Position numbers and translations under genes: made by a program
Shown: one piece after another, positions 1 through 64,000 of the stretch
How positions within the stretch are numbered: the stretch's first letter is position 1
Layout: the number at the start of each line of letters is the position of its first letter
Notes under the pieces: model-generated
What the model saw: the letters and a program-made list of their open reading frames with translations, nothing else
What the model was told of the DNA's origin: nothing
Databases searched by the model: none
Source: an uncultured Bdellovibrionales bacterium
GTDB lineage: Bacteria > Bdellovibrionota > Bdellovibrionia > Bdellovibrionales > JAMPXM01
NCBI GenBank assembly: GCA_937927435.1
Contig: CALBDW010000092.1
Coordinates: 7 to 64,006 of the forward strand
DNA length: 64,000 bases
Reading direction: 5' to 3'

Positions 1-1
1 C

Positions 2-976
2 GGAGCGGCGGGTTTTATTGGCAGCCATTTGGTCGACGCTCTTTTGGCTAAAGGGCTCGAAGTGATCGGATACGATCTCGCACCCCTTGAGCGGGCAAGA
101 AATCTCGACGACGCAAAAACAAATCCGCGCTTTAAATACGTCGTTGGCGACATTCGCGATAAGGCGAAGTTAGAGAGTGCAATTCCGGAAAATGTCTCTT
201 ACATTTTCCACCTCGCGAGCGTTGTGGGGATTAGCAAGTACATCGAGGATCCGTTCGGACTCATCGACATTACAATCGGCGGCACGCGGAATGTCGCTGA
301 GATTGCGCTTGCGCTTTTACCGAAGAACCCGAACTTGAGGCTTGTTTACACGAGTACAAGCGAAGTTTTCGGGAAGAACCCGAAAATCCCCTGGACTGAA
401 GACGACGACCGGGTTGTCGGAAGCACGAAGGTCGATCGCTGGTGCTATTCCTCGTCGAAGGCCGTTTGCGAGCACATGCTCTTTGCCCTTCACCGGCAAA
501 AAGGTTTGCCCGTCACGATCGTTCGGTACTTCAACGCTTACGGCCCGAGACAGAATCCGATCTTCGTGATTTCACAAAGCGTTCGCCGCGTGATGCAAGG
601 CGAGCGTCCTCTGCTCTACGACGGAGGAACCGCGACCCGTTGCTTTACTTACGTCGAAGACGCCGTTCGCGGAACCATCATGGCGGCCGAGAGTCCGAAA
701 GCCGTCGGGGAAGCCTTCAACATTGGGAACAACAAAGAAATCACTACACGCGAAGCGGTTGAATTGATCATCAAGTATTCCGGCAAAGATCTCACCTGGG
801 AAAACCTCGATACGAGCAAGCACTACGGGAAGACCTACGAAGATATTCCGAGACGTGTCCCGTCGAACGAAAAGGCCCGCGAAATCCTCGGATGGACGGT
901 TCAAGTATCTCACGAAGAAGGCATTCGTCGCACGGTCGAATGGGCCATCAAAAATGATTGGTGGGTAAAGGGGTGA
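2..976 (+). CDS. NAD-dependent epimerase/dehydratase (extended SDR family), 5' end cut by window edge
   Basis: Frame open from base 2: GAAGFIGSHLVDALL (Rossmann GxxGxxG). Catalytic YSSSK (YxxxK). Lies 4 nt upstream of rmlA. Confidence 0.8.
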   Translation, partial: GAAGFIGSHLVDALLAKGLEVIGYDLAPLERARNLDDAKTNPRFKYVVGDIRDKAKLESAIPENVSYIFHLASVVGISKYIEDPFGLIDITIGGTRNVAEIALALLPKNPNLRLVYTSTSEVFGKNPKIPWTEDDDRVVGSTKVDRWCYSSSKAVCEHMLFALHRQKGLPVTIVRYFNAYGPRQNPIFVISQSVRRVMQGERPLLYDGGTATRCFTYVEDAVRGTIMAAESPKAVGEAFNIGNNKEITTREAVELIIKYSGKDLTWENLDTSKHYGKTYEDIPRRVPSNEKAREILGWTVQVSHEEGIRRTVEWAIKNDWWVKG

Positions 977-979
977 GAG

Positions 980-1864
980 ATGAAAGGAATTCTATTGGCC
1001 GGAGGAAGTGGCACCCGGCTTTATCCTTCGACATTGGCTGTCAGTAAGCAGCTTTTGCCCGTTTACGACAAGCCGACGATTTATTACCCGCTTTCGATCT
1101 TGATGTTTGCGGGGCTTCGCGAAGTGCTCATCATCAGTACGCCGCGGGACATTCCGCTTATCCAAGGCCTTCTTGGGGATGGCTCGAGAATCGGTATGAA
1201 GTTTTCGTATGCCGAGCAGCCGAAACCCAATGGGATTGCGGAGGCGTTCATTATCGCAGAAGATTTTTTGGCTGGTAGCCCCGCGTGCCTCATTCTCGGC
1301 GACAACATCTTCTACGGCCACGACGTTCCGAAGATGGTTGAGGACGCCGCCAAATTGAAGAAGGGGGCTCGTGTTTTTGCGTACCACGTGCAAGACCCCG
1401 AGCGATACGGTGTGGTCGAGTTCGATGAAAATGGCCAGGCGATTTCGCTTGAAGAGAAACCAAAGAATCCAAAGTCGAATTGGGCCGTCACCGGCCTCTA
1501 TTTCTACGACTCGAAAGTATGTGAACTCGCGAAAACTTTAAAGCCCTCCGCGCGAGGAGAGCTCGAGATCACGGATCTCAACCGCAAATATTTGGAACTT
1601 GGGGAGCTACAGGTCGAGTGTTTCGGTCGGGGCGTTGCCTGGCTTGATACCGGCACCCATGATTCTCTTCTTGCGTCATCGCACTTCGTGCAAACGATTG
1701 AAAGCCGGCAAGGGATGAAAATCGCGTGTATTGAGGAGATCGCCTATTTGAAGGGCTTTATCACGCCTGAGCAAATGATGGCGCTTGCGGAAGAATGCCC
1801 GGCTTCAAGCTACGGGCTATATCTTAAGAACATGGTCAAACATCCTCACTTTGGAAAGCATTGA
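980..1864 (+). CDS. rmlA: glucose-1-phosphate thymidylyltransferase
   Basis: 294 aa. N-terminus MKGILLAGGSGTRLYPSTLAVSKQLLPVYDKP is the canonical RmlA signature. Sits in an rml operon context. Confidence 0.95.
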   Translation: MKGILLAGGSGTRLYPSTLAVSKQLLPVYDKPTIYYPLSILMFAGLREVLIISTPRDIPLIQGLLGDGSRIGMKFSYAEQPKPNGIAEAFIIAEDFLAGSPACLILGDNIFYGHDVPKMVEDAAKLKKGARVFAYHVQDPERYGVVEFDENGQAISLEEKPKNPKSNWAVTGLYFYDSKVCELAKTLKPSARGELEITDLNRKYLELGELQVECFGRGVAWLDTGTHDSLLASSHFVQTIESRQGMKIACIEEIAYLKGFITPEQMMALAEECPASSYGLYLKNMVKHPHFGKH

Positions 1865-1867
1865 GCG

Positions 1868-2782
1868 ATGATTCTTGTATTCGGTCGAACAGGACAGGTT
1901 GCAAGAGCATTACAAGAGGAGTTGGGTCGCCGCCCGCTCAATGCCGAAATTCGTTTTTTGGGTCGCGACGAAGCGGATTTTGAAAAGCCAGAGCTGGTAA
2001 CTAAGGCAGTTGAGGCGTTTAAACCAAGTCTTGTTATCAACACAGTCGCCTATACCGCGGTCGATCGGGCGGAAAGCGAGCCGGAAAAAGCGTATCGCGT
2101 AAATGCCAAAACCGTTGCTGAGTTGGCTCGGCTCTGCGCTTTGCGGGAGATCCCGCTGATTCATTATTCATCCGATTACGTTTACGACGGGGCCGGCGAC
2201 GAACCGCGAATGGAAGACGCGCCGGTGAATCCGCTCAATGCTTACGGTCGCTCGAAAGCCGAGGGTGATCGCGCGATTTTAGAGTCAAAGGCGAAAGCGC
2301 TCATTTTTCGAACTTCCTGGGTCTATTATCACGACGGCCAAAATTTCGTTCGCACCATGCTTCGCTTAGGTTCTGCGCGGGAGGAACTATCGGTGGTCGC
2401 CGATCAAATTGGTTCACCGACGTCGGCGACCGCGATCGCGAGGGCAACGCTGACAATCGCTCAGCGTGTTTTAGGAGGCGAAGTCTCCGATTGGGGAGTC
2501 TTCCACATGGCGGGAAAGGGCTTTACAAGCTGGCACGGATTCGCGACGGAAATCTTCCGCCAGGCCCGGGAATTGGGGATGCCGCTCGCCGTTCGTGAGG
2601 TCCGTCCCATTCCGACGAAGGATTATCCAACTCCGGCAAGGCGCCCGCTGAACTCAAGGCTTGATCAGGCAAAGCTTCGAAAAACATTTGGAATTGAGTT
2701 GCCCGATTGGGAAGATTCTTTGAGGGAATGCTTGAGTGTTATTTGCTCGCGTGAAGTCGCGCTTGCCGGGGGAGGCCAATGA
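1868..2782 (+). CDS. rmlD: dTDP-4-dehydrorhamnose reductase
   Basis: 304 aa. Motifs SSDYVYDG and NAYGRSK (YxxxK). Located between rmlA and rmlC. Confidence 0.9.
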   Translation: MILVFGRTGQVARALQEELGRRPLNAEIRFLGRDEADFEKPELVTKAVEAFKPSLVINTVAYTAVDRAESEPEKAYRVNAKTVAELARLCALREIPLIHYSSDYVYDGAGDEPRMEDAPVNPLNAYGRSKAEGDRAILESKAKALIFRTSWVYYHDGQNFVRTMLRLGSAREELSVVADQIGSPTSATAIARATLTIAQRVLGGEVSDWGVFHMAGKGFTSWHGFATEIFRQARELGMPLAVREVRPIPTKDYPTPARRPLNSRLDQAKLRKTFGIELPDWEDSLRECLSVICSREVALAGGGQ

Positions 2783-3330
2783 AGGTCACTGAATTCGCTT
2801 TGAATGGGCTGAAATTGATTGAGTTACCAGTATATGGTGACGCGAGGGGTTTCTTTACCGAGAGATTTCATCGCGAGCGTTTTCGTGAAATCGGTTTGCC
2901 TGTAGACGATTTTGTTCAGGACAACTTTTCGCGCTCGTCAGTTCGGGTTTTGCGTGGTCTCCATTTTCAGTTCGACCAGCCGCAGGGAAAATTGGTCACA
3001 GCGACTTCCGGGCGCATTTTCGATGTCGCCGTTGATATTCGGAAAGACTCGCCGACATTTGGGCAGTGGGTCGGAGTTGAATTGGACAGCGAAAAGCCGG
3101 CATGGTTTTGGGTTCCGGCCGGATTCGCGCATGGATTTGTTGTTCTGAGCGAACAGGGGGCTGATGTCCTTTATAAAGTGAATGCCTACTATAACCCCAA
3201 GGGTGAGGGAGGGATTCTTTGGAATGACAAGGATCTTGGTATTGAGTGGCCAGTGTTCGAGCCGCTGCTGAGCCCGAGAGACCAACAACTCATGTCGTGG
3301 GCTGATTATCAGAAGAGCCCGCGTTTTTAG
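2779..3330 (+). CDS. rmlC: dTDP-4-dehydrorhamnose 3,5-epimerase
   Basis: 183-aa cupin with GDARGFF, RGLHFQ and GKLV motifs. ATGA start/stop overlap with rmlD. Confidence 0.9.
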   Translation: MKVTEFALNGLKLIELPVYGDARGFFTERFHRERFREIGLPVDDFVQDNFSRSSVRVLRGLHFQFDQPQGKLVTATSGRIFDVAVDIRKDSPTFGQWVGVELDSEKPAWFWVPAGFAHGFVVLSEQGADVLYKVNAYYNPKGEGGILWNDKDLGIEWPVFEPLLSPRDQQLMSWADYQKSPRF

Positions 3331-3416
3331 GGCCTTTGGGCGCAAAAAGCTTTTGTGTTTTGGTTTTTCGGGATTTTAAGCTTGGGATGGATTAGAAGTG
3401 ATTTGAGGGGGGACGC

Positions 3417-4475
3417 GTGCGGTCGATTCTCGTGACTGGTGGCGCCGGTTTTATTGGAAGTAATTTTGTCGATCTTATGATTTCGAAGGGTCATAAGGTT
3501 GTCGTCCTGGATCTTCTGACTTATGCCGGCCACAAAGAAAATCTCGAAGCGTCCTGGTCCAAGATTCAGTTTATTAAAGGCGACATCGCCGATGCGAATC
3601 TCGCATCTGAACTCTTGCGCGAATATTCAATTACTGACGTCGTGAATTTCGCGGCCGAAAGCCATGTGGATCGCTCGATCGCCGAGCCGGATGCGTTTAT
3701 CCGAAGCAATGTCGTGGGAGTTTATTCGCTCCTTCGTGCGTCGTACGAATATTGGCGGGATCTTCCGGCTTCCATTAGAGATGACTTCCGATTTTTGCAA
3801 GTTTCAACCGATGAGGTTTTTGGCGATCTTGGCGAGGAAGGGAAATTCAATGAGATGACACCGTATGCACCGAACTCGCCGTATTCCGCCTCAAAAGCGG
3901 GAGGAGATCATTTGGTGCGTGCTTGGCGCCACACATATGGGCTTCCGACTTTAATTACGAATTGCTCGAACAACTACGGCCCGCGCCAGTATCCTGAAAA
4001 GCTCATACCGTATATGATCACGCGTGCTTTGGCCGAAAAGTCGCTGCCGATTTATGGTACCGGCCAAAACGTCCGCGACTGGATTCACGTTGAAGACCAT
4101 TGCCGAGGCATTGCCCTTGCGCTTGAGAAGGGAAGACCCGGCGCGACCTATTGCTTCGGCGGAAATGCGGAACGCCGGAATATCGATGTCGTTAGGACAA
4201 TTTGCCAGCTACTTGACAAGAAAAGACCTCGCAAGAACGGCGAGTCATACGAGAAGTTGATTGAATTCGTCGAAGACCGCAAAGGCCATGACTGGCGGTA
4301 CGCTATCGACGACACCAAGGCACAGAGAGAGCTCGGGTTCCGCCGTCAATACGAAAGCTTCGAAGAAGGGCTTTCTGCGACCATCGATTGGTATCTAAAC
4401 AACCAAAAGTGGTGCGAAGCGGTCACGCGGACCGAGAAAGAGTTTAGGGGCAACGGACTCTCTTTAGCTAACTAG
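3417..4475 (+). CDS. rmlB: dTDP-glucose 4,6-dehydratase
   Basis: 352 aa. Motifs VTGGAGFIGSNFV, STDEVFG, YSASKAG and CSNNYGPRQYPEKLIP. Confidence 0.95.
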   Translation: MRSILVTGGAGFIGSNFVDLMISKGHKVVVLDLLTYAGHKENLEASWSKIQFIKGDIADANLASELLREYSITDVVNFAAESHVDRSIAEPDAFIRSNVVGVYSLLRASYEYWRDLPASIRDDFRFLQVSTDEVFGDLGEEGKFNEMTPYAPNSPYSASKAGGDHLVRAWRHTYGLPTLITNCSNNYGPRQYPEKLIPYMITRALAEKSLPIYGTGQNVRDWIHVEDHCRGIALALEKGRPGATYCFGGNAERRNIDVVRTICQLLDKKRPRKNGESYEKLIEFVEDRKGHDWRYAIDDTKAQRELGFRRQYESFEEGLSATIDWYLNNQKWCEAVTRTEKEFRGNGLSLAN

Positions 4476-4484
4476 AGAGGTTAA

Positions 4485-5565
4485 TTAGTGGGCTGAATCC
4501 ATTGCATCCGCTTCGTACTCAATCGGAACACCCCGACAATAAAAGTCTTTCGCATCTGAGCGTTTTTCAGTGGTGTGCACCACTTGCCCTGTGCGCTCAT
4601 ATTCGGCGCGGGCTTTTTCACAGAATGATCGTTCCGTATCGGGTTCATTGCGATAATTGATCGTCTGCGAAGCGTTCGCGAAGGCGCAAAGGGCCACGAG
4701 GCCGAGGAGTGCCGGCGCGCTCCGCTTCGGGCGCCAGATGAGCCAGATCAAAGCGAGTGTCGAGCCGATGAAAAAAATTGAGTTGAAAACGTCGTGCACG
4801 AACGAACTTTGGTAAATTCCGTACGGATAAAGGGCCGCAAAGAGTACGGCCATAATCGTGATGATGATTCGTTCTTTCTTTGTGGCGATCGTGGCCTCGC
4901 CCTGAGCCCACTTCTCGATGAAGCGCGCGGCGAGGAGCGCAAGTCCCGGCGTCATAAATTGATATAAGAAGACATGCACCATGAAGTATTCATGGCCGAG
5001 GATGGCGTAGATGACGCCGGTTCCGCCGGCTAATAAAACCGCATGGTGGAACGGAGTGAGGTTCTTCCAACGGGAGCGCCAATCCGTAACAAAAAACTTT
5101 CCTTCACCGCGAATCAGTTCAGCGGCCGCGAGCGTGGCAAGAAGCGGAGAAAGAAGACGAGCCCAAGAAGTGACAATGTTCTTAAGAAAGAGAAGAGGTT
5201 CGAACCAACCTTTTTCTTCTTTGGTCACGTAGCCTGGATCGAGGAGTTTGGTTTTTAGGAAATCCACAATATCGGCTCTTTGATGAAGCCACATCATGAT
5301 TGAGAGAACGAGAACAAGGCCAAGCACACCGAAGCAGAAGACCCGCTTTCGTCCTCGGCCAATGAGGAATGTGTATGCCCATAGCGGGCCCAAACTCAAA
5401 AATCCGGGCCAAGGTCGTGGTGGCGACAAGAGAGCCGATGGCCGCCAAGGTGATTCGTTTTTTAAGCGCGAGCCAGGCCATGAGCAGAATAAATGTGATG
5501 GTGAATTCACTGAGAAAATCGGGGTGAGTACCGAAGTACATCCCCCCGAGGAAAATGCTTTGCAT
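4485..5565 (-). pseudogene. polytopic membrane protein, reading frame broken by a 1-nt indel
   Basis: The N-terminal membrane-like sequence (MQSIFLGGMYFGTHPDFLSEFTITFILLMAWLAL...) is in the frame of ORF 5182-5565. The rest (LWAYTFLIGRGRKRVFCFGVLGLVLVLS... to the stop at 4485) is in the frame of ORF 4485-5681. Removing one base from the GGGCCC run at 5386-5391 joins them as ..FEFGPLWAYTFLIG... The first ~130 codons of the tracked 398-aa ORF look non-coding (S/P/R-rich). Confidence 0.5.
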
Positions 5566-5735
5566 GGCCGCCGCGAGCCAGCTGGCACAAGAGAATGAGT
5601 TTGGATCGGAAGTCCATCTTCATGAATAACACCTGGCAATTTGAGGACTTCGATACTTCCATGTTTGAAGCGGAAAATCACGAATTTCGACGACTTTGAT
5701 TTCGTTAGACCGGTCTCTGGTTGTGTTTAATATCA

Positions 5736-5807
5736 TATAGCATATCGTAATGTATTATTTTGATATGCTATAATATATCATTGTTTTATGTTTTGATATA
5801 CTATAAT
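5736..5807 (+). promoter_or_regulatory. AT-rich promoter/operator region with three copies of an 11-nt box GATATRCTATA
   Basis: TATAGCATATC at 5736-5746 (inverted), GATATGCTATA at 5762-5772 and GATATACTATA at 5795-5805. Two of the boxes overlap TATAAT hexamers (5769-5774, 5802-5807). Lies immediately upstream of the XRE-HTH gene that starts at 5817. Confidence 0.45.
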
Positions 5808-5816
5808 ATAGTAAAT

Positions 5817-6293
5817 ATGCGCAAAAACCGAGCGTTGCTAAAAACTCAGAGGAAAAGCTTGGACGAGAAGCTCAAAAACTTTAAGAGCGCTCGCCAAGTT
5901 GTCCCGCCCAAATCCGGTTGGGTTCAGGCCATTCGCGAAGCAATAGGGATGACCACGGCCCAGCTGGCAGCTCGAATGGGGATTAAACAATCCGGAGTCA
6001 CTCTTCTTGAAAAGCGAGAAGTAGCAAAAACTGTGACGCTGGCGACGCTCGAGAAAGCGGCTCGCGCGATGAATTGTGAACTAGTGTATGCGCTTGTTCC
6101 CAAGGAAAGTCTTGAGGCCATTGTGGATGAGCAAGCCACGATCGCGGCGAAGAGACTTCTTAAGAGAGTGACTCATTCCATGAATCTTGAAAAACAGGAT
6201 GCCGGCGAGGCTGAAACAAGGCTTCTTCATGAAGACCTGGCTCTAGAGATCAAAAACAAAATGGATAAGAGACTCTGGGACGAAAATGAGTGA
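5817..6293 (+). CDS. XRE-family HTH protein, 'mobile mystery protein A' type (putative antitoxin/regulator)
   Basis: MRKNRALLKTQRKSLDEKL...GWVQAIREAIGMTTAQLAARMGIKQSGVTLLEKRE (HTH). Paired and overlapping with a Fic gene. Start moved to the ATG at 5817, because the upstream part of the tracked ORF lies in AT-rich promoter DNA. Confidence 0.75.
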   Translation: MRKNRALLKTQRKSLDEKLKNFKSARQVVPPKSGWVQAIREAIGMTTAQLAARMGIKQSGVTLLEKREVAKTVTLATLEKAARAMNCELVYALVPKESLEAIVDEQATIAAKRLLKRVTHSMNLEKQDAGEAETRLLHEDLALEIKNKMDKRLWDENE

Positions 6294-6888
6294 GGTTAAA
6301 TTTGAGTATCCTCCGGGCGCGACGCCATTGAATCCGAACGAAATCGCGGGGCTTAGGTTGTCATACATTTCGACCCAGGGAGAACTGAACGCGGCCGAGC
6401 AAGACAATATTCTTCAAGGTGAAAAGTGGGCATTTGCGCAAAAGAGAAGAAATTTTCTGACTGAGAAATTCTTCCGCGACCTCCACAAGAAAATGTTCGG
6501 GCATGTCTGGAAATGGGCTGGCGCCTATCGAACGAGTGATAAGTCGATTGGGGTTCCTTGGTATCAAATTCCAACTGAAATAAATAAGCTCATTGGCGAT
6601 ACACGATATTGGATTACGCACGAGACCTATCCTATCGATGAAATCGCCGCCCGCTTTCACCATCGTCTGGTGTCGATTCATCCTTTTCCGAACGGAAACG
6701 GGCGTTGGGCACGCGTCATGGCGGATGTCCTCTTATTCAATCTTGGACTTGAGCCGTTCACATGGGGATCCAATTCGAACACAGGAACACTCAACGAAAA
6801 GAGTGAGGCGCGAGCAAATTACATACGCGCTCTTCAGTTTGCCGACGCAAGAGATTATTCCCACCTTCTAAAATTTGTCCGTTCCTAG
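6286..6888 (+). CDS. Fic-domain protein, 'mobile mystery protein B' type (putative toxin)
   Basis: 200 aa with the Fic core HPFPNGNGRWAR (HxFx[D/E/N]GNGRxxR). 8-nt overlap with the upstream HTH gene. Confidence 0.8.
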   Translation: MSEVKFEYPPGATPLNPNEIAGLRLSYISTQGELNAAEQDNILQGEKWAFAQKRRNFLTEKFFRDLHKKMFGHVWKWAGAYRTSDKSIGVPWYQIPTEINKLIGDTRYWITHETYPIDEIAARFHHRLVSIHPFPNGNGRWARVMADVLLFNLGLEPFTWGSNSNTGTLNEKSEARANYIRALQFADARDYSHLLKFVRS

Positions 6889-6989
6889 TGCGGTGAAGGG
6901 CAGGGCGTTAAAGAAAAAGGCCGTCGGGGCCCAAAAATCGGCCCCTGCCCGCTTGCCAAATCCACGGGTTTAGGATTGAACAAAGGTTA

Positions 6990-7994
6990 ATGAAACTCTT
7001 AGTTACAGGCGGCGCAGGATATATCGGTTCGCACACGGCTCACCAGCTCATTGAGGCTGGACATGATGTGGTTGTGCTCGACTCCTTCGTTACTGGCCAC
7101 CGTTGGGCCATTCATGAAAAGGCGCAGATTATCGAAGGAAAGGTCGGTGACCGGGAGTTATTGAAAAGGGTCTTTTCTGAACACCTGTTCGACGGTGTTT
7201 TGCATTTTGCGGCCTTTATTAATGTCGGAGAATCTGTTCGCGATCCGATCAAGTACTACCAGAATAACGTTGTTTCGGCGCTTGAGCTTTTCTCGGCGGC
7301 CGCAAAGGCAGGGGTTTCGAAGCTGATTTTTTCATCGACCGCCGCCGTTTACGGAGAGCCGGAAGAGGCTCGTCCTCTTCGAGAAACGGACCCGCTACGT
7401 CCCATGAATCCTTACGGCGCTTCGAAGCTCATGAGCGAGCGCATTCTTCAGGATATCGCGCGGGCGTCGAGCGGTGCCTTTCGATACGTGATTTTAAGAT
7501 ACTTCAATGCGGCGGGAGCACGACTCGATGGTCGTTTGGGGCAAGCTTTTCCCGAGCCGTTCCACCTGATCAATATCGCGAGTGAAGCCGCTCTTGGTGC
7601 CAGACCCAAGCTTGTTGTTTACGGCAATGATTACCCGACGAAAGATGGAACGTGCGAGCGGGACTACGTTCATGTTGAAGATTTGGCTCGAGCGCATGTT
7701 TTAGCGCTTGAATATCTCGAGGGCGGTGGCCAGCCGGATGTTTTCAATGTCGGTTATGGGCACGCGTCGTCGGTTCTTGAGGTGATTCAGGCGTTTAAAA
7801 AAGCGACGGGGAAAGACTTTCCTGTTGAAATCGGTCCGCGGCGCCCGGGAGATCCGTCCTATCTTGCGGCCGACAGTCGGAAGATCCGTGAGACACTGGG
7901 ATGGGAGCCTAAGTACGATGACTTGGAGCTCATCTGCAAGACGGCCTTTGAATGGGAGCGCATTTACCGCTCGAAGCGGTTTCACGGCGCGTGA
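6990..7994 (+). CDS. galE: UDP-glucose 4-epimerase
   Basis: 334 aa. Motifs MKLLVTGGAGYIGSH and YGASKLM (YxxxK), plus RYFNAAGA and RDYVHVEDLA typical of GalE. Confidence 0.9.
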   Translation: MKLLVTGGAGYIGSHTAHQLIEAGHDVVVLDSFVTGHRWAIHEKAQIIEGKVGDRELLKRVFSEHLFDGVLHFAAFINVGESVRDPIKYYQNNVVSALELFSAAAKAGVSKLIFSSTAAVYGEPEEARPLRETDPLRPMNPYGASKLMSERILQDIARASSGAFRYVILRYFNAAGARLDGRLGQAFPEPFHLINIASEAALGARPKLVVYGNDYPTKDGTCERDYVHVEDLARAHVLALEYLEGGGQPDVFNVGYGHASSVLEVIQAFKKATGKDFPVEIGPRRPGDPSYLAADSRKIRETLGWEPKYDDLELICKTAFEWERIYRSKRFHGA

Positions 7995-9653
7995 TTACGG
8001 CTCCGGTTCGATTCTCAGATACAGTTCCGTGTAATCGTGGGTGATCAATTTCCAACGCCCGGAAGAGACGGCGTACTCCCGCCACTTGTTCTGAACATCG
8101 GCAGGTATTTCGTAGCTGGGATGATTCTTGGTCAGTAAAACCCATTTCACATAAGGTGAGGGCTCCACGGGCTCGTGCTTTCCGTTTGTGGGAATATAGC
8201 TCATCCAAATTTTTTCATGAGGTACTTGGGAAAGCAGGCGGCTCGACACGATTCCAAACGCTGGTAAATCATTCGTAACTTCCTGCGCTTCCTGCAAAGT
8301 GTGTTTAGTCTCTTCACTCGGAGAATAGTAGATTAAGCTTGCGCCGCCAATGAGCGCACTGAGCGTGAGAACCCAGCCGCATTTGAATGCTTTTTGCTGA
8401 AGCAGGTTCGGTAAGAGTGCTTCAGAGCGGCCGCTCAGACTTAAAATGACGGCGATCCAATAGCCCCCGAGAAGGGGGGCTGAATGATAGGCGGTTAATG
8501 TTTTTAGATCGCTTCCGATTACAAAGTCGGCAAAAACGATGGGGAGGACCAAGATCCACATCTCCCGGCGTAGTAAAAGCCAAGGTGTGGTCAGCCAAAG
8601 ATAAAGAACCGGATCAGAGAAAACGTATTTAATGAGCTCGATAAGGAAATTAAGAGGCGAGCCCTGTTTCCCGAAAAGAAATTGCCCGAACTTAAGGAGA
8701 CTCTCGAGGTCTGAAATCTGGAGGCCGCCGACAATATGAGAGCCTCTGGGGGCGAGCGCGACGGGCAGGCTGGTATAGGTGCCAATGGTGACCGTGGTTG
8801 CCCCAATTTGGCCGCTTTTCATCGATCCGATTGCGAACGTCATTATGAGAAATGTCGCTAGCAGAATAGTTCCCGCGGTCGCCATGCGACGAAGCGACCA
8901 TTTCCTATTGACGGTGAGCCATAACCAAAGAGTGCCTCCGATTAAGATCGCGTCTTGTTTCATCCCTCCCAGTAATGCCCACACGAGCATGAAGATAAAA
9001 ATTGAGGATGTGCGCGTCAGGCGAGGGTTCTCGTAGGAACAGTAAAAGGTAAGCACGACGAGTGCCGGATAAGCTGCTTCGGGATGCATGTCATGCATCA
9101 CAATTCGGCTGGTGAATTCCGAGATTCAAAATGCGAACGCAATTAACACCCCTGTGGTTGCCGCTCCAGTCAGGCGCGTCGACAGTCGTGCGAGGACATA
9201 ACCACCCAAGGCGATCGCCGCCGGATTATAAATGAGGGTTAGGAGTGAAGAGCCGAAAAGCTTCACGAACGGATAAAGCAATAAGAACGTCAAGAAAGCG
9301 TGGACGCCTCCGTGTTGGACGGGGCCATCCCCAAGAGCTGAAAATCGCGTGATATAGGGTTTGCCTTGGCCGAGCCAATATAGCATGTCCTCGAAAACCC
9401 AGTGATCGAGGGCGCTCAAGAGCATGGTTTGCTGTTGCGAGAGTTTGCATAAAAACGCGATTGCGAAATAGCAGAGAGAGGACGCGACGAAGATCCGATT
9501 GGCGTTTTTCTCGATAAAGGCGGTGACGGGTGCTGAAAACCGCTGCAAAGCTTCTTTCCGCTTCCAGTTCATATAGGCATAGAGAAGAACGGCCAGCGGG
9601 ACGATGAACTGAAGGATATCTTTGAAACGGAAAGCGCTGTCGTAAAGATTCAA
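7995..9653 (-). pseudogene. polytopic membrane protein (DUF2079-like by motif recall) split by a single in-frame TGA
   Basis: ORFs 9126-9653 and 7995-9101 are in the same frame. They are separated only by a TGA (complement of 9126-9128) and 8 sense codons (..LIAFAF*ISEFTSRIVMHDMHPEAAY..). Both halves are multi-TM. Confidence 0.55.
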
Positions 9654-9773
9654 ACTGGCGAACTCCTGAGTTCCTGCGATGAAGGGATATTAGCGGGCGC
9701 ATTGATGTTTAACAAGCCGTAAATCAAGAGGAATTCGTTCCTGTCCGGGTTTGGTTATTGTAACCTGAAGTCG

Positions 9774-11231
9774 ATGCTATTTTCTCGAGGATTCTTCTGT
9801 TTGCTGGCTTTGTCGATCGCGTTTCTTCTGGCTGGCTGCGCGACAGTTCAGGATTTCGGTGGGCATCGGGTGCTTGTTCGCGTCACGTCCGATCCTCCAG
9901 GGGCGCCGATTCTGGTTCAGGGAACGCAGGAAGGCCGCACGCCTGCGTATGTGGAAGTGCGGCGGGCTTCATCAAACTCAATTTCTTTACTAACAGCCGA
10001 TGGTCCAAAGGATGTCCAGATCGATTCGAAGTATCGTTGGAGTACGAGCTTTTTTGGTAACCTCGTTTTTCTGACTTACGCGCCGATCGGATGGATTGTC
10101 GATTTGATTTCTGGGGCGGCATGGGATCCGGAAGATCCTCCAACGGTTTTGGTACGGCTGACGCCTGAAGAGATCCAAGCGGCGAAAGCGGAGGATAGGG
10201 GCCGGATGGCCGTCATCGCGCCTCCTCAGGCTGCGACCTTACCGGTTTCGGATGCGGCGGGAGAGGCTCTTGAGGAGTATTTGAAAAGGGAGCAAGTTCC
10301 GATTGAGTCTTTTCGGTCGACTCTTCCCAGTTTTATTTCAAACGGATACGACTTCGATGGGCGGCCCGACGAGCAAAAATTGCGTTCGATCTATCGCTTA
10401 ATCGGGGCAACCCACGTTTATGAATCCACTGTTGATCAAATGGGTGACCAGTGGCGGGTGCGGGCGACCCCGGTTGAGGTCAGAAGTGGAATAAATGGAG
10501 AGCCTGTCGAAGTCACGTTTAAAGCTGACAACAGCTATTTCGAAACGCTCGCGAGCCTTGGCTGGTGGTCGCGTGTATTTCCGAACGCCATTGGTTTCGA
10601 GTTTGCGAATGAATATTTGGCATTCACTGAGAGAGATACGCACGGAAATGAAAAAACGTACGACTTTTCAGCGGTTGATGGGACGACGTTTTGGGATAAC
10701 GTGGCGCAGATCCTGAGCTCGGTCAGCCTCTCGAATATTCCGCCCCGGCGTGAGGGCAGCTCCGGGCGATGGCGGCTGCAATTCGTTCCGTCTTTTTACT
10801 TCTCAAGAAAGAAATTCCGTCTGAGCGGTGAGGATCTTGATCCGTCGATCCGAGTGGTTTACCAGAGAACGCTACTCGGCGGAGGCTATGGACCGGAAGT
10901 CGGTTGGCAAAAGAGCCGCCATTACATTTATCTGAACTTGATTCCCGTCTTTACGTGGACGGAGATTAAGTGGCCAAGTGGCCCCGGAGAACGCTCCGAG
11001 ACCGCCACGAGCCTCACGTACCAGTCGGAGCTGGGGTACTCGTTTCAGTTCACGGACGAGTGGTCCATCAGTGTATTCAGTACGACGATCACGGAAAATG
11101 AGAGTCTTTGGCGAAAGGTTTTGCCTTCACAAGTTCAGGATGCGCAAGTATTGCGATCGGGTATGAACTTGTCGATCGTCGGGCTTTCGGTGGCCTATCG
11201 CTGGGAACCTCCGTTGACATGGCGTCGGTGA
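9774..11231 (+). CDS. PEGA-domain lipoprotein, function unknown
   Basis: Signal peptide with lipobox LLAGC. PEGA-like segment VRVTSDPPGAPILVQGTQEGRTPAYV. 485 aa. Confidence 0.6.
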   Translation: MLFSRGFFCLLALSIAFLLAGCATVQDFGGHRVLVRVTSDPPGAPILVQGTQEGRTPAYVEVRRASSNSISLLTADGPKDVQIDSKYRWSTSFFGNLVFLTYAPIGWIVDLISGAAWDPEDPPTVLVRLTPEEIQAAKAEDRGRMAVIAPPQAATLPVSDAAGEALEEYLKREQVPIESFRSTLPSFISNGYDFDGRPDEQKLRSIYRLIGATHVYESTVDQMGDQWRVRATPVEVRSGINGEPVEVTFKADNSYFETLASLGWWSRVFPNAIGFEFANEYLAFTERDTHGNEKTYDFSAVDGTTFWDNVAQILSSVSLSNIPPRREGSSGRWRLQFVPSFYFSRKKFRLSGEDLDPSIRVVYQRTLLGGGYGPEVGWQKSRHYIYLNLIPVFTWTEIKWPSGPGERSETATSLTYQSELGYSFQFTDEWSISVFSTTITENESLWRKVLPSQVQDAQVLRSGMNLSIVGLSVAYRWEPPLTWRR

Positions 11232-11248
11232 TAGGAATGGGAGGAGGA

Positions 11249-12729
11249 ATGCAGAGAAAGAAGGGGTATCTTCCGCAGTTTCTTCGCGAGCCTCAGTTTT
11301 TAGCGACCTTTTTGATTGCGATCGCGTTGGTCGCGGTGAAGAAATGGGAGCCCGGGGACAACCTGGATGCAATTTGGTATTCCGCCGTCTCCAAAAACGT
11401 GTATGAGACGGGAGACTTCCATCACTTTTTTATTTCACGCCATTGGGGAACGACTGTTGCGAATCACATGCCCCTAACATACTGGATCACCGGCGCCGTT
11501 TTCATGTTGTTTGGGCCCTCGGATTTCGTGGTGCGTCTTTATCCCATGATTTGTGGGATCCTCAGTTATCTTTTTGTTTATCTCATCGGGCGTGAAATAA
11601 AAGGGCAGCACTTTGGACTTTGCTCGGTTTTGGCTCTAGTACTTGCTTATGGCTATTCGAAGTGGAACGGCTCGCTCATGCAGGATGTTCCTCTGGTCAC
11701 CTACCTCCTGGGGGCATCATACTTTTTCCTCCGTGGGCTGCGAAAGCCGATCATGTTTCTGGCCGCGGGGCCTTTTTCGTGGCGGGAGTGATGACGAAGG
11801 GGCCGATCATCGGTGCTATTCCGCTGGCGATCTTCATTTGGAGTTTAATGCAGAAGAATTTTTCTTATCTTAAGAATCCCGCATTTTATGGCGGAGTGTT
11901 ACTGGCTTTGGCGCTTTTCAGTGTCTTCCTGCTTCCGGTATTTCATATTGATGGGCGCGATCCGTTCACGTTCTTCTATTATGCCAAGAAAGGGTATGCC
12001 GAGAGCGCAAGCGAGAACTTTTGGCGTTACTTCGCCTACGTGGAAGTCCTTTGGACCAATGCGGCTCCGCTTTTCCTACTCTCGCTCTATGCTTTCTGGG
12101 GTGTTGTCGGTTCCTGGTTTGAGCTTTCTTCGGAAGAGCGGGCAAAGCTTCGGCTATGCGGCATGATCGCATTGTGCGTAGTCATTCCGCTTTCGTTTTT
12201 CCGCATCAAGTTTCCGCACTATATGTTGCCGGCTTATCCATTTATGGCTTTGGTGGCGGCGATGCCGTTATCGCAGTGGCTTAAGGGGGTTGAGGACCGG
12301 CTTCCTGTTTGGCTTCAGCGTCTTGCCGTAGCTGCCGTTTTTGTTCTTGCGTGCTTTCCCATTCTGACGTCCGGTGGCCGTAGTAAAGAGGTCTTAAATA
12401 TCGTGAACGTGATTAAGCTCGATCCGGCCATTCGTGAAAAACGGGTGGTGTTTTTGGGCGGCTATGAGGATGACATGGCGATCTTCCAGTCGTTCAAATG
12501 GTACGGATCGATTGATCTCGCGCAAATCGCCCGCGACGAGTTGGTGGACCTGAATTTAAAGCAAGGCTATCTCGTGGTGAAAAGAGCTGATCTTCCGGTC
12601 ATCGTGAACGGAGAAGTGCATGGCGACGGCGACTGTTTTCTTCGGAACTGGTTCTATTGCGTGTTGACAGATCGTTCAGCTGTGACGCTTGAGCTTCCGA
12701 AGATGGAGCATCCACACCAAGTGTACTGA
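11249..12729 (+). pseudogene. ArnT/PMT-like (GT39/GT83-type) membrane glycosyltransferase, frameshifted
   Basis: The start at 11249 has RBS GGAGGAGG. The N-terminal frame ends ..IMFLAAGPFSWRE* and the second frame continues GAFFVAGVMTKGPIIGAIP... Adding one G to the G4 run at 11767-11770 restores ..LAAGAFFVAGVMTKGP. Contains HMPLTYW and TKGP motifs and many TM segments. Confidence 0.55.
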
Positions 12730-12794
12730 TCGTGTGGCGAAGAAACGAACGGAGTGGCATGACAGCAAGTTCAGTGGGAACTCGAGGACAAGGG

Positions 12795-13952
12795 ATGGAG
12801 TGGCCGCGTGAATGGCGCGAGTTGAAGAGGGTCGTCTGGATTCGAACGGGGGCGCTCGGCGATCTCTTTGTAGGTTTAGCGGCTTTGGCGGAAATGGCCA
12901 ATGCGTTCCCGCAAGCGCGCGTGACGGTAGTCGGGCCGCGACTTTGGCTTAGCGCGATTTCGCCGCTGGCGTTTCCGTTTGTCGAGAAGATCGCGGCAGT
13001 CGAAAGGCGTGGGCATCAAGCGGCGATTTTCGTTGCGCAAGGGTTCGAATGGGTACCGACGGGCGAGTCTTTGTCGGTCACCGAGGTTCTCTCACGCTGC
13101 GACGGTGTCGTGAATCTCAATATCGACTCTTATCGCTACGGGTTTTCGGCTTTGCGGGCGAGAGTCCCGGTTCGAGTGGGTTCGGCGCCCAATCCTATGT
13201 CGGTCCTGCTTTATACGCACTCTTCCCCGTTTTTCGGGAAAGATCCCCTGATTCATGAACGGGATGCGGCTCTTTCTGTTCTTGAATATGCGACGAGCGA
13301 CTGGCGGCGGCTCATTTGGTCGGTTGCGGGTAACCGCCGTAGGCTCCCCGAGCTTATTTCTTCGAGCCGCTTGATTGAGAAATGGCGGAAGGTGGGGCTC
13401 CCTCCCGTGAAGACAGCGGATCCTCTACGGGCGGCTGAGGTGACCGGTTGTGACGCGGGAAAGTATTTTCTGGTGAATCCGACATCGAGTCGCAAGACCA
13501 ATACCTGGCCTGTGGAAAAATTCCGCAAGTTTCTTTCAGCCACAAAAGAGGATTTTGCGGGCTTGGGGCTGGAACCCATTGTGATCGGCGCTCCCCATGA
13601 GACGGAATGGCTAAACCAAATTGCGCTTGGGCAGTTTAAGATCGTGCAAACAAAGAGTCTTCAAGATCTCGCCGATGTGGTCGCTTGCGCCCGTGCGCTT
13701 TTGACCAACACGAGTTCGATGCAGTTTTTGGCGGCCTCGATGGGAACGCCGACGGTCACATTGATGGGACGGGCTCGTCCGGAAATTTGGGGACCGATTG
13801 GACCAAGGGACCGGATTGTACGGGGAACACCGCCGCCGGAACTTGCGCACGATATCTTCCGTCAAGAAGAAGAGGCTTATCGTTCTATTCCGGTTGCGAG
13901 AGTGGTCACTGAAGTCCTCTCCTTGTTGTCTGAGACAAAGAATCCGGCCTAA
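12795..13952 (+). CDS. glycosyltransferase family 9 (heptosyltransferase-like)
   Basis: RVVWIRTGALGDLFVGLAALAEM N-terminal GT9 signature and C-terminal TNTSSMQFLAASMGTPTVTLMG. Start uncertain (12732, 12759 or 12795). Confidence 0.7.
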   Translation: MEWPREWRELKRVVWIRTGALGDLFVGLAALAEMANAFPQARVTVVGPRLWLSAISPLAFPFVEKIAAVERRGHQAAIFVAQGFEWVPTGESLSVTEVLSRCDGVVNLNIDSYRYGFSALRARVPVRVGSAPNPMSVLLYTHSSPFFGKDPLIHERDAALSVLEYATSDWRRLIWSVAGNRRRLPELISSSRLIEKWRKVGLPPVKTADPLRAAEVTGCDAGKYFLVNPTSSRKTNTWPVEKFRKFLSATKEDFAGLGLEPIVIGAPHETEWLNQIALGQFKIVQTKSLQDLADVVACARALLTNTSSMQFLAASMGTPTVTLMGRARPEIWGPIGPRDRIVRGTPPPELAHDIFRQEEEAYRSIPVARVVTEVLSLLSETKNPA

Positions 13953-14036
13953 TCGGCGGGCTTAATGCATGGACCAAGGGCAGACTTTTTCAGGGATTCC
14001 ATGGCAATCGGTCGGTCTTCCTGATTCAATAAGGAT

Positions 14037-14993
14037 ATGCGCGGTTTTCAGCGGATACTTTTGGAGCTCAAGGATATCGTCCGGCGCCATCAGCCGGGTG
14101 ACGAGCTTGAACCTCCACGCTCTCTTTTATCACTGAATGTTTTCGGTCGTCGGATGACATATCTTGCGGCCGGACTTGAGAACGGCAACTCGCGTCCGCC
14201 GATTGTTTTCATTCACGGTTTCGGCGGTTTTTTCATGGACTGGCCGCGCATCATGGCGCCGCTGTCCCGGTACACGAGAGTGTACGCCCTTGATTTACCC
14301 GGCTGGGGATTTTCGGAACGGAACCCCAATGCTCGCGCGATTGAAGATGACGCGACGGCTGTGGATGAGTTCATGCGCATTTTGGACTTAAAAGACGCGA
14401 TTATCTGCGGACTGTCTTACGGCGCGGGGGTGGCGTGGGCTCTTGCGGCGGAAAACCCATCGAAGTTGAGACAGCTTGTATTGCTCAATCCCATGCCGCC
14501 GCATCCGATCCGTTACATGACTTCGCCCATTTACCGCGGAATCTTTTTTCTCAACTCCTTTGAGCGCGTGGGTGAGTGGGGGCATCGACTTTTAACGAAA
14601 TCGCAATACAAGGTGATTTGTAGAGAGAATCTGCTCAATCATCGCTTGCTCGACTCGTTTTATTTGGATCTCGCCTACTTGATCATCAAGCAACCCAAAA
14701 TCCGTTCGCTGCTCAGGGGACACGCACGCGGCGCCCGTGATACGGATTGGAATGCGTGGGAACGTCGTTTGGAAGAGATCCGCGTTCCTGTGAGCATTTT
14801 ACAGGGGAGACAAGACCGCATCTTCTCTCTCGAAGGCGCCGGATTCCTCCATCGCTTGATGCCGAATTCTCAGCTTGTTGAGGTCGAAAAGTGCGGTCAT
14901 GCGATCGTGTTTGACCAGCACCGGCGAGTTTCGGAGCACTTGATCAAGCTTCTCAACGTTGAGAAGGCCGACGTGGTGTCGGCCCTCAATTAA
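14037..14993 (+). CDS. alpha/beta-fold hydrolase
   Basis: PIVFIHGFGGFFMDW, nucleophile elbow GLSYG (GxSxG) and C-terminal CGHAIVFDQ (catalytic His region). Confidence 0.75.
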   Translation: MRGFQRILLELKDIVRRHQPGDELEPPRSLLSLNVFGRRMTYLAAGLENGNSRPPIVFIHGFGGFFMDWPRIMAPLSRYTRVYALDLPGWGFSERNPNARAIEDDATAVDEFMRILDLKDAIICGLSYGAGVAWALAAENPSKLRQLVLLNPMPPHPIRYMTSPIYRGIFFLNSFERVGEWGHRLLTKSQYKVICRENLLNHRLLDSFYLDLAYLIIKQPKIRSLLRGHARGARDTDWNAWERRLEEIRVPVSILQGRQDRIFSLEGAGFLHRLMPNSQLVEVEKCGHAIVFDQHRRVSEHLIKLLNVEKADVVSALN

Positions 14994-15397
14994 TCCTCGT
15001 AGATGAAACGGATCGGCGTCTCGATATCGGGATGAAGGCTGCGCTTTACAGGGCAAGTTTCGGCGGCCGCTTCGAGGCGCTTGCGGTCGGTTTCCGAAAG
15101 TCCTTTGGGCATGAAGATTTCGACCCGAAGACGCGCGATCCGGCGCGGATTCGCTTGCATTTCTTTGACCACACGGACTTTTGCGCCACGTAAATCAATC
15201 CCGTCTCGTTCGGCCATGATCGCCATCGTGGTGAGAATGCAGCTACCGAGCGAAGCGCCCATTAAATCCGTCGGCGAAAAACGTTCCCCGCGGCCTTGGT
15301 TGTCACGAGGGGCGTCAGTTTCAATTTTGGAGCCCGACGGCCCGTGGACGAGTTCGCAGTGTTTTTCTCCCAGGTAGACGGCGTTCATTTCAACCAT
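14990..15397 (-). CDS. OsmC/Ohr-family protein
   Basis: 135 aa. Two conserved Cys contexts (GASLGSCILT and AAAETCPVKRSL), typical of the OsmC family. Confidence 0.75.
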   Translation of the reverse strand: MVEMNAVYLGEKHCELVHGPSGSKIETDAPRDNQGRGERFSPTDLMGASLGSCILTTMAIMAERDGIDLRGAKVRVVKEMQANPRRIARLRVEIFMPKGLSETDRKRLEAAAETCPVKRSLHPDIETPIRFIYED

Positions 15398-15486
15398 AGT
15401 GACTCCTTTGGAATACGACGCATTTTATACGGTTTTAAATTGCCTTCAACCGGGCTGTGTCACAGAATTTCGGGCATCGAGGAGGA

Positions 15487-16095
15487 ATGATGATGTTGAG
15501 AAGCTTTTTCTCTCGTTTTGGCTTTTTGGCGCTCGCTCTCTGCGGGGCAATGGCTTTGAGCGGATGCGGGATTCAAGAAATTCCTCGTGCAAAAAACGAC
15601 GTGGAAGCGGCCTTGGCAGAGGTGACAAACCAATACAAACGCCGGGCTGACTTGATTCCGAACTTGGTTGAAACCGTCAAAGGCTATGCGAAGCACGAGC
15701 AAGAGACGCTTGAGGGCGTCATGGCCGCCCGTGCGAAGGCGACGAGCATCAATCTCGATCCGGCGAAAGCAACACCAGACCAGATCCGCGCTTATGCCGA
15801 CGCGCAAGGTGAACTTTCCCGGGCGCTCGGCCGCTTGCTTGCAGTTTCCGAAAACTATCCGAATTTGAAAGCTAATGAAGGTTTCCGAGATCTGCAGGCG
15901 CAGCTGGAGGGAACGGAAAACCGGATTACGGTCGCGCGTAACCGCTACATCGAATCAATCCGGAGCTTTAATAATCTGGTCACGGTCTTTCCGACGAATA
16001 TCACCAATATGATTTTCTTCCACTATGAAAAGATGCCGCAATGGGGAGAAGAGGTGACGGAAGAGGAAAGAAAAGCGCCGAAAGTTCAGTTCTAA
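15487..16095 (+). CDS. LemA-family lipoprotein
   Basis: RBS GAGGAGG before ATGATGATG. Lipobox ALSGC. LemA core ..YKRRADLIPNLVETVKGYAKHEQETL..NRYIESIRSFNNLVTVFPTNI. Confidence 0.85.
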   Translation: MMMLRSFFSRFGFLALALCGAMALSGCGIQEIPRAKNDVEAALAEVTNQYKRRADLIPNLVETVKGYAKHEQETLEGVMAARAKATSINLDPAKATPDQIRAYADAQGELSRALGRLLAVSENYPNLKANEGFRDLQAQLEGTENRITVARNRYIESIRSFNNLVTVFPTNITNMIFFHYEKMPQWGEEVTEEERKAPKVQF

Positions 16096-16107
16096 CGAGT
16101 CCGGTTT

Positions 16108-16905
16108 ATGAAGAAGACGTTCGCGATCGTTCTCGCCGTTCTTTTTGTTGCGACGAGCGCCTGGGCCGAGTTTAAAGTTCCCCAGCTGACGGGCCCCGTG
16201 GTGGACCAGGCGGGAATTTTGAGCCGCCGCACGGAACGGGTATTGGAGTCCGCGCTTCGCGCACTCAAGGACAAAAGCGGAACTCAAATCACGGTTTTGA
16301 CCGTTCCGTCTCTTGAGGGGCTTTCGATCGAAGAGGCGAGCATTAAGGTCGTCGACAAATGGCAACTTGGAAAGCGCGGTGAGGATCGCGGAGTCTTGTT
16401 CATGGTCGCGCCTCAAGAACGCCGCGTCCGAATTGAAGTCGGGCGAGGTCTCGAGGGCGATCTCACCGACGTCGACAGCAAGCGGATTATTGAAGAGAGT
16501 GTACTGCCGCTTTTCCGCGCGGGCGATTACGATAGCGGTGTCATCGTCGGCGTTTTTCAGATCGCGAAGAAAACCGATCCCGAGGTGGATCTTACGCCTT
16601 ACCTTGAAGGGAAGAAACGCCGAGTTCCCACAACAAGCGACCCCACTGATGACGATGACGACGATATTTCGACTCTCGTTTGGTTCGTCATTCTTTTTAT
16701 TGCTTATGTCGTCCTTGTGCGCGGGCCAGGTCGTCGCAAATTTTATCGTCTTGGCAAAACGATGGGACGGTGGCCTGACGACTTCGGCGGTCCTTGGGGC
16801 GGCGGTGGTTTCGGAGGTGGTTTTGGTGGCGGCGGCTCCGGCGGCGGTCGTTGGGGCGGTGGCGGAGGCGGCTTCGCTGGCGGCGGTGCTTCTGGAGGTT
16901 GGTGA
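16108..16905 (+). CDS. TPM-domain protein (YgcG-like) with TM segment and Gly-rich tail
   Basis: Signal peptide, TPM core VVDQAGILS...TQITVLTV...RGVLFMVAPQERRVRIEVGRGLEG, acidic run DDDDDD, a TM segment, and a C-terminal GGGFGGGFGGGGSGGG tail. Confidence 0.8.
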   Translation: MKKTFAIVLAVLFVATSAWAEFKVPQLTGPVVDQAGILSRRTERVLESALRALKDKSGTQITVLTVPSLEGLSIEEASIKVVDKWQLGKRGEDRGVLFMVAPQERRVRIEVGRGLEGDLTDVDSKRIIEESVLPLFRAGDYDSGVIVGVFQIAKKTDPEVDLTPYLEGKKRRVPTTSDPTDDDDDDISTLVWFVILFIAYVVLVRGPGRRKFYRLGKTMGRWPDDFGGPWGGGGFGGGFGGGGSGGGRWGGGGGGFAGGGASGGW

Positions 16906-17564
16906 TGTCGGAAATTCCCGCGTGGGCGCAGACAATTCTAAAGCCTGAGGATTTCGAACGTATCACCGAGGCTGTGCGCCAGGCCGAGCAAAAGACGAGC
17001 GCTGAAATCGTACCGATGATCGTAAGAAGCTCGACGCCGACCGGTCATGTCCCTTGGCTTGTCTTCTTCATCCTTCTCAGCGTGTTCTGGGCTTTCTTGC
17101 CTTTTGTGTTCGGCTTACTTCCATATGGCGAAGCCTGGATGTGGGAGATAGGAGCACTGGTTTTGGCGGTCATTCTGTCCCGGCTCCTTTCGAGGTTGAA
17201 TTTTGTCGCGCGCTTTCTGACCTCGGCTGACGACGAAGTCACGTGTGTCGACCGCCGTGCGCTTTTGGAATTTCATCTTTCGCGGATCACGGCGACGCGT
17301 GAAGGAACCGGCGTCTTGCTCTTTGTATCGTGGCTCGAGCACCGTGCGGTCGTCATTGCGGATCACAAAATCGCGGAGAAACTGTCAGGCGAAACGTGGG
17401 AGCATATTTTGGTGGATTTGGTGGCCGTGATCAAAAAAGGTGATTTAGCAGGCGGTCTGTGCGCCGCGATCTCCGAACTCGGTAACGCGCTTGCCTCCGA
17501 CTTCCCTCATTACGAGGGCGACCATCAAAACGAACTCGAAGACCGCTTGATCTTGAAAGATTGA
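16905..17564 (+). CDS. TPM-domain (DUF477-like) membrane protein
   Basis: The ATG at 16905 overlaps the upstream stop (GTGATG). Sequence FERITEAVRQAEQKTSAEIVPMIV then TM segments then GVLLFVSWLEHRAVVIADHKI. Confidence 0.7.
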   Translation: MSEIPAWAQTILKPEDFERITEAVRQAEQKTSAEIVPMIVRSSTPTGHVPWLVFFILLSVFWAFLPFVFGLLPYGEAWMWEIGALVLAVILSRLLSRLNFVARFLTSADDEVTCVDRRALLEFHLSRITATREGTGVLLFVSWLEHRAVVIADHKIAEKLSGETWEHILVDLVAVIKKGDLAGGLCAAISELGNALASDFPHYEGDHQNELEDRLILKD

Positions 17565-17573
17565 GTGCCCGGT

Positions 17574-17903
17574 TTAAATACCGAACGAAGAGCCGCAGCC
17601 GCAGGTTTTCGAAGCGTTGGGGTTCGAGAAGACAAAGCCCTTGCCGTTCAGCCCCCCTTCGTAATCGAGGGTCATGCCAGCGATATACAGCAGGCTTTTC
17701 GAATCGACGACCACTTTGGTGTCGTTTTGCTCGAAGACTTTGTCTTTTTCGCCGATCGTTTTGTCGAACTCGAGCTTGTAAGAGAGGCCCGAACAACCAC
17801 CGGGCACGACCTTCACACGCAAGAAAGTCGAGCTGTCGCACGTGCTGTCTTCTTCTTTTAAACGATTGATCTGACGAGCCGCGCGCTCGCTGATGGTGAT
17901 CAT
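17574..17903 (-). CDS. IscA/HesB-family iron-sulfur cluster insertion protein
   Basis: 109 aa, ending CGCGSSFGI. Has GGCSGLSY motif. Lies downstream of a cysteine desulfurase gene. Confidence 0.9.
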   Translation of the reverse strand: MITISERAARQINRLKEEDSTCDSSTFLRVKVVPGGCSGLSYKLEFDKTIGEKDKVFEQNDTKVVVDSKSLLYIAGMTLDYEGGLNGKGFVFSNPNASKTCGCGSSFGI

Positions 17904-17934
17904 TCTTTAACTCCTCCGGAAAAACTCGACTTTA

Positions 17935-19128
17935 TTATAGTCGAATTTGTGGATTTTTGCCACCCACATAACCGTTTGAAATTACTTGATCTTTTTGGAT
18001 AAATCGGCGGAGGCATGCGATCAGCTGGTCGACTTCCTCATCGGTGGTGAAGCGGCCCAGGCTAAAGCGCGCGGAAGTGAACAGGGGATCGCTGGAACTC
18101 GCACCCATGGCTTTGAGGACGTGGCTTTCTCCGCCGGCGGAGCAAGCGCTCGCCGTGCTGAAGGCGAAGTCTTTTAGAGCCATGAGGAAGTCATCGGCTC
18201 CCACATGGAAACTTAGGTGAACGTTATTGCACAACCGATCGTTTGGGTGGCCGTTAAGTTCAATGCCTGAACCTGGGAAGACGACAGCCTTGATAATCCG
18301 GTCGCGAAGCGAGGCGAGGCGCCGCGATTCTTCCGGCATTTCATTGAGGGCGATTTCGCTCGCGACGCCGAAGCCAACGATTCCGGGTACGTTGTGGGTT
18401 CCGCCGCGCAGGCCTCGCTCTTGTCCTCCGCCCTTAACGAGAGGGCTTAAGTGGATGTGCTGGCGGTTGATGAAAAGAGCGCCGACGCCCTTGGGGCCGT
18501 ACATCTTGTGAGCCGAAAGAGAAAGAAGATCGATATTCATGGCTTTGACGTCGATCGGATGTTTGCCGACGGTTTGGGCTGCGTCGACGTGAAAGGCGGT
18601 CTCTCCCTGGGATTTGAGCCACGCGCCGATTTCGGCGATCGGGTTGAAGGACCCGACTTCGTTATTGGCGTGCATGAGGCTCACAAGGACCGTATTGGGA
18701 CGGATCGCTGCCTTAAGAGTTTCAAGTTCCACCTGGCCGTAGCGATTGACCGGTAGGATCGTGACTTCATGGCCGAGTTTCTCAGCGCGCGAAAACGCCT
18801 CAAGTGTAGCTTTGTGTTCTGCAGCCGACGTAATGAGATGGCGGCCGGGTTCCTGTCCTTCGACATAGCCGAAAATGGCGAGGTTGATGCTCTCGGTCGC
18901 TCCGCTCGTGAAAACGATTTCGTTCGTGCTCCCACCAATGAGTTTCGCTACTTGCGCTCGTGCTTTTTCGATCGCGCTTTTGGCTTTCCAGCCGTATGCG
19001 TGCTGCGTGCTTTCCGGGTTACCGAAGTTTTCGGTGAAGTAGGGAAGCATCGCCTCAACAACACGTGGGTCCACCGGCGTTGTGGCGCTGTAGTCGAAAT
19101 AGATGGGCTTTTTGAAACTCATTGTCAT
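17935..19128 (-). CDS. cysteine desulfurase (class V aminotransferase, NifS/IscS-like)
   Basis: 397 aa. PIYFDYSATTPVDPRV, PLP-lysine context SLSAHKMYGPKG, and catalytic Cys loop STASACSAGG. Confidence 0.9.
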   Translation of the reverse strand: MTMSFKKPIYFDYSATTPVDPRVVEAMLPYFTENFGNPESTQHAYGWKAKSAIEKARAQVAKLIGGSTNEIVFTSGATESINLAIFGYVEGQEPGRHLITSAAEHKATLEAFSRAEKLGHEVTILPVNRYGQVELETLKAAIRPNTVLVSLMHANNEVGSFNPIAEIGAWLKSQGETAFHVDAAQTVGKHPIDVKAMNIDLLSLSAHKMYGPKGVGALFINRQHIHLSPLVKGGGQERGLRGGTHNVPGIVGFGVASEIALNEMPEESRRLASLRDRIIKAVVFPGSGIELNGHPNDRLCNNVHLSFHVGADDFLMALKDFAFSTASACSAGGESHVLKAMGASSSDPLFTSARFSLGRFTTDEEVDQLIACLRRFIQKDQVISNGYVGGKNPQIRL

Positions 19129-19220
19129 GCCGCAAGGCTAAGCAGATCTCCGATCTTTTGTCGAGCGAAGGTCGTAGGGATGTAACATAAGATTTCTCAA
19201 ATGTGGCATCAAATTGAGAA

Positions 19221-19268
19221 TTACTACTTATAGGGGTCCAGATTTTCTCGCCTCACTAGATATAGTGG
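19221..19268 (+). promoter_or_regulatory. candidate tandem NrdR boxes upstream of nrdJ
   Basis: TCACTAGATATAGTGG (19253-19268) matches the NrdR consensus acaCwAtATaTwGtgt at 13/16 positions. A weaker box, TTACTACTTATAGGGG (19221-19236), matches 10/16. The box centres are 32 bp apart, which is the canonical tandem spacing. Confidence 0.5.
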
Positions 19269-19383
19269 TTATTGGCTTGAAAAACCGGCCCTCTAGTGTT
19301 GAATTTGGATGAGGGCGAATGGTTCGGTTTTTCCAAAGAGCCATTCGTTCCAAGCAGTTGTTCAGCCATGGAAGGGAGCATTG

Positions 19384-22300
19384 ATGTCGACTTCTAAGAC
19401 CGCTTCGGTAAAGAAAAAATCCGCAGGTGAGGGGAAAAAAGGACAGGTCTTTCGCCCGTTTTTCGTTCCAGAAGGGGTGGACCCCTACGCTCAGGTGAAA
19501 TGGATCCACCGGTCCAGCCAGATTACGGGCTCCGACGGCCAAGTGATCTTCTCAATGGATGCCGTCGAGGTTCCGGAGTCCTGGAGCCAGCTCGCGACCG
19601 ATATCGCCGTGAGCAAATACTTCCGGAAAGCCGGTGTGCCGAAGACGGGGCATGAAACGTCGGTCCGCCAGCTCGTGCATCGAGTCGCGCGTACCATCCG
19701 TAACGCCGGAGAAAAATTCGGCGATTACTTCGCGACTCCCAAAGACGCCGAACAGTTCGAAAAAGAACTCGTGCACATCCTGCTCCAGCAAAAAGGAGCG
19801 TTTAACAGCCCGGTTTGGTTCAACTGCGGTCTTTATCACGAGTACGGAATTCTCGGTTCGGGTGGAAACTGGGCTTGGGATCCGAAAACCGACAAGCTTT
19901 TCCAAACGACGAATTCATTTGAATACCCGCAGTGCTCGGCTTGCTTCATCCAGAGAGTGGACGACTCGCTCGACAGCATCTTCGACCTCGTGAAAAACGA
20001 GGCGCGGATATTTAAATACGGTTCCGGAACGGGAACGAACTTCTCGAAACTCCGCGGCTCGATGGAAAAACTCTCCGGCGGTGGAACGAGCTCCGGCGTG
20101 ATGAGCTTCCTTGAGGTTCTCGACCGCGGGGCGGGCGCCACGAAGTCGGGAGGCACCACCCGGCGCGCGGCCAAGATGGTCTGCCTCGACATGGACCACC
20201 CGGAAATCGTCGACTTCATTAACTGGAAAGTCCGCGAAGAAAAGAAAGTCGCCGCTCTCGTCGCTGCAGGCTACTCGAGCGATTTCAATGGCGAAGCCTA
20301 TCGCACAGTGAGCGGTCAGAACTCCAACAACTCGGTGAGAATTCCCGACGAGTTCATGGAAGCCGTGGAGCGCGACGGCGAATGGTCCACGCGGGCTCGC
20401 ACGGACGGCCGCGTGATCGCAACCTATAAGGCCCGCGATCTCTGGAATCAAATCGCGGAAGCCGCTTGGGCGTGCGCCGATCCGGGCGTGCAGTTCGATA
20501 CGACGATCCAGAAATGGCACACGTGCCCGAATACGGATCGGATCAACGGTTCCAATCCGTGCTCGGAGTACATGTTCCTCGACGATTCCGCTTGTAACCT
20601 TGCTTCGTTGAACTTGGTTAAATTCCTGCGCGAAGACGGAAGCTTCGACATCGAGAGCTTCCGCCACGCGGCCCGTATTCTCTTTACGGCGCAGGAAATT
20701 CTCGTCGATCTCTCGAGCTATCCGACGGAAAAAATCGCGCGCAACTCGCATGACTACCGTCCGCTCGGTCTTGGCTACGCGAACCTGGGAACCCTCCTCA
20801 TGATCAAAGGGATTCCTTACGATAGCGACGAGGCGTACGCGTGGGCGGGCGCGATCACCGCTCTTATGACCGGCGAAGCGTACTGCACGAGCGCCGAAAT
20901 CGCGCGCTCGAAAGGTCCGTTCAACGGTTTTGCAAAGAACGCCGAACCGATGATGCGCGTGATGAAGCAGCATCAGGCCGCGCTCGACGGTATCGATTTC
21001 TCGTTCGTGTCTGAGGAAATGCGCGAGGCATGCCGCTCCGTCTGGCGCGAAACGATCGAAATGGGCAGCCGGTACGGCTACCGGAACGCGCAAGCGACGG
21101 TGCTTGCGCCCACGGGAACGATCGGGCTTCTCATGGATTGCGATACGACGGGTATCGAACCCGATTTCGCGCTTGTGAAGTTTAAGAAGCTTGCGGGCGG
21201 TGGTTACTTTAAGATCGTCAACCAATCCGTGCCGAAGGCTCTTAAGGCCCTCGGTTATACGGAAAAGCAGATCGCGGAAATCGTCGAATACGCGATCGGT
21301 ACGATGTCGCTTGAAAACTCGCCGCACATCAATCGCGACTCTTTGAAAAAGAAAGGGCTCAACGAAGTCGATCTGCAAAAGATCGCGTCCGCGCTTCCCA
21401 GCGCGTTTGATCTCGACTCGGCGATTTCGCCGTGGGTGCTCGGTGACGACGGGCTTGCGCGTGCGGGACTTACGAAAGACGACTTGGCAGGCCGGACCGT
21501 GCTCGAAGCGATGGGCTTCACGTATGCGCAAATCCGCGAAGCTTCGAAAGTCGTTTGCGGACGCATGACTCTCGAAGGTGCGCCGCACTTGAAGCCCGAA
21601 CATCTTCCGGTCTTCGACTGCGCGAATAAGTGCGGACCCGAAGGCCAGCGCTACATCCAACCGATGGCTCATGTGCGCATGATGGCCGCGGCGCAACCGT
21701 TCTTGAGCGGCGCGATCTCCAAAACGGTGAACCTGCCGCATGAAGCCACGGTGAGTGATATCCAGAACATTTATCACGAGGCTTGGAAACGTGGCTTAAA
21801 GGCGATCGCGATTTACCGCGACGGCTCTAAACTCAGCCAGCCGCTCTCGGGCCGTAAATCCGATAAAGCATCGGCCGCGAAAGCGGAAAGAGACGTGCCG
21901 GTCAACGAGCGCGGCGAGCCCTTGCTCTATAGCCAACGCGATCTCGAAGAAGCGATCGCTCGGGCGGTGGAACTCGCTCCCGCAAGAAAGCGCAAGATGC
22001 CGCAAAGACGCCAGGGCCTCACGATCGAGGCTAGCGTGGGCGGTCACAAAGTCTTCCTACGTACGGGCGAGTACGAGGACGGCCGTCTCGGCGAAATCTT
22101 CATCGACATGCACAAAGAAGGTGCGACTTTGCGCAGCCTTTTGAACTGCTTCGCGATGTCGGTGTCGATGGGGCTTCAATACGGAGTGCCACTTGAAGAC
22201 TACGTCGAGAAGTTCACGTTCACGCGCTTTGAACCGTACGGTATCGTCGACCATCCGAACATCAAGCAGGCGACAAGCTTGCTTGACTACATCTTCCGCG

Positions 22301-22740
22301 TGCTCGGAATGGAGTACCTGGGGCGGACCGACTTCGTACACGTGAAGCCGGCGCTTGAAGACTTGGCGGTCAACCGTCCGCACGGTAACGGTGAGCGAGA
22401 GCGGCTTCCGAACGTCGCGGCCGATCAGCTGGATTTGCCGATTGAGAAGGCCGTGCTTCCGGAAGGCCGGGCTGGTAACCGCACGGACGATCAAATGGCC
22501 AGCGATAAGGAAATGATCGAAGGAGTCGCCCGCGCTTCCGAAGAAGTGATGGCCGACGTGGTGAAGAGCAATCGGGAAGCGTTGAAAATCACGCGCGTGA
22601 AAACGCTCGATGCGCTCGATACCCAGCTTTCGAAGATGATGGGGGATGCGCCCATGTGTTCAACATGCGGACACGTCACCGTCCGTAACGGAAGCTGCTA
22701 CCGCTGCCTCAACTGCGGAAACTCGATGGGGTGCTCATGA
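19384..22740 (+). CDS. nrdJ: class II (adenosylcobalamin-dependent) ribonucleoside reductase
   Basis: About 1118 aa. [31 protein letters not shown] and SKTVNLP motifs. C-terminal zinc ribbon [21 protein letters not shown]. Start set at the ATG at 19384 (RBS GGAAGGGA); the tracked 19309 start adds 25 implausible codons. Confidence 0.9.
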
Positions 22741-22777
22741 AGTTTGAATCCCGCTAAAACTCTCGAGCTCTGAAATG

Positions 22778-22810
22778 AAAAAAGGGAGGGTTTCAAACCC
22801 TCCCTTTATG
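22778..22810. terminator. bidirectional intrinsic-terminator-like hairpin between nrdJ and the acyl-CoA dehydrogenase gene
   Basis: GGGAGGGTTTCAAACCCTCCC (22784-22804) forms a perfect GC-rich stem. It is flanked by an A-run (5') and TTTAT (3'). Confidence 0.7.
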
Positions 22811-22854
22811 ATTCTAAAGGCCTGTAATGACTTTTGTTTTTCGAGCTATTCCGG

Positions 22855-22882
22855 TCATCCCCACGATTGTGAGCCAGTTTTA
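22855..22882 (-). repeat. singleton arm of the AAACTGGCTCAC-N4-GTGGKGATGA repeat family
   Basis: The plus strand reads TCATCCCCACGATTGTGAGCCAGTTTTA, the reverse complement of TAAAACTGGCTCAC-AATC-GTGGGGATGA. It ends 7 nt from the stop of the minus-strand gene 22890-24101. Confidence 0.85.
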
Positions 22883-22889
22883 GCGTGAA

Positions 22890-24101
22890 TTACGCGTCGA
22901 TGGCACCTGGGTTCTTCGCCAAATCTCGCGTGATGTTTTTCTGGTGCGCTTCGAGAGTTCCACCGCCGATTTCAAGCAGCTTCGCGTCCCGCCACAAACG
23001 CTCGACCACGTATTCGCCGACGTAACCGTAGCCACCGAGAACTTGGATGGCGCGATCGGCGATATTTTTGGCTGCCGTCGTCGAAACGAGTTTCACGCCG
23101 TCGGAATCCAGACGGTTGCCGGAAGAATGGAGATCCAGGCGGCGGGCCGTATCGTAAACGTAAGTACGGCACGCGCGGTATTCGGCGTAGCTTTCAGCGA
23201 TATGGCGCTGGATTTGGCCGAAGTGCGAGATCGGCTTACCAAAGGCGTGGCGCTCGTTCGCGTAACGATTCATCACTTCCAGCGAGCGGCGGGCGATGCC
23301 AAGAGCCATAGCGGCCAGAGTCAGGCGTTCGATCTCGAGGTTGCGCATCATATGGTGGACGGACTCTCCGAGCTCACCGATGAGGTTTGATTTCGGAACG
23401 CGGCAATTTGTGAAGACAAGCTCCGCTGTGTTGGAGGCGCGCATTCCGGTTTTATCTTTGATTTTTTGGCCGACTTCGTAACCCGGCATCCCTTTTTCGA
23501 TGAGGAATGTCGAAATTTGCGGTTTGCCGTTTTTCTCGCCGGTTTTTGCGTACAACCAAACGTAGTCGGCTGGCGTGCCTTCGTCGTCGAGGCAGCCGTT
23601 CGTGATCCACATTTTGCGGCCGTTTATAACGAATCCGTCGCCAGCGGCTTCGGCCGTCGTTTCAAGGCCCAAAACGTCGGTACCGACATTCGGTTCGGAC
23701 ATCGCCATGCAGCCTATTTTTTCGCCGCTGCAGACGCCCGGCAAAATGCGCCGTTTTTGTTCCTCGCTACCGTTAACGGCGAGGTTGTTCACGAAAAGCA
23801 TGCTGTGCGCAAGATAAGCCAAGCAGAAGCCGGGGTCGGAGGATGAGATTTCCTCGTGGACGATCACGGCGGCCACGGCGTCTTGACCGGCTCCGCCGTA
23901 CTCTTCGGGGACGGTGATGCCGAGAAGGCCGAGTTCACCGAGCTTCCTGAAAAGAGGAAGGTTGAAAACCTCGCGGCGGTCATGTTCCAGAGCTTGCGGC
24001 TCGACTTCGGACTGGACGAACTCCCTCACGGTTTCACGAATCATCTTATGTTCGGGGGTGGGATTAAAAAGGTCGAAGTTCCGCCAACTCGATTCGCTCA
24101 T
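22890..24101 (-). CDS. acyl-CoA dehydrogenase (isovaleryl-CoA dehydrogenase-like)
   Basis: 403 aa. CMAMSEPNVGTDV, WITNG and C-terminal EIGGGTLEAHQKNITRDL motifs of the ACAD family. Confidence 0.9.
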   Translation of the reverse strand: MSESSWRNFDLFNPTPEHKMIRETVREFVQSEVEPQALEHDRREVFNLPLFRKLGELGLLGITVPEEYGGAGQDAVAAVIVHEEISSSDPGFCLAYLAHSMLFVNNLAVNGSEEQKRRILPGVCSGEKIGCMAMSEPNVGTDVLGLETTAEAAGDGFVINGRKMWITNGCLDDEGTPADYVWLYAKTGEKNGKPQISTFLIEKGMPGYEVGQKIKDKTGMRASNTAELVFTNCRVPKSNLIGELGESVHHMMRNLEIERLTLAAMALGIARRSLEVMNRYANERHAFGKPISHFGQIQRHIAESYAEYRACRTYVYDTARRLDLHSSGNRLDSDGVKLVSTTAAKNIADRAIQVLGGYGYVGEYVVERLWRDAKLLEIGGGTLEAHQKNITRDLAKNPGAIDA

Positions 24102-24348
24102 TTTTCACTCCTTGGATCACTGTTCCCTTTCCTTAACTAGACCCCGCGCCCATGTCACGGCTTCTTTTGCGGATCCACCAGGCAAGCGTTTGACTTCCGG
24201 TGAAACCGTACCTCTAAAATGATGGGAAGCGCATTGCAAAAGCCGCCATTCCCTCAACATTTCCAATTTTTTTCAAATCGAGGCATGGTTCAGGCCCGAA
24301 AGTCACGGTGGGTCGACGGGTTTTGTCATGCGCGCTGAGGGAGCAGCC

Positions 24349-25557
24349 ATGGAGCAAAAAGCGGACGTTGTCATCGTTGGCGGAGGATTGGCCGGCTCGC
24401 TGACCGCATTGCGACTCGCGACCGCGCACCCGCAAATGCGTGTTGTGCTCGTTGAAAAAGGGGACCAGTTAGGTGGACGTCGCACGTGGAGCTTTTTCGA
24501 AGCTGAATTGGGAAGCGACGAAACGATGAAGTGGCTTGAGCCCGTGATCGACCGCAGCTGGGATGGGGTTTCGGTGAAATTCCCCAAACTCGAGAAAGAT
24601 GTTACCCGCAGGTTTCACGCGATCCGCTCAGAAACTCTCCATAAAAAGGTTCTCGAATTGCTCGGCGATGGCGTTGTTTTGCACGCCGAAGTGTCGCGTC
24701 TCACCGAGTCGCACGTCGAACTTGAAAACGGTGATGTTTTTGGGGCGCGTCTCATTCTCGATGCCCGCGGCTTAGACGAGGCGTCAGGTCCTTCCATCAC
24801 CGGTTATCAAAAATTTATCGGTTTGGAATTTGAATTGGCTGAACCGCACGGTTTGACCGCGCCGGTGCTTGTCGATGCGTGTTGCCCGCAACTCGATGGC
24901 TTGCGGTATTTCTCGCTTTTGCCCTGGGATGAGAAGCGGGTTCTCATCGAAGAGACATATTATAGCGACTCGCAAACGGTGAACCGCGAGCGCATCCACC
25001 GTTCGCTCACGGCGTATGCTGAAAGGCGAGACTGGAAGATCGTAAGCGTCAGTCGCGAAGAATGGGACGTTATCCCGATTCCGATGAGCGGCGATTACAT
25101 CAAGCAAAGCATCGGCGGGCAGCCTCTGCCGATCGGTGTGCGCGGTGGTTTCTTTCACGCCGCGACGGGGCGTTCTTTCGCGGAGACCGTCCGGATCGCC
25201 GAGTTTCTTTCTTCGCTCGAAGACCATGCCACCCATTTCGCGCGTCTCCGGCTTGTGAAGTTCAAAAAGCCGTGGATGTCGCGCCAACGCTTTTATCGCT
25301 TGCTCAATCGCTTTATCTTCTTTGCGGCTGAACCGTCTCTGCGTTATCAGGTTCTTCAGCATATCTACGCGCAAAGTCCGGATTTGGTCGTTCGGTTTTT
25401 GAACGGGCGCACGTCGTGGGCCGATCGTATCCGGCTTTTGAGTTCGGGCGTTCCAGTGCCGCGAGAACGGGCTTTGCGTAGCTTGACGGAAGACGCTTTG
25501 CATTCGTGGGCGGCTGCGCGCACGCGAAATGGCGGCGCGGCTGAAAGTCACCTTTAA
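24349..25557 (+). CDS. lycopene cyclase family (CrtY-like) flavoprotein
   Basis: DVVIVGGGLAGSLTALRLA dinucleotide-binding motif. Size (~400 aa) and FLYA/FHAATG-type C-terminal motifs (GGFFHAATGRSF) resemble the CrtY/CrtL family. Start at 24349 (RBS GAGGGA), with 24328 as an alternative. Confidence 0.65.
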   Translation: MEQKADVVIVGGGLAGSLTALRLATAHPQMRVVLVEKGDQLGGRRTWSFFEAELGSDETMKWLEPVIDRSWDGVSVKFPKLEKDVTRRFHAIRSETLHKKVLELLGDGVVLHAEVSRLTESHVELENGDVFGARLILDARGLDEASGPSITGYQKFIGLEFELAEPHGLTAPVLVDACCPQLDGLRYFSLLPWDEKRVLIEETYYSDSQTVNRERIHRSLTAYAERRDWKIVSVSREEWDVIPIPMSGDYIKQSIGGQPLPIGVRGGFFHAATGRSFAETVRIAEFLSSLEDHATHFARLRLVKFKKPWMSRQRFYRLLNRFIFFAAEPSLRYQVLQHIYAQSPDLVVRFLNGRTSWADRIRLLSSGVPVPRERALRSLTEDALHSWAAARTRNGGAAESHL

Positions 25558-25634
25558 AGAGAGACATTCTAAATTCGGCTGGCGGCGATCCCGGTTCAGG
25601 TTCAAGATAAGGACCGCGAGTGGAGGAGGCTTTC

Positions 25635-27002
25635 ATGCGCATTTTGGTCACGGGGGCCACGGGATTGATCGGTAAGGAACTCGGAAAACGCCTTGTCTCA
25701 AACGGCCATGAGTTGGTCGTCGTCTCGCGCAATCCGAAGAAAGCCGAATTCGAGGTGCCGTATCCGGCCAGGTTTTTTGCGTGGAAGGGGGAGAGCGAAG
25801 CGTTTCCGATCGAGGCGCTGAAAGACGTTGACGTCATTGTGAACCTCGCTGGCGAACCTATCGCTCCTGGGCGATGGACGGCCGAAAAGAAGAAACGCAT
25901 ACGTGATTCTCGGGTTCTTGGAACAAGGAGGATCGTCGAGGCGCTGGCCCGGCTTGATTTCCGTCCGCGCGCGCTTGTTCAAGCATCCGCGATCGGTATT
26001 TACGGCGACCGTGATGATGATGTTCTCACGGAACAATCGGCGGAGGGCGAGGGGTTTCTTGCCGACGTCGTCAAGGATTGGGAAGCGGAAGCTCGTGCGG
26101 TTGAAAAACTCGGTCTGCGACTTGCGATCGTCCGTACCGCGATGGTGCTCTCCACCCGCGGGGGAGCATTGGCCAGGCTCTTGCCCCTTTTCGAAAAGGG
26201 CGTCGGCGGCCAGTTCGCGAGCGGTCTTCAGTGGATGAGTTGGATTCACATCGAAGACATTGTGCGCGTTTACACGTATTGTGTGGAGTACGAATCGGCG
26301 CGCGGTGTTTTCAACGCCTCGGCCCCTGAACCAGTACGCAACGACCGGTTTTCTCTTCTGTTAGCACGTGCTCTTGGACGTGCGCCTTTTCTTCCGGTGC
26401 CGGATACCGCGTTAAAGCTCGCTCTGGGAGAGGCTGCGACGACGGTCTTGTGGAGCCAGCGCGTGCTCCCAAACCGCTTAACGGAACTGGGGTTTCAGTT
26501 TCGGTATTGGGAACTGGAGGCGGCGCTTCGGGAACTCTGCGGTCCATTCAGAGACGGTTGGCGGCAATCCGTCATCGAACAATGGGTCGCGAGGAAACCG
26601 GACGAACTCTTCGCGTTTTTCACCGATGAACGGAATTTGGAGAAGCTCACCCCTCCGTCCTTTGGTCTTCATGTGATCGGGAAATCGTCACCTGAGCTGA
26701 AAGAAGGAGCTGAGGTTGATTTCCGTTACAAGCTTTACGGTTTTCCCATGATCGCCCAAGTCAAGATCCGCGAGTGGGAGCCGGGGCGGCGTTTTGTCGA
26801 CGAGCAAATAAAGGGGCCTTTTAAGGCCTGGATTCACGCGCATGAGTTTTGGCCTCTGGCCGGGGGAACCCTTTTGCGTGATCGGGTCCGTTATCGAGTG
26901 CCAGCGGGCTGGTTGGGCGACGTCCTGGCCGGCTGGAAGGTTGAAAACGAGTTGAAGTCGTTTTTCGAGTTTCGCCGTAAGCGAATCAATGAGATATTCT
27001 GA
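25635..27002 (+). CDS. fusion of YfcH-type (TIGR01777/DUF1731) SDR epimerase-like domain and C-terminal SRPBCC domain
   Basis: MRILVTGATGLIGKELGKRL Rossmann N-terminus. WMSWIHIEDIV is typical of YfcH. The last ~150 aa (..VARKPDELFAFFTDERNLEKLTPP..IREWEPGRRFVDEQIKGPFKAWIHAHEF..) resemble an SRPBCC/START-like ligand-binding fold. Confidence 0.65.
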   Translation: MRILVTGATGLIGKELGKRLVSNGHELVVVSRNPKKAEFEVPYPARFFAWKGESEAFPIEALKDVDVIVNLAGEPIAPGRWTAEKKKRIRDSRVLGTRRIVEALARLDFRPRALVQASAIGIYGDRDDDVLTEQSAEGEGFLADVVKDWEAEARAVEKLGLRLAIVRTAMVLSTRGGALARLLPLFEKGVGGQFASGLQWMSWIHIEDIVRVYTYCVEYESARGVFNASAPEPVRNDRFSLLLARALGRAPFLPVPDTALKLALGEAATTVLWSQRVLPNRLTELGFQFRYWELEAALRELCGPFRDGWRQSVIEQWVARKPDELFAFFTDERNLEKLTPPSFGLHVIGKSSPELKEGAEVDFRYKLYGFPMIAQVKIREWEPGRRFVDEQIKGPFKAWIHAHEFWPLAGGTLLRDRVRYRVPAGWLGDVLAGWKVENELKSFFEFRRKRINEIF

Positions 27003-27037
27003 CGCTCCAAAAGAGAAGACTGAGGAAAGAGGCGTCA

Positions 27038-27760
27038 GTGTATTCCATACGTTTTCCCCACAGCGGGCAGTTCGAATACGCGGACCGGAGGCTTTCGGCC
27101 CGCGAAATTTTGGAGTTGGTGGAACCCTATCTGACTCCCGAGAGGCGGGAGCGTATCCGCCGCGTCGTTGAGAGCCGTACGTGTGACGTGGTCCCGGTTC
27201 TCGAGAACATCTACGATCGCGGCAATATCAGCGCCGTTTTAAGAAGCGCGGAAGCTATGGGCTTCCAGTGCGCCCACGTCATTGAGCTGGGGGAAAAATT
27301 TAAGAGCGCCAACCGAGTGACCCAAGGCGCCGACAAATGGCTGGATGTGCGTCGCTGGCGCTCGACCCGCGATTGCATTACGGAACTAAAGCGCCAAGGC
27401 TTTAAGATCGTCGCGACCCATCTCGATCAAAAGGCGAAACCCATTTCCTCAATCGATTTTCTCGGGCCTGTGGCCGTCGTTTTCGGGAACGAGAAGGACG
27501 GCATTTCGCAGGAGATGGTGGAGCTGGCCGATGAAACGATGATCATCCCCATGGCCGGTTTCGTTCAAAGTTTCAACATCTCGGTCGCCGCGGCCATTTC
27601 GTTCTATCACATCTACCTCGAGCGGCAGAGGGCCCACGGCCACGTCGGAAACTTAAGCGAAGAAGAAAAATTGGTCTTGCGCGCCGATTTCTGCCTGCGT
27701 TCGAGCGATAATCCGGACCGTTTGATTCGCGAACTTTTGGAAAGACAACTGAAGGCTTAA
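27038..27760 (+). CDS. trmH: SpoU-family tRNA (Gm18) 2'-O-methyltransferase-like
   Basis: 240 aa. VLENIYDRGNISAVLRSAEAMG, VVFGNEKDGIS and IPMAGFVQSFNISVAAAI (SPOUT motifs). Confidence 0.75.
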   Translation: MYSIRFPHSGQFEYADRRLSAREILELVEPYLTPERRERIRRVVESRTCDVVPVLENIYDRGNISAVLRSAEAMGFQCAHVIELGEKFKSANRVTQGADKWLDVRRWRSTRDCITELKRQGFKIVATHLDQKAKPISSIDFLGPVAVVFGNEKDGISQEMVELADETMIIPMAGFVQSFNISVAAAISFYHIYLERQRAHGHVGNLSEEEKLVLRADFCLRSSDNPDRLIRELLERQLKA

Positions 27761-28365
27761 AGCTGGCTTGAAACGCCGGCTTGGTTTTCAAGATCGCTGA
27801 TGCGAATGATGTTTTGCGTTCTTCGGTTGCGCAGCTGCTCGATTTGAGCGCGAATCGCCTGTGAAGACGAATTCTGGGAAAGCAAACGCGAGAGACTCCG
27901 GATGCGGGCTTCGAGGTTTTCGTTTTCGATTTCCAACTCGCGGATTTTTTGGCCCACGCGGTAACTGGTGAGGAATTGGGGCTCAAGATGGGTGGGGCAG
28001 ACGTTCTTGTAAGCATCGCCCTTTCTTCCTGCCTCAAGCCCGCTTTGGGGGGAGCAGTACTCCACTAAGCCCGCGTCGCGACCGTTCATGTACATATCTT
28101 CGTTCAGGTCGCTCAGTTCGCCCGAACAAACGAGTTTGTGTTCTTCGATTTTGCTGGGCTTAGCTCCACTGAGTCCGTCGAGCCGCCCGACTTCATACCA
28201 ATCCATGTGGGAGCACGGCAGTGGTCGGGAGCCTGAAAGTGACGGAGGAGTGAGATGCGTGCAGGCGGCCATGAGTCCCAGAGCTGCCAATGAGGTCAAC
28301 GAGAACAAGGAGATTCGTTTCTTTTTAAAGCTCTGTTTTTTGAGACTCTTCGCTGTGGCCCGCAT
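27757..28365 (-). CDS. DUF2799-like lipoprotein with C-terminal coiled coil
   Basis: Start taken at MRATAKSLKK.. with lipobox LMAAC. Repeated W/Y..G..DG..G...C and YC.P..G...G motifs. C-terminal heptad-like ELEIENENLEARIRSL. Confidence 0.55.
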   Translation of the reverse strand: MRATAKSLKKQSFKKKRISLFSLTSLAALGLMAACTHLTPPSLSGSRPLPCSHMDWYEVGRLDGLSGAKPSKIEEHKLVCSGELSDLNEDMYMNGRDAGLVEYCSPQSGLEAGRKGDAYKNVCPTHLEPQFLTSYRVGQKIRELEIENENLEARIRSLSRLLSQNSSSQAIRAQIEQLRNRRTQNIIRISDLENQAGVSSQL

Positions 28366-28552
28366 GTTTCCAAGGTAAGAGTGCCGAGTGGGAAGATTCA
28401 AGCTGAAGACGGTTTTAGCAGAGATTTCAGGCGTGCCGAACACGAGTCCGGGACTCTTCTTCATGGTGGCGTGACTGACTCGAGGAGCTATATGCGACGA
28501 GGGGCTGCGGAAGGCGCGCAATCGTTGCATTTAAGCGATTTCTCGGGCAATT

Positions 28553-29581
28553 TTGACGCTCAACCAGGAGCCATTCGCGGTGAAAATTGCTCTTCTACAC
28601 GACTCTGTCCTCCCGCCTGAGCACTATGGCGGCATCGAACGCATTGTGATGAGCTTGGCTTACGAGTACCGTCGGCTGGGTCACGAGCCGGTGGTCGTCT
28701 GCCGGAAAGGGAGCCGTTTGGAGGACTTCGAAACGGTCGAGCTTCGTCCCGGATACGAAACCCAGGATCCGTCGCGTTGGCTCCCGAAAGACATCGATTT
28801 TTTACATGCGCATCAGCCCTTGCTGATAAAGCCAACCATTCCGTTTCTCGTGACGATTCACGGGAACGGGCATCCGGAAGAGAAGTACTGGCGGAACACG
28901 AATTTCTTAAGCCAGAGCCACTGCCGGAACCATAATGGCAAATACTATGTGTACAACGGTGTTGATCCCGACAGTTATCCATTCGTCGCCGAAAAAGACA
29001 ACTACTACGTTTTTCTCGCGCGCGCGACATGGCGGGTGAAGAACGTCAGAACGGCGATCGCGTGGGCCAATGACTTGGGAGTTCGCCTTGAAATCATGGG
29101 AGGTAGCGGGTTTTCGCGCGGAAACATCCGCTACGCCGGCCTTATCGGTGGAAAACGGAAGCTTGATCTTCTTTCGCGCGCAAAGGCGCTCATTTATCCG
29201 ACCAACTGGGATGAACCGTGCGCAGTCGCTCCGCTGGAGGCTCTGGCTTGCGGGACGCCCGTGATTGCTTCCGCTAACGGATGTATGCCGGAACTCGTGC
29301 GCCCAGGGACGGGGATCATCTGCCATACTTACGATGAACTCCTGGCGGCGCCCGAACGCCTGGAAAAGGAAGTGACGCCCGAAAATTGCCGGAAAGCAGT
29401 GGAAGAATTCTTCAGCGCTCGCAGGATGGCGCAGGATTATCTTGCCCTCATCGATCAGATCCTGAAAAAAGGCGAACTTGACCATGAGCCCCGCTATGCG
29501 TTCCGTCCCGATTCCGTGCAGCTTCTTTATAAACCGACTTTGATCAATCGCCTGAGACACGCTGTATTGGGAAAGGTGTAA
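28553..29581 (+). CDS. glycosyltransferase family 4 (GT-B)
   Basis: KIALLHDSVLPPEHYGGIERIV N-terminus. EPCAVAPLEALACGTPVIAS (E-x7-E region). True start probably the GTG at 28580. Confidence 0.8.
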   Translation: MTLNQEPFAVKIALLHDSVLPPEHYGGIERIVMSLAYEYRRLGHEPVVVCRKGSRLEDFETVELRPGYETQDPSRWLPKDIDFLHAHQPLLIKPTIPFLVTIHGNGHPEEKYWRNTNFLSQSHCRNHNGKYYVYNGVDPDSYPFVAEKDNYYVFLARATWRVKNVRTAIAWANDLGVRLEIMGGSGFSRGNIRYAGLIGGKRKLDLLSRAKALIYPTNWDEPCAVAPLEALACGTPVIASANGCMPELVRPGTGIICHTYDELLAAPERLEKEVTPENCRKAVEEFFSARRMAQDYLALIDQILKKGELDHEPRYAFRPDSVQLLYKPTLINRLRHAVLGKV

Positions 29582-29605
29582 CGAGAGAATTCGAGGAGAA
29601 AGTTC

Positions 29606-30598
29606 GTGATTATTTCCCGCACGCCTTTTCGAGTGAGTTTCTTGGGGGGAGGCACTGATCTTCCCGATTTCTATCTGGAAGAAGAAGGCGCGGTTCTCAC
29701 GACCACGATCGACAAGTACATCTACATCACTGTCAACGACCGCTTCGATCATTCTTACCGCTTATCCTACAGCAAGACTGAGATCTGTGACCGGGTAGAC
29801 CAGATCGAGCACAAGATTTTCCGCAACGTTCTTGAAAAGTACGCCGATGCCGCCCGTGAGAAAAACGGCGGACGCGGACTTGAGATCTTGTCGATGGCCG
29901 ACATTCCGCCGGGAACGGGGCTTGGCAGCTCGTCGAGCTTCACCGTTGGCCTCTTGCATGCGCTCAAGGCCCACATCGGCATTTTTCAGAGTGCCGAAGA
30001 TCTTGCGGCCGAAGCGGCGCGTATCGAAATCGAAGATCTCCAAGAACCGATCGGAAAGCAGGACCAATATGCCGCGGCCTATGGTGGCCTTCAATACATC
30101 CGCTTTTTTCCAACCGGAGAAGTTTCCGTCGAGCCGGTGATCTGCTCTAACCGGACGAAGGCGGAGCTGGAAGCTTCGATGCTGGTTTTCTATACCGGGA
30201 TGACCCGCTCAGCTTCGGACATTTTGAGCGAACAGAAAAAGAATACGAACCGAAAGCGCGAAACTTTGCGGGCGTTGCGGGATCTGGCTCTCCGGATGAA
30301 GAAGATTCTCGAAAACGGCGGGCCGATTCAAGAGGCCGGCGCGCTTTTGCACGAAGGCTGGATGCTCAAGAAGACCCTGGCTCCGGGAATATCTATCGGG
30401 CAAATCGATGAGTGGTACGATCGGGCTCGTGCCGCGGGGGCGACCGGTGGCAAGATTATGGGGGCTGGCGGCGGAGGTTTTTTGATGGTACTTTGCGAGC
30501 CCGAAAAACAAGAGCGGGTCAAAGCGGAGCTGCGGGAGCTGCGGTCCGTGAAATTAGGGATGGAAAGCTTCGGTAGCAAGATTATTTTTGTTAGCTGA
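29606..30598 (+). CDS. GHMP-family sugar kinase (D-glycero-D-manno-heptose-7-phosphate kinase-like)
   Basis: MIISRTPFRVSFLGGGTDLPDFY N-terminus. GHMP motif PPGTGLGSSSSF. C-terminal GAGGGGFLM. Confidence 0.8.
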   Translation: MIISRTPFRVSFLGGGTDLPDFYLEEEGAVLTTTIDKYIYITVNDRFDHSYRLSYSKTEICDRVDQIEHKIFRNVLEKYADAAREKNGGRGLEILSMADIPPGTGLGSSSSFTVGLLHALKAHIGIFQSAEDLAAEAARIEIEDLQEPIGKQDQYAAAYGGLQYIRFFPTGEVSVEPVICSNRTKAELEASMLVFYTGMTRSASDILSEQKKNTNRKRETLRALRDLALRMKKILENGGPIQEAGALLHEGWMLKKTLAPGISIGQIDEWYDRARAAGATGGKIMGAGGGGFLMVLCEPEKQERVKAELRELRSVKLGMESFGSKIIFVS

Positions 30599-30625
30599 TA
30601 GGTTTGTCGGCTGAAGGGGTGAGTC

Positions 30626-31087
30626 ATGTCGCGCAAGAAAGCTAAGCCGGGAATCAATCGCAAAGCCGCGATGGTTGCGACTTCGGATGTCGAGAAGAAG
30701 TACGGAACAGTTGCGATCGAACAAAACAAGCTCGAGCGCTTTGAAAACCGCACGCAAGTGCGCCGCTACACGATCGAGTTCACATGTCCGGAGTTCACGT
30801 GCCTGTGCCCGCGCAGTGGCTTCCCGGATTTCGCGACCATTCGGATCAAATACGTTCCGGATAAGTATTGCGTGGAACTCAAATCGTTGAAGCTTTACAT
30901 CAACAGCTTCCGCGACAAGCACGTCTTCCACGAGGACGTGACGAACATCATCTTGCAGGACCTGGTCGACCTCTTGGATCCTTGGGAAATCACGGTCGTT
31001 GGCGATTTCAATGTGCGCGGTAACATTCATACCGTCGTGACCGCGACTCACACGAAAGAGAAACAGGGGCGTTCGAAACGCGCATGA
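30626..31087 (+). CDS. queF: NADPH-dependent 7-cyano-7-deazaguanine reductase (type I QueF)
   Basis: 153 aa. EFTCLCPRSGFPDFATIRIKYVPDKYCVELKSLKLYINSFRDKHVFHE (QueF motif plus catalytic Cys). The stop TGA at 31085-31087 overlaps the first bases of a repeat arm. Confidence 0.9.
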   Translation: MSRKKAKPGINRKAAMVATSDVEKKYGTVAIEQNKLERFENRTQVRRYTIEFTCPEFTCLCPRSGFPDFATIRIKYVPDKYCVELKSLKLYINSFRDKHVFHEDVTNIILQDLVDLLDPWEITVVGDFNVRGNIHTVVTATHTKEKQGRSKRA

Positions 31088-31180
31088 ACTGGCTCACTTC
31101 CGTGGTGACGGTGCTAACTAGTCGAATTAACTGGATTTTTATGGCTATTGAGATGTCACCACGATTGTGAGCCAGTTTTA
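31086..31180. repeat. 95-bp head-to-head doublet of the repeat family, between convergent genes
   Basis: GAACTGGCTCAC-TTCC-GTGGTGACG (31086-31110), then a 45-bp unique centre, then TCACCAC-GATT-GTGAGCCAGTTTTA (31156-31180). The arms are reverse complements of each other. The queF stop and the minus-strand gene stop (complement of 31178-31180) both lie in the arms. Confidence 0.9.
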
Positions 31181-32785
31181 AAACTTCTCGATGAACGCCG
31201 ACTTCATCTGTCGTTTGGCGCCTGGAAGTTCGAAATCCCAGTCCGGGGTCGGAGCGGGAGTCAGGCGTCCCGCTTTCGATTGCACAAGCCACTTTTTCAA
31301 CCGCTTTGCGAAATCTTCGACCGTCCATCCTTCGAAGTTCAAAGCGAAAAGAATGCGGCCGCCCGGGCGAGTGACGGTATTGAGTTGGTTCAAGAGCGAC
31401 TCAAAATCCTTGTCGATGCGGAACACGCCGCCGGTTTTCGAGCGGCTGAAAGAGGGCGGGTCACAGATGACGAGATCGAACTGCTGTCCTTTTTTCGCTG
31501 CCCATGCGAGGTATTCGCGAGAATCCATCACCCGGAACTCGTGGTTTTCGGGGGAAAGCGAATTGAGGCTAAAGTTGGTTTTGCTCCATTCAATAAACGA
31601 CCGGCTCACGTCGACCGACACGACGCGCTTGGCTCCACCGAGTGCGGCCGCCACACTGAATCCGCCCGTGTAGGAGAACAGATTGAGGACGTCTTTGTCG
31701 CGGGCGTGCTCTTTCACCCATAGGCGGTTTTGTCTTTGATCAAGGAAAAGTCCCGCTGAAAGTCCCGTATCGGTACGGAATTCAAAGCGAACGCCGTTTT
31801 CTTCTCCGAGCCAGCGAGTCTCAAAACAGGTGTGGGGGCCGCGTATGATTTTCTCTTCATTCGGAGAGCGCCCTCGATTCCCTCGAATTTGTACGTACCA
31901 ATTCTTCCAGCCGAGTTCTTCGCAAAGCTGGTGAAGAGCGCTCCATTCTTCGTCATTGGGCTCCCTTTCGGCAAACCATGAGAATGAAATCACCGGTCCC
32001 AACTGGTCGGCGCGTAACGGATCTCCTTCGGAATGAATCCAGCGCAGAGTCCGAGCTGCGTCGTCGCCGTTTGGAGAGCTGAGAGCTGCCCACGAGCGGA
32101 TAAGACGTTCGCGCCGGTCGACGGCGCTGAGCCAGCGGCTCAAAGGCGGAGAGCGGGTGAACTCCCGCCGTCGAAACCAGCGCGGTTCTGGAAAAGATTG
32201 TGAGAACCGTTCTCCGTCGATTTCGAAGGAAAGAAAATGACTGTGCAGGCACAGGCTAGGATAGCTTGTTCCGCCGTAAAGCGTGTCGCCGAGGATCGGA
32301 ATTCCGCTCTTTGCTGCATGCAAGCGGATTTGGTGGGTCCGTCCGGTCGACGGGCGTGCCTCCCAAAGGGTCAGCCCATGGCTTTCTTCAAGCCTAAGAA
32401 ACTTCGTGTGCGCGTTTGCCGGCCGCTCCGCGGTCGGCTGCGAAGACACGATTCCGCCCGGACCGCGATCAATATGAGATTCGATCTCGAATTCTGACCG
32501 CGAACTCGGACGGTCGGTGAGGAGAAGATAACGTTTTTCGACTCTCCTCGATGAAAACGCCTCCCGCAGTTTTTCGGCGGCTTCCTTGCTTCGCGCGAGA
32601 GAAAGAACGCCTGTCGTTTCCCGGTCCAATCGATGCGCGACCCGAAGGTCAAGGCCGAAACGGGCGGAAAGGTACTCCACGAAACCGTCGTTCGGATCAA
32701 TCAATGAATCAGACGTCGGTTTCTGATTAAGTGACGAGTGCGTCGTCACTCCCGCCGGTTTATCGACGAAAACAAAATCCGCCAC
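31178..32785 (-). CDS. fusion protein: RluA-family pseudouridine synthase + RlmI-like class I SAM-dependent RNA methyltransferase
   Basis: N-terminal half: VDKPAGVTTHS, HRLDRETTGVL, KRYLLL, GRTHQIRLH. C-terminal half: LNLFSYTGGFSVAAALGG, VSVDVS, VICDPPSFSRSK. The tracked ORF start (33175) overlaps fur in another frame, so the start is set at the GTG at 32785, just downstream of the fur stop. Confidence 0.75.
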   Translation of the reverse strand: MADFVFVDKPAGVTTHSSLNQKPTSDSLIDPNDGFVEYLSARFGLDLRVAHRLDRETTGVLSLARSKEAAEKLREAFSSRRVEKRYLLLTDRPSSRSEFEIESHIDRGPGGIVSSQPTAERPANAHTKFLRLEESHGLTLWEARPSTGRTHQIRLHAAKSGIPILGDTLYGGTSYPSLCLHSHFLSFEIDGERFSQSFPEPRWFRRREFTRSPPLSRWLSAVDRRERLIRSWAALSSPNGDDAARTLRWIHSEGDPLRADQLGPVISFSWFAEREPNDEEWSALHQLCEELGWKNWYVQIRGNRGRSPNEEKIIRGPHTCFETRWLGEENGVRFEFRTDTGLSAGLFLDQRQNRLWVKEHARDKDVLNLFSYTGGFSVAAALGGAKRVVSVDVSRSFIEWSKTNFSLNSLSPENHEFRVMDSREYLAWAAKKGQQFDLVICDPPSFSRSKTGGVFRIDKDFESLLNQLNTVTRPGGRILFALNFEGWTVEDFAKRLKKWLVQSKAGRLTPAPTPDWDFELPGAKRQMKSAFIEKF

Positions 32786-32798
32786 GGCTTCGGAATTC

Positions 32799-33338
32799 TC
32801 AATTTTTAGCCGGCGTCGACGAGCCGGTTTTCTTGGCACGTTCTTGTTTTTGGCAATCGGGACAAATGCCGTAAAGTTCGAGCAGGTGGTGCGTGAGTTG
32901 GAATCCGAATTCTTGGGCCACTTTCTCCTGAAGTCGTTCGATTTCGTAGTTTTCGAATTCGACGATTTTATGGCAGTGCACGCAAGTGAGGTGGTCGTGG
33001 TGGTCCTTTTCGGCCCACTCATAACGGGCCGGCATTCCGCCCATTCGAACTTCGGTGACGTAATTGTGTTCCGAGAGCGTGCGCAAGAAACGATAAACTG
33101 TCGCGAAGCCGATCGCTGGGTTACGGGCGGCGACAGCTTCGTAAACGTCTTGTGCCGTAAAGTGATTGGACCCATTCCGAATGATCTCGAGGATGAGCAT
33201 TCGCTGTTCGGTCACCTTGAGTCCCAGATCGCGAATGATCTTTTTATTGGGGACTTTTTCTCCGCGGCTCGAGGCGCGCGAGAGAAGTTCTTGAGACGAG
33301 CTAACGGGCAAACTGGATACGGCTGTACGGAAATTCAT
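32799..33338 (-). CDS. fur: Fur-family metalloregulator
   Basis: LKVTEQRMLILEIIR..HFTAQDVY..ATVYRFLRTL winged helix. HHDHLTCVHCHKIVEF and CPDC metal sites. Confidence 0.8.
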   Translation of the reverse strand: MNFRTAVSSLPVSSSQELLSRASSRGEKVPNKKIIRDLGLKVTEQRMLILEIIRNGSNHFTAQDVYEAVAARNPAIGFATVYRFLRTLSEHNYVTEVRMGGMPARYEWAEKDHHDHLTCVHCHKIVEFENYEIERLQEKVAQEFGFQLTHHLLELYGICPDCQKQERAKKTGSSTPAKN

Positions 33339-33378
33339 GCGTGCTCTTTTATCTTTCCCGATGTCCGACCGTCAAGAT

Positions 33379-33397
33379 GCGAATGATTTTCAATTTC
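33379..33397 (-). promoter_or_regulatory. candidate Fur box upstream of fur
   Basis: GCGAATGATTTTCAATTTC matches GATAATGATAATCATTATC at 13/19 positions. Lies 41-59 nt upstream of the fur start codon. Confidence 0.3.
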
Positions 33398-33450
33398 AGA
33401 CTTAGGTGAGGTCAGATAATTCGGTAAGTATTGGAAATATCTAAGTTTTT

Positions 33451-33544
33451 AAACTTGCTCACGAGCGTGGTGGTCGTGTTAGGCCTTCGGAAGTTCCTCG
33501 CTCTCGGTTCTTGAAGCGTGGCACCAATAAAGTGATCCAGTTTG
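33451..33544. repeat. 94-bp head-to-head doublet of the repeat family (diverged copy)
   Basis: AAACTTGCTCAC-GAGC-GTGGTGGTCG (33451-33476), then a 44-bp unique centre, then GCACCAA-TAAA-GTGATCCAGTTTG (33521-33544). Lies in the divergent fur / 33755 intergenic region. Confidence 0.75.
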
Positions 33545-33754
33545 TGGCGGAGAAGCGTCCTCCGCCGTGAAAGCGATTCAAAATCCATGAAGTTTGTCTA
33601 GGGTGACTATTTTGAGCGCTCGCCGAATTCGATTTGGCGTGAGTCCACGGCAGAAAGCCACGAAGATTTTCACTTTCGGTGCTGCATTTTGCGGCGCAAG
33701 GCGGATTTGTATTAATATGCGCTCGCAGAACGAATGAAGTTTAAGGCGGGTGCC

Positions 33755-34024
33755 ATGAAGGTTTCGATTCGGACGCAGTTTGTGATGTGGTTAGTTGCGA
33801 GCGTAGTTGCCGCCACGGCTCTTGCGTCACAAGAAGCGAAGGAATCTCAACCGAAAACCGTCGCGGTTACAGCGGCCGCGGCACCTGCACCGACGCCGGC
33901 TCCGGGCGTTTTGGCGGCTCCGGTTCCCGTGAACGTCATTTACGTGAAAGAAAACCAACCGGTGCAGATTGTTGATTCGCATGGCCGACTTCTCCAAGTG
34001 ATCTATCTGAAAAAATCGAAGTAA
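33755..34024 (+). CDS. small secreted Ala/Pro-rich protein
   Basis: MKVSIRTQFVMWLVASVVAATALA signal peptide followed by an AAAPAPTPAPGVLAAPVP region. No recognisable family. Confidence 0.45.
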   Translation: MKVSIRTQFVMWLVASVVAATALASQEAKESQPKTVAVTAAAAPAPTPAPGVLAAPVPVNVIYVKENQPVQIVDSHGRLLQVIYLKKSK

Positions 34025-34027
34025 GTT

Positions 34028-34951
34028 TCAAAGAGTCAACCGTTCCAATCGCGCGATGCGCGCTTCGAGCGGCGGGTGCGTCGACATCAGAAGCGCGATG
34101 GTGCTGCGTCTGGGACTGTCGATTTTTAAGGCCGCGTAACTTGGGGCCGCCTCTTTGACTTCCGGCATTTCATTGAGTTCGTGCACGCGCAGAAGTGTTT
34201 TCAAGGCGTGAATCATGTTTTCGCGGCCGGCGTAGCGGGCTCCTCCCTTATCGGCGCGGTACTCTCTTTGCCGCGAGAACCAAGCGATGAGCAATGAGCC
34301 AGGAATAAAGAGCAGTAACTCAAGCAGCCAGACGATCAGGTAGGTGGCGGGGCCCAAGCCCCCGCGGTTGTCGCGGTCGCCGCGAAGAGCGGCGTCGATG
34401 GCGAAGGCAATGATTCGAGCGAAAGCCAAAACAAAGGCGTTCACGACGCCCTGAAGGAGTGTCATGGTCACCATGTCGCCGTTGGCAATATGGGCGACTT
34501 CGTGACCCAGCACGCCGTCGCGCGCACGTTTGTCCATGGTACGTAAAAGGCCTGAGCTCACGGCGACAAGCGAGTTGTTCTTTGATGGGCCTGTCGCAAA
34601 GGCGTTCACTTCCGGCGAGTTGTAGATGGCGACTTCAGGCATTTTGCGTAAGCCGGCGGCGCGAGCAAGATTGTGAACGGTGTCGACGATATCTCGGGTG
34701 GTGGGATCTGTCGTGCGAGGATCGATGACTTGAAGGCTCATGGCTTGCTTCGCGAGCGTCTTCGAAAGCATGAGGCTGATGAATGCGCCGCCTATGCCCC
34801 AGACCAGACAGAAGCCGATAAGGGAGCCGTAATCAATGCCGTGTTCGCTGAGATAAGGGCGGAGCCCCAAGAGATTGATCACTAAGCTCAACATCAGGAT
34901 GACGGTGATATTGAGACCAATGAAGAAGAAGGCCCGTCTGAACCATGCCAT
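34028..34951 (-). CDS. htpX: M48-family zinc metalloprotease HtpX
   Basis: RBS GAGGAG before MAWFRRAFFF. INAFATG, VLGHEVAHIANGDMVTMTLLQGVVNAF (HExxH) and REYRADKGGA, collinear with E. coli HtpX. Confidence 0.9.
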   Translation of the reverse strand: MAWFRRAFFFIGLNITVILMLSLVINLLGLRPYLSEHGIDYGSLIGFCLVWGIGGAFISLMLSKTLAKQAMSLQVIDPRTTDPTTRDIVDTVHNLARAAGLRKMPEVAIYNSPEVNAFATGPSKNNSLVAVSSGLLRTMDKRARDGVLGHEVAHIANGDMVTMTLLQGVVNAFVLAFARIIAFAIDAALRGDRDNRGGLGPATYLIVWLLELLLFIPGSLLIAWFSRQREYRADKGGARYAGRENMIHALKTLLRVHELNEMPEVKEAAPSYAALKIDSPRRSTIALLMSTHPPLEARIARLERLTL

Positions 34952-35065
34952 TGGTGAACTCCTCTTGGTGGGCGTCCGCGGAGGACGCCAAAACAAACTT
35001 AGCATGGTAACGATGGGGCCTGATTTCAGAACGTCAAGCGAGGCTTCATGGCTCCCTTGGGCGGC

Positions 35066-36193
35066 TTAAAGCGGGAAACTGACCGAGAGGGCGCCGGTCC
35101 AACCGCCGAATGCGGTGGGATTACCCGTCAGGACGGCCGTGTACTCCAGAGTGAGGTCCACGTTCGCGGGGAAGACATTCACGCGGACCCCCGTAAACGG
35201 TGAAAGGAGTAAAGTCGTCTCATGAGCGTGTTCGCGAATGTAAGTTTGGCCGCTCGGGTTCGAGCGGTAACTTCTGACGTTAACGTCGATAATCCCCACG
35301 CCACCCCCGACGAGAGGACGAAGGAATTCCGTCCCGGAAAATAGATGGAGGAAATCGGCGCGAACGATGAGGCTCCGTGTGTTTTGAATCGTGACGGCTT
35401 GATCCATGCCGTGACCCAGCTCGATAAATGCGCGTCCGATGAAGAGGGGGAAGTCTTTTTCGAATCCGATCGCCAGGGTCGACTGGCCGTTCTGAAGTTC
35501 TGGTGAAAGTCCACTGTAACGAGCATCGACATATGAAGTCCGCGCAAAGAGTCGCGCGCCTTCGGGAAAACTTTTGGGGCTTTCAACGGAAGTTTGAGAT
35601 GCGACAGCAGCGGTTGATTGCGAGACGGAGTCTTGTTTGGACGCCGCAATCGGTGGTTCGGGAATTGGATAGGGATCCGCCACCAAAACCGGTTTGGCCT
35701 CTCGAGGCGGAGGGATTGAAGCTTGAGTAGTCGGTGCGAACGAAGAAGGCGTCGGCGAAGGCGCGGCGGCTGCGATCGGAGCTGGGCTCGGGGCTGGACG
35801 AACGATAGCGACCGGGGTGGAGGTCGGTGTAGGCGTCGTTTGGGGAGACTGTGATCCCGTGGCCGCTTGAATCTTGGTCGAAGAATCTTTGAGTGATTTT
35901 TCCGCCGCTGCTTGATCTTCGAACGCTTCCTCGACCGGCAAGGGTGTCCGAACCACCACGGTGGTTGTATGTTCGGCGGAACTCGTGCCAAACTCGACCG
36001 TGATTTTCTTCTTCTTCGGCAGTTGGGTCGGGAGTTGGGAGCCGGATTGCGGCTTCTTCGCGGATTTCGTCGCGAACGATTTCTTGCTCGATTTCGCTTG
36101 CGGCGTCGGCTTTGGCTTTGGTTGGGTTTCAGGTGCCGCTAACGCGATTGAGACGGAAAAGACGAGTGTGAAGGCGATCAGGCGAATGATCAT
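35066..36193 (-). CDS. secreted protein with long Pro/Ala/Thr-rich linker and C-terminal beta-barrel-like domain
   Basis: Signal peptide MIIRLIAFTLVFSVSIALA. About 200 aa of low complexity. The C-terminal ~170 aa have alternating hydrophobic strands. ATGA overlap with the upstream gene. Confidence 0.55.
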   Translation of the reverse strand: MIIRLIAFTLVFSVSIALAAPETQPKPKPTPQAKSSKKSFATKSAKKPQSGSQLPTQLPKKKKITVEFGTSSAEHTTTVVVRTPLPVEEAFEDQAAAEKSLKDSSTKIQAATGSQSPQTTPTPTSTPVAIVRPAPSPAPIAAAAPSPTPSSFAPTTQASIPPPREAKPVLVADPYPIPEPPIAASKQDSVSQSTAAVASQTSVESPKSFPEGARLFARTSYVDARYSGLSPELQNGQSTLAIGFEKDFPLFIGRAFIELGHGMDQAVTIQNTRSLIVRADFLHLFSGTEFLRPLVGGGVGIIDVNVRSYRSNPSGQTYIREHAHETTLLLSPFTGVRVNVFPANVDLTLEYTAVLTGNPTAFGGWTGALSVSFPL

Positions 36194-37038
36194 GGCGAGC
36201 TCCAATCGCTGGCGTCGTAGATGTCGCTTCCGACTTCGACTCTTCGGATGAAGGCACCTGCGTAATCGGTGTGTGTCTCGTTCCCTAATGAGAAGAGAAT
36301 CCCCGAAACCGGGAGTCCATGCGGCATGCCGGATTCGATCGTTACGGAGTTACGAACACATGCGTTCGGGTAGGCCGTCAGCAGAGCGTTCAGATCGACA
36401 TCGGTGCCGAAAACGTCGGCTTGGGGAACTAGCTCGGCGGTTGGATGAGCGGGATCTAAGATCGGGTCATCGAGAGCTTTCCATTTTACATCACTGATTC
36501 CGGCGCTATATCGCCAGTAACCGTTACCTGCATCTTGCCTGTCGAGATTCAAAGCGTCCGCATCCGCGATGAGAACCCGAACGTCGCCGCCGTCGCAGTT
36601 TAAATCCGTCACTAAAAGCAGTTCGACGTTCTGAGGGCTTCCGATGTTCTTCGCCTCGAACGAAATCTGGCCGATTTCAGAAAGTTTACGGCCCGAGTAC
36701 GGCGCGAGCCCCAAAAGGGCACGGTTTCCTTCCCCATCGCCGTTAAAAGCATGGCGGCCGTTGGTTTGCGGCCAGGTGACGAGCCGGATGGCGAGCGAGG
36801 TCGCGGTTGTGCCGTCAAGGCTCATTTCCGCGCTGGCTTGGTTCACGGAATGATCGAAGAAACCGGCGGGGAGAGAGCGACGGCCGTCGATAATTCTTAA
36901 CTCATCCCCATCCACGGGAGTGGTGGGGTCGGCGTAGATTTTATTTTCCCGTCCGCATCCCGAAAGCAGCGAGACAACGCACGCAGCAAGAATAAGAGAC
37001 GAAAAGGAACGACGCCAATTGGCAAAAACGGTTTGCAT
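36190..37038 (-). CDS. lipoprotein, function unknown
   Basis: Lipobox LLSGC after MQTVFANWRRSFSSLILAACVVS. GGAG RBS before the ATG at 37038. No recognisable family. Confidence 0.5.
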   Translation of the reverse strand: MQTVFANWRRSFSSLILAACVVSLLSGCGRENKIYADPTTPVDGDELRIIDGRRSLPAGFFDHSVNQASAEMSLDGTTATSLAIRLVTWPQTNGRHAFNGDGEGNRALLGLAPYSGRKLSEIGQISFEAKNIGSPQNVELLLVTDLNCDGGDVRVLIADADALNLDRQDAGNGYWRYSAGISDVKWKALDDPILDPAHPTAELVPQADVFGTDVDLNALLTAYPNACVRNSVTIESGMPHGLPVSGILFSLGNETHTDYAGAFIRRVEVGSDIYDASDWSSP

Positions 37039-37300
37039 GCTCAACTCCGGTTTCTTCAATCTGAGGTCTTTTGTGCAATGAGCGTGCTATGGGCGGCTCC
37101 GGAGAGATGTTGGACGACTGTCAAAGGTTTAGGCGGCGAACTGCAAACAATGGCCTGTCGGCCGGACTGCTATGGAAACCCCGCAGACCATTGCAGGGTC
37201 CACGGTGACAAATCTCGGGTGGTAGAGGGCGAATTACGGGGTATATGCGGAGCGGCGTCTGTTTGAACGGTGCTTGTCGGCATGATAGGTTGGTCCCCTC

Positions 37301-39172
37301 GTGACATCGAAAATTACGCTACCGAAATCTTTGCTCTGGTTTTTCCTGACCTACCGCTGGCCGGCGAAACTTGCGATTCTCGCGACCGCCTTGATGGCGG
37401 CTGTGTTTGGTGCGGCGGGTCCTTTGTTTCAGAAAATCTTTGTCGACCGGTTGTTGGGGTCCGAGTCGTTTGAGCGCTGGTTTGAGGCTTTGGTGTTCAT
37501 CGATCCGACCGGCGCGATTGCAGCGGCGTTCGTTTGTACGCTGATGGCGCAAGCCCTTTCTTTGGCTGCGAACTACCTCTGCGTGAAAGAGGGAGCGGTT
37601 CTTCAAGAGATCGTTTCGGAAGAGCTTTATAAGAAGATGCTTTCGATTCGCCCAGATTCGATGGGCAAAACGACCATCGGTGAAGTGGTGTCGCTTTATG
37701 CCACAGATGTCCCGGGTGCGAGCGCGATCATTGATCATGTTGGGCCCATGGCGACCAACATCATCTTTAACATGTTGATTGCTCCGCTTGCCGTGGTGAT
37801 GGTGGCGCCGATTCCGTTGGGACCGACATTGGCCGTCATGGGCGTGCTGGTTTGCCTCATCTTCCTCCTTTCAGCAAGGCAGAGCCGTTTTTTCGCTAAG
37901 TACAAGCGGCTCGCGGCCGAGCGGACCGGCATCGTGAACGAATGGATTCAAACGATTCGTCTCTTGCGTATTCTCGGATGGGTCGAGAGCTTCGAGCGGA
38001 AGATCTTTAATAAACGAATTGAGGAAACGAAAAACCGCGTCGGCATGGTTACGAACGGCCAGCTGATGAACGCCTTCGGTACATCCATCAATTTCGTGAT
38101 CAACCTGTTGGCCGTCTCGAGCCTGATTTATCTGAGCGGTGTGAAACCGACCCCGGGGGAACTGCTGGCGCTATTGTGGATATTCGGGATTTACCTAGGT
38201 CGGCCGCTCCGGCAATTGCCATGGTTCTTTACGCACTTCCTCGATGCGGTCACGTCAATGAAAAGGCTCGAGAAGTTTCTTGAGCGTCCCTCTGATGCGG
38301 GTGAGATCGAGGCTCCGAGGAATGATGAGACGCTGAAAGGCGCGTCGTTAAAAGTGCGCGGCTTAAATTTGAGAATCGGCGATCAGGAAATCCTTTCGGA
38401 TGTTAATTTCGACGTGCAGGAAGGTGAATTCGTCGCCGTGGTCGGTGAGGTGGGATCCGGAAAATCGATGCTCGCTCTCTCCTTGGTCGGCGAAACGGGC
38501 GCGACTTTTAGAGAGTTCAAGATCGGCGACGTCGACGCTTTGAAACTCAGTTTGCACGAACGCCGGCGCTATTTCGGTTTTGTCCCGCAAGAAGGCTTCG
38601 TGATGAGCGCTTCGCTCGCGGAAAACATCGTGTTTGAATACGAACCGCAATACGACCACGAAGAAAAAGTGCGGACTTCGCTCAAAGCAGCTCAATTTCA
38701 TCTGGAAAACGAGATTCAGGAAAAATCGGGTATTCGGGCGGAAATCGGCGAACGAGGTGTCAACCTGTCGGGGGGGCAGAGACAGCGTGTGTCTTTGGCT
38801 CGCGTGCACCAGTTCGATCGCCCGATCATGCTTCTTGACGATTGTTTGAGCGCGGTTGACGTCGATACTGAACGCCAGCTTCTTGAAAATCTCTTTAACG
38901 GCGAGTGGAAGAATCGGACGAAAATCCTTGTGACCCATCGTTTGTCGGTTCTTAACGTTGTTGACAGTGTCTTCCTTATGGAAGGCGGAAAGATCGTCGA
39001 TAGCGGGCCGTTTGAAGAGCTCTTGGAGCGTTCGGACCGCATGCGGGAATTTGTGGCGTCGGTTTTGCGCAGCGAAGAGAGGTCGCCTGTCGAGAAGCTT
39101 GAGACGACTGCTGAGCCGATGGATGAGGACTCGGAAGGAGGGGCGGATGTCCAAGCCGAATCGGTTTCTTGA
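37301..39172 (+). CDS. ABC exporter, fused permease/ATPase (type I exporter half-transporter)
   Basis: Six-TM N-terminal domain. Walker A GEVGSGKS, signature LSGGQRQRVSLAR, Walker B MLLDDCLSAVD. Confidence 0.9.
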   Translation: MTSKITLPKSLLWFFLTYRWPAKLAILATALMAAVFGAAGPLFQKIFVDRLLGSESFERWFEALVFIDPTGAIAAAFVCTLMAQALSLAANYLCVKEGAVLQEIVSEELYKKMLSIRPDSMGKTTIGEVVSLYATDVPGASAIIDHVGPMATNIIFNMLIAPLAVVMVAPIPLGPTLAVMGVLVCLIFLLSARQSRFFAKYKRLAAERTGIVNEWIQTIRLLRILGWVESFERKIFNKRIEETKNRVGMVTNGQLMNAFGTSINFVINLLAVSSLIYLSGVKPTPGELLALLWIFGIYLGRPLRQLPWFFTHFLDAVTSMKRLEKFLERPSDAGEIEAPRNDETLKGASLKVRGLNLRIGDQEILSDVNFDVQEGEFVAVVGEVGSGKSMLALSLVGETGATFREFKIGDVDALKLSLHERRRYFGFVPQEGFVMSASLAENIVFEYEPQYDHEEKVRTSLKAAQFHLENEIQEKSGIRAEIGERGVNLSGGQRQRVSLARVHQFDRPIMLLDDCLSAVDVDTERQLLENLFNGEWKNRTKILVTHRLSVLNVVDSVFLMEGGKIVDSGPFEELLERSDRMREFVASVLRSEERSPVEKLETTAEPMDEDSEGGADVQAESVS

Positions 39173-41048
39173 TCACGAGTCTTCGTTCCGCGGTCGCTAT
39201 TCAAAAGAGGTTTTTGAAAGCCTCTACTTCTCATATCGTCCAGTTCTCGTCCGCATCGTTTTTCTGGTTATTTGCGGCTTTTTGGGGAGACTTTTACTTC
39301 TCGCGAATACCAACATCATCGGCATTTGGGTGGACACTTACTGTGCCTCGATGGTCGGCGGCGTGCTCACCCAACAACAGTGCCGGCCGGTTCCGGAGTT
39401 TTTTAGAGGATTTGATAACGCTCAATTTTTAAAACTTTTGGCGCTCATTACGGCTTGCGGGTTTGTATTGACGGCGTTCTTTCGAATCGGTTTCTCGCGC
39501 CTATCCGCGGGTGCCGTGAGCCGTCTTTATGACGAAGTGACCCTTCGGACGTCGAGGCTTCCGATCCGGTTCTTCGACGTAAACCCGGTTGGGAGGGTCG
39601 TCACCCGGTTTTCCAGCGACTACGGCAACGTTTTCCGTCTGTTCGGCGGGCCTTTGGCGGAATTTTTCGCGATCGTTTTCGATCTCATTTGCATGGTGGC
39701 GCTCATCACGGTGGCGAGCCCGTTCTATTTGCCCATCATCGTGGTCATCGGTATCGCCAATTGCGCGGTTTATCGGCTCAACCGCGACAGACTCCGACGC
39801 GAGCGTCGCGAGCTTTCGGCGATTCGCTCGCCCTCGATTGCGCATTTCGCGGAGACTACGCAAGGAGCGAGCACGATTCGCGTGTTTGGGCGGCAGGCAA
39901 CTTTTCTCGGGAGATTCTCGAAGCTGAATTCGAGTTATCTGCGGCAAAGGGTACGCACGAACGTTGAGATCTTGAAGTTCTCTCTTCAGATGGGAACGCT
40001 CACGGCGCTTTTGCTCCTTGCCACCGGATTGATCGGACTTGCACTTGCCCGCCATGGGCTTGTCAGCGTCGGCTCCATCGGTGTCGCGTTTGCGTTCATC
40101 GTTCTTTCGGGCGTGAGCATTCAGATGTTTTTCGAATGGTTTGCGCAGTTCGAAGAGGCGATGACGGGCGTTGAGCGCTTGAACGATTATTTGCGCCGTG
40201 ATTTGGAGCCGGGCGCGAAACTGCCGTCGACAAGGCAGTTCCCGACGCATCACCCGGTTTACATGCCGGCCGAAGAGGAGGAACTCAAACGTCGCCGTCT
40301 CGTCGAGGGTCGAAGCGCGGGCGTACTGATTGAAGACCTTTGGTTCCGTTATTCGCCCGATACTCCGCCGGTCTTAAAGAATGTTTCGTTGTGCATCCGG
40401 CCAGGTGAGAAAATCGGCGTCGTCGGGCGGACCGGAAGCGGCAAAACGAGTCTCGTTCAGGCGTTGCTGTATCTCTATCCGATTGAACGCGGCCGTATCT
40501 TGATCGACGGGCAAGCGCCGGAGGTCGGACAGGAAGGTGAGGACCAAAACCGTGTTGATCTCAATCTGTTCCGGCGTAGTATCGCTTTGATCTCGCAAGA
40601 GCCGACGCTCTTCCGGGGCACTCTCCGCGAAAACCTGGATCTCATGGGGCGCCACGATGACGACCGCTTGATAGATGCCCTGAGAAGAGTCGGGCTACTT
40701 GAGTGGTTTAACGCTTTGCCTGACGGTCTTGAGTCGCAGATCGAAGAGCGGGGCCGTAACCTTTCCAGCGGTGAAAAGCAGCTTCTCTGTATGGCTCGCT
40801 GCCTTTTGCAGGATGCGCCCATCGTCGTGATGGACGAGGCCACGAGTTCGATCGATCCACAGTCGGAAGAAATACTGGTACGGGCGACCGGCGAGTTCTT
40901 TGCCGACCGAACGCAAATCATCATCGCGCACCGGCTTTCGACTTTGACCGATTGTGACCGCGTACTATGGCTTCATAAGGGCGAAGTGCGCATGTTCGAC
41001 AAGCCGGAGAAGGTGTTGCCGGTGTTTCAAAGGACGCGGCTCGCATAA
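39147..41048 (+). CDS. ABC exporter, fused permease/ATPase (probable heterodimer partner)
   Basis: Start at the ATG at 39147 (RBS GGAGGGG), overlapping the upstream gene by 26 nt. Walker A GRTGSGKTS, signature LSSGEKQLLCMAR, Walker B VVMDEATSSID. The stop TAA at 41046-41048 overlaps a repeat arm. Confidence 0.9.
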   Translation: MSKPNRFLDHESSFRGRYSKEVFESLYFSYRPVLVRIVFLVICGFLGRLLLLANTNIIGIWVDTYCASMVGGVLTQQQCRPVPEFFRGFDNAQFLKLLALITACGFVLTAFFRIGFSRLSAGAVSRLYDEVTLRTSRLPIRFFDVNPVGRVVTRFSSDYGNVFRLFGGPLAEFFAIVFDLICMVALITVASPFYLPIIVVIGIANCAVYRLNRDRLRRERRELSAIRSPSIAHFAETTQGASTIRVFGRQATFLGRFSKLNSSYLRQRVRTNVEILKFSLQMGTLTALLLLATGLIGLALARHGLVSVGSIGVAFAFIVLSGVSIQMFFEWFAQFEEAMTGVERLNDYLRRDLEPGAKLPSTRQFPTHHPVYMPAEEEELKRRRLVEGRSAGVLIEDLWFRYSPDTPPVLKNVSLCIRPGEKIGVVGRTGSGKTSLVQALLYLYPIERGRILIDGQAPEVGQEGEDQNRVDLNLFRRSIALISQEPTLFRGTLRENLDLMGRHDDDRLIDALRRVGLLEWFNALPDGLESQIEERGRNLSSGEKQLLCMARCLLQDAPIVVMDEATSSIDPQSEEILVRATGEFFADRTQIIIAHRLSTLTDCDRVLWLHKGEVRMFDKPEKVLPVFQRTRLA

Positions 41049-41702
41049 ACTGGCTCACTATTGTGGTGATGAAATGTCAAAACGCTTAAGCGGGCGTAGG
41101 ATAACTACTGCCCAGAGGAAGACAAATCGTTGAAGTCGAAGGGGCGGAAGGCTCGCTCATTAAAAAACCGCTAATAGCAGAGAGGAAACGGCAGTTACGC
41201 GGTTTTCTTTTCCAAAGACTCGTTATGAGACTGCATATAGACCGCAAGATGCGCCGCCAGGAATTCAGCGGCTTCGATTCTAAGAGTACTTCCATTTTCT
41301 TTCGGACTTGAGCAGCAAGAAAGAGAAGCTTTCGTGCGACGGTAGTGCGGCTGATATTGAGGAGAATCGTCGCTCTTCGCTGAGAAACTCCGGATGAGAG
41401 GAGCTTTCTTAAAGGCTCGTTCTTATGTCTCTTCTTTTGCTTATAACTAGGATGCAGGATCGCATAGGAGAATCCTCTCCGGCAGCGCAAACAGTGAAGC
41501 CGCTGCACGATACGCGCATCCGACTTTCGACGGTATCGACCGTTGCGTACTCCTTACGGCCGGGAGTTGGATGTCGATAGATGTCTTATGCAATAGGGAC
41601 AGTCGGGCAGCACCCGCAGGTCCAAAAGCAAGAGTCTGGCCAGCTTTTCCCTCATCGTTTACGAATCGCCTCAACTTATCCCCACGAAAGTGGGCCAGTT
41701 TG
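41047..41702. mobile_element. 656-bp unit bounded by the repeat-family arms and carrying a decayed zinc-ribbon/HTH gene (IS-like, probably a deletion derivative)
   Basis: Left arm AAACTGGCTCAC-TATT-GTGGTGATGA (41047-41072). Right arm CTTATCCCCAC-GAAA-GTGGGCCAGTTTG (41675-41702) is its imperfect reverse complement. One minus-strand gene fills the interior. Confidence 0.7.
41086..41655 (-). pseudogene. IS1-InsA-like zinc-ribbon + HTH protein gene with in-frame TAA; no DDE domain present
   Basis: Own translation: MREKLARLLLLDLRVLPDCPYCIRHLSTSNSRP*GVRNGRYRRKSDARIVQRLHCLRCRRGFSY...LLSSGVSQRRATILLNISRTTVARKL. This has the same architecture as IS1 InsA (CPxC..VRNG..QRxxCxxCR, then NGVxxRxxARIxxxxxxTxxRxL). 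The TAA is the complement of 41554-41556. Confidence 0.6.
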
Positions 41703-41818
41703 CTCTACTAAAGTCGAGGCAATACGCCTCGAAGTCCACTCTGCGCCGCAAAAATCAAAGAATACATTTTCAATTGATCCCGTTTACGCAGTACGCTCGA
41801 CCGGTGAGGGGGATTCTT

Positions 41819-43444
41819 ATGAAAATAAGGCTAGTTAGCTGGATTTTGTTCTTTAGCTTTTGTGCGATCCTGTCGTTCAACCGTGGTTTCGCTTTCGAAC
41901 GGATCCCGGGCGAATACATCGTTAAATACAAGGACAACCCTGTCATCGCCATTGCTTCTATGCGGTCGATTCCAGGCGTAATGGTTCTTTCTCACAACGA
42001 GTTCGGCCGGCTCTTGAAAGTACGTGTGAACCTCGAGGACGAGATCACAGTGCTCGACAAAATCTATAACGACCCGAATGTCGAGTACGTGGTTGCGAAC
42101 GCGAAAGTGAAGTCGTTCCTTTATTCATCCGCTGAAACGCGCGCGAATCTCCGCGAACAATGGGCTCTTACGAAAGTCCGCGCGAGAGAGGCATGGCAAC
42201 GGGCCGGTAACCGAGGCAATAAAAACATCGTTGTTGCGGTGATCGATACGGGCGTTGACTCGAATCATGAGAGCCTTCGTCCTAACATGATCGCCGGCTA
42301 TAACTTCAAAGATAACACACCGGATGCCAGCGATAAGACGAGCCCGTTCGGTAACCCCGGGCACGGCACGCACTGCGCGGGTGTTGTAGGGGCGACCGGT
42401 TTGATCGACGGTGGTGTTATCGGAATCAGCCCTGACATCTCGATCATGCCGCTAAAGTTCCTCGACGAAAGAGGACAAGGTGACCTTTACGGCGGTGTTC
42501 GCGCGATCGACTACGCGATCGAAAAAGGTGCTCACATTATTTCGGCAAGCTGGGGAGCGACGATGAGTCGTCAGCAAGCGATGCCCATCATTGAAGCTGT
42601 CAAGCGGGCAGACGATGCAGGCATTCCGTTCATTGCGGCTGCTGCCAATGATGGTCGCAATAACGATACGACTGAGGTTTATCCGACCAACGCCGGTTTG
42701 CCGAACATGATTTCCGTGGCGGCTAGCGGGCCGAATGACGAAAAACCGTCGTGGTCGAACTACGGTAGAAAGAATGTGCACCTCGCTGCTCCCGGCGTTG
42801 ATATCATGAGCACGCTGCCGGGTAATAAGTATGGTAATCTTTCCGGCACGTCGATGGCGACTCCGCTCGTCTCCGGTCTGGTTGCTTTCTTGAAAGCTCA
42901 AGATCCGTCGCTCACGGGAGCCGAAGCTCGCGCGCTCCTGCAGCTGACGGGCGCGAAAGCTCAAGTGACGACCGCATGCAACTGCCGTGTCGACGCTTAT
43001 GCGGCCGTTGACGCGCTCTTAAGCAAGAAGATGTTCATCGTTCCGGCCGCGGCCACGATCAAGCCGGGTGAGACCTTGCAGTTCTCGACGAAGTTCGGTG
43101 TTGCGCCGTTTACTTTTAGCGTTTCCAATCCCTCGGTTGGAAGTATCACGAACGACGGTCTCTTCACGGCTTCCGGTGTCGGCACGACGACCGTTACGGT
43201 TCGGGACTCAAGCGGACAAGTCTCGACCTCGCTTGATATCAATGTCGCCAACGACGGTGGTAGCGGCGGTGGCGGCGGTGGTGGCGGTGGCGGTGGTGGC
43301 GGCGGCGGCGGCTTCCCGTTCCCCTTCCCGCCGGGTGACGGTGGCGGCGGCGGTGGCGGAGGAGGCGAATGTCCGCTTGGCGATCAGCAGCTTTGCGATA
43401 TCCTCTGCCAAATTTCGCCGAATCTACCGATCTGTAATAAGTAA
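41819..43444 (+). CDS. secreted subtilisin-like S8 serine peptidase with Ig-like domain, poly-Gly tracts and Cys-rich tail
   Basis: Start at the ATG at 41819 (RBS GAGGGGG) with signal peptide MKIRLVSWILFFSFCAILSF. Catalytic triad contexts VAVIDTGVD, HGTHCAG and SGTSMATP. Big_2-like segment IKPGETLQFS..VTVRDSSGQ. Then G18, FPFPFPPGD, G10 and ECPLGDQQLCDILCQISPNLPICNK. Confidence 0.85.
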   Translation: MKIRLVSWILFFSFCAILSFNRGFAFERIPGEYIVKYKDNPVIAIASMRSIPGVMVLSHNEFGRLLKVRVNLEDEITVLDKIYNDPNVEYVVANAKVKSFLYSSAETRANLREQWALTKVRAREAWQRAGNRGNKNIVVAVIDTGVDSNHESLRPNMIAGYNFKDNTPDASDKTSPFGNPGHGTHCAGVVGATGLIDGGVIGISPDISIMPLKFLDERGQGDLYGGVRAIDYAIEKGAHIISASWGATMSRQQAMPIIEAVKRADDAGIPFIAAAANDGRNNDTTEVYPTNAGLPNMISVAASGPNDEKPSWSNYGRKNVHLAAPGVDIMSTLPGNKYGNLSGTSMATPLVSGLVAFLKAQDPSLTGAEARALLQLTGAKAQVTTACNCRVDAYAAVDALLSKKMFIVPAAATIKPGETLQFSTKFGVAPFTFSVSNPSVGSITNDGLFTASGVGTTTVTVRDSSGQVSTSLDINVANDGGSGGGGGGGGGGGGGGGGFPFPFPPGDGGGGGGGGGECPLGDQQLCDILCQISPNLPICNK

Positions 43445-43465
43445 GGTACCGTTCCTACGGCCCCA

Positions 43466-43503
43466 AAAGCTCGGGAGGTTTCTCCCGGGCTTTTTTATTT
43501 TTA
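43466..43503 (+). terminator. intrinsic terminator after the S8 peptidase gene
   Basis: AAAGCTCGGGAG-GTTT-CTCCCGGGCTTT stem-loop followed by TTTTTTATTTTT. Confidence 0.7.
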
Positions 43504-43530
43504 ACTGGCTTACTGTCGTGGTGATGGGAA
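43501..43530 (+). repeat. singleton arm of the repeat family
   Basis: TTAACTGGCTTAC-TGTC-GTGGTGATGGGAA. Its complement encodes the last 7 codons and the stop (..CFPSPRQ*) of the minus-strand gene. Confidence 0.8.
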
Positions 43531-44183
43531 GCAGTCGGGGGCATACATATAGCTGTGATAAGCCTTCCAAAACGAATCCGCGCACGGCCCCATTATCGAT
43601 CCCGTATCATCGTGACATAAATCGTGATCGAAGCATTCTTGGGTATACTGGTTCTTGCGCCATTGCATGAATTGATAACACCCGACTCCGCAACGGCCTC
43701 GGCAGCGCGTGGGCGGATCGCCGACGATTGATGATGAAATGACCGGCTGTCCGTCCACGAAATAAGTTCCGGTGTGGTGTTGGCCGATCAACTGACAGAT
43801 CATCGTGTATTTATTGTTTCGGTCGCGGAGCAGAGTTTTCTCGGTCACTTCATCGAACTCGGGAACGGCTTCGTTAGGCTCGACGAAGTTCGCAATGAAA
43901 TCGAGAAGGATAAATGTCCGTGGATCGAGCGAATCGTTTCCGGAGTTTGAGAGGGTGTCGCGAACAACGTTTTGATCATCTTCACTAAGGAATGGCGGTT
44001 AAGTGTCATCGTCACGACGTCGAAGCGTTCTGAGTGAACGCAAATTTCCGCAGTTAAAGATTTTGAGCGCCAATCTGCTCGGCAATTCTTCTCGCTGAAA
44101 AGGGGGCTGTAATCGAGGGCGACTGAGAATCGTGGGAAAAAGAAAAGAGCCAGGATGAAGGCGAATGTCTGCATGGTAGACAT
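43510..44183 (-). pseudogene. secreted Cys-rich protein with phospholipase-A2-like C-x-x-H-D-x-C motif, frameshifted
   Basis: ORF 43845-44183 (signal peptide MSTMQTFAFILALFFFPRFSVA...) and ORF 43510-43848 are one gene. The downstream frame is open upstream to 43998 and reads PPFLSEDDQNVVRDTLSNSGNDSLDPRTFILLDFIANFVEPNEAVPEFDEV... Adding one G to the GG at 43997-43998 joins them (..TMTLNPPFLSEDD..). C-terminal motif: CRGRCGVGCYQF...ECFDHDLCHDD. Confidence 0.5.
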
Positions 44184-44229
44184 GGTCCCACTATTAGATG
44201 GGTTTGCTTTTAACCGTCAACGGCACCGC

Positions 44230-44328
44230 AAACTGGGCTCACTCTAATGGTGAAAGATTAAAAGGAGCTGAATAGATAGGCATTCCGAAGCCAATTTTTG
44301 TCATCCCCACAATAGTGAGCCAGTTTAA
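44230..44328. repeat. 99-bp head-to-head doublet of the repeat family
   Basis: AAACTGGGCTCAC-TCTA-ATGGTGAAAG (44230-44256, with one extra G), then a 44-bp unique centre, then TCATCCCCAC-AATA-GTGAGCCAGTTTAA (44301-44328). Confidence 0.85.
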
Positions 44329-44488
44329 GGCGCTAACTAAGCTGAGCGGCGCATAAAAAGTGACGAAAATTCGCCGTTTTCAACTGATTTGGATTGTAGA
44401 GACCACAGAGAGCGGCATATAGCTGGGCAAACAGCCAAAATGCACAAGATAGGTACGTTGCATTAATTTTGCAGTCGCTCCAATAGGT

Positions 44489-47113
44489 ATGCGTGTTGTG
44501 CGCCAAATTCGAGCAAGTGTGGCGAAATTTTTCCAGTATTCCCAGTACCGGAAGCTTTTCGGTTTCTTAGGTGCTGGCGTAGTGGCTTCCGGTTTACTGG
44601 CGGCGTGCGGCTCGTTCTTTGACGACCGTTCTCAACCTAAAGTCGCCCGGCTGGATGAAACTTCCCTTTCGTGCATGAAAGAGGTGCCGAATTCCATCGA
44701 GAATTGGACCCAGGGGCACGTCACGGATGATATCGGCGCGTCGATCGATTGTTTAACGGCAGCATTCGACAAGTTTCTTACGCGTGTCCGTGGTGAAGGA
44801 GAAGAGGGGTGGCACGCGGAAGAGATCGCTCAGTTCATTTCCGGCGAGTTTGATCTCGCTCCCGAGGAGCTTCAGGAAAAAGTAAATGCCGCTTTGACGT
44901 TGAAGCAGGTCCTGTTTGGTGGACGTGAGACGACGTTGAAGCGCGCCGAGGTGGTTTACTTGCGCGAGCTGCTGCGCAAGTTGAAGCCGTGGCTTGCGGA
45001 ATTGGCGCCGCTGATGCCCGTCATCACTTTGAAAGCTGAGTACGGGACCATTGTGGAAGCCGAAGAAGCGGCTCGTCTCCTCAACATTGTAGCGAATGAG
45101 CTCGCGGCGCAAATCAAACTTAGTCGCTCGTTCATCGGCGTGAGCTTGGTCGAAAAAGCCCCGGCTGAGTATTCGTTTGAAAAGATCGCCGATGCGTTGG
45201 CTGTTTTCGGGGTCGATCGTGACATTCTCGATTCCTGGCTGCCTCTTGCCAAGAGCGCCAAGGTTATCCTTGCTGGAGGAGAGCCTGATCGTATTGAGCG
45301 TTCGCGCTTGCCTCGGTTGGTTTTGGCGGGCGGCGAAGTTTGGGGAATCTTTCTCCGTGCCCGCTACGGTTTAATCGAGAGCGATGACCTGTTCGGCCGG
45401 GATCTCGAGGCGCTGGCGGCGGCGGTATACGACGGGCTCGAGGAGCTTGGGCGCTCCATTCAAGCCCAATCCCCAGAGCCGATCATTCGTGTTGAGAAAT
45501 TGGAAGCACTCATTGAGGCTCTTGGTGACAAAGGTCTCATTCCGCTTGGCTTGAAAGCTTCGACGGTTAAGGGGCTATTACCGGCTGTTTTGACCAAGTT
45601 CCTCCATGGGAATTGGAACCCAGACCGCGAGCTTAAGAAGCAGGGATTTGATTTTGATCACTTGAATAAGCTCCGCCTCGCTTTCGACGACTGGCTTGAA
45701 GGACAGCGGTCCCTCAACCGGGTTTATGAAAACCGGCCGGATGCGACCTCGGGATTCGACGCTTTTTCTCGGGCATGGCACGAGGAAACCGCCGATCCGG
45801 CCGTCGCGAATCGCCGTTTCCGCATCGAGCTGAGTGAGCTTCTTTCGAACGCGTATGCGTTCACTACCGATGAGGAATTGCGTCCGTTTATCTTCAAGAA
45901 TTCAATCTACGCGGGGGTCAAGAAGAGCGACCTGGACCGATTGAATATCGCGCGCGCGATCGGGGGATTGATCATTTACGGTTATCCTTACGACAGTGGG
46001 GCGGCGAGAAGCGCAGCAGGTCTTACGGAGCGTGAGGTCGTCGAATTCGTTCTCGATATCCGCCAACTCGGTATCGACCTCGGCATCACAGACGTCCGCA
46101 GCATGAAGGCCGGGCCTCGTACCTATATGGAAGCGAGCCTCTTCACGTCGCTCGCGAAAGGGCAGGACAAAGTCGGGTTACATCAAGCGGTGGAGTGGTT
46201 CGCGATCGCGTATGGATCTCAGCAGGCGTCGACCCGCTATTATCAGTCTCTACTGGGCGAATGCGGTACCGGTCAATATGACAGCCTCGGTCGCGAAAAA
46301 CTTGTTCCGTCTTGCTTCCGAAAGGCGTTCGTTCGTGACTTTGATCGAATCTTCGCGAATCTTCCGGATTTTCTCGCTTGGGTTCATTCGACGGGCGATA
46401 GGCAGATGCCCGAAAAACTGCTGGAGCAGATCGAGCTCGCGACGCGTTCAGATGGGATATCGGAAAGACCTCTTGAGCCCGCTGATGCGCTTTCGATGTT
46501 CCCTGTTGTTCACTACGCGGAAAATCTTGTGCGGGTGCATGACCGCGATGGCAACGGCATTCTCGATGAGAAAGAGGTGAACGATTACTTCCCGATTATC
46601 GCGCCGTTTATCCGTCTCATGGCGAACGGTAAAGCCGAGAGCGTGAGTACGCAGAAGCAGATTTATCAGTACATACTCAATCATGGGGAACCGCCGGATC
46701 CCTCGTCGTGGTGGACCTTCATTCAGATCGGCTGGGATAAGATCAAGAACCAATTCCAGAAAAAAGAGGCTACCCGATACGACATTCTACGGATTATCGC
46801 AGGTTTGAACTCGTACGGCCGTCGTGTCCGTTACCAAAATATCCGCCAATATTTCGACGCGAATATTCTGACCCTGGAAAAATCAATGGCGGCAGGCAAA
46901 AGAGATGTCGCAGAGAAATTGACCGATCTTTTCCAATGCTTGCCGGAAGCGGTCAACGACTTCGCGGACTTAATGAAACGGAATGTCCGTTACATTATGG
47001 CGCGGCAGAAATTGGGCCATGCCAACTACATCACGGCCGACATGTTCACAAAGAGGATTCAAACTCTGCTGGCGAACGATCCGAGGTTCGCGGCTCGTTG
47101 CTTACCTTTCTAA
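44489..47113 (+). CDS. 874-aa lipoprotein of unknown function with one canonical EF-hand loop
   Basis: Lipobox LLAAC. EF-hand DRDGNGILDEKE (D-x-D-x-N-G-x-L-x-x-x-E). No other family recognised. The stop TAA at 47111-47113 overlaps a degenerate repeat arm. Confidence 0.6.
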   Translation: MRVVRQIRASVAKFFQYSQYRKLFGFLGAGVVASGLLAACGSFFDDRSQPKVARLDETSLSCMKEVPNSIENWTQGHVTDDIGASIDCLTAAFDKFLTRVRGEGEEGWHAEEIAQFISGEFDLAPEELQEKVNAALTLKQVLFGGRETTLKRAEVVYLRELLRKLKPWLAELAPLMPVITLKAEYGTIVEAEEAARLLNIVANELAAQIKLSRSFIGVSLVEKAPAEYSFEKIADALAVFGVDRDILDSWLPLAKSAKVILAGGEPDRIERSRLPRLVLAGGEVWGIFLRARYGLIESDDLFGRDLEALAAAVYDGLEELGRSIQAQSPEPIIRVEKLEALIEALGDKGLIPLGLKASTVKGLLPAVLTKFLHGNWNPDRELKKQGFDFDHLNKLRLAFDDWLEGQRSLNRVYENRPDATSGFDAFSRAWHEETADPAVANRRFRIELSELLSNAYAFTTDEELRPFIFKNSIYAGVKKSDLDRLNIARAIGGLIIYGYPYDSGAARSAAGLTEREVVEFVLDIRQLGIDLGITDVRSMKAGPRTYMEASLFTSLAKGQDKVGLHQAVEWFAIAYGSQQASTRYYQSLLGECGTGQYDSLGREKLVPSCFRKAFVRDFDRIFANLPDFLAWVHSTGDRQMPEKLLEQIELATRSDGISERPLEPADALSMFPVVHYAENLVRVHDRDGNGILDEKEVNDYFPIIAPFIRLMANGKAESVSTQKQIYQYILNHGEPPDPSSWWTFIQIGWDKIKNQFQKKEATRYDILRIIAGLNSYGRRVRYQNIRQYFDANILTLEKSMAAGKRDVAEKLTDLFQCLPEAVNDFADLMKRNVRYIMARQKLGHANYITADMFTKRIQTLLANDPRFAARCLPF

Positions 47114-47196
47114 AACGGGCTCATGAGATTGAGGAGGGCTGAAACCGCAGCCGTTTCAGCCCATCCGCGCCATCACCACGGAAGTGAGCCAGTTCG
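47111..47196. repeat. 86-bp doublet of the repeat family with degenerate left arm and internal hairpin
   Basis: The left arm TAAAACGGGCTCAT-GAGA-TTGAGGAGGG (47111-47138) matches 12/14 positions in the first block and 5/10 in the second. The right arm is CATCACCAC-GGAA-GTGAGCCAGTTCG (47171-47196). The centre holds a perfect 10-bp stem, GGGCTGAAAC/GTTTCAGCCC (47136-47162). Confidence 0.6.
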
Positions 47197-47202
47197 TACG
47201 GG

Positions 47203-48045
47203 TTAAACGGGGCGTTCCGTCAGGCCCAGGGCCATGCGCTCATACTCTTCAAGCGGCTTCCGCACGTTCGCCATCGAGCCGAGGGCTCCTCCCGACACGG
47301 CGGCCGCTCCTCCGATGAGCAGGGTGAGGAAGATCGTCCAGCCGGCGGCTTGCAGGCCTTTGGCGGCGGCTTCACGGGCTTGCACGAGGGCTTGGTCGAC
47401 GCGTTCTCTGAGGGTGGCGATCCGGCGATCCGCTTCCGCACGTGAAATGCCAGCTTGGTAAGCGAGATAAGTTTTGGCGTTTTCAACGTCTCCGCGGATC
47501 AACCGCGAAGCCAAACCGGTTGTCACCGTTTGCGGATCGGACTTGAGTTTCAGGTCGCCGATGGCTCCCTCAATCGCCGCGTTGACGGCTGGAATTTCAA
47601 CAGCTCGTTGCGCTCCGGTCGCGGCCACTTGACCGACGCCTCGTGCGGTCGCGAACACGGTATGTCCGAGCCACCCGACGGCTGTCGCCATTTGATAGAA
47701 GAGTATCCCGAAAAAGAGGGACGCGATCACGAGCCCTTGCGCGGAGCCGATGCGGCCCGTGTGCGTTTTCGAGATTCGGGCTGCGAAATACGAGCCGGCG
47801 AAAAGAGCGATGAGGCTTGAGCACAAAAGCCAGAGTCCCGTGAAGACGGTCGCTCCTTGCGCGCTAGCGCCGTCGGCAAGACCGATTCCGCCGAAGGCTA
47901 GGCCGAGTGAAAGCATCAGAGCGAAGGTGAGGAGCGCAACCAGAAGGCCAGCGACGATCGATCGCCAACTGACCAAAGGATGATACCGGGTCAACTCCGT
48001 TTCTATCGGCGTTGAATGTGTGAGAGTTTGGTTCTTCGTTGCCAT
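47203..48045 (-). CDS. membrane protein (about 4 TM) with C-terminal helical domain, function unknown
   Basis: Hydrophobic segments VAGLLVALLTFALMLSLGLAF, LWLLCSSLIALFAG, LVIASLFFGILF and a C-terminal TIFLTLLIGGAAAV. No recognisable family. Confidence 0.5.
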   Translation of the reverse strand: MATKNQTLTHSTPIETELTRYHPLVSWRSIVAGLLVALLTFALMLSLGLAFGGIGLADGASAQGATVFTGLWLLCSSLIALFAGSYFAARISKTHTGRIGSAQGLVIASLFFGILFYQMATAVGWLGHTVFATARGVGQVAATGAQRAVEIPAVNAAIEGAIGDLKLKSDPQTVTTGLASRLIRGDVENAKTYLAYQAGISRAEADRRIATLRERVDQALVQAREAAAKGLQAAGWTIFLTLLIGGAAAVSGGALGSMANVRKPLEEYERMALGLTERPV

Positions 48046-48062
48046 GGTTGTCCTTCCTTAAC

Positions 48063-49022
48063 TTAGAAGTTCACAGCTGCTCTGAGCCCCAGGACGGCGG
48101 GATATTTGTCCTCAAGTTTCGCGGTCAGCACGGTGTAGTGGAGGTTGACATCCATATTGAGTTGCTGTGTCGCGAACTTATATCCTCCGCCGAGCCCGAA
48201 AGCCGGCGCGTCTTGGGTAGCTTCATTCTTGTTTCGCGTGAGCGCATAGCCGACGTCGCCCATGATGTACGGGCGGCCACCGCCCATAGTAGATGCGCCC
48301 ATCGGATACAGTTCAGCACCGAGGCCAAAGTTGATGAATCGGTGGGCGTCGGATCCGGCAGAAAGGTTGAAGTCAGCAAACGCCTTCGCCGAGATCAGAT
48401 CTCCGAACGGCATGAGGTAAGCCGCATTGATGTTGTAGAGCATTTGGTCCGATTCCATTCCCGTGCTAAAGGCCGGGCCGGCGCCGATTTGGAAAGCTCC
48501 CCTGCGGTCGGGGCGAGCGAAGAGAGGGCTCGGCGCACGAACATCGCCGACTCCCATCGGAGACTTTGCCTCATCGAGCGATTGGGGCGCGCCTGAAACC
48601 GTGCCTCGTTTGTAATGTTTTTTGGCGGGTGCGTCCGTCGTTGTTCCGCTGACAGTGCCTTCATCGAGCACGTTGCTTGTAGCGGACCGGACATGGCTCT
48701 GGTTCAGCCGGGCCTGTGGGAGCGGTTCGATGCTCGAAGAGACGATTTTGTTTTCGATTACTTTATCGATTCGCAGGGCGAGGGCGTCGTCCCGCATGGT
48801 GATCGATGGCTCCAATATGATGTCGGCCAAATCTTCGGAGGCGACCAAGCGGTGTTCGGGCATCTCCGCAACGGCTTTTTCGACCATTTGAGTGATCTCT
48901 TCGATCTGGTCTCGGGTGAGTCCGACACCTCGGGTTTCGCGAACGAAAATGTCAGCCGCGAGAGCGGTCGCTCCAACGAAGAACAATGCCGTAACGGCAG
49001 CAAGGCGAATGATCGGTTTCAT
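48063..49022 (-). CDS. outer-membrane beta-barrel protein with N-terminal periplasmic domain
   Basis: Signal peptide MKPIIRLAAVTALFFVGATALA. The C-terminal ~170 aa have alternating strands and end in ..LGLRAAVNF (terminal aromatic residue typical of OMPs). Confidence 0.6.
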   Translation of the reverse strand: MKPIIRLAAVTALFFVGATALAADIFVRETRGVGLTRDQIEEITQMVEKAVAEMPEHRLVASEDLADIILEPSITMRDDALALRIDKVIENKIVSSSIEPLPQARLNQSHVRSATSNVLDEGTVSGTTTDAPAKKHYKRGTVSGAPQSLDEAKSPMGVGDVRAPSPLFARPDRRGAFQIGAGPAFSTGMESDQMLYNINAAYLMPFGDLISAKAFADFNLSAGSDAHRFINFGLGAELYPMGASTMGGGRPYIMGDVGYALTRNKNEATQDAPAFGLGGGYKFATQQLNMDVNLHYTVLTAKLEDKYPAVLGLRAAVNF

Positions 49023-49192
49023 GGGGGAATCCTCCTATTGACCCAGCATCCGGGCAGGACCGGAAAAACTCCAGCCAATAGGGAGGTTTGTCGTTAGCTA
49101 AACGACGGCGCCTATCTCTGTCAGGATTTCGACTTCCGGGCGCAACAAGTGATTATTCGTGCCTCTTGCGAAAAGCGGGCACCGTGCTTTCG

Positions 49193-49795
49193 TTAGGACA
49201 TTTGGCCGTCGGAGAGGTTCCGGCCCGGCCCGCTTAACGGAAAGGTCTTGATGACTTCGTAGACCGGGTGAGGGCCTCGCTGAATGCTTTCATAAAGCGC
49301 GATGGATTCGATGCGAAGGTCGTCAAATGTCGTGCGTACGTAAGGTGAAAGGAGATCGTCGACCGCACGCGCTTTTCTCAGGCGTCCGAGGGTCAGGTGT
49401 GGAACGAATTCGCGGTCTTCTTGCGGGAAACCTGATTGAACAAGAGCTTCGCGTAAAGCCCATTGTAATTCGCTCAAAGCGCGGCTGTTGCGTATTCCGG
49501 CCCACAGCACGCGCGCGTGGCGCGTGTCGGGGAATGCTCCGAATCCGCGGATCGAAGTCGAGAAAGCGGCGTGCTTTTGTCCCACTGATTCGATCAGGCG
49601 TTCCAGATCGGGGATCCGTTCAGGGGGAGTCGCGCCCAGAAAATTGAGGGTAACATGAAGATTTTCTTTCGGGACCCAATTCACTTCCATGCGTCTTTGT
49701 TGGGCCCCGATTCGAGTGCGTTTGATCGCCGCTTCGAGTTCGGTGCCGATTTCGACGGAGAAGGCGATAAAGAGGCGGCGAGTTCGTGTATCCAT
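49193..49795 (-). CDS. thpR: RNA 2',3'-cyclic phosphodiesterase (2H phosphoesterase, LigT/ThpR)
   Basis: Two H-x-T-x motifs, NLHVTLNFLG and VPHLTLGRL. 200 aa. Confidence 0.85.
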   Translation of the reverse strand: MDTRTRRLFIAFSVEIGTELEAAIKRTRIGAQQRRMEVNWVPKENLHVTLNFLGATPPERIPDLERLIESVGQKHAAFSTSIRGFGAFPDTRHARVLWAGIRNSRALSELQWALREALVQSGFPQEDREFVPHLTLGRLRKARAVDDLLSPYVRTTFDDLRIESIALYESIQRGPHPVYEVIKTFPLSGPGRNLSDGQMS

Positions 49796-49923
49796 GATTT
49801 CATGCTAGTAGGCGACGGCGCTGTAGGCAACGCTCAGCCGGCGGCAGGGAAGAGAGTGAGAAATCGCTTCGCAGTTCCGATCGTTTCAGCTACTTTTAAT
49901 TTACGGAAACAAAAGGAGTAGAC

Positions 49924-50040
49924 ATGGCTCGCAAAAAGAAAGTGTCTCGTAAGCGCAATCCGGCCGTCCGCCATCATAAGAAGCGCATTCTCAAAAAGAA
50001 GAAGCTCATTAAAGGGCACAACCGGCGCGCGAAGAAGTGA
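49924..50040 (+). CDS. 38-codon highly basic small ORF (absent from the ORF track because it is <60 aa)
   Basis: AAGGAG is 6 nt upstream of the ATG. Sequence MARKKKVSRKRNPAVRHHKKRILKKKKLIKGHNRRAKK. Followed by a GC-rich hairpin at 50065-50117. Confidence 0.5.
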   Translation: MARKKKVSRKRNPAVRHHKKRILKKKKLIKGHNRRAKK

Positions 50041-50064
50041 GCTGAGTGCCTCCCATCCAATCAC

Positions 50065-50117
50065 GCCGGGACCGGTCTCTCAGGAAAAGTTGAACGCTTT
50101 TAGGGACCGGTTCCGGC
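50065..50117 (+). terminator. long imperfect hairpin downstream of the small basic ORF
   Basis: GCCGGGACCGGTCTC ... GGGACCGGTTCCGGC: about 13 bp of pairing with 2 mismatches, a ~22-nt loop, and no clear U-tract. Confidence 0.35.
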
Positions 50118-50244
50118 GCGAATGACAATTTCCGTCAGCGGCCCCTTCCTCCCAACTGCCCAAATTCGTCCTCGCTTTTGAAGTTTGTTTCCCTTTCGCG
50201 GCGCCTGAACCGCCCCAGCTCGAATTCTTTCGTATCTGAGAATA

Positions 50245-50258
50245 GGCACGGAGGTTGC
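50245..50258 (+). promoter_or_regulatory. candidate sigma-54 (-24/-12) promoter upstream of the ExbB/gliding cluster
   Basis: GGCACGGAGGTTGC has the GG-N10-GC spacing of TGGCACG-N4-TTGC. Lies ~95 nt upstream of the start at 50350. Confidence 0.4.
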
Positions 50259-50349
50259 CACAGAACCTCGCGGAATTTCCTTATGCGAAATTGATGGCGG
50301 GTAGCGGATCTAACGGTTGAACATCCGCCCGCCGGGGAAGGGAAGAGAT

Positions 50350-51006
50350 ATGTCGAGTGTGATTGTAACGGCGTTTCGTGAAGGCGGCATCTGGATGGGT
50401 TTCATCTTAGTCGCCCAATTGGCATCGATCGCGATCATCGTGGAGCGGGTTTACGCTCTCTATATCGCGCGTAAGCCCGACCAAAGAAAACTGGTCGAGC
50501 TCTTCGAGCGTGACATCAAGAGCGGGGATCTCGACCGCGTGATCGCTCAGGCCCGCAATATGGGGGCGGCTCCGATTGCGGCGGTCGCGGCGGCTGGCGC
50601 TCAGGCCGCGAAAGACATGGGTGGAAAAGAAGAAATCCAGCTCAAGATCGATGAGATTCTCCTTGAAGAGCAGTCGCGCCTTGAAAAGCGCACGGGCTTT
50701 CTCGCGATGCTCGGTAACGTCGGAACCCTGTTGGGGCTTTTGGGAACGATCGTTGGTCTGATCCGCGCGTTCGCGTCGGTCGGTGCGGCGAGCCCGATCG
50801 AGAAAGCGGCGCTTCTCTCGCAAGGTGTTTCCGAGGCGATGTACGCGACGGCTTATGGTCTTATCACGGCCCTGCCGGCGTTGATCATGTACTCGGTTCT
50901 GCAAAACCGTTCGAACCAGCTTTCGGAAGACCTCTCAAAAGCGGCGCTCAAGATCTACATCTGGTTGGGATTCAACTACGAATCCGTGCCGGCTGCTAAG
51001 AAGTAA
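50350..51006 (+). CDS. MotA/TolQ/ExbB-family proton channel (AglR-like)
   Basis: Start at the ATG at 50350 (RBS GGGAAGGGAAGAG). Three TM segments. LGNVGTLLGLLGTIVGLIRAF and AMYATAYGLITALPALIMY are family signatures. Confidence 0.85.
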   Translation: MSSVIVTAFREGGIWMGFILVAQLASIAIIVERVYALYIARKPDQRKLVELFERDIKSGDLDRVIAQARNMGAAPIAAVAAAGAQAAKDMGGKEEIQLKIDEILLEEQSRLEKRTGFLAMLGNVGTLLGLLGTIVGLIRAFASVGAASPIEKAALLSQGVSEAMYATAYGLITALPALIMYSVLQNRSNQLSEDLSKAALKIYIWLGFNYESVPAAKK

Positions 51007-51017
51007 GGAGAGTTTTT

Positions 51018-51491
51018 ATGGCTGCAGTGGCTTCGGGATCCGGCGACGAAAAGAAGGAGCTGAACTTCGAGTTGGACCTTCTTCCGGTCATCTCGATGCT
51101 CTCGGTGTGCATCTGCTTTCTCCTCCTGACGGCTGTGTGGACGCATATCGGGGCACTCAATATCGAACAAGGTTTGGGACAAGAGTCCACGCGCTCCGAC
51201 ATTAAGGCCGCTTCGATTTGGATTTCGATCAAGCAAGGAGGCGAAGTGGTTCTGCAGATGATGGACGCGCCGGCCGTGCCCAAAAACTTGCGGGAGAAGC
51301 GGTTCTCGCTCCGCTCGCAAAACGGATGGCGCGCGCTTGAGAAGCACGCCGCCGAAGTCAAGAGGATCATGCCCGATTTAAAGACGGCATTGATCATGCC
51401 GGACGCCTCGATCAACTACGGCGACGTTATCCGGCTGATGGACCGACTGAAGGCCTTGGAGATCGGCGAAATCGGAATCGCGCCACTCTGA
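51018..51491 (+). CDS. ExbD/TolR-family protein
   Basis: 157 aa. N-terminal ELDLLPVISMLSVCICFLLLTAVW TM segment, then a periplasmic domain. Follows the ExbB-like gene. Confidence 0.8.
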   Translation: MAAVASGSGDEKKELNFELDLLPVISMLSVCICFLLLTAVWTHIGALNIEQGLGQESTRSDIKAASIWISIKQGGEVVLQMMDAPAVPKNLREKRFSLRSQNGWRALEKHAAEVKRIMPDLKTALIMPDASINYGDVIRLMDRLKALEIGEIGIAPL

Positions 51492-51501
51492 GGAAAGGTA
51501 A

Positions 51502-52005
51502 GTGAAGATGAGACACGCAAGTATAGTCGACGCGAAAATGAGATCTCCGCTCCAAGAGGCGATGCGGCTCAATCCGCGCGGCGGCCGGCGCGGCAAGAAA
51601 AAGATGGTTGTCGCGCTCGTGCTGACCTCGCTCGTCGACGCGTTCTGCATCATGCTGCTCTATCTACTCGTACAGAATACGGGCAATCCCTCGACCGTCG
51701 ACCTCAAACGCATTGAAAACCTTCCCGAAGCGGTTAAAGCCGAGGCTCTTCATAACGGTACTTTGGTTCGCGTCGAGAAAGGGAAGTATTTCATCGGCGA
51801 TAAACCGGTTTCGCAAGTGAATCTCGCGAAGGAACTCCAGCTTTTAAAAGCGAAGCTTGGAGATTCGAAGGACGGCGAGGCATTGATTGTCCAAGCTGAT
51901 AAAACTTCGGATTTCGCCGCCGTTATTCCGGTTATCCGAGCGGGCTCGATCACGGGATTCCACAAATTCCGTTTTGCGGTTCTGCAAAGCGAGGCTCAAT
52001 TATGA
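51502..52005 (+). CDS. ExbD/TolR-family protein (second copy)
   Basis: 167 aa. LTSLVDAFCIMLLYLLV TM segment. ALIVQADKTSDFAAVIPVIRAGSITGF periplasmic domain. Confidence 0.8.
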   Translation: MKMRHASIVDAKMRSPLQEAMRLNPRGGRRGKKKMVVALVLTSLVDAFCIMLLYLLVQNTGNPSTVDLKRIENLPEAVKAEALHNGTLVRVEKGKYFIGDKPVSQVNLAKELQLLKAKLGDSKDGEALIVQADKTSDFAAVIPVIRAGSITGFHKFRFAVLQSEAQL

Positions 52006-54977
52006 GGAACGCGCGTGGCCTGAAAGTCATTCCTGCTCTACTTGTCGCTGCGATCTCCGTTTCGGCGATCAACGGGCCGGCTCTTGCCGCCGAAAAGATG
52101 AACGCCGAAATTCATGACGTCGTGATCGGCAAGCTTGAACTGGCTCTGCAAAAGGGCCGTGGCGTTGATCTTAAGCCTGTCCGCGCCCGTCTCGCGGACC
52201 TCTACGCCGAGCGCGCACGTTTGCGCGCGATGGAAGAAGCCGAGCGGGACTGCACGAAGTGCACGGGCGCGTTGAGCGACCGGCGGAAAGCGCTAAATCT
52301 CTACAAGGTCGTTTTGAATGAAGCTCCGAAAGAAGAGCGGGGCTCCATCCTCCTGCAAATGGCCCATTTGCACGAATTGAATGGGGATCTGAAGGAAGCG
52401 GAGAAATATTACGACCAAATCGCCACCGAAGGGCCGGCGAAGCACGCGAGAGAAATCGTCACGGAAGGCTTCATCGGGCGGGCGGAAGCGCGCTTTGGCC
52501 GCGGCGAAAATCTGAACGCGCTCAAAGATTTTCAAGAGGCTCTCCGGTACGCGGGCCGCGGCCGCAAAGGCCCGGTGATGCAAAGAGTCGCGTGGTGCCA
52601 TCTCAACTTGGGGAACCAAGAGGCGGCGGTCCGGACTCTGATCAAAATTCTGGAAACGCCCGAACTCCTCGAGAGAGAAACCAGCTCGGGCATCCAATTC
52701 GATCCCACTTTCCAAGACGATGTTCTACGTGATCTTGCGATCTTCCTTGCGCGCGGCGAAGTGGCCCGCAAAGAGGTTGCTCTGCTTGACTCTCTCACGC
52801 CCGACCGCTCGAAACGGGAAGTTTTGAAACAACTGGCGAAAGAGAGTGAACGTTTGGGGCAGAGAAACGCCGCCATCATCGCATGGGATTACGCGCTCAA
52901 ATACGAGGACAATCACGAAGAACGCATCGAAGCAATGGCGCGTTTGGCGCAGATTCGATTCGACTTGGGCGAGAGAGCAACAGCTTTTCAAAGCCTGAGA
53001 GCGGCTCTCGATTTGTGGGCGGCGAAAGGATGCGTGAGTGATAGCTGCCCGCAAATTCAGGCGTCGCTCCGCTCGCTGATTGTCGCTTGGCATCGCCTTG
53101 AAAAGGACAAGCCGAGCGCTCTGCTTCTTGAGTCTTATCTCCTTTATGTCTCGCGTTTCCAGGATGACGCTGAAATGACGTTGTGGGCGGCGGAACTCGC
53201 CCGCCAGCAAAAGAAATACGCTCAGGCTGCAACTCTGTATTACAAAGCGGCTTCGCTCGCCGCCCGTTCGAAAGCAAAAAATGCTTCCCGCCTCTTGAAC
53301 GCCGCTTTGGTCGGCGAAATCGAAATGGCGGAGCTCTCCAAAGACGCGAAAACGCGCGAAGCGGCCTACGACCACTACCTGGAGCTGAACCCGAAGGGCC
53401 CTCTGGCGCTGAAAGTCCGCTATCTGAAAGCGCATGTCGCTTATGAGCGCGGAGATTTCAGGGAGGCTTCTTCCCGGTTCTGGCAATTCGTTTCATCGAA
53501 CTCTTGCCGCGGTAAGCTGAACACCGAAGCGGCGAGGCTATGCACGAAAGCCGCCGACCTCGATCTCGACGCCCTGGTCGGTTTGAAGGATCACGCGGCC
53601 GTGCAAAAACGGGCGACTGAGTATGCTCGTGTCCTTCCCGCCCGCCGCGCCGAGTACTTGAAAATCGCGCGTACGGCGGTCATGAAACAAGCCGAAGCCA
53701 TGGAGCCTCGCGCCGCTCTCACGAAGCTCGCTGAAGGCGATCTTCGCGATGCCGGTACGGACGAACGCGTCCAATTCCTCAAAGTGAGGATTGCGGTCGC
53801 CGAGAAAGCTCAGGATGTCAAAGATGTCCGTAATACGACGGAAAGCCTCTTAAAAATCAAGGGTCTTAAGCCGGTGGATAAGGAGTTCGCTTACGGAAAA
53901 ATCGCGTGGGCGGCCGAAATGACCCTTGATTTCGCAACAGCCTACGAAGTTTCGAAGAAGATGAAACTCGCGGAACTGAAGCCCGAGGCGCGGGCTATGA
54001 AGCTTGCTGTCTTCGCCGAACTCGCAGGGCGAAACCCCACGCCGCACATCCAAGAATTCCTAAAGAAATCGAGGGATCGCTATCAGAATGCCCTGATGCG
54101 GGCGAAACTTGTTCGCTGGTCGAAAACGCCTCTTAAGGAATTCAAGAAGCACGAAGGTAGCCTGAAGCAATATCCCGGCATTTACGCAAGCTTAGGTCTC
54201 GACCTTTACGCCCAAAACGGCGATGTCGCGTTCGCCAAGAAGGTTCTGAAGGTTAGAGGCGTGAAGAACGAGCCGGAAGGCCGCGTTCTGGCTCGAGAGA
54301 TCCTGATTCGTGAACTCAATGAACTCGACACGAAACTCGCCAAACATCGGATTCACACGGGAAGCGACCGCTTGGTGAATAAGACTTTGTCGGAACGCCT
54401 GAAGCTGATCGCGCAGCTCGACGACGCGGCCAACCGCGCGATCGCGTCGCGTGACTGGACTTCACAGATTCTCGCGCTCTCGCTCGTTTCGCGGGAGAAC
54501 CGCAGGCTGTATAATGATCTTCTCCGCTTGCCGGTTCCGGCGTCGCTCAAAGGAGAACAACGCCGCGTTTACGCTCGTACCGTCGAAGCGAACGCGAAGG
54601 GCTATCTTTCGAAAGCCGACCAAGTCGATAAGAAGTTGAACTTGTTGTGGGGCGATGGTGAAGAGCAGAAATCCCTCGTCTCGGACTACCGCTATTCTCG
54701 CCGCGAAATCCGCCCCGTTCTTGGCCGTGAACTTCGCCAGCTCGCCAAAGTCGCGCCGACCGCGATCCGAAAAGAACTCGAAGAAGAAATGCAGGTCGAA
54801 AGCGACTCTCCTTTGGATCGGAAGATCATGGCGGCACGTCGTGAGGCGGAGTCGAATCCGTTTGATCCTCAAACGCTTGAAAAGTTGAAGGAACTTGAAA
54901 TCGTCAAAGGGCGCGAAACGATGGTCGCTTATCTCGACGCGCGCTTGATGAAACTGAAATCGGGGGCGAAGCGATGA
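52002..54977 (+). CDS. 991-aa periplasmic TPR-repeat protein (GltD/GltE-like scaffold)
   Basis: Signal peptide. Repeated A-x-x-Y-Y/L-x-x-A helical-pair motifs throughout. ATGA overlap with the upstream ExbD gene. Confidence 0.65.
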   Translation: MRNARGLKVIPALLVAAISVSAINGPALAAEKMNAEIHDVVIGKLELALQKGRGVDLKPVRARLADLYAERARLRAMEEAERDCTKCTGALSDRRKALNLYKVVLNEAPKEERGSILLQMAHLHELNGDLKEAEKYYDQIATEGPAKHAREIVTEGFIGRAEARFGRGENLNALKDFQEALRYAGRGRKGPVMQRVAWCHLNLGNQEAAVRTLIKILETPELLERETSSGIQFDPTFQDDVLRDLAIFLARGEVARKEVALLDSLTPDRSKREVLKQLAKESERLGQRNAAIIAWDYALKYEDNHEERIEAMARLAQIRFDLGERATAFQSLRAALDLWAAKGCVSDSCPQIQASLRSLIVAWHRLEKDKPSALLLESYLLYVSRFQDDAEMTLWAAELARQQKKYAQAATLYYKAASLAARSKAKNASRLLNAALVGEIEMAELSKDAKTREAAYDHYLELNPKGPLALKVRYLKAHVAYERGDFREASSRFWQFVSSNSCRGKLNTEAARLCTKAADLDLDALVGLKDHAAVQKRATEYARVLPARRAEYLKIARTAVMKQAEAMEPRAALTKLAEGDLRDAGTDERVQFLKVRIAVAEKAQDVKDVRNTTESLLKIKGLKPVDKEFAYGKIAWAAEMTLDFATAYEVSKKMKLAELKPEARAMKLAVFAELAGRNPTPHIQEFLKKSRDRYQNALMRAKLVRWSKTPLKEFKKHEGSLKQYPGIYASLGLDLYAQNGDVAFAKKVLKVRGVKNEPEGRVLAREILIRELNELDTKLAKHRIHTGSDRLVNKTLSERLKLIAQLDDAANRAIASRDWTSQILALSLVSRENRRLYNDLLRLPVPASLKGEQRRVYARTVEANAKGYLSKADQVDKKLNLLWGDGEEQKSLVSDYRYSRREIRPVLGRELRQLAKVAPTAIRKELEEEMQVESDSPLDRKIMAARREAESNPFDPQTLEKLKELEIVKGRETMVAYLDARLMKLKSGAKR

Positions 54978-55351
54978 AAAGCGTGATTGGCAAATCGATT
55001 TTCGTCTTGGTCGCGGGCGCTCTCGTCCTTTCGTTTTCTCCGGGGGCCGCGGAAGGCGCAAAGAAAGCGAAGAAAGTTTCGGCTGTCCAAACCGCGCCGA
55101 AAAAGAAGACGGGTCAAGGGGCAGGCCGCGGCAAGGCGCTCAAGGCTCAGAGCGGTCGCAAGTTGAGTCGTGAGTTTGTGTTTGACGGCACGGACGTGAA
55201 CGGCCGTTACCACCTCTCAACTGGTGCCGTCGCGAAAGTCGAGCAGGAAAAGAAAATGATTTCTCTCATCGGCTTGCCGGGAGACTTCAAGGACCGTCTG
55301 GCTGAGGAAAATGAACGCTTAAAACGAACCGCGGTCGGCATGGGCCGGTAA
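54974..55351 (+). CDS. small secreted Lys-rich protein
   Basis: Signal peptide MKSVIGKSIFVLVAGALVLSFSPGAAEG. 125 aa. Translationally coupled to the TPR gene (ATGA overlap). Confidence 0.5.
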   Translation: MKSVIGKSIFVLVAGALVLSFSPGAAEGAKKAKKVSAVQTAPKKKTGQGAGRGKALKAQSGRKLSREFVFDGTDVNGRYHLSTGAVAKVEQEKKMISLIGLPGDFKDRLAEENERLKRTAVGMGR

Positions 55352-55366
55352 AGAGGGTGCGTTTTT

Positions 55367-56863
55367 ATGAAAACGAGGCAAGAACAGATCGTCAATCGAG
55401 CGAGAATGAAATTGAATAATGAAGGTTCATTCGTTCTCGAAAACGCGAGCGGCGAAGCGGTTCGCACGTTCCGTTGGGAATCGCCGTCGATCGTGATCGT
55501 TTATCGCCGAGACAACCGTCGGGTCGAGACTGTCTCCTCGACGGACGAACTGGTGAGAAAGGGAATCCCGTTCGAAGTTCTTGTGAAAACCACGAAAGCG
55601 GCTCTCAAGAATAAACCTGTACGGATCGGAGAGCGTGGCGTTTTGCGCTGGAAGGACGACGTCGGGACGTTGGCGCCCGAATACGAGCTCGAGGCCGATG
55701 TTTCACTGGAGCCGAAGAAAGTTCTCGGTTGGTCCGTCGGCATTCAAGCTGCGATGGCTCTGGTTTTCATCATCGCGGGCTTCTTTACGGGCTCGAATCT
55801 CGAATCGAAGCCCGAGGTGACGGTTACCGTTCTTCCGCAAGAGGTCGTCGAAAAAATTCTCGAGCAAAAAGACCATGTCCCGGCCGTGACTCCGCCCAAT
55901 GAGGTTCGTCGGCAGGCGATGAAAGAAACGGTCGTAGCTCCTCGTTCTAGCCGCACGCGCAATCAAGTCCCGCTTCAGACTGCACAGCCGAAAAAAGGCA
56001 CTGGCTCAAAAGTCGCCGCGAACAAAGCTCCCCGGGGTGGGGGATATAAGGGTGAAGGGCCGCGCGGGTACGGAACCAACGAGCCTTATATGAACCAAAT
56101 TGGTGCGTTGAGCGTCTTGAACAGTGCCAAGCGCGTGAGGGGCGGTAACGGCGGTAGCGGTGGTCTTAACTTGCAGGCCGTCGGAACCGCTCCCGGCTCG
56201 GGTGCGGGAGGAAAAGGTTTCGGCGGATTCGGCGCCAACGGTGGCGGAGGCCGCGGTAAAGGTGGTCTCGGTCGTGGAACTGGCTCGGGTCTTGCAAACT
56301 CGATGTACGGAAAGGGTTTGATTGCCGCTCCCTTTGGGGACGGTTCGCCGGCTCCGGGATCGGGTGGATACGGAACGCGCGGAAAAGCCGGCGGGGGTGC
56401 TCAAGGTGCGGGTTATGGTACGGAAACCATCGTTGGTTCCTGGAAAGGAACGGGCCCGAAAGGTATTGGGCCGGCTGGTTCCGGTGTTGGCAACGGAGAT
56501 CCGTTCGGATCACCGTGGGGCGCGAGCGACGGTTTCGATGGAGAAGCCCTTATTTCGGGCGGACTTGATGAAGAACAGATCAAGCAGGTCATCAACCGCA
56601 ACATCGGGCAGATCCAGTACTGTTATGAACTCGGCTTGCAAAAGCAGCCTCATTTGACCGGCCGAGTGACGGTACGGTTCCAGATCGGCGGAAACGGTCG
56701 GGTCAAGTCGGCCGGCTTGCGAGCTTCGACTGTGAGCTCGTCTCAAGTCGAAAACTGCATCGTATCGAAAGTAAAGAACTGGAAGTTTCCGAAACCTGAA
56801 GGCGGCGTGACGGTCGCTGTCGTTTATCCGTTCAACCTCAAGCGGACGGTTGGAATGCGGTAA
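55367..56863 (+). CDS. AgmX/PglI C-terminal-domain (TonB-C-like) protein, GltG/GltJ-like
   Basis: Cytoplasmic N-domain, one TM segment (VGIQAAMALVFIIAGFF), a long Gly-rich linker, and a C-terminus GGLDEEQIKQVINRNIGQIQYCYELGLQKQPHLTGRVTVRFQIGGNGRV...CIVSKVKNWKFPKPEGG. Confidence 0.7.
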   Translation: MKTRQEQIVNRARMKLNNEGSFVLENASGEAVRTFRWESPSIVIVYRRDNRRVETVSSTDELVRKGIPFEVLVKTTKAALKNKPVRIGERGVLRWKDDVGTLAPEYELEADVSLEPKKVLGWSVGIQAAMALVFIIAGFFTGSNLESKPEVTVTVLPQEVVEKILEQKDHVPAVTPPNEVRRQAMKETVVAPRSSRTRNQVPLQTAQPKKGTGSKVAANKAPRGGGYKGEGPRGYGTNEPYMNQIGALSVLNSAKRVRGGNGGSGGLNLQAVGTAPGSGAGGKGFGGFGANGGGGRGKGGLGRGTGSGLANSMYGKGLIAAPFGDGSPAPGSGGYGTRGKAGGGAQGAGYGTETIVGSWKGTGPKGIGPAGSGVGNGDPFGSPWGASDGFDGEALISGGLDEEQIKQVINRNIGQIQYCYELGLQKQPHLTGRVTVRFQIGGNGRVKSAGLRASTVSSSQVENCIVSKVKNWKFPKPEGGVTVAVVYPFNLKRTVGMR

Positions 56864-56878
56864 GCGGAGGATGAGACG

Positions 56879-57922
56879 ATGAAAAAACAATTTTTCGCTA
56901 AAACCAAAACACAAATGAGCGGGCTGGCAGTAACCTCCGTTCTGGCGCTCGTGGTTCTTTCCGCTTGTGGTGAGCTCGGAACGATGGACAGTCCGACGAA
57001 AGAATACCGCGATCTCGGACCGGCCGTTCCGAAAGCCGAGCTTCCGCCGCCGACACCGACTCCGGAGCCGTACATCGAGCCGACGACGCAAACGAACCAA
57101 GTCGTTTTCCCTCGTCCTCTGATCGTTGAGCTCGATGCGGATAACAAGGAAATCGAAGTCACACCCCGCTTTTACGAGGGCGAGTACCGCGAATACTTGG
57201 TCAAGACGCAAGTCTTCGCTCCGGACGTCACGTATCGCGTGGAGCTGGAGGGCTGGAAAACCGGCACTACCGACCGTGTGACGTTCAAGCCGCTGAGCGA
57301 CCCCCAACGTCCCGGCTATTACGTCTTGGGCTGGAAACCGGCCGTCGGCACTCTCGCTCGGGAAACCTCTGAGAAAGACCTCCGATTCCGTCTGAAGTTC
57401 GTCATCACGAACAAAAATAAAGCGAATCTTCCCCAATTCATTCGGGTCGCCGATGGAGTCACGTTCGGGTTCACGGCGATCGTTTCTCGTAACACGCAAG
57501 CGCCGAGAATCGTGCAAATCAAGCTTGAATCCGACGTCATGCAGATCGGCGACCGGAACCTTATCACCGTCGCTGTGACTGACCCCAGCGCGACCGAGAA
57601 GATCGCTCCGGAAATCTTCATTTCCGACGAGATGGGCGAATCCTCGGAAAAACAAATCGTGAAACTGGCGAAATACATCGACTTGAAAGAGCGCGAGTTT
57701 AAAGCGGGAGCCCTCAAGCAAGAAGAGGGGACGACCGCCGGTGTTTATTACTTCCGCTTGATGCTCGATACGGAGCCGCTTCTTGCGAGGGCGGCGGCGT
57801 TGAAGAACGAAAACGAAGGCCGTTTCGTTGTCCGGGTCCTCGGTGCGACAAGCGGTAAAATGACGGCGGCTACGAAGAGCGTGAAGTTGATCAAGAAGGC
57901 CGCGGAGGAAACGAAGCCATGA
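56879..57922 (+). CDS. lipoprotein of the gliding-type cluster
   Basis: Lipobox VLSAC. 347 aa. No recognisable family. Confidence 0.5.
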   Translation: MKKQFFAKTKTQMSGLAVTSVLALVVLSACGELGTMDSPTKEYRDLGPAVPKAELPPPTPTPEPYIEPTTQTNQVVFPRPLIVELDADNKEIEVTPRFYEGEYREYLVKTQVFAPDVTYRVELEGWKTGTTDRVTFKPLSDPQRPGYYVLGWKPAVGTLARETSEKDLRFRLKFVITNKNKANLPQFIRVADGVTFGFTAIVSRNTQAPRIVQIKLESDVMQIGDRNLITVAVTDPSATEKIAPEIFISDEMGESSEKQIVKLAKYIDLKEREFKAGALKQEEGTTAGVYYFRLMLDTEPLLARAAALKNENEGRFVVRVLGATSGKMTAATKSVKLIKKAAEETKP

Positions 57923-58659
57923 AACGCATGAAAGTGCACGCGTCGGTTTTAATCGCGACATTCTTACTGGCGCCATTAAGCGCCTTGGCTGCAGTTAGCG
58001 GTGAACTTGAGAGCCTGGGTTCGAACCGTGATGTCCTCCAACGTGCTTACGCCCTCGAAAATCGGACGCGGATCGGGATCGTGCAGGGCCGTGCCGTCGA
58101 CCGCAACAACCGGTTCGAACTTGGAGGAAGCTTCGGGCCGTCGGTCTTCGGCGATCCCTACGTTTCGACACAAAATCTGGCCGTCCGCGCGGACTTCCAC
58201 ATTAATCCGCAGTGGTCGTTGGGCGTTCAGTATGCGCGTAATCTCAACGCTTTGACGGCTGAAGGCAAGCGGCGCTTTGATCAAGCGCGGCTCGACCAAC
58301 AGCTGACGGGGACTTATTCGATTCCGCAAGTGACATACCCTCAGGAGTCGATCCTCGGCTTCGTGAACTGGTACATGCTCTATGGAAAAATGAATTTGTT
58401 CGATTGGCGGGTGGTTCAATTCGATTTCTACGCGCTTGCCGGTTTCGGGCAAATCAATCTCGCGACCGATATTCGTGGTACGACGTTGACTGAGTGGACA
58501 AACCTGTGGACCGGTGGTCTAGGCGTCGGCTTCTGGCTTTCGCAGAACCTCGCTTCGCGTATTGAAGTTCGCTATCAAGGATACGAAGACAGCGTCCACA
58601 CGGGAACCCGAAACATCAATCAAGCGGTCGCGACGTTCGGTCTCGGAGTTCTGTTATGA
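57919..58659 (+). CDS. outer-membrane beta-barrel protein (GltA/GltB-like)
   Basis: Signal peptide ..APLSALA. Alternating-strand pattern ending ..VATFGLGVLL. ATGA overlap with the upstream gene. Confidence 0.6.
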   Translation: MKRMKVHASVLIATFLLAPLSALAAVSGELESLGSNRDVLQRAYALENRTRIGIVQGRAVDRNNRFELGGSFGPSVFGDPYVSTQNLAVRADFHINPQWSLGVQYARNLNALTAEGKRRFDQARLDQQLTGTYSIPQVTYPQESILGFVNWYMLYGKMNLFDWRVVQFDFYALAGFGQINLATDIRGTTLTEWTNLWTGGLGVGFWLSQNLASRIEVRYQGYEDSVHTGTRNINQAVATFGLGVLL

Positions 58660-59495
58660 AACCTTTCGCGATTGCGGCCGTCACTTTCATTTTTACAATG
58701 AACGCGTGGGCCGCTCCGAAGGCTGGTCCCGTCGCAACAGGCGCGCGGTTGAATGAAGCGCGCGAGCACCAGCGCGCTTTGGAGTTGGCGATTGCAGGCA
58801 AAGAAAACGAGGCGCTGAAAATCCTCAACAGCTTGGCCCAGAATGTGAGGATGAATCCCGAAGAGAAAGATCGGGTTTATCTCTCCATCGGGCGCGTCCA
58901 GTACCAGCTCGGAAAACTGAACGCGGCTTTGGACGCATATGGAAAAGTGCGTGCCGGCAGTCCGTCATGGTTGGAAGCTCTCCAAGAACGGGCGGTCGTG
59001 ATGCTTCGCCAAGGGCGCCCGGAAGACGCCCTCGCGACGTTGAAAACAGTGGTTTCGCCCCTTTATGAGGACCAAATCCGATCGGAAGCATTTTTCCTCA
59101 TGGCGTTCGCGCAGATGCGGATTTGCGATTATAAGTCGGTATTTACGACGCTCGAGCTTTTTAAGGACCGCTACCGGGAAAAAGTGAAAGCTTGGGAAGC
59201 GGCTGAAGCGACGGACTTCGTCGCGCGTCGCAAGCTGAGCGAAGTGAAGGAAACGATCCAGAAACTGAACCTTGTTGAGGCGGAAACGATCCAACATCTT
59301 TTTGTCAGCGAAGGCGGAAAACGCCTGGCTGGATCGCCGCCGCCGATTCAGAAAAGCGCGGACCAGCTGACGTTCCCGACCAATGATGAAATCGACGCGA
59401 AGGAAGTTTGGCTCGATGAGGTGGACGCGTTCCGCGTGACCGCGAAGGGTTGTCCGACGAGAACCGAGGCCGTCCCGGTAGCTCGTAAGGAGTGA
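58656..59495 (+). CDS. secreted TPR protein (GltC-like)
   Basis: Signal peptide MKPFAIAAVTFIFTMNAWA. TPR-like helices (ALELAIAGKENEALKILNSL, GKLNAALDAYGKV, GRPEDALATLKTV). Confidence 0.55.
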   Translation: MKPFAIAAVTFIFTMNAWAAPKAGPVATGARLNEAREHQRALELAIAGKENEALKILNSLAQNVRMNPEEKDRVYLSIGRVQYQLGKLNAALDAYGKVRAGSPSWLEALQERAVVMLRQGRPEDALATLKTVVSPLYEDQIRSEAFFLMAFAQMRICDYKSVFTTLELFKDRYREKVKAWEAAEATDFVARRKLSEVKETIQKLNLVEAETIQHLFVSEGGKRLAGSPPPIQKSADQLTFPTNDEIDAKEVWLDEVDAFRVTAKGCPTRTEAVPVARKE

Positions 59496-59499
59496 GTAG

Positions 59500-60753
59500 A
59501 TGAAAGCGATGAAACCGAAAAACGTCCTGATGGGTGCTTTAGTCGCGGCTTTGTTGTCGGCTTGCGCGCCGCCTACGAGTCCCGAACTCGTAAAGTTGCC
59601 GCCCCCACCCGCGCCGACACCGAAGCCCTACATGGGGCCGGAGAAGGTGACGGCTGTCAAGGAGTTTGACCAAGAGATTCAGCTCGCCCCGAAGGTTGAC
59701 ATTCTTTTCGTTATGGACACGTCGGAGTCCATGAAGCCCCATATCGAACGCCTTCACGCGAACGTCGACCAGTTCATTTCGGCATTCCGTCGTCGCCACG
59801 ACATCGATTTTCATATCGGGGTAGTGACTGTTTGGGACGACGAAGAGCGCTTCACGTCGCGCGCAACGTGGCCACTCGGTAAGCTTCGCCCCCTTAAGGA
59901 TTTAAAACGCCCGTCCTATGAATTTCCTGGATACCAGTACGTGAGCCGCGTCGGCGATTGGGCCCGCGTGCTCGCGGGAACTCTGAAGGTTGATTACCAT
60001 CCGCGGTATATTCGCGACAAAAACGGGCGGATTCTCGGTGACGGCGGAGGCCCTGAAGTAGAAAACCTTTTCTCTCCCGTATTGGAAGCGGTCACCGGTT
60101 ATCAAAAGAACGAAAACAAGGAACCGATTTTAGGGGCTGACGGGAAGCCGTTGCCGCTTAACGGGGACTTCATCCGCCCCGATGCGCACCTCGCGGTCAT
60201 CTTCGTGACCGACGCCGATGATACGAGCGATATCCACCCGCGCACGCTTGAAGAGCGGTTGAGCTGGGTCAAGGGGAACAAGCCGGAGCAGGTTTCCGGT
60301 TACGGTGTTCTCGCTTTGAACTGTGGCACGAATGTCGACCCGGGGCTGAAAGAAAAAGATCCTGCGACCGGAAAAATGATCGTGCGACAACCTGTGAAAA
60401 TCCTCGAGTTCATCGAGCGAACTCAAGGCATGGCGATGAATCTTTGCGAAAAGTCGGGGTATGGGAGGAAGCTTGCGGAGATCGGCGATCTCATTGAAGG
60501 TAAGACGACCCGTCTTGTGACGATTCCTTTGGATCTTCCGCCGCAACCAAGTTCTCTCGTTGTGACCTACAACGGCACACCTCTTTCTTACGGCGAGGGA
60601 GGAGCTTGGTCTTACAACGCGGAGACCAATGAGGTTCAAATTCGTGCGAATCATCCCGAAGTGGCGCGCTCGCCGGGCGGCCAAATCAATGTGAAGTACA
60701 TGGCCGTTGATATGGAGCTTCTTAAAGAAGGAAAGGTTCGCCAGGCCGATTAA
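59500..60753 (+). CDS. lipoprotein with von Willebrand factor A-like (MIDAS) domain
   Basis: Lipobox LLSAC. VDILFVMDTSESM (DxSxS MIDAS). VIFVTDADD. Confidence 0.6.
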   Translation: MKAMKPKNVLMGALVAALLSACAPPTSPELVKLPPPPAPTPKPYMGPEKVTAVKEFDQEIQLAPKVDILFVMDTSESMKPHIERLHANVDQFISAFRRRHDIDFHIGVVTVWDDEERFTSRATWPLGKLRPLKDLKRPSYEFPGYQYVSRVGDWARVLAGTLKVDYHPRYIRDKNGRILGDGGGPEVENLFSPVLEAVTGYQKNENKEPILGADGKPLPLNGDFIRPDAHLAVIFVTDADDTSDIHPRTLEERLSWVKGNKPEQVSGYGVLALNCGTNVDPGLKEKDPATGKMIVRQPVKILEFIERTQGMAMNLCEKSGYGRKLAEIGDLIEGKTTRLVTIPLDLPPQPSSLVVTYNGTPLSYGEGGAWSYNAETNEVQIRANHPEVARSPGGQINVKYMAVDMELLKEGKVRQAD

Positions 60754-61997
60754 AACTTGAATCGGCCTTCAATCCCGAAAAAAGGGAACGACTGAAACAG
60801 CGGCTCTTTACTGCGCGAAGTCTGGGCCGGCGGTCTTGCAAAGCTGTCGGCCAGAATCTTGTTCGAAAAGAAGGCGCCTAAGCAGTCTTCGCGTTCCTGG
60901 GCTGGGCAGAAGTCGATGCCATGCCTGAAGAAATAATATTCGATCCGGCCAAAACTGCGGTACGCGAATTGCCCGGTCTCATTTAAGGAACTCAGGCGCC
61001 ATCTCGGCGAGATCCGCCAGAAGAGATTGAAATGAACGGCGCCCACGTCCGCATCGTCGTCGACGACAAAGACGTTTAACGCGTCCGTATAACTCTTATC
61101 CAATTGATCGTACGAAACGTACTGCTGCTCGATGAAGCGTGTGAAGGAACCGCCGATTCCGGAATTATAACGGCGGCCTTCGATTTTAACATCCGCTTTC
61201 CAAGGGCCGATTTCTTTTTCGGCTTTGAGCGCGAGAAGTGCGGCCGAGATGCCGTCTCGGCTGCCGTATTCGGCTCCATACGAGAACCAATCGAACCGGG
61301 CGCGAGAAAAAAGATACCAATACGGCCCGCGAGTACCGGGAGAGTTATCAAAGCCGATTTCGTGCGACCAGAAAACGACGCCCAGGCCCGCAAGCCCATT
61401 GAAGAGCCAGGATTCGACGTTGAATGTATCGCCTTGCGCTTTCAAAACTCCGGTTCCGTCAGCGCGGAAGAGAAGGCCCTCACGTTCTGTGCTCCAACGG
61501 AGGTAGGCTCCGTTCATTTCTTTGTTTTGGACGAAAAGACCTTCGCCAACGGTTTGCCGGTCTAGGTCGCCGGCCCGCAAGAAAAGCTTTGCGCCAAAAA
61601 CTTCTTCAGGGGGCTCGAATGTAAACGCGAAGAGGTGATAAGAGCCGCTAGGTTCGGCGTAACCGCCGTTGACGGATCCTGCGTAAAAAATGGATCGCAG
61701 GTTCCCTTTGAACCATTCGGAAATCCGGGCCTCCGAGCGGGCTTGGAGCCAATATCCGAAACCGTGATAGAAATCGACGCCCGCGGTGTCGCGGAAATAG
61801 GCGTCGCCGTCGACTGCGAAGGCGAAGTGTTCGGTTAATGGTATGAGCCGGTTTGGGTCGGATTCGAGCTCTTCGCGAAGATTTGCGTTTAATTTCGCGG
61901 ACGGATATTGGCCATGGCTTTTTTCCGTAAAGAAAAAGCCTACAGAGAGGACAATCGTGGCAAGAAGAAAGCCGTAACGATGCGAACGCAAACGCAT
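60750..61997 (-). CDS. large outer-membrane beta-barrel-like protein
   Basis: Signal-like N-terminus. Aromatic-rich alternating strands. Ends ..FGIEGRFKF (C-terminal Phe). Convergent with the cluster, with a 4-nt overlap. Confidence 0.5.
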   Translation of the reverse strand: MRLRSHRYGFLLATIVLSVGFFFTEKSHGQYPSAKLNANLREELESDPNRLIPLTEHFAFAVDGDAYFRDTAGVDFYHGFGYWLQARSEARISEWFKGNLRSIFYAGSVNGGYAEPSGSYHLFAFTFEPPEEVFGAKLFLRAGDLDRQTVGEGLFVQNKEMNGAYLRWSTEREGLLFRADGTGVLKAQGDTFNVESWLFNGLAGLGVVFWSHEIGFDNSPGTRGPYWYLFSRARFDWFSYGAEYGSRDGISAALLALKAEKEIGPWKADVKIEGRRYNSGIGGSFTRFIEQQYVSYDQLDKSYTDALNVFVVDDDADVGAVHFNLFWRISPRWRLSSLNETGQFAYRSFGRIEYYFFRHGIDFCPAQEREDCLGAFFSNKILADSFARPPAQTSRSKEPLFQSFPFFGIEGRFKF

Positions 61998-62018
61998 GCG
62001 AAATTTTATAAACGCTTT

Positions 62019-63086
62019 TTAGCGCGGGTCAATCTTTGCGGGTAAGGGGCGATAAGCTATGTCGGGTGAAAAATAGTTTGAGTTTACGGCGCCGATGTTG
62101 ACCGTCGAAAGATCGCGTCCATGGATGGCGAGTGCGCGGCGTACGTTGACAATGGCTTGTGATCGCGTGCGGCCCTTCAAGCTTTCATTCCGCTTTCCTG
62201 TTTGCATGAGATGGGCGATGCATTCTTCAGGAGAGAGTTTGAGGCGGCGTTGGGACAGTAATTTCGCGGCGATCCCCGAAACGAAAGCCGTGGCCTGGGA
62301 GGTGCCGGTCATAAAGCCTCTTTTGGCTTGCGGCAAAGCCGAAAGAATCGCTTCTCCCGGAGCCGCGAGATGAACGGTTCTCGTTCCGTAGTTACTGGTT
62401 GGAAGAAGGTTTTTTGTGGGGCCTACCGCTGTGACGGATAGGATGTTACTGATCTCATAACTTGCGGGATAGTAAGGAAGGACGTCGGTGTTCCAACCGT
62501 CGTTTCCAGCAGCGGCGACGAAGAGGACGCCGGCTTTGCGCGCTTCGGCGATGGCTGCTTTTTCTTCGTCATACGGCAGGTGTCCTCCGGCGGAAAAGTT
62601 AATGACCCGGGCTCCCATACGCACGGCATAGCGGATCGCGCGTACCGTGCTGGAAATATGCGAAGCTCCGCCTGCTTTCGGGTCGTAGTATTTTAGGAAC
62701 ATCAAGCGCGCGTTCGGCGCGACCTTGGCGATGATTCCGCCGATATGGGTCCCGTGTCCGTGGTTGTCCCGAAGGTCGGGACTGTTGTCGACGAAATTCC
62801 AGCCGCGCACGTCGTCAATGAGACCGTTCCCATCGTCGTCCACTCCGTTTGTCGCCTTATCGCGCCCCTGGGCATCCAAACCTGTTTCGCCGGGGTTTGT
62901 CCAGAGATGGTTCCTGAGGTCGGGATGGCGGATATCTACGCCCGTGTCGATCACGGCGACGATGATTTCCGACTCATTGTCTACAGCTCCGTCCTCATAG
63001 GCCACCATGCGTAGAGGCCAGTCCTCTTGCGCAAGAGCCGATTCTGCTGAGAGCGCGAAGGCGAGGAGAAATGCAGTTTTGGTCAT
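62019..63086 (-). CDS. secreted S8 (subtilisin-like) serine peptidase
   Basis: Signal peptide MTKTAFLLAFALSAESALA. VAVIDTGVD, HGHGTHIGG and TGTSQATAF triad contexts. Confidence 0.85.
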   Translation of the reverse strand: MTKTAFLLAFALSAESALAQEDWPLRMVAYEDGAVDNESEIIVAVIDTGVDIRHPDLRNHLWTNPGETGLDAQGRDKATNGVDDDGNGLIDDVRGWNFVDNSPDLRDNHGHGTHIGGIIAKVAPNARLMFLKYYDPKAGGASHISSTVRAIRYAVRMGARVINFSAGGHLPYDEEKAAIAEARKAGVLFVAAAGNDGWNTDVLPYYPASYEISNILSVTAVGPTKNLLPTSNYGTRTVHLAAPGEAILSALPQAKRGFMTGTSQATAFVSGIAAKLLSQRRLKLSPEECIAHLMQTGKRNESLKGRTRSQAIVNVRRALAIHGRDLSTVNIGAVNSNYFSPDIAYRPLPAKIDPR

Positions 63087-64000
63087 TAGAGCCTCCTTGT
63101 GGCTTTCAGTTTTTCGATCGAAAGAGCACGGCCGGTTTTCCTGTCGAAAGAGATGATGGTTTGCTCTTCGTTCGTTTCGATGGTCATTTGCGCCAGCAAG
63201 CGCCGGGAAAGTCCCAGTTCCCGGTACAGGAACTTGAAGCGGGCTTTCGATTTCATGTTGCCACCACAGCTACGTTCGACGTCGGCGATGAACGCCTCTT
63301 CCCCCTTGGTGCGCGATTCCGAGTAAGAGTAACTATCTTTACATCCTTGCGCGGGCCTGTATCCGATCACACGGTCATTCAGAGCGTCGTATTTCAATTC
63401 GGCGACAAGGCGGGCCCCTTGATGGATGGACGAGAGGTTGTGGAAATCGTCGTATCGATAACGCCAGAGAGTTTTCTTTCCTTGTCTTACCTCGATTAAG
63501 TCTCTTGAGTTGTGGATGTAGGTCACGCTTTCTCCGTTGCTTGCAAGGACCCGCTCGATCATTTGTGTTTGCGGGTTGTATTGAAAGCGGAACCAGAAAC
63601 CGTCTGATACGCGGAGTTCTTTTATTTGATCGGCCTCGTAGAAGAGTTGTGCGGTCTTGGTGGGCGAAAGCTTGAAAGAGATTGTTCTTCCGGTCTTAGC
63701 GTCAAAGGTTTGGAAGCGTGAAGGGCGTGAGATTTGTCCGTCTGCTTCGAATAAGCGGTCGTGCGGATCGGCCGGGTTTTGCCAAACGCCTTTTGCGGCA
63801 GGCACTGGAACGAAATCGATGAACTCAGAGTTGGCGCCGCATTCGTGGATGCGCCTAAGGCTGTCATTCACCTTGATCAGGCGCACATCAAAAGCGAAAC
63901 ACCAACCGAATCCGAGCGGGCCGGAGCGGTTGGAGCGGCTATGGTAGCGGCGCGTAAGAGAGGAAAGGTCATTCGCCGTATGCGAGAAGCTGCTTTCCCT
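63086..64000 (-). CDS. RHS/YD-repeat-like protein, 5' end beyond window
   Basis: The frame stays open upstream of the tracked GTG (63886) to base 64000 (..GPLGFGWCFAFDVRLIKV..). YD-type repeats WRYRYDDFHNLSSI, ELKYDALNDRVIGY and FRFQYNPQTQMIERV. Confidence 0.5.
   Translation of the reverse strand, partial: RESSFSHTANDLSSLTRRYHSRSNRSGPLGFGWCFAFDVRLIKVNDSLRRIHECGANSEFIDFVPVPAAKGVWQNPADPHDRLFEADGQISRPSRFQTFDAKTGRTISFKLSPTKTAQLFYEADQIKELRVSDGFWFRFQYNPQTQMIERVLASNGESVTYIHNSRDLIEVRQGKKTLWRYRYDDFHNLSSIHQGARLVAELKYDALNDRVIGYRPAQGCKDSYSYSESRTKGEEAFIADVERSCGGNMKSKARFKFLYRELGLSRRLLAQMTIETNEEQTIISFDRKTGRALSIEKLKATRRL

Follow-up and report, generated by a model that had tools for sequence, protein, structure and literature searches.

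What are the short inverted repeats that lie scattered through the intergenic DNA of this Bdellovibrionales genome? An initial annotation of the window (the whole 64-kb stretch of DNA analysed here) described twelve repeat arms as an apparently uncatalogued, dispersed element family, set a MITE reading aside and favoured a REP/REPIN or recombination-site logic. The dispersed inverted-repeat family is real. In our reading, to which we assign a probability of roughly 0.9, each arm is a terminal inverted repeat of ~27 bp, YAAACTGGCTCAC-N4-GTGGKGATGA, belonging to an IS1-like IS, and the doublets in the window are the MITEs of this IS. Being the ends of an IS1-like IS accompanied by worn, non-autonomous copies, they are thus ordinary selfish DNA and no new kind of repeat system.

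Searching the window with AAACTGGCTCAC-N4-GTGGKGATGA gave 8 matches at ≤3 mismatches, compared to 0 in 100 dinucleotide shuffles. Eleven matches were obtained at ≤6 mismatches. The twelfth arm, at 44230 (AAACTGGGCTCAC…), carries a 1-nt insertion and was seen by reading the sequence. All twelve arms are therefore present, the positions first given for them are right to within 1-2 nt, and the twelve N4 strings had been listed correctly:

Forward arms: start at 31086, 33451, 41047, 43502, 44230 and 47113.
Reverse arms: end at 22880, 31178, 33543, 41701, 44326 and 47195.

The N4 positions, first described as differing between copies, do not vary freely and are arm-specific and subfamily-specific. 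A left-end arm reads (A/T)ATC + GTGGGGATGA and a right-end arm TT(C/T)(A/C) + GTGGTGATGG, a left-right distinction that the parent IS shows as well at its own ends. The dyad within an arm is small (CAC-N4-GTG, 3-5 bp), and the two blocks of the arm do not form a dyad. Concerning earlier descriptions of the motif, Rfam covariance models produced zero gathering-level matches in the 64 kb (one chance sub-threshold match, E 0.09), and nothing relevant emerged when the literature was searched for this motif or for IS and MITEs of Bdellovibrio. With respect to Rfam and the searchable literature, the motif is uncatalogued as supposed.

The arms belong to seven old, mutated, non-autonomous relics, namely four MITEs, one one-armed MITE, one solo end and one core-deleted copy of 655 bp. 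A family profile search of the whole 64 kb revealed no copy beyond these seven elements:

22799-22880, minus strand: truncated MITE that has lost one arm; it retains the family interior and a single terminal inverted repeat (22855-22880).
31086-31178, minus strand: MITE of 93 bp where the QueF and RluD-methyltransferase genes converge; full-length profile match, E 4.8e-16.
33451-33543, plus strand: MITE of 93 bp, strongly diverged, in the divergent region upstream of fur; full-length profile match, E 1.8e-5.
41047-41701, minus strand: the parent IS reduced by deletion to a non-autonomous copy of 655 bp, which retains both inverted repeats and contains a transposase pseudogene.
41198-41604, minus strand: the transposase pseudogene within the 655-bp copy; zinc finger and HTH kept, entire catalytic core gone.
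43502-43527, plus strand: solo terminal inverted repeat with 3 mismatches to the motif; the profile match comprises the arm only, E 0.004.
44230-44326, minus strand: MITE of 97 bp in the divergent promoter region between a DUF8213-like gene and an 874-aa gene; full-length profile match, E 3.4e-11.
47113-47195, plus strand: MITE of 83 bp, one arm degenerate and interior shortened, between the convergent 874-aa and 280-aa genes; profile match, E 7.8e-9.

The first of these had been taken for a singleton arm at 22855-22882; its interior is retained and matches model positions 2-73 of the MITE profile at 22808-22879 (E 1.8e-13), next to the terminator hairpin of a ribonucleotide reductase gene. 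The stop codons of the QueF and RluD-methyltransferase genes both overlap the ends of MITE 31086-31178, which is identical on three further contigs of the same population. The arms of MITE 33451-33543 have 4 and 6 mismatches to the motif. On one side of the solo end lies the terminator of a subtilase gene, on the other a DUF8213-like pseudogene with its 3' end towards the repeat. A two-armed, gene-carrying unit is indeed present at 41047-41701, but its gene is the core-deleted transposase pseudogene. By tblastn, aa 19-130 of the 310-aa parental transposase (64% identity, with an in-frame stop) are fused straight to aa 287-310 (83%); blastn of the copy against the IS gives 68% across 433 bp, and the pseudogene matches the NCBIfam IS1 model (E 7e-4).

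The initial annotation regarded the centres of the doublets as unrelated. This holds when they are compared pairwise but not once they are scored, alongside 200 shuffled interiors, on a profile of 26 further family copies. The gain over shuffles was +19 bits at 31086, +21 at 22799 and +11.5 at 47113, with 0/200 shuffles equalling the real score; it was marginal at 44230 (+6 bits, 3/200), and at 33451 the signal was undetectable (+3 bits, 13/200). Across family copies genome-wide the ~43-bp interior is conserved, less so than the arms. This conserved interior, 9-bp target duplications at some sites and an autonomous parent IS with a predicted DDE-type transposase reinstate the MITE reading.

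In metagenome contigs of the same population about 60 loci carry the arms. Most are doublets of 93-97 bp with alignable interiors; we aligned 30 distinct copies of 83-97 bp, and the window has five MITE copies; deletion derivatives keeping both ends span 167-655 bp. Of 44 distinct sites, 6 show a perfect 9-bp target duplication flush with the element, and one site each has 8/9 and 7/9 identities; with permuted flanks, ≥7/9 was reached in 0.5% of pairings. A duplication is thus seen at only about one site in five, always with a length of 9 bp, and none is recognisable at any copy in the window. A scan of species-representative genomes yielded 24 loci, of which 22 are single chance matches, and true doublets were found in only one Bdellovibrionales MAG (136-138 bp, interiors different).

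The expectation of filled versus empty orthologous sites was borne out between relatives but not within the population, where all overlapping contigs are filled and ~100% identical. Three syntenic sites are empty in the relatives L118 and L120 (~85% protein identity). At the 280-aa/874-aa junction the two orthologues run into each other over 4 bp (TTAA), and no sequence separates them; the ABC/subtilase spacer lacks the 655-bp copy; and at the DUF8213/874-aa junction a counterpart of MITE 44230-44326 was found in neither relative. The junction of the solo end is occupied by a GreA-like gene in L120 and a 1382-aa gene in L118. Upstream of fur, synteny is lost. In three relatives (L115-L117) the MITE beside QueF is missing and the spacer is taken by a 107-aa gene, so that no clean empty site exists there.

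The parent is a 1.04-1.14-kb IS common in Bdellovibrionota, with one transposase of 290-310 aa. Two copies with the same arms and a single 310-aa ORF were found (L072:42-1181 and L074:5838-6956), and the same 26-nt ends are shared by these IS copies (1140 and 1119 bp) and the elements of 93-97 bp. Homologous transposase genes (58-79% identity) in other Bdellovibrionota MAGs each lie between inverted repeats starting with AAACTGG, in elements of 1040-1102 bp. The MITE arms match left-type and right-type IS ends, subterminal bases included. By blastn only the arms of the 95-bp MITE match sequenced IS copies; similarity beyond them extends over ~10-20 subterminal bases next to the right end. The family resembles other bacterial MITEs in being ~95 bp, non-coding, multi-copy and intergenic, in sharing its inverted repeats with a parent IS, and in having a conserved interior, target duplications at some copies and strong hairpin potential. 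It differs in that the interior beyond those subterminal bases is unmatched in sequenced parents and in that most copies lack a recognisable duplication.

The transposase starts with a CxxC…CxxC zinc finger (C20/C23/C56/C59 conserved) followed by a helix-turn-helix. All 34 aligned homologues match NCBIfam NF033558 (IS1 family transposase) with E 1e-12 to 4e-18, the best score of 46 bits lying below the curated cut-off of 100. Alignment with verified E. coli InsAB' by hhalign covers zinc finger and HTH (probability 83%, E 9e-6, 84 columns); nothing outside this N-terminal domain aligns significantly with E. coli IS1, and in Pfam the catalytic domain has no match, including PF03400 (DDE_Tnp_IS1). 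From an AlphaFold model (pLDDT 81), whose Foldseek matches are the ISCth4 transposase, retroviral integrases, TnsB and Mos1, the catalytic domain is predicted to adopt an RNase-H (DDE-type) fold. D138/D139 and D217 are invariant. Aligned by hand, and in an HMM alignment short of significance, the third catalytic position appears to fall on invariant N263; the alternative acidic residue, invariant E250, lies in a low-confidence loop of the model. Homologues form ~2,000 clusters at 50% identity, are annotated just 'transposase' and were seen only in Bdellovibrionota-type contigs, with zero homologues in plasmid and phage collections.

The likeness to E. coli IS1 (InsA/InsAB') rests on a zinc ribbon and HTH alignable to InsA, on NF033558 as the best profile match, on the predicted DDE-type fold and on a size of ~1.1 kb. 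Classical IS1 has two ORFs joined by a -1 frameshift and GGnnnTG ends. The present IS, in contrast, has a single 310-aa ORF without frameshift and YAAACTGG… ends as against GGTGATG… in E. coli IS1; moreover it scores well under the curated cut-off, lacks a DDE_Tnp_IS1 match and, in a weak alignment, shows invariant N263 where IS1 has the catalytic E. Members of the IS1595 family (zinc-finger DDE/DDNK transposases) share the N-terminal zinc finger; in some of its groups N replaces the third acidic residue, with a basic residue seven positions on, a pattern resembling N263…R270. IS1595 target duplications, however, are 8 bp and not 9 bp, only 1 of 34 members matches NF033547 (E 8e-4), and no Pfam IS1595 domains are found. 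The 9-bp duplications and A/T-rich targets of the present family are again those of IS1, as given in the passages of PMC12903888 that cite Iida 1985 and Meyer 1980. Tentatively, and with more doubt than conviction, the transposase may represent a distinct, uncatalogued, Bdellovibrionota-restricted clade of the IS1/IS1595 zinc-finger superfamily with its own YAAACTGG ends and possibly a D-D-N(x6)R in place of a D-D-E motif, its MITEs perhaps secondarily donating stop codons or forming 3' hairpins where genes converge.

We infer that the family transposes. By analogy with IS1, the transposase would bind each end through its zinc finger and HTH, cut at the element tips and insert by a 9-bp staggered cut, preferring A/T-rich DNA near gene ends. 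The end-only copies (MITEs of ~95 bp, derivatives of 167-655 bp) would be mobilised in trans. Insertions at the extreme 3' end of a gene are tolerated and can supply a stop codon, because the tips read TAAA/TTTA.

A further reading is host co-option, in which copies at gene 3' ends would be kept because they form RNA hairpins that terminate transcription or stabilise mRNA, or because they donate stop codons; this would be compatible with an IS/MITE origin. The arms pair strongly as RNA (-42 kcal/mol, z = -8, for 31086-31178), three window copies, each at a point where genes converge, overlap stop codons, and copies are fixed across all contigs of the population. Among 26 MITEs, however, arm-to-arm changes were compensated in 0 and uncompensated in 41 cases, the pairing is interrupted by a 4x4 internal loop and, systematically, by a G·A mismatch, the terminator scan flags no MITE, two copies sit in promoter regions, and relatives do without the elements. 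We consider co-option unlikely. The 0 versus 41 changes indicate recognition of the arms by a protein and not by pairing; as originally proposed, the arms, not the hairpin, are what is recognised.

A REP/REPIN origin, with each arm a REP hairpin spread by a RAYT (HUH/Y1) transposase and the doublet as replicative unit, is highly improbable. A conserved ~26-nt unit that forms intergenic inverted doublets, the CAC-N4-GTG dyad of each arm and the better conservation of arms than interiors recall REPINs and BIMEs, yet that dyad is only 3-5 bp, an arm is no hairpin in itself, the gene between the arms has IS1-like domains and a predicted DDE fold and is no Y1 transposase, and none of 20 window ORFs scanned matched Y1_Tnp. 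REPINs are not known to make 9-bp target duplications, which were found here. Arms serving as half-sites of a site-specific recombinase (integron attC-like, Xer/pdif-like or inverton), with a cassette or invertible switch between them, have a similarly negligible probability: two blocks and a spacer, variable centres, one gene-carrying unit and AAC…GTT at the tips would suit such sites, but the blocks form no dyad, centres are homologous between copies, the carried gene is a transposase pseudogene and neither RAYT nor recombinase, the neighbours are housekeeping genes with no integrase or recombinase by Pfam among 20 ORFs scanned at 19-49 kb, and target duplications and simple insertion-type empty sites in relatives were found. 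Specifically, attC was rejected (no GTTRRRY, housekeeping genes around), as were Xer/pdif (no dyad) and sigma-54 or ECF promoters (spacing does not fit); uptake sequences were considered from the sequence and dropped.

Read as an IS1-like IS with its MITEs, the family opens no new mechanism, and the main value of the finding is annotation. A large set of proteins annotated just 'transposase' in Bdellovibrionota MAGs gains a name and ends. The finding explains assembly breaks at these repeats in the lineage, and it accounts for several genes with odd stop codons or differing C-termini. This lineage of predatory bacteria has an active-looking IS/MITE family, whose transposition we infer.

The repeated arms are the ends of an IS1-like insertion sequence (IS) that is accompanied by a MITE family and by deletion derivatives, and the window holds decayed, non-autonomous copies and no others. 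The motif AAACTGGCTCAC-N4-GTGGKGATGA gives eight matches in the window at ≤3 mismatches as compared to none in 100 shuffles, and eleven matches at ≤6 mismatches; the twelfth arm, at 44230, carries a 1-nt insertion. All twelve N4 strings and the arm positions are as read in the initial annotation, to within 1-2 nt, and the arms face each other in every doublet. The surrounding DNA is ordinary chromosome (~55% GC) with genes for class II ribonucleotide reductase, acyl-CoA dehydrogenase, QueF, an RluD-methyltransferase fusion, Fur, ABC exporters and a subtilase, and with no tRNA genes. The Rfam comparison proposed initially returned no match anywhere in the window, and the motif was found neither in Rfam nor in the searchable literature.

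The small elements belong to one family with related interiors. Most of the 56 doublets tabulated are 93-97 bp long, with alignable interiors containing a central A-run and CTTAG adjoining one arm, and they form at least two subfamilies. Their arms are asymmetric, (A/T)ATC-GTGGGGATGA on one side and TT(C/T)(A/C)-GTGGTGATGG on the other. The G/T ambiguity and the N4 positions, described initially as differing between copies, are therefore signatures of arm and subfamily. A MITE profile of 26 copies, from which the window's own copies were excluded, was searched against the 64-kb window, and for each copy the interior alone was shuffled 200 times.

Matches of the MITE profile in the window, with interior gain (bits over shuffled) and shuffles reaching the real score
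22808-22879, one arm and interior: E 2e-13; copy 22799, 21 bits, 0/200
31086-31178: E 5e-16; 19 bits, 0/200
33451-33543: E 2e-5; 3 bits, 13/200
41047 and 41701: arm only
43502, arm: E 0.004
44230-44326: E 3e-11; 6 bits, 3/200
47113-47195: E 8e-9; 11.5 bits, 0/200

Nothing further was matched in the remainder of the 64 kb. The window copies are thus diverged family members and not arms flanking unrelated DNA; the unrelated centres described initially give way to interiors that add 11.5 to 21 bits at three copies, a marginal 6 at 44230 and, at 33451, 3, which is not distinguishable from shuffled interiors. The MITE at 47113-47195, between convergent genes, has a shortened interior (47139-47165) forming a perfect 10-bp GC-rich hairpin, GGGCTGAAAC-N7-GTTTCAGCCC, which is absent from the family consensus.

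Two longer arm-bounded units on metagenome contigs, of 1119 bp (L074) and 1140 bp (L072), represent the parent element; they share 98.8% identity over 994 bp, and both carry an ORF of 310 aa. Shorter units (582, 375 and 167 bp) have lost internal sequence. The 655-bp unit of the window joins transposase residues 19-130 (64% identity, in-frame stop) to residues 287-310 and is devoid of the entire catalytic core. MITE arms match the two end types of the IS, left and right, and on the right the match takes in ~10-20 subterminal bases. The element ends co-vary with the transposase gene: four homologues (58-79% identity), examined on five contigs that belong to three other assemblies and to one of the source samples, are all flanked by inverted repeats beginning AAACTGG, in elements of 1040-1102 bp.

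Against Pfam the 310-aa protein has HTH matches alone, and these are weak; its best NCBIfam family is NF033558 (IS1 family transposase; E 5e-12; 46 bits, where the cut-off is 100), which matches 34/34 aligned homologues, at best with E 4e-18. The E. coli IS1 sequence was confirmed against annotated plasmids before hhalign, by which the zinc finger and HTH align with InsA (probability 83%, E 9e-6). The AlphaFold model (pLDDT 81, pTM 0.75) has the topology β1-β3/α/β4/α/β5/α, and its Foldseek matches are the ISCth4 transposase, retroviral integrases, TnsB, MuA and Mos1. Invariant residues include C56, C59, D138, D139, D217, E250, N263, H264 and R270, with C20 and C23 nearly so (≥90%). In a manual alignment, accompanied by a non-significant HMM segment, N263 is aligned to the catalytic glutamate of IS1, and R270 follows seven residues on; N263 may thus occupy the position of that glutamate. 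Asn might then act as third catalytic residue, and the clade might merit an IS group of its own. A word-indexed search gave 4,970 matches and an exhaustive search 2,050 clusters at E ≤ 1e-3 (497 at ≤ 1e-30); named homologues are 'transposase' in Bdellovibrionota/Bdellovibrionales MAGs, several copies per MAG, and none were found in plasmid and phage collections. The right-type arm has GGTGATG as its inner block (e.g. 41065-41071), a sequence that also makes up the terminal 7 nt at the left end of E. coli IS1 (GGTGATGCTGCC…). In these arms it lies 17 nt inside the tip, and the match may be fortuitous or the remnant of a binding motif that both once shared.

REP/REPIN, attC/Xer, inverton and operator readings, the first among those favoured initially together with recombination-site logic, are not supported and are replaced by the IS1-like IS with its MITEs. 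In an RNA fold of the 31086 copy the arms pair, at -42 kcal/mol (z = -8). Among 26 MITEs, however, no arm change is matched in the partner arm and 41 are unmatched; the arms differ consistently at position 21, one having G and the other T, and their N4 blocks do not complement each other. Conservation therefore acts on the sequence of each arm and not on pairing, as would be expected for binding by the transposase.

Flush direct repeats flank several MITEs and one full IS (L113, a stretch from elsewhere). The flanks are best described by a 9-bp duplication just outside one extra degenerate terminal base (Y left, R right); of 44 distinct sites, six show 9/9, one 8/9 and one 7/9, while with permuted flanks ≥7/9 is reached in 0.5% of pairings and 9/9 in none. 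Duplicated targets are A/T-rich. No duplication was recognised at most of the 44 sites or at any window copy, possibly through age, recombination between copies or intramolecular replicative events, which are known for IS1. In one MITE (L029:4000-4140) the 9-bp target AAATCCGCT lies inside the local tandem gaaatccgct-taaatccgct, and thus the insertion was into a short pre-existing repeat.

In the comparison of filled and empty orthologous sites suggested initially, two relatives (L118, L120; ~85% protein identity, synteny over 20 kb) lack the insertions at three syntenic sites. The convergent 280-aa and 874-aa genes share 4 bp (TTAA) in both and are 89 bp apart in the window, where an 83-bp MITE lies between them. 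The 655-bp element is missing from the ABC/subtilase spacer with alignable flanks on both sides, the ABC gene of the relatives ending …RLA-TGA and that of the window …RLA-TAA, with AA supplied by the element tip. The MITE at 44230-44326, in a divergent region, has no counterpart. At QueF the site is not clean: relatives (L115-L117) are without the MITE and have an extra 107-aa gene between QueF and the RluD-methyltransferase gene. This gene of unknown function (L116:3486-3809) is missing where the window MITE sits (31088-31177), and the QueF 3' end (31040-31087) is 7-8 residues longer, …THTKEKQGRSKRA* as compared to …THTKKK* or …THTKD* in close relatives, its stop being a TGA created at the MITE boundary.

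Further observations concern neighbouring genes. GTCAAGATGCGAATGATTTTCAATTTCAGA (33370-33400), upstream of fur, is conserved with L116, a relative, within non-conserved DNA and is probably a Fur box for autoregulation. The solo-repeat junction (43444-43530, compared with L120:14475-15090 and L118:14548-18696) is a variable spot with a GreA-like gene in L120, a 1382-aa gene in L118 and neither in the window, which would be compatible with an IS-mediated adjacent deletion. At 43510-44183 (minus strand) two 112-aa ORFs represent one DUF8213-type gene with a frameshift near 43995; by tblastn, aa 18-64 and 104-259 of the 260-aa L120 protein fall in different frames, and the gene is probably a pseudogene. 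Taken as its longest ORF (696 aa, TTG start), the second ABC exporter shares 215 nt (38958-39172) with the first, and its true start is probably later, since orthologues have 633 aa. The subtilase C-terminus (43250-43440) has two poly-glycine runs (~17 and ~11 G) flanking FPFPFPP, then a Cys-rich tail.

Elsewhere, a metagenome scan gave 78 stretches, mainly from few samples (ERZ777003, Ga0207864/74/67, NICF), and identical protein products of window genes occur on contigs from two of these sample sets. Many matches sit 30-50 nt away from the end of a contig, which fits a repeat that breaks assemblies. The scan of species-representative genomes returned mainly chance singletons, and two true doublets in one Bdellovibrionales MAG, F1-80-MAGs081 (136-138 bp; L006:6749-6884, L023:1832-1969). 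These share the arms TAACTGGCTCAC-TTGN-GTGGGGAT, have longer, different interiors and show no visible duplication. In this second species they form a MITE lineage of their own within the one IS family.

Follow-up and report, generated by a model that had tools for sequence, protein, structure and literature searches.

Ends of a transposon family on the stop codons of a Bdellovibrionota bacterium

The insertion sequence IS1 has the terminal sequence GGT... and prefers A/T-rich targets. Members of its family are about 0.75–1.2 kb long and duplicate 8–9 bp of target. REP/BIME/REPIN and ERIC elements are extragenic hairpins, which are often found between convergent genes, past the stop codons, and can stabilise the upstream mRNA. 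REPs depend on RAYT (HUH) enzymes for their mobility and generate no target duplication (TSD).

MITEs have been described in several bacteria. MITEAba12 of Acinetobacter is a short non-coding MITE that has its terminal inverted repeats (TIRs) in common with a parent IS, ISAba12. It prefers AT-rich sites, only a fraction of the copies have kept their 9-bp TSDs, and its internal stop codons truncate or fuse host ORFs (PMC6382973). In Coxiella burnetii, QMITE1 and QMITE2 are found at the 3' end of all the affected functional genes, which they overlap by 1–50 bp. The host proteins are neither much lengthened nor shortened, and in enhC the tail is encoded by the MITE; why 3' ends are preferred was said to be unknown. 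QMITE2 contains GTAG motifs like those of REPs and serves in turn as a target for IS1111; no parent IS sharing the ends of these MITEs was described (PMC5896051).

Here we analyse a stretch of 64,000 nucleotides from an uncultured Bdellovibrionales bacterium (the window), together with 58 metagenome loci. The initial annotation of this DNA reported repeat arms that abut or contain the stop codons of seven neighbouring genes, and all seven stop codons are where it placed them. The arms are the TIRs of a transposon family in this Bdellovibrionota bacterium, consisting of an autonomous IS and internally deleted 93-bp MITEs. Their landing on stop codons is a clear new case of a placement that has been seen before in bacterial MITEs. 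The relevant features of the window are the following.

22800–22881, unstranded: decayed type B MITE, with an intact TIR at 22852–22881 (minus strand)
30626–31087, plus strand: queF (Pfam QueF), with its TGA stop at 31085–31087
31085–31179, unstranded: 95-bp MITE of type A, diverged, with its left TIR at about 31085–31112 and its right TIR at about 31152–31179
31178–32785, minus strand: RluA pseudouridine synthase/SAM methyltransferase fusion, its TAA stop being the complement of 31178–31180
33450–33544, unstranded: degenerate MITE doublet upstream of fur, with no stop codon nearby
41046–41702, unstranded: decayed IS copy of 657 bp, with TIRs at 41046–41073 and 41675–41702
43465–43502, plus strand: intrinsic terminator of the S8 peptidase gene (13-bp stem and T-tract), directly after which a solo arm starts
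43501–43528, plus strand: this solo TIR, entered by the Cys-rich gene from its inner side
43510–43848, minus strand: Cys-rich DUF8213-like gene, ending inside the solo arm
44231–44327, unstranded: MITE doublet of 97 bp in the divergent promoter region of the Cys-rich and 874-aa genes, with a 1-nt insertion in its left arm
47112–47196, unstranded: MITE doublet of 85 bp between the convergent genes for the 874-aa lipoprotein and a membrane protein, with an internal 10-bp hairpin

The arms are 26–28 nt long and follow the pattern YA-AACTGGCTCAC-NNNN-GTGGKGATGA. Within the window the core AACTGGCTCAC occurs ten times with at most one mismatch, against 0.5 expected. The window and the metagenome loci together provided 87 non-redundant arms carrying the common TIR, a sample that is skewed to near-consensus arms, derives in part from metagenome contigs of low coverage, and mixes a few related strains or species. 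Genes were called with a simple in-house codon-usage caller. The tip of the element lies 2 nt outside AACTGG, position -1 being A in 76 of the 87 arms and position -2 being C or T in 68. The terminal dinucleotide varies (TA, CA, AA, AT), even among copies verified by a TSD. A T at the tip creates TAA, but there is no excess of it at elements into which a gene reads: away from genes, TA is just as frequent (21 TA vs 23 CA). The T/C polymorphism is thus intrinsic and not an adaptation. The initial annotation also pointed to a junction cgcaT(G/A)AACTGG shared by two unrelated genes, but the 'cgca' part is a coincidence, since positions -6 to -3 are unconserved over the 87 arms.

Two arms make up a doublet, of 85–97 bp in the window and 91–95 bp in most metagenomic copies, within which they are 84–96% complementary. 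No ORFs were found inside the doublets, either in the window or in the metagenomic copies. There are MITE subfamilies A and B, each conserved along the full 93 bp, and longer copies of the family measure 373, 580, 1117 and 1138 bp. The IS end is homologous to the MITE halves over about 55 nt, and the element at 31085–31179 is homologous both to type A MITEs and to this IS end. Two other pairings of arms were considered and rejected. Positions 41046–41702 are not two unrelated arms, but one decayed 657-bp IS copy. Likewise, the arms at 43503 (plus) and 44325 (minus) do not bound an 823-bp cargo element, because the doublet at 44231–44327 is complete alone and the gene in between is native, being found in relatives. 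A contig scan of GTDB representative genomes with the arm pattern gave 53 matches, nearly all of them chance matches within coding sequence, and recovered related doublets in one Bdellovibrionales MAG only (L019, L054). No arms were found at the orthologous loci of relatives, and an Rfam scan of the entire window at gathering thresholds identified no known RNA family.

The autonomous IS is 1117 bp long (L096:5839-6955), with TIRs identical in type to those of the MITEs and one ORF, which encodes a transposase of 293–310 aa. This enzyme presumably mobilises the 93-bp MITEs in trans. It has an N-terminus resembling the zinc-finger/HTH of IS1 InsA, and a DDE RNase-H-like fold. The match to the NCBIfam model transpos_IS1 (NF033558) has an E-value of 7.9e-12 but, at 45.5 bits, stays below the curated cut-off of 100; it spans profile positions 8–137 of 199 only. 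Alignment of the family to E. coli InsA with hhalign gave a probability of 93.7% and an E-value of 2e-7 over 77 columns, while hhalign gave no match to InsB, and Pfam gave nothing significant and no IS1 hit. The AlphaFold model (pLDDT 83) was matched by Foldseek to the ISCth4 transposase, retroviral integrases, TnsB and Mos1. In P0241, a 293-aa transposase of the family, D138/D139, D217 and E250 are candidate catalytic residues. Homologues are named 'transposase [Bdellovibrionota]' in their sources and number more than 5000; they constitute an abundant family that has no Pfam model and is linked to IS1 through its N-terminus only. The 657-bp copy in the window retains a remnant of the zinc-finger/HTH transposase ORF at 41086–41508 (minus strand).

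Of 36 complete elements, five are flanked by 9/9 repeats and one by an 8/9 repeat, where the chance expectation is about 1e-4. All are at offset 2 and length 9, and no TSDs were found in these 36 elements at any other offset or length. Thus only 6 of the 36 have kept a TSD. None was found at the window insertions at 31085, 33450, 41046 and 47112, which we suspect to be old insertions or products of recombination between copies.

These observations bear on the analogy to REP elements drawn in the initial annotation. Like REPs or REPINs mobilised by a RAYT (Y1 HUH) transposase, the elements are inverted extragenic doublets of about 90 bp that form hairpins at gene 3' ends, and within every arm there is a small hairpin, CAC-N4-GTG, whose loop varies. 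However, the arms are not self-palindromic past 4–5 bp, and no RAYT gene lies beside any arm in the loci examined. There are also 9-bp TSDs, and the arms form the ends of an IS whose transposase has a zinc-finger/HTH domain and a DDE fold, which marks the elements out as MITEs and not as REP/RAYT repeats. The analogy is not borne out, and a REP/REPIN origin is highly improbable.

The association of arms with stop codons is real, and far above chance. Of the 12 arms in the window, 6 have a stop codon at -3 to +8 nt from the outer tip, whereas about 3.7% is expected under the null (P about 2e-6). When window and metagenomic copies are pooled, the count is 29 of 89 (33%, against the same null of about 3.7%; P about 1e-19). 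It could be argued that intergenic repeats in a compact genome will often touch stop codons in any case, and in convergent gene pairs that have no MITE the median distance between the stops is only 23 nt. The null, though, assumes uniform insertion over the same spacers. Placement within spacers is itself biased, with 9 arms near a stop against 2.3 expected (P 2e-5), and the intact TSDs show that the adjacency was already there at insertion. We therefore give chance and compaction almost no weight as an explanation.

The window provides examples of several kinds of contact. The MITE at 31085–31179 forms the whole spacer between the convergent queF and RluA-methyltransferase genes. The TGA of queF consists of the terminal TG of the element and the first A of AACTGG, which starts at 31087; the TAA of the RluA-methyltransferase gene takes its T from the flank and its AA from the terminal dinucleotide of the element, and adjoins the arm ending at 31177. 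The TAA stop of the ABC exporter (41046–41048) is the first three bases of the 657-bp IS copy. The TAA of the 874-aa lipoprotein is at 47111–47113, at the left arm of the 47112–47196 doublet, which is degenerate (4–5 mismatches) and was missed by nhmmer; on the other side of this doublet, the stop of the membrane-protein gene (47203–47205) is 6 nt from the tip. The stop of an acyl-CoA dehydrogenase gene (22890–22892) lies 8 nt outside the tip of the 22800–22881 MITE, whose partner arm has eroded into a terminator hairpin at 22780–22810. The Cys-rich gene, which takes 5 codons and its stop from the solo arm at 43501–43528, is unlike the others because it enters the arm from the inner side.

The distribution of gaps is bimodal. 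Among the 47 arms that face the 3' end of a gene, 29 have a gap of -27 to +8, none has a gap of 9–36, and 18 have gaps of 37–584. In the close group, each of the 29 stops overlaps the tip of the element or its 9-bp target. The second group is of arms lying just past intrinsic-terminator T-tracts: six arms, with gaps of 37–84, adjoin a hairpin and T-tract. The suggestion that insertion is precise at stop codons and terminators has therefore held up well. One explanation is dedicated targeting, in which the transposase, with or without a host factor, would recognise the stop trinucleotide or the DNA/RNA structure of the terminator and integrate with nucleotide precision. Such an element would be a natural 'safe-site' integrator, with selection playing a minor part. 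The hard void at 9–36 nt fits this, as do the codon-exact junctions (eight at gap -3 and five at gap -2), and four of the five independent TTTC ends of the IS itself adjoin the last sense codon. Furthermore, four of the six TSD-verified insertions touch a stop, and at least 13 genes read into the tip, all of them in the single frame that carries the stops. No insertion in the frame yielding a 10-aa tail was seen among these genes, which hints at more precision than selection alone needs. Nevertheless, about two thirds of the arms are away from stops, many of them in 5' regions with the same flank motif, and insertions in 5' regions include TSD-verified ones (L093, L106). The flank motif is a weak A/T preference and not TRA, and the frame bias would also be expected from selection against long C-terminal extensions. 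Dedicated targeting thus seems to us unlikely.

A weight matrix built only from arms away from stops shows W at positions -11/-10 and T/W at -5 to -3. Applied to genes free of MITEs, it scores gaps of -1, 0, 6, 7 and 8 at 2–3 times background, and gaps of 1–5 and 9–10 below background, in agreement with the gaps observed. We think it fairly probable that the tips of this MITE/IS family come to lie on stops through a preference for A/T-rich targets, combined with purifying selection and with the in-frame stops present at the tip. At each of the two staggered cuts that delimit the 9-bp target, the transposase prefers A/T. The G+C content of this compact genome is 54%, and its A/T sites would be supplied mainly by stop codons and terminator T-tracts. 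Purifying selection would then purge insertions that harm coding sequence, terminator hairpins or promoters, leaving two groups of survivors, one tightly placed at the stop and another just beyond the T-tract. The tip reads YAA ACT GGC TCA CNN NNG TGG KGA TGA; an insertion exactly at the stop therefore restores a stop (TAA) at once or adds only 5–8 residues before TGA, which is why it would be tolerated. Each of the component observations stands by itself, and we infer that together they cause the stop pattern. The measured sequence preference gives a gain of only 2–3-fold, and the remainder we would ascribe to selection.

Comparison with orthologues and with TSDs suggests that most host proteins were left unchanged by the insertion, and that a few have gained arm-encoded tails or use the junction as a back-up stop. 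The ABC exporter has kept its native C-terminus: at three orthologous loci that lack the insertion (L126, L127, L129), the protein stops at the identical residue (...TRLA), with a native TGA. There are eight copies in which the TAA of the tip is the stop, none of which has a TSD, and their insertion history is for this reason read from orthologues, in the case of the ABC exporter only. The RluA-methyltransferase also has a native C-terminus of normal length, ending 5–7 residues past a conserved MKS motif like its homologues. In contrast, two alignments show altered C-termini. QueF is 7 aa longer than its closest orthologues, which end ...HTK(xx), and the TAG stop of the orthologue aligns with a CAG codon in the window. 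The native stop has been lost, with the gene reading 7 codons on to the TGA of the junction; the gene downstream of queF is different in every relative. The Cys-rich protein ends ...APDCFPSPRQ* where its orthologue ends ...APNCFE*, and at this locus (43501–43528) greA, present there in relatives, is absent. Arm-encoded tails of 5–8 residues are found in the Cys-rich protein and in several metagenomic genes. At L091 the TSD is the last three codons of the gene, which now ends QTGSLSWG*, the native TAA, SD and ATG having been displaced to the far side of the element. At L078 the stop was split by the insertion and regenerated, and at L057 and L098 the TSD begins at the AA of TAA. As to the earlier proposal that insertion replaced native C-termini and now supplies the stops, the element does supply the stop or a new tail in some genes, among them QueF, the Cys-rich protein and L091/L087, but replacement of native C-termini is the minority outcome.

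We also considered whether stop-adjacent copies have been kept by positive selection, with the hairpin exapted to stabilise mRNA at its 3' end, to act as a barrier where genes converge or to stand in for a terminator. Well-conserved doublets fold at -34 to -47 kcal/mol (z -5 to -8). The MITE at 31085–31179 folds at -42/-36 kcal/mol (z about -7), and the hairpin of the degenerate 47112–47196 doublet is less stable (-34 to -38 kcal/mol, z about -3.2). When transcribed, these very stable hairpins begin at the stop codon, and a putative effect on mRNA 3' ends is plausible. At both of these loci, where no canonical terminator was found between the convergent genes, nothing but the doublet forms a strong structure; three independent metagenome contigs, from different samples, carry an identical queF doublet, and REP/BIME and ERIC provide precedents. 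On the other hand, the stems have no T-tract after them. The terminator scan listed no intrinsic terminators at the doublets, and the stem at 31085–31179 is followed by UUUUAAAA on the plus strand or UUCAUG on the minus strand, neither of which is a proper T-tract. In addition, the window copies are diverged or degenerate both in their interiors and in their arms, which argues against strong constraint, and many copies lie in promoter regions. Exaptation as the reason for the stop pattern is accordingly doubtful.

It is worth adding a more speculative idea, to which we attach a low probability: that the transposase reads gene punctuation directly (the A/T steps of stops and the terminator T-tracts), perhaps by way of DNA shape, and that the tip is an evolved stop cassette, with TAA followed by TGA at +19 and/or +22, all in one frame. 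If so, this would be a self-limiting 'safe-harbour' transposon family, able to insert harmlessly at the last sense codon even within operons (as at L091), and the hairpin embedded in the stop would tune 3'-end stability or translation termination.

The family of MITEs and IS described here is a documented case of spread through a compact genome by way of stop codons and terminator T-tracts, with evidence from empty sites and TSDs for three outcomes for the host protein, namely unchanged, extended and re-tailed. For those annotating these genomes, it means that stops and short C-terminal tails may be transposon-encoded; the elements are also markers of synteny breakpoints. Finally, it offers a candidate explanation for the 3'-end preference left open for the Coxiella MITEs (PMC5896051).

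As with MITEAba12/ISAba12, the TIRs are those of a parent IS, the 9-bp TSDs are partly kept, the sites are AT-rich and stops are carried on the element; however, the TIR sequence and transposase family are unrelated and the host is in the Bdellovibrionota, and the present tip has nested in-frame stops, with a third of the arms on stop codons. As with QMITE1 and QMITE2, the elements are placed at 3' ends, with proteins mostly unchanged and an occasional MITE-encoded tail, to which the present family adds a distribution of gaps, reconstructions from TSDs, and empty orthologous sites. With REP/BIME/REPIN and ERIC they have in common that they are extragenic, form hairpins and often lie past the stops of convergent genes, but unlike REP/BIME/REPIN they are derivatives of a DDE transposon and have a TSD. 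The resemblance to IS1 lies in the InsA-like N-terminal zinc-finger and HTH, the 9-bp target duplication (in one case 8/9), a length of about 1.1 kb and the preference for A/T. It differs from IS1 in having a single ORF with no obvious frameshift, a catalytic part that is not recognisably InsB, and the ends YAAACTGGCTCAC / YAAACTGG in place of GGT....

The repeat arms in the window are the terminal inverted repeats (TIRs) of an IS1-like DDE insertion sequence (IS) with an InsA-type N-terminus, and of its MITEs (short non-coding transposon derivatives). The initial annotation likened them to REP elements, but 9-bp target-site duplications (TSDs), and the presence of the same TIRs on a transposase-bearing IS, mark them out as MITE and IS ends instead. 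Its observation that the stop codons of seven genes lie at or near arms is confirmed, all being located where it had placed them. The features concerned are:

22890 and 47203: stop codons, 6–8 nt outside arms
30626–31087, plus strand: queF, TGA stop at 31085–31087; AACTGGCTCAC begins at 31087
Complement of 31178–31180, minus strand: stop of the RluA-methyltransferase gene, abutting the inverted arm that ends at 31177
33450–33544: degenerate MITE doublet (two inverted arms) in the divergent region upstream of fur (32799–33311, minus strand)
41046–41048: stop of the ABC exporter
41046–41702: decayed IS copy, 657 bp, between the ABC exporter and S8 peptidase genes
43501–43528: solo TIR
Complement of 43510–43512: stop of the Cys-rich ORF
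47111–47113: stop of the 874-aa protein

Apart from the decayed IS copy and the solo TIR, all the window arms belong to MITE doublets. The doublet upstream of fur could affect the fur promoter. The decayed copy retains a remnant zinc-finger/HTH ORF (41086–41508, minus strand) between two TIRs of differing subtype; it has no TSD, and to its right about 19 nt (stop and spacer) of the orthologues are absent. Gly-rich GGN coding repeats, unrelated to the arms, are found in two genes, at 16785–16898 and at 43246–43367; the second is the S8 peptidase gene, where the repeat is in the C-terminal part.

The 11-nt arm core occurs 10 times in the window at no more than one mismatch, against 0.5 expected. 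A search with nhmmer and an arm profile found 11 arms, and a degenerate twelfth, at 47114, was recognised by eye; all 12 are confined to 22.8–47.2 kb. An Rfam scan of the window gave no match. Matches in GTDB genomes were almost throughout due to chance, with a related doublet in one Bdellovibrionales MAG. Of the 66 loci returned by a metagenome scan, 58 come from this organism or its close relatives. Removal of duplicates left 87 arms, a sample skewed towards consensus-like arms and drawn from contigs of about 4x coverage that pool a few related strains.

The consensus of the 87 arms is Y-A-AACTGGCTCAC-NNNN-GTGGKGATGA, with A at position -1 in 76, C or T at -2 in 68, and no conservation further outward. 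The terminal dinucleotide varies (TA in 30, CA in 30 and AA in 13 of the 87; in the window, for example, 31085–31086 and 41046–41047), even within TSD-verified type A copies (TA/AA, AT/TA, AA/CA), while the 11 nt inward of it are nearly invariant. In each TIR, CAC and GTG enclose 4 nt (+11 to +14, e.g. 31098–31101) that are specific to subfamily and arm. They sit in a potential mini-hairpin of 4–5 bp which may be a transposase recognition feature. The apparently variable centre of the element is conserved inside each subfamily:

Type A MITE: 93 bp, loops AATC/TTCC
Type B MITE: 93 bp, loops TATC/TTTA
Long type: 373, 580, 1117 and 1138 bp, loops CTTC/TTTC

Contigs are often broken at long-type copies, as with multicopy elements. 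TSDs are retained by only 6 of 36 elements; they are perfect 9-bp direct repeats in five and match at 8/9 positions in one, with the element ending 2 nt outside AACTGG, and none was found at any other offset or length. Folding energies are -34 to -47 kcal/mol (z -5 to -8) for the well-conserved doublets; the degenerate doublet at 47112–47196 has a z of about -3.2. The stems are not followed by a T-tract, so that a part as terminator or stabiliser, which the initial annotation proposed, is no more than a possibility.

The 1117-bp copy (metagenome locus L096:5839-6955) carries an ORF of 293–310 residues (L096:5980-6912, minus strand), and the MITE halves can be aligned with the IS end over about 55 nt. 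Pfam gave no match to the protein, and the NCBIfam model transpos_IS1 matched with E 7.9e-12, under the model's cut-off. The family alignment matched E. coli InsA with 94% probability and did not match InsB. The AlphaFold model (pLDDT 83) has the order β1-β2-β3-α-β4-α-β5, and its best PDB matches are ISCth4 transposase, retroviral integrases, TnsB, Mos1 and MuA. Invariant motifs are FDDxETxEH, SD, GQGELK and NH..A..R...RL.R.TW.TTK; the third catalytic residue may be E250 or N263/H264 (numbering of family protein P0241). More than 5000 homologues (E<1e-3), mainly on contigs of 1–2 kb, are named by their sources as transposases of Bdellovibrionota or Bdellovibrionales, and none has a precomputed Pfam domain. 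Neighbouring proteins likewise carry the names Bdellovibrionota or Pseudobdellovibrionaceae.

The distribution of arms relative to genes was then measured. Genes were called with a simple codon-usage caller (the calls are crude), and the gap from gene stop to the element's first base was counted for each of the 47 arms with a gene 3' end on its outer side. These gaps fall into two classes, 29 between -27 and +8 and 18 between 37 and 584, with none at 9–36. The near class comprises gaps of -3 (8 arms), -2 (5), -1 (1), 0 (2), 3 (2), 6 (4), 7 (2) and 8 (2), plus three read-throughs; at gaps of up to 8 the stop overlaps the 9-bp target or the element tip (its outer end). For arms that face a gene start the range is 23–892 (median about 120). 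Overall 33% of arms are near a stop, against about 3.7% under a null of uniform insertion built on MITE-free spacers of the same loci. In the window alone the figure is 6 of 12 (P 2e-6), and given the spacer actually hit there are 9 stop-adjacent elements against 2.3 expected (P 2e-5). The proposed enrichment at stops is thus borne out. The second mode is also non-random: six of its arms, at gaps of 37–84 nt, adjoin a clear intrinsic terminator at the T-tract, and one of these is in the window (terminator at 43465–43502).

What do these insertions do to the genes? From TSD-verified copies the exact pre-insertion sequence can be reconstructed. At locus L091 the TSD TTCACGAAA is the gene's last three codons, and the native TAA is now beyond the element, with AGGAGG and the ATG of the following gene after it; translation passes through a CA tip and ends at ...FTK-QTGSLSWG. 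This MITE (L091:6020-6158) lies within an operon, between the upstream gene's last sense codon and its stop, and may affect translational coupling to the next gene. In L078 the insertion splits the stop between TA and A and the tip regenerates it, and in L057 and L098 the TSD starts at the AA of the TAA stop.

The initial annotation offered, as one of two options, that arms had replaced native C-termini, which is true of some genes but not of others. In addition to L091, the Cys-rich (DUF8213-like) protein ends ...APDCFPSPRQ where its orthologue ends ...APNCFE, its last five codons and stop being supplied by the TIR, read from inside. This gene consists of two 112-aa ORFs in different frames (43845–44183, with a signal peptide, and 43510–43848, minus strand) with atypical codon usage over 43510–44183, and may be a frameshifted pseudogene or an assembly error. 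Compared with its closest relatives, at 95% and 88% identity, QueF has 7 extra residues. A CAG in queF aligns with the relatives' TAG/TAA stop and the following 8 nt are still alignable; on this alignment the native stop is lost, and translation terminates at the junction TGA. By contrast, three ABC exporter orthologues (78–87% identity, with the ABC-ABC-S8 peptidase synteny kept and no element) end in the same residue (...TRLA) before a native TGA, and as the tip TAA follows that residue in the window, the protein is unchanged. The RluA-methyltransferase is of normal length, since it extends 5–7 residues past the conserved MKS motif, as its distant homologues do.

Read in the frame of its first base, the tip is YAA ACT GGC TCA CNN NNG TGG KGA TGA, with stops at TAA if Y is T, at TGA (+19) if K is T, and at TGA (+22). 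All of the genes that read into a tip (at least 13) do so in the stop-bearing frame, and stop immediately or after 5–8 further residues. T is no commoner in tips beside genes than elsewhere, and is therefore not a site-by-site adaptation. A preference for A/T sites is known for IS1. A weight matrix built solely from arms not at stops prefers A/T at both cut positions, with 76–80% A/T at -11/-10 and a T-rich stretch at -5 to -3. When MITE-free genes are scored with it, gaps of -1, 0, 6, 7 and 8 are favoured by 2–3x and those of 1–5 and 9–10 disfavoured, in parallel with the observed gaps. The enrichment at stops is some 6–9-fold, of which this preference covers only part. A transposase that targets gene ends by a dedicated mechanism could be proposed, but we consider it improbable. 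We infer that the remainder is due to purifying selection combined with a harmless tip: the transposase would insert preferentially at A/T sites, selection would remove insertions in coding sequence, terminator stems and promoters, and those at stops would be tolerated because the tip is harmless in frame.

Some copies also mark breaks in synteny. No arm occurs in the relatives' loci (about 29 kb). There (compare L126:6120-6745) greA lies between the S8 peptidase and DUF8213-like genes, 6 nt from the latter and in convergent orientation to it; in the window (43445–43530) greA is missing and the solo TIR is exactly at that junction, which suggests an element-mediated deletion. The doublet at 31085–31179 marks a breakpoint, since the downstream neighbour of queF is different in each close relative (L123:2941-2950; L124:1648-1835), being a convergent 107-aa gene 5 nt away in one and a tandem gene past a hairpin in another. 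This breakpoint is consistent with recombination between copies and with the doublet having no TSD.

The transposase family of these elements is abundant and unclassified. Stop codons are not dealt with in a 2024 review (PMC10969869). In Coxiella, every functional gene affected by a QMITE overlaps it at the gene's 3' end, by 1–50 bp, for a reason that the authors describe as unknown (PMC5896051). The Bdellovibrionales MITEs share with MITEAba12 its 9-bp TSDs, AT-rich preference and internal stops, all previously known in that element (PMC6382973). The window elements are thus a further instance of a known MITE pattern, with unusually clean evidence.
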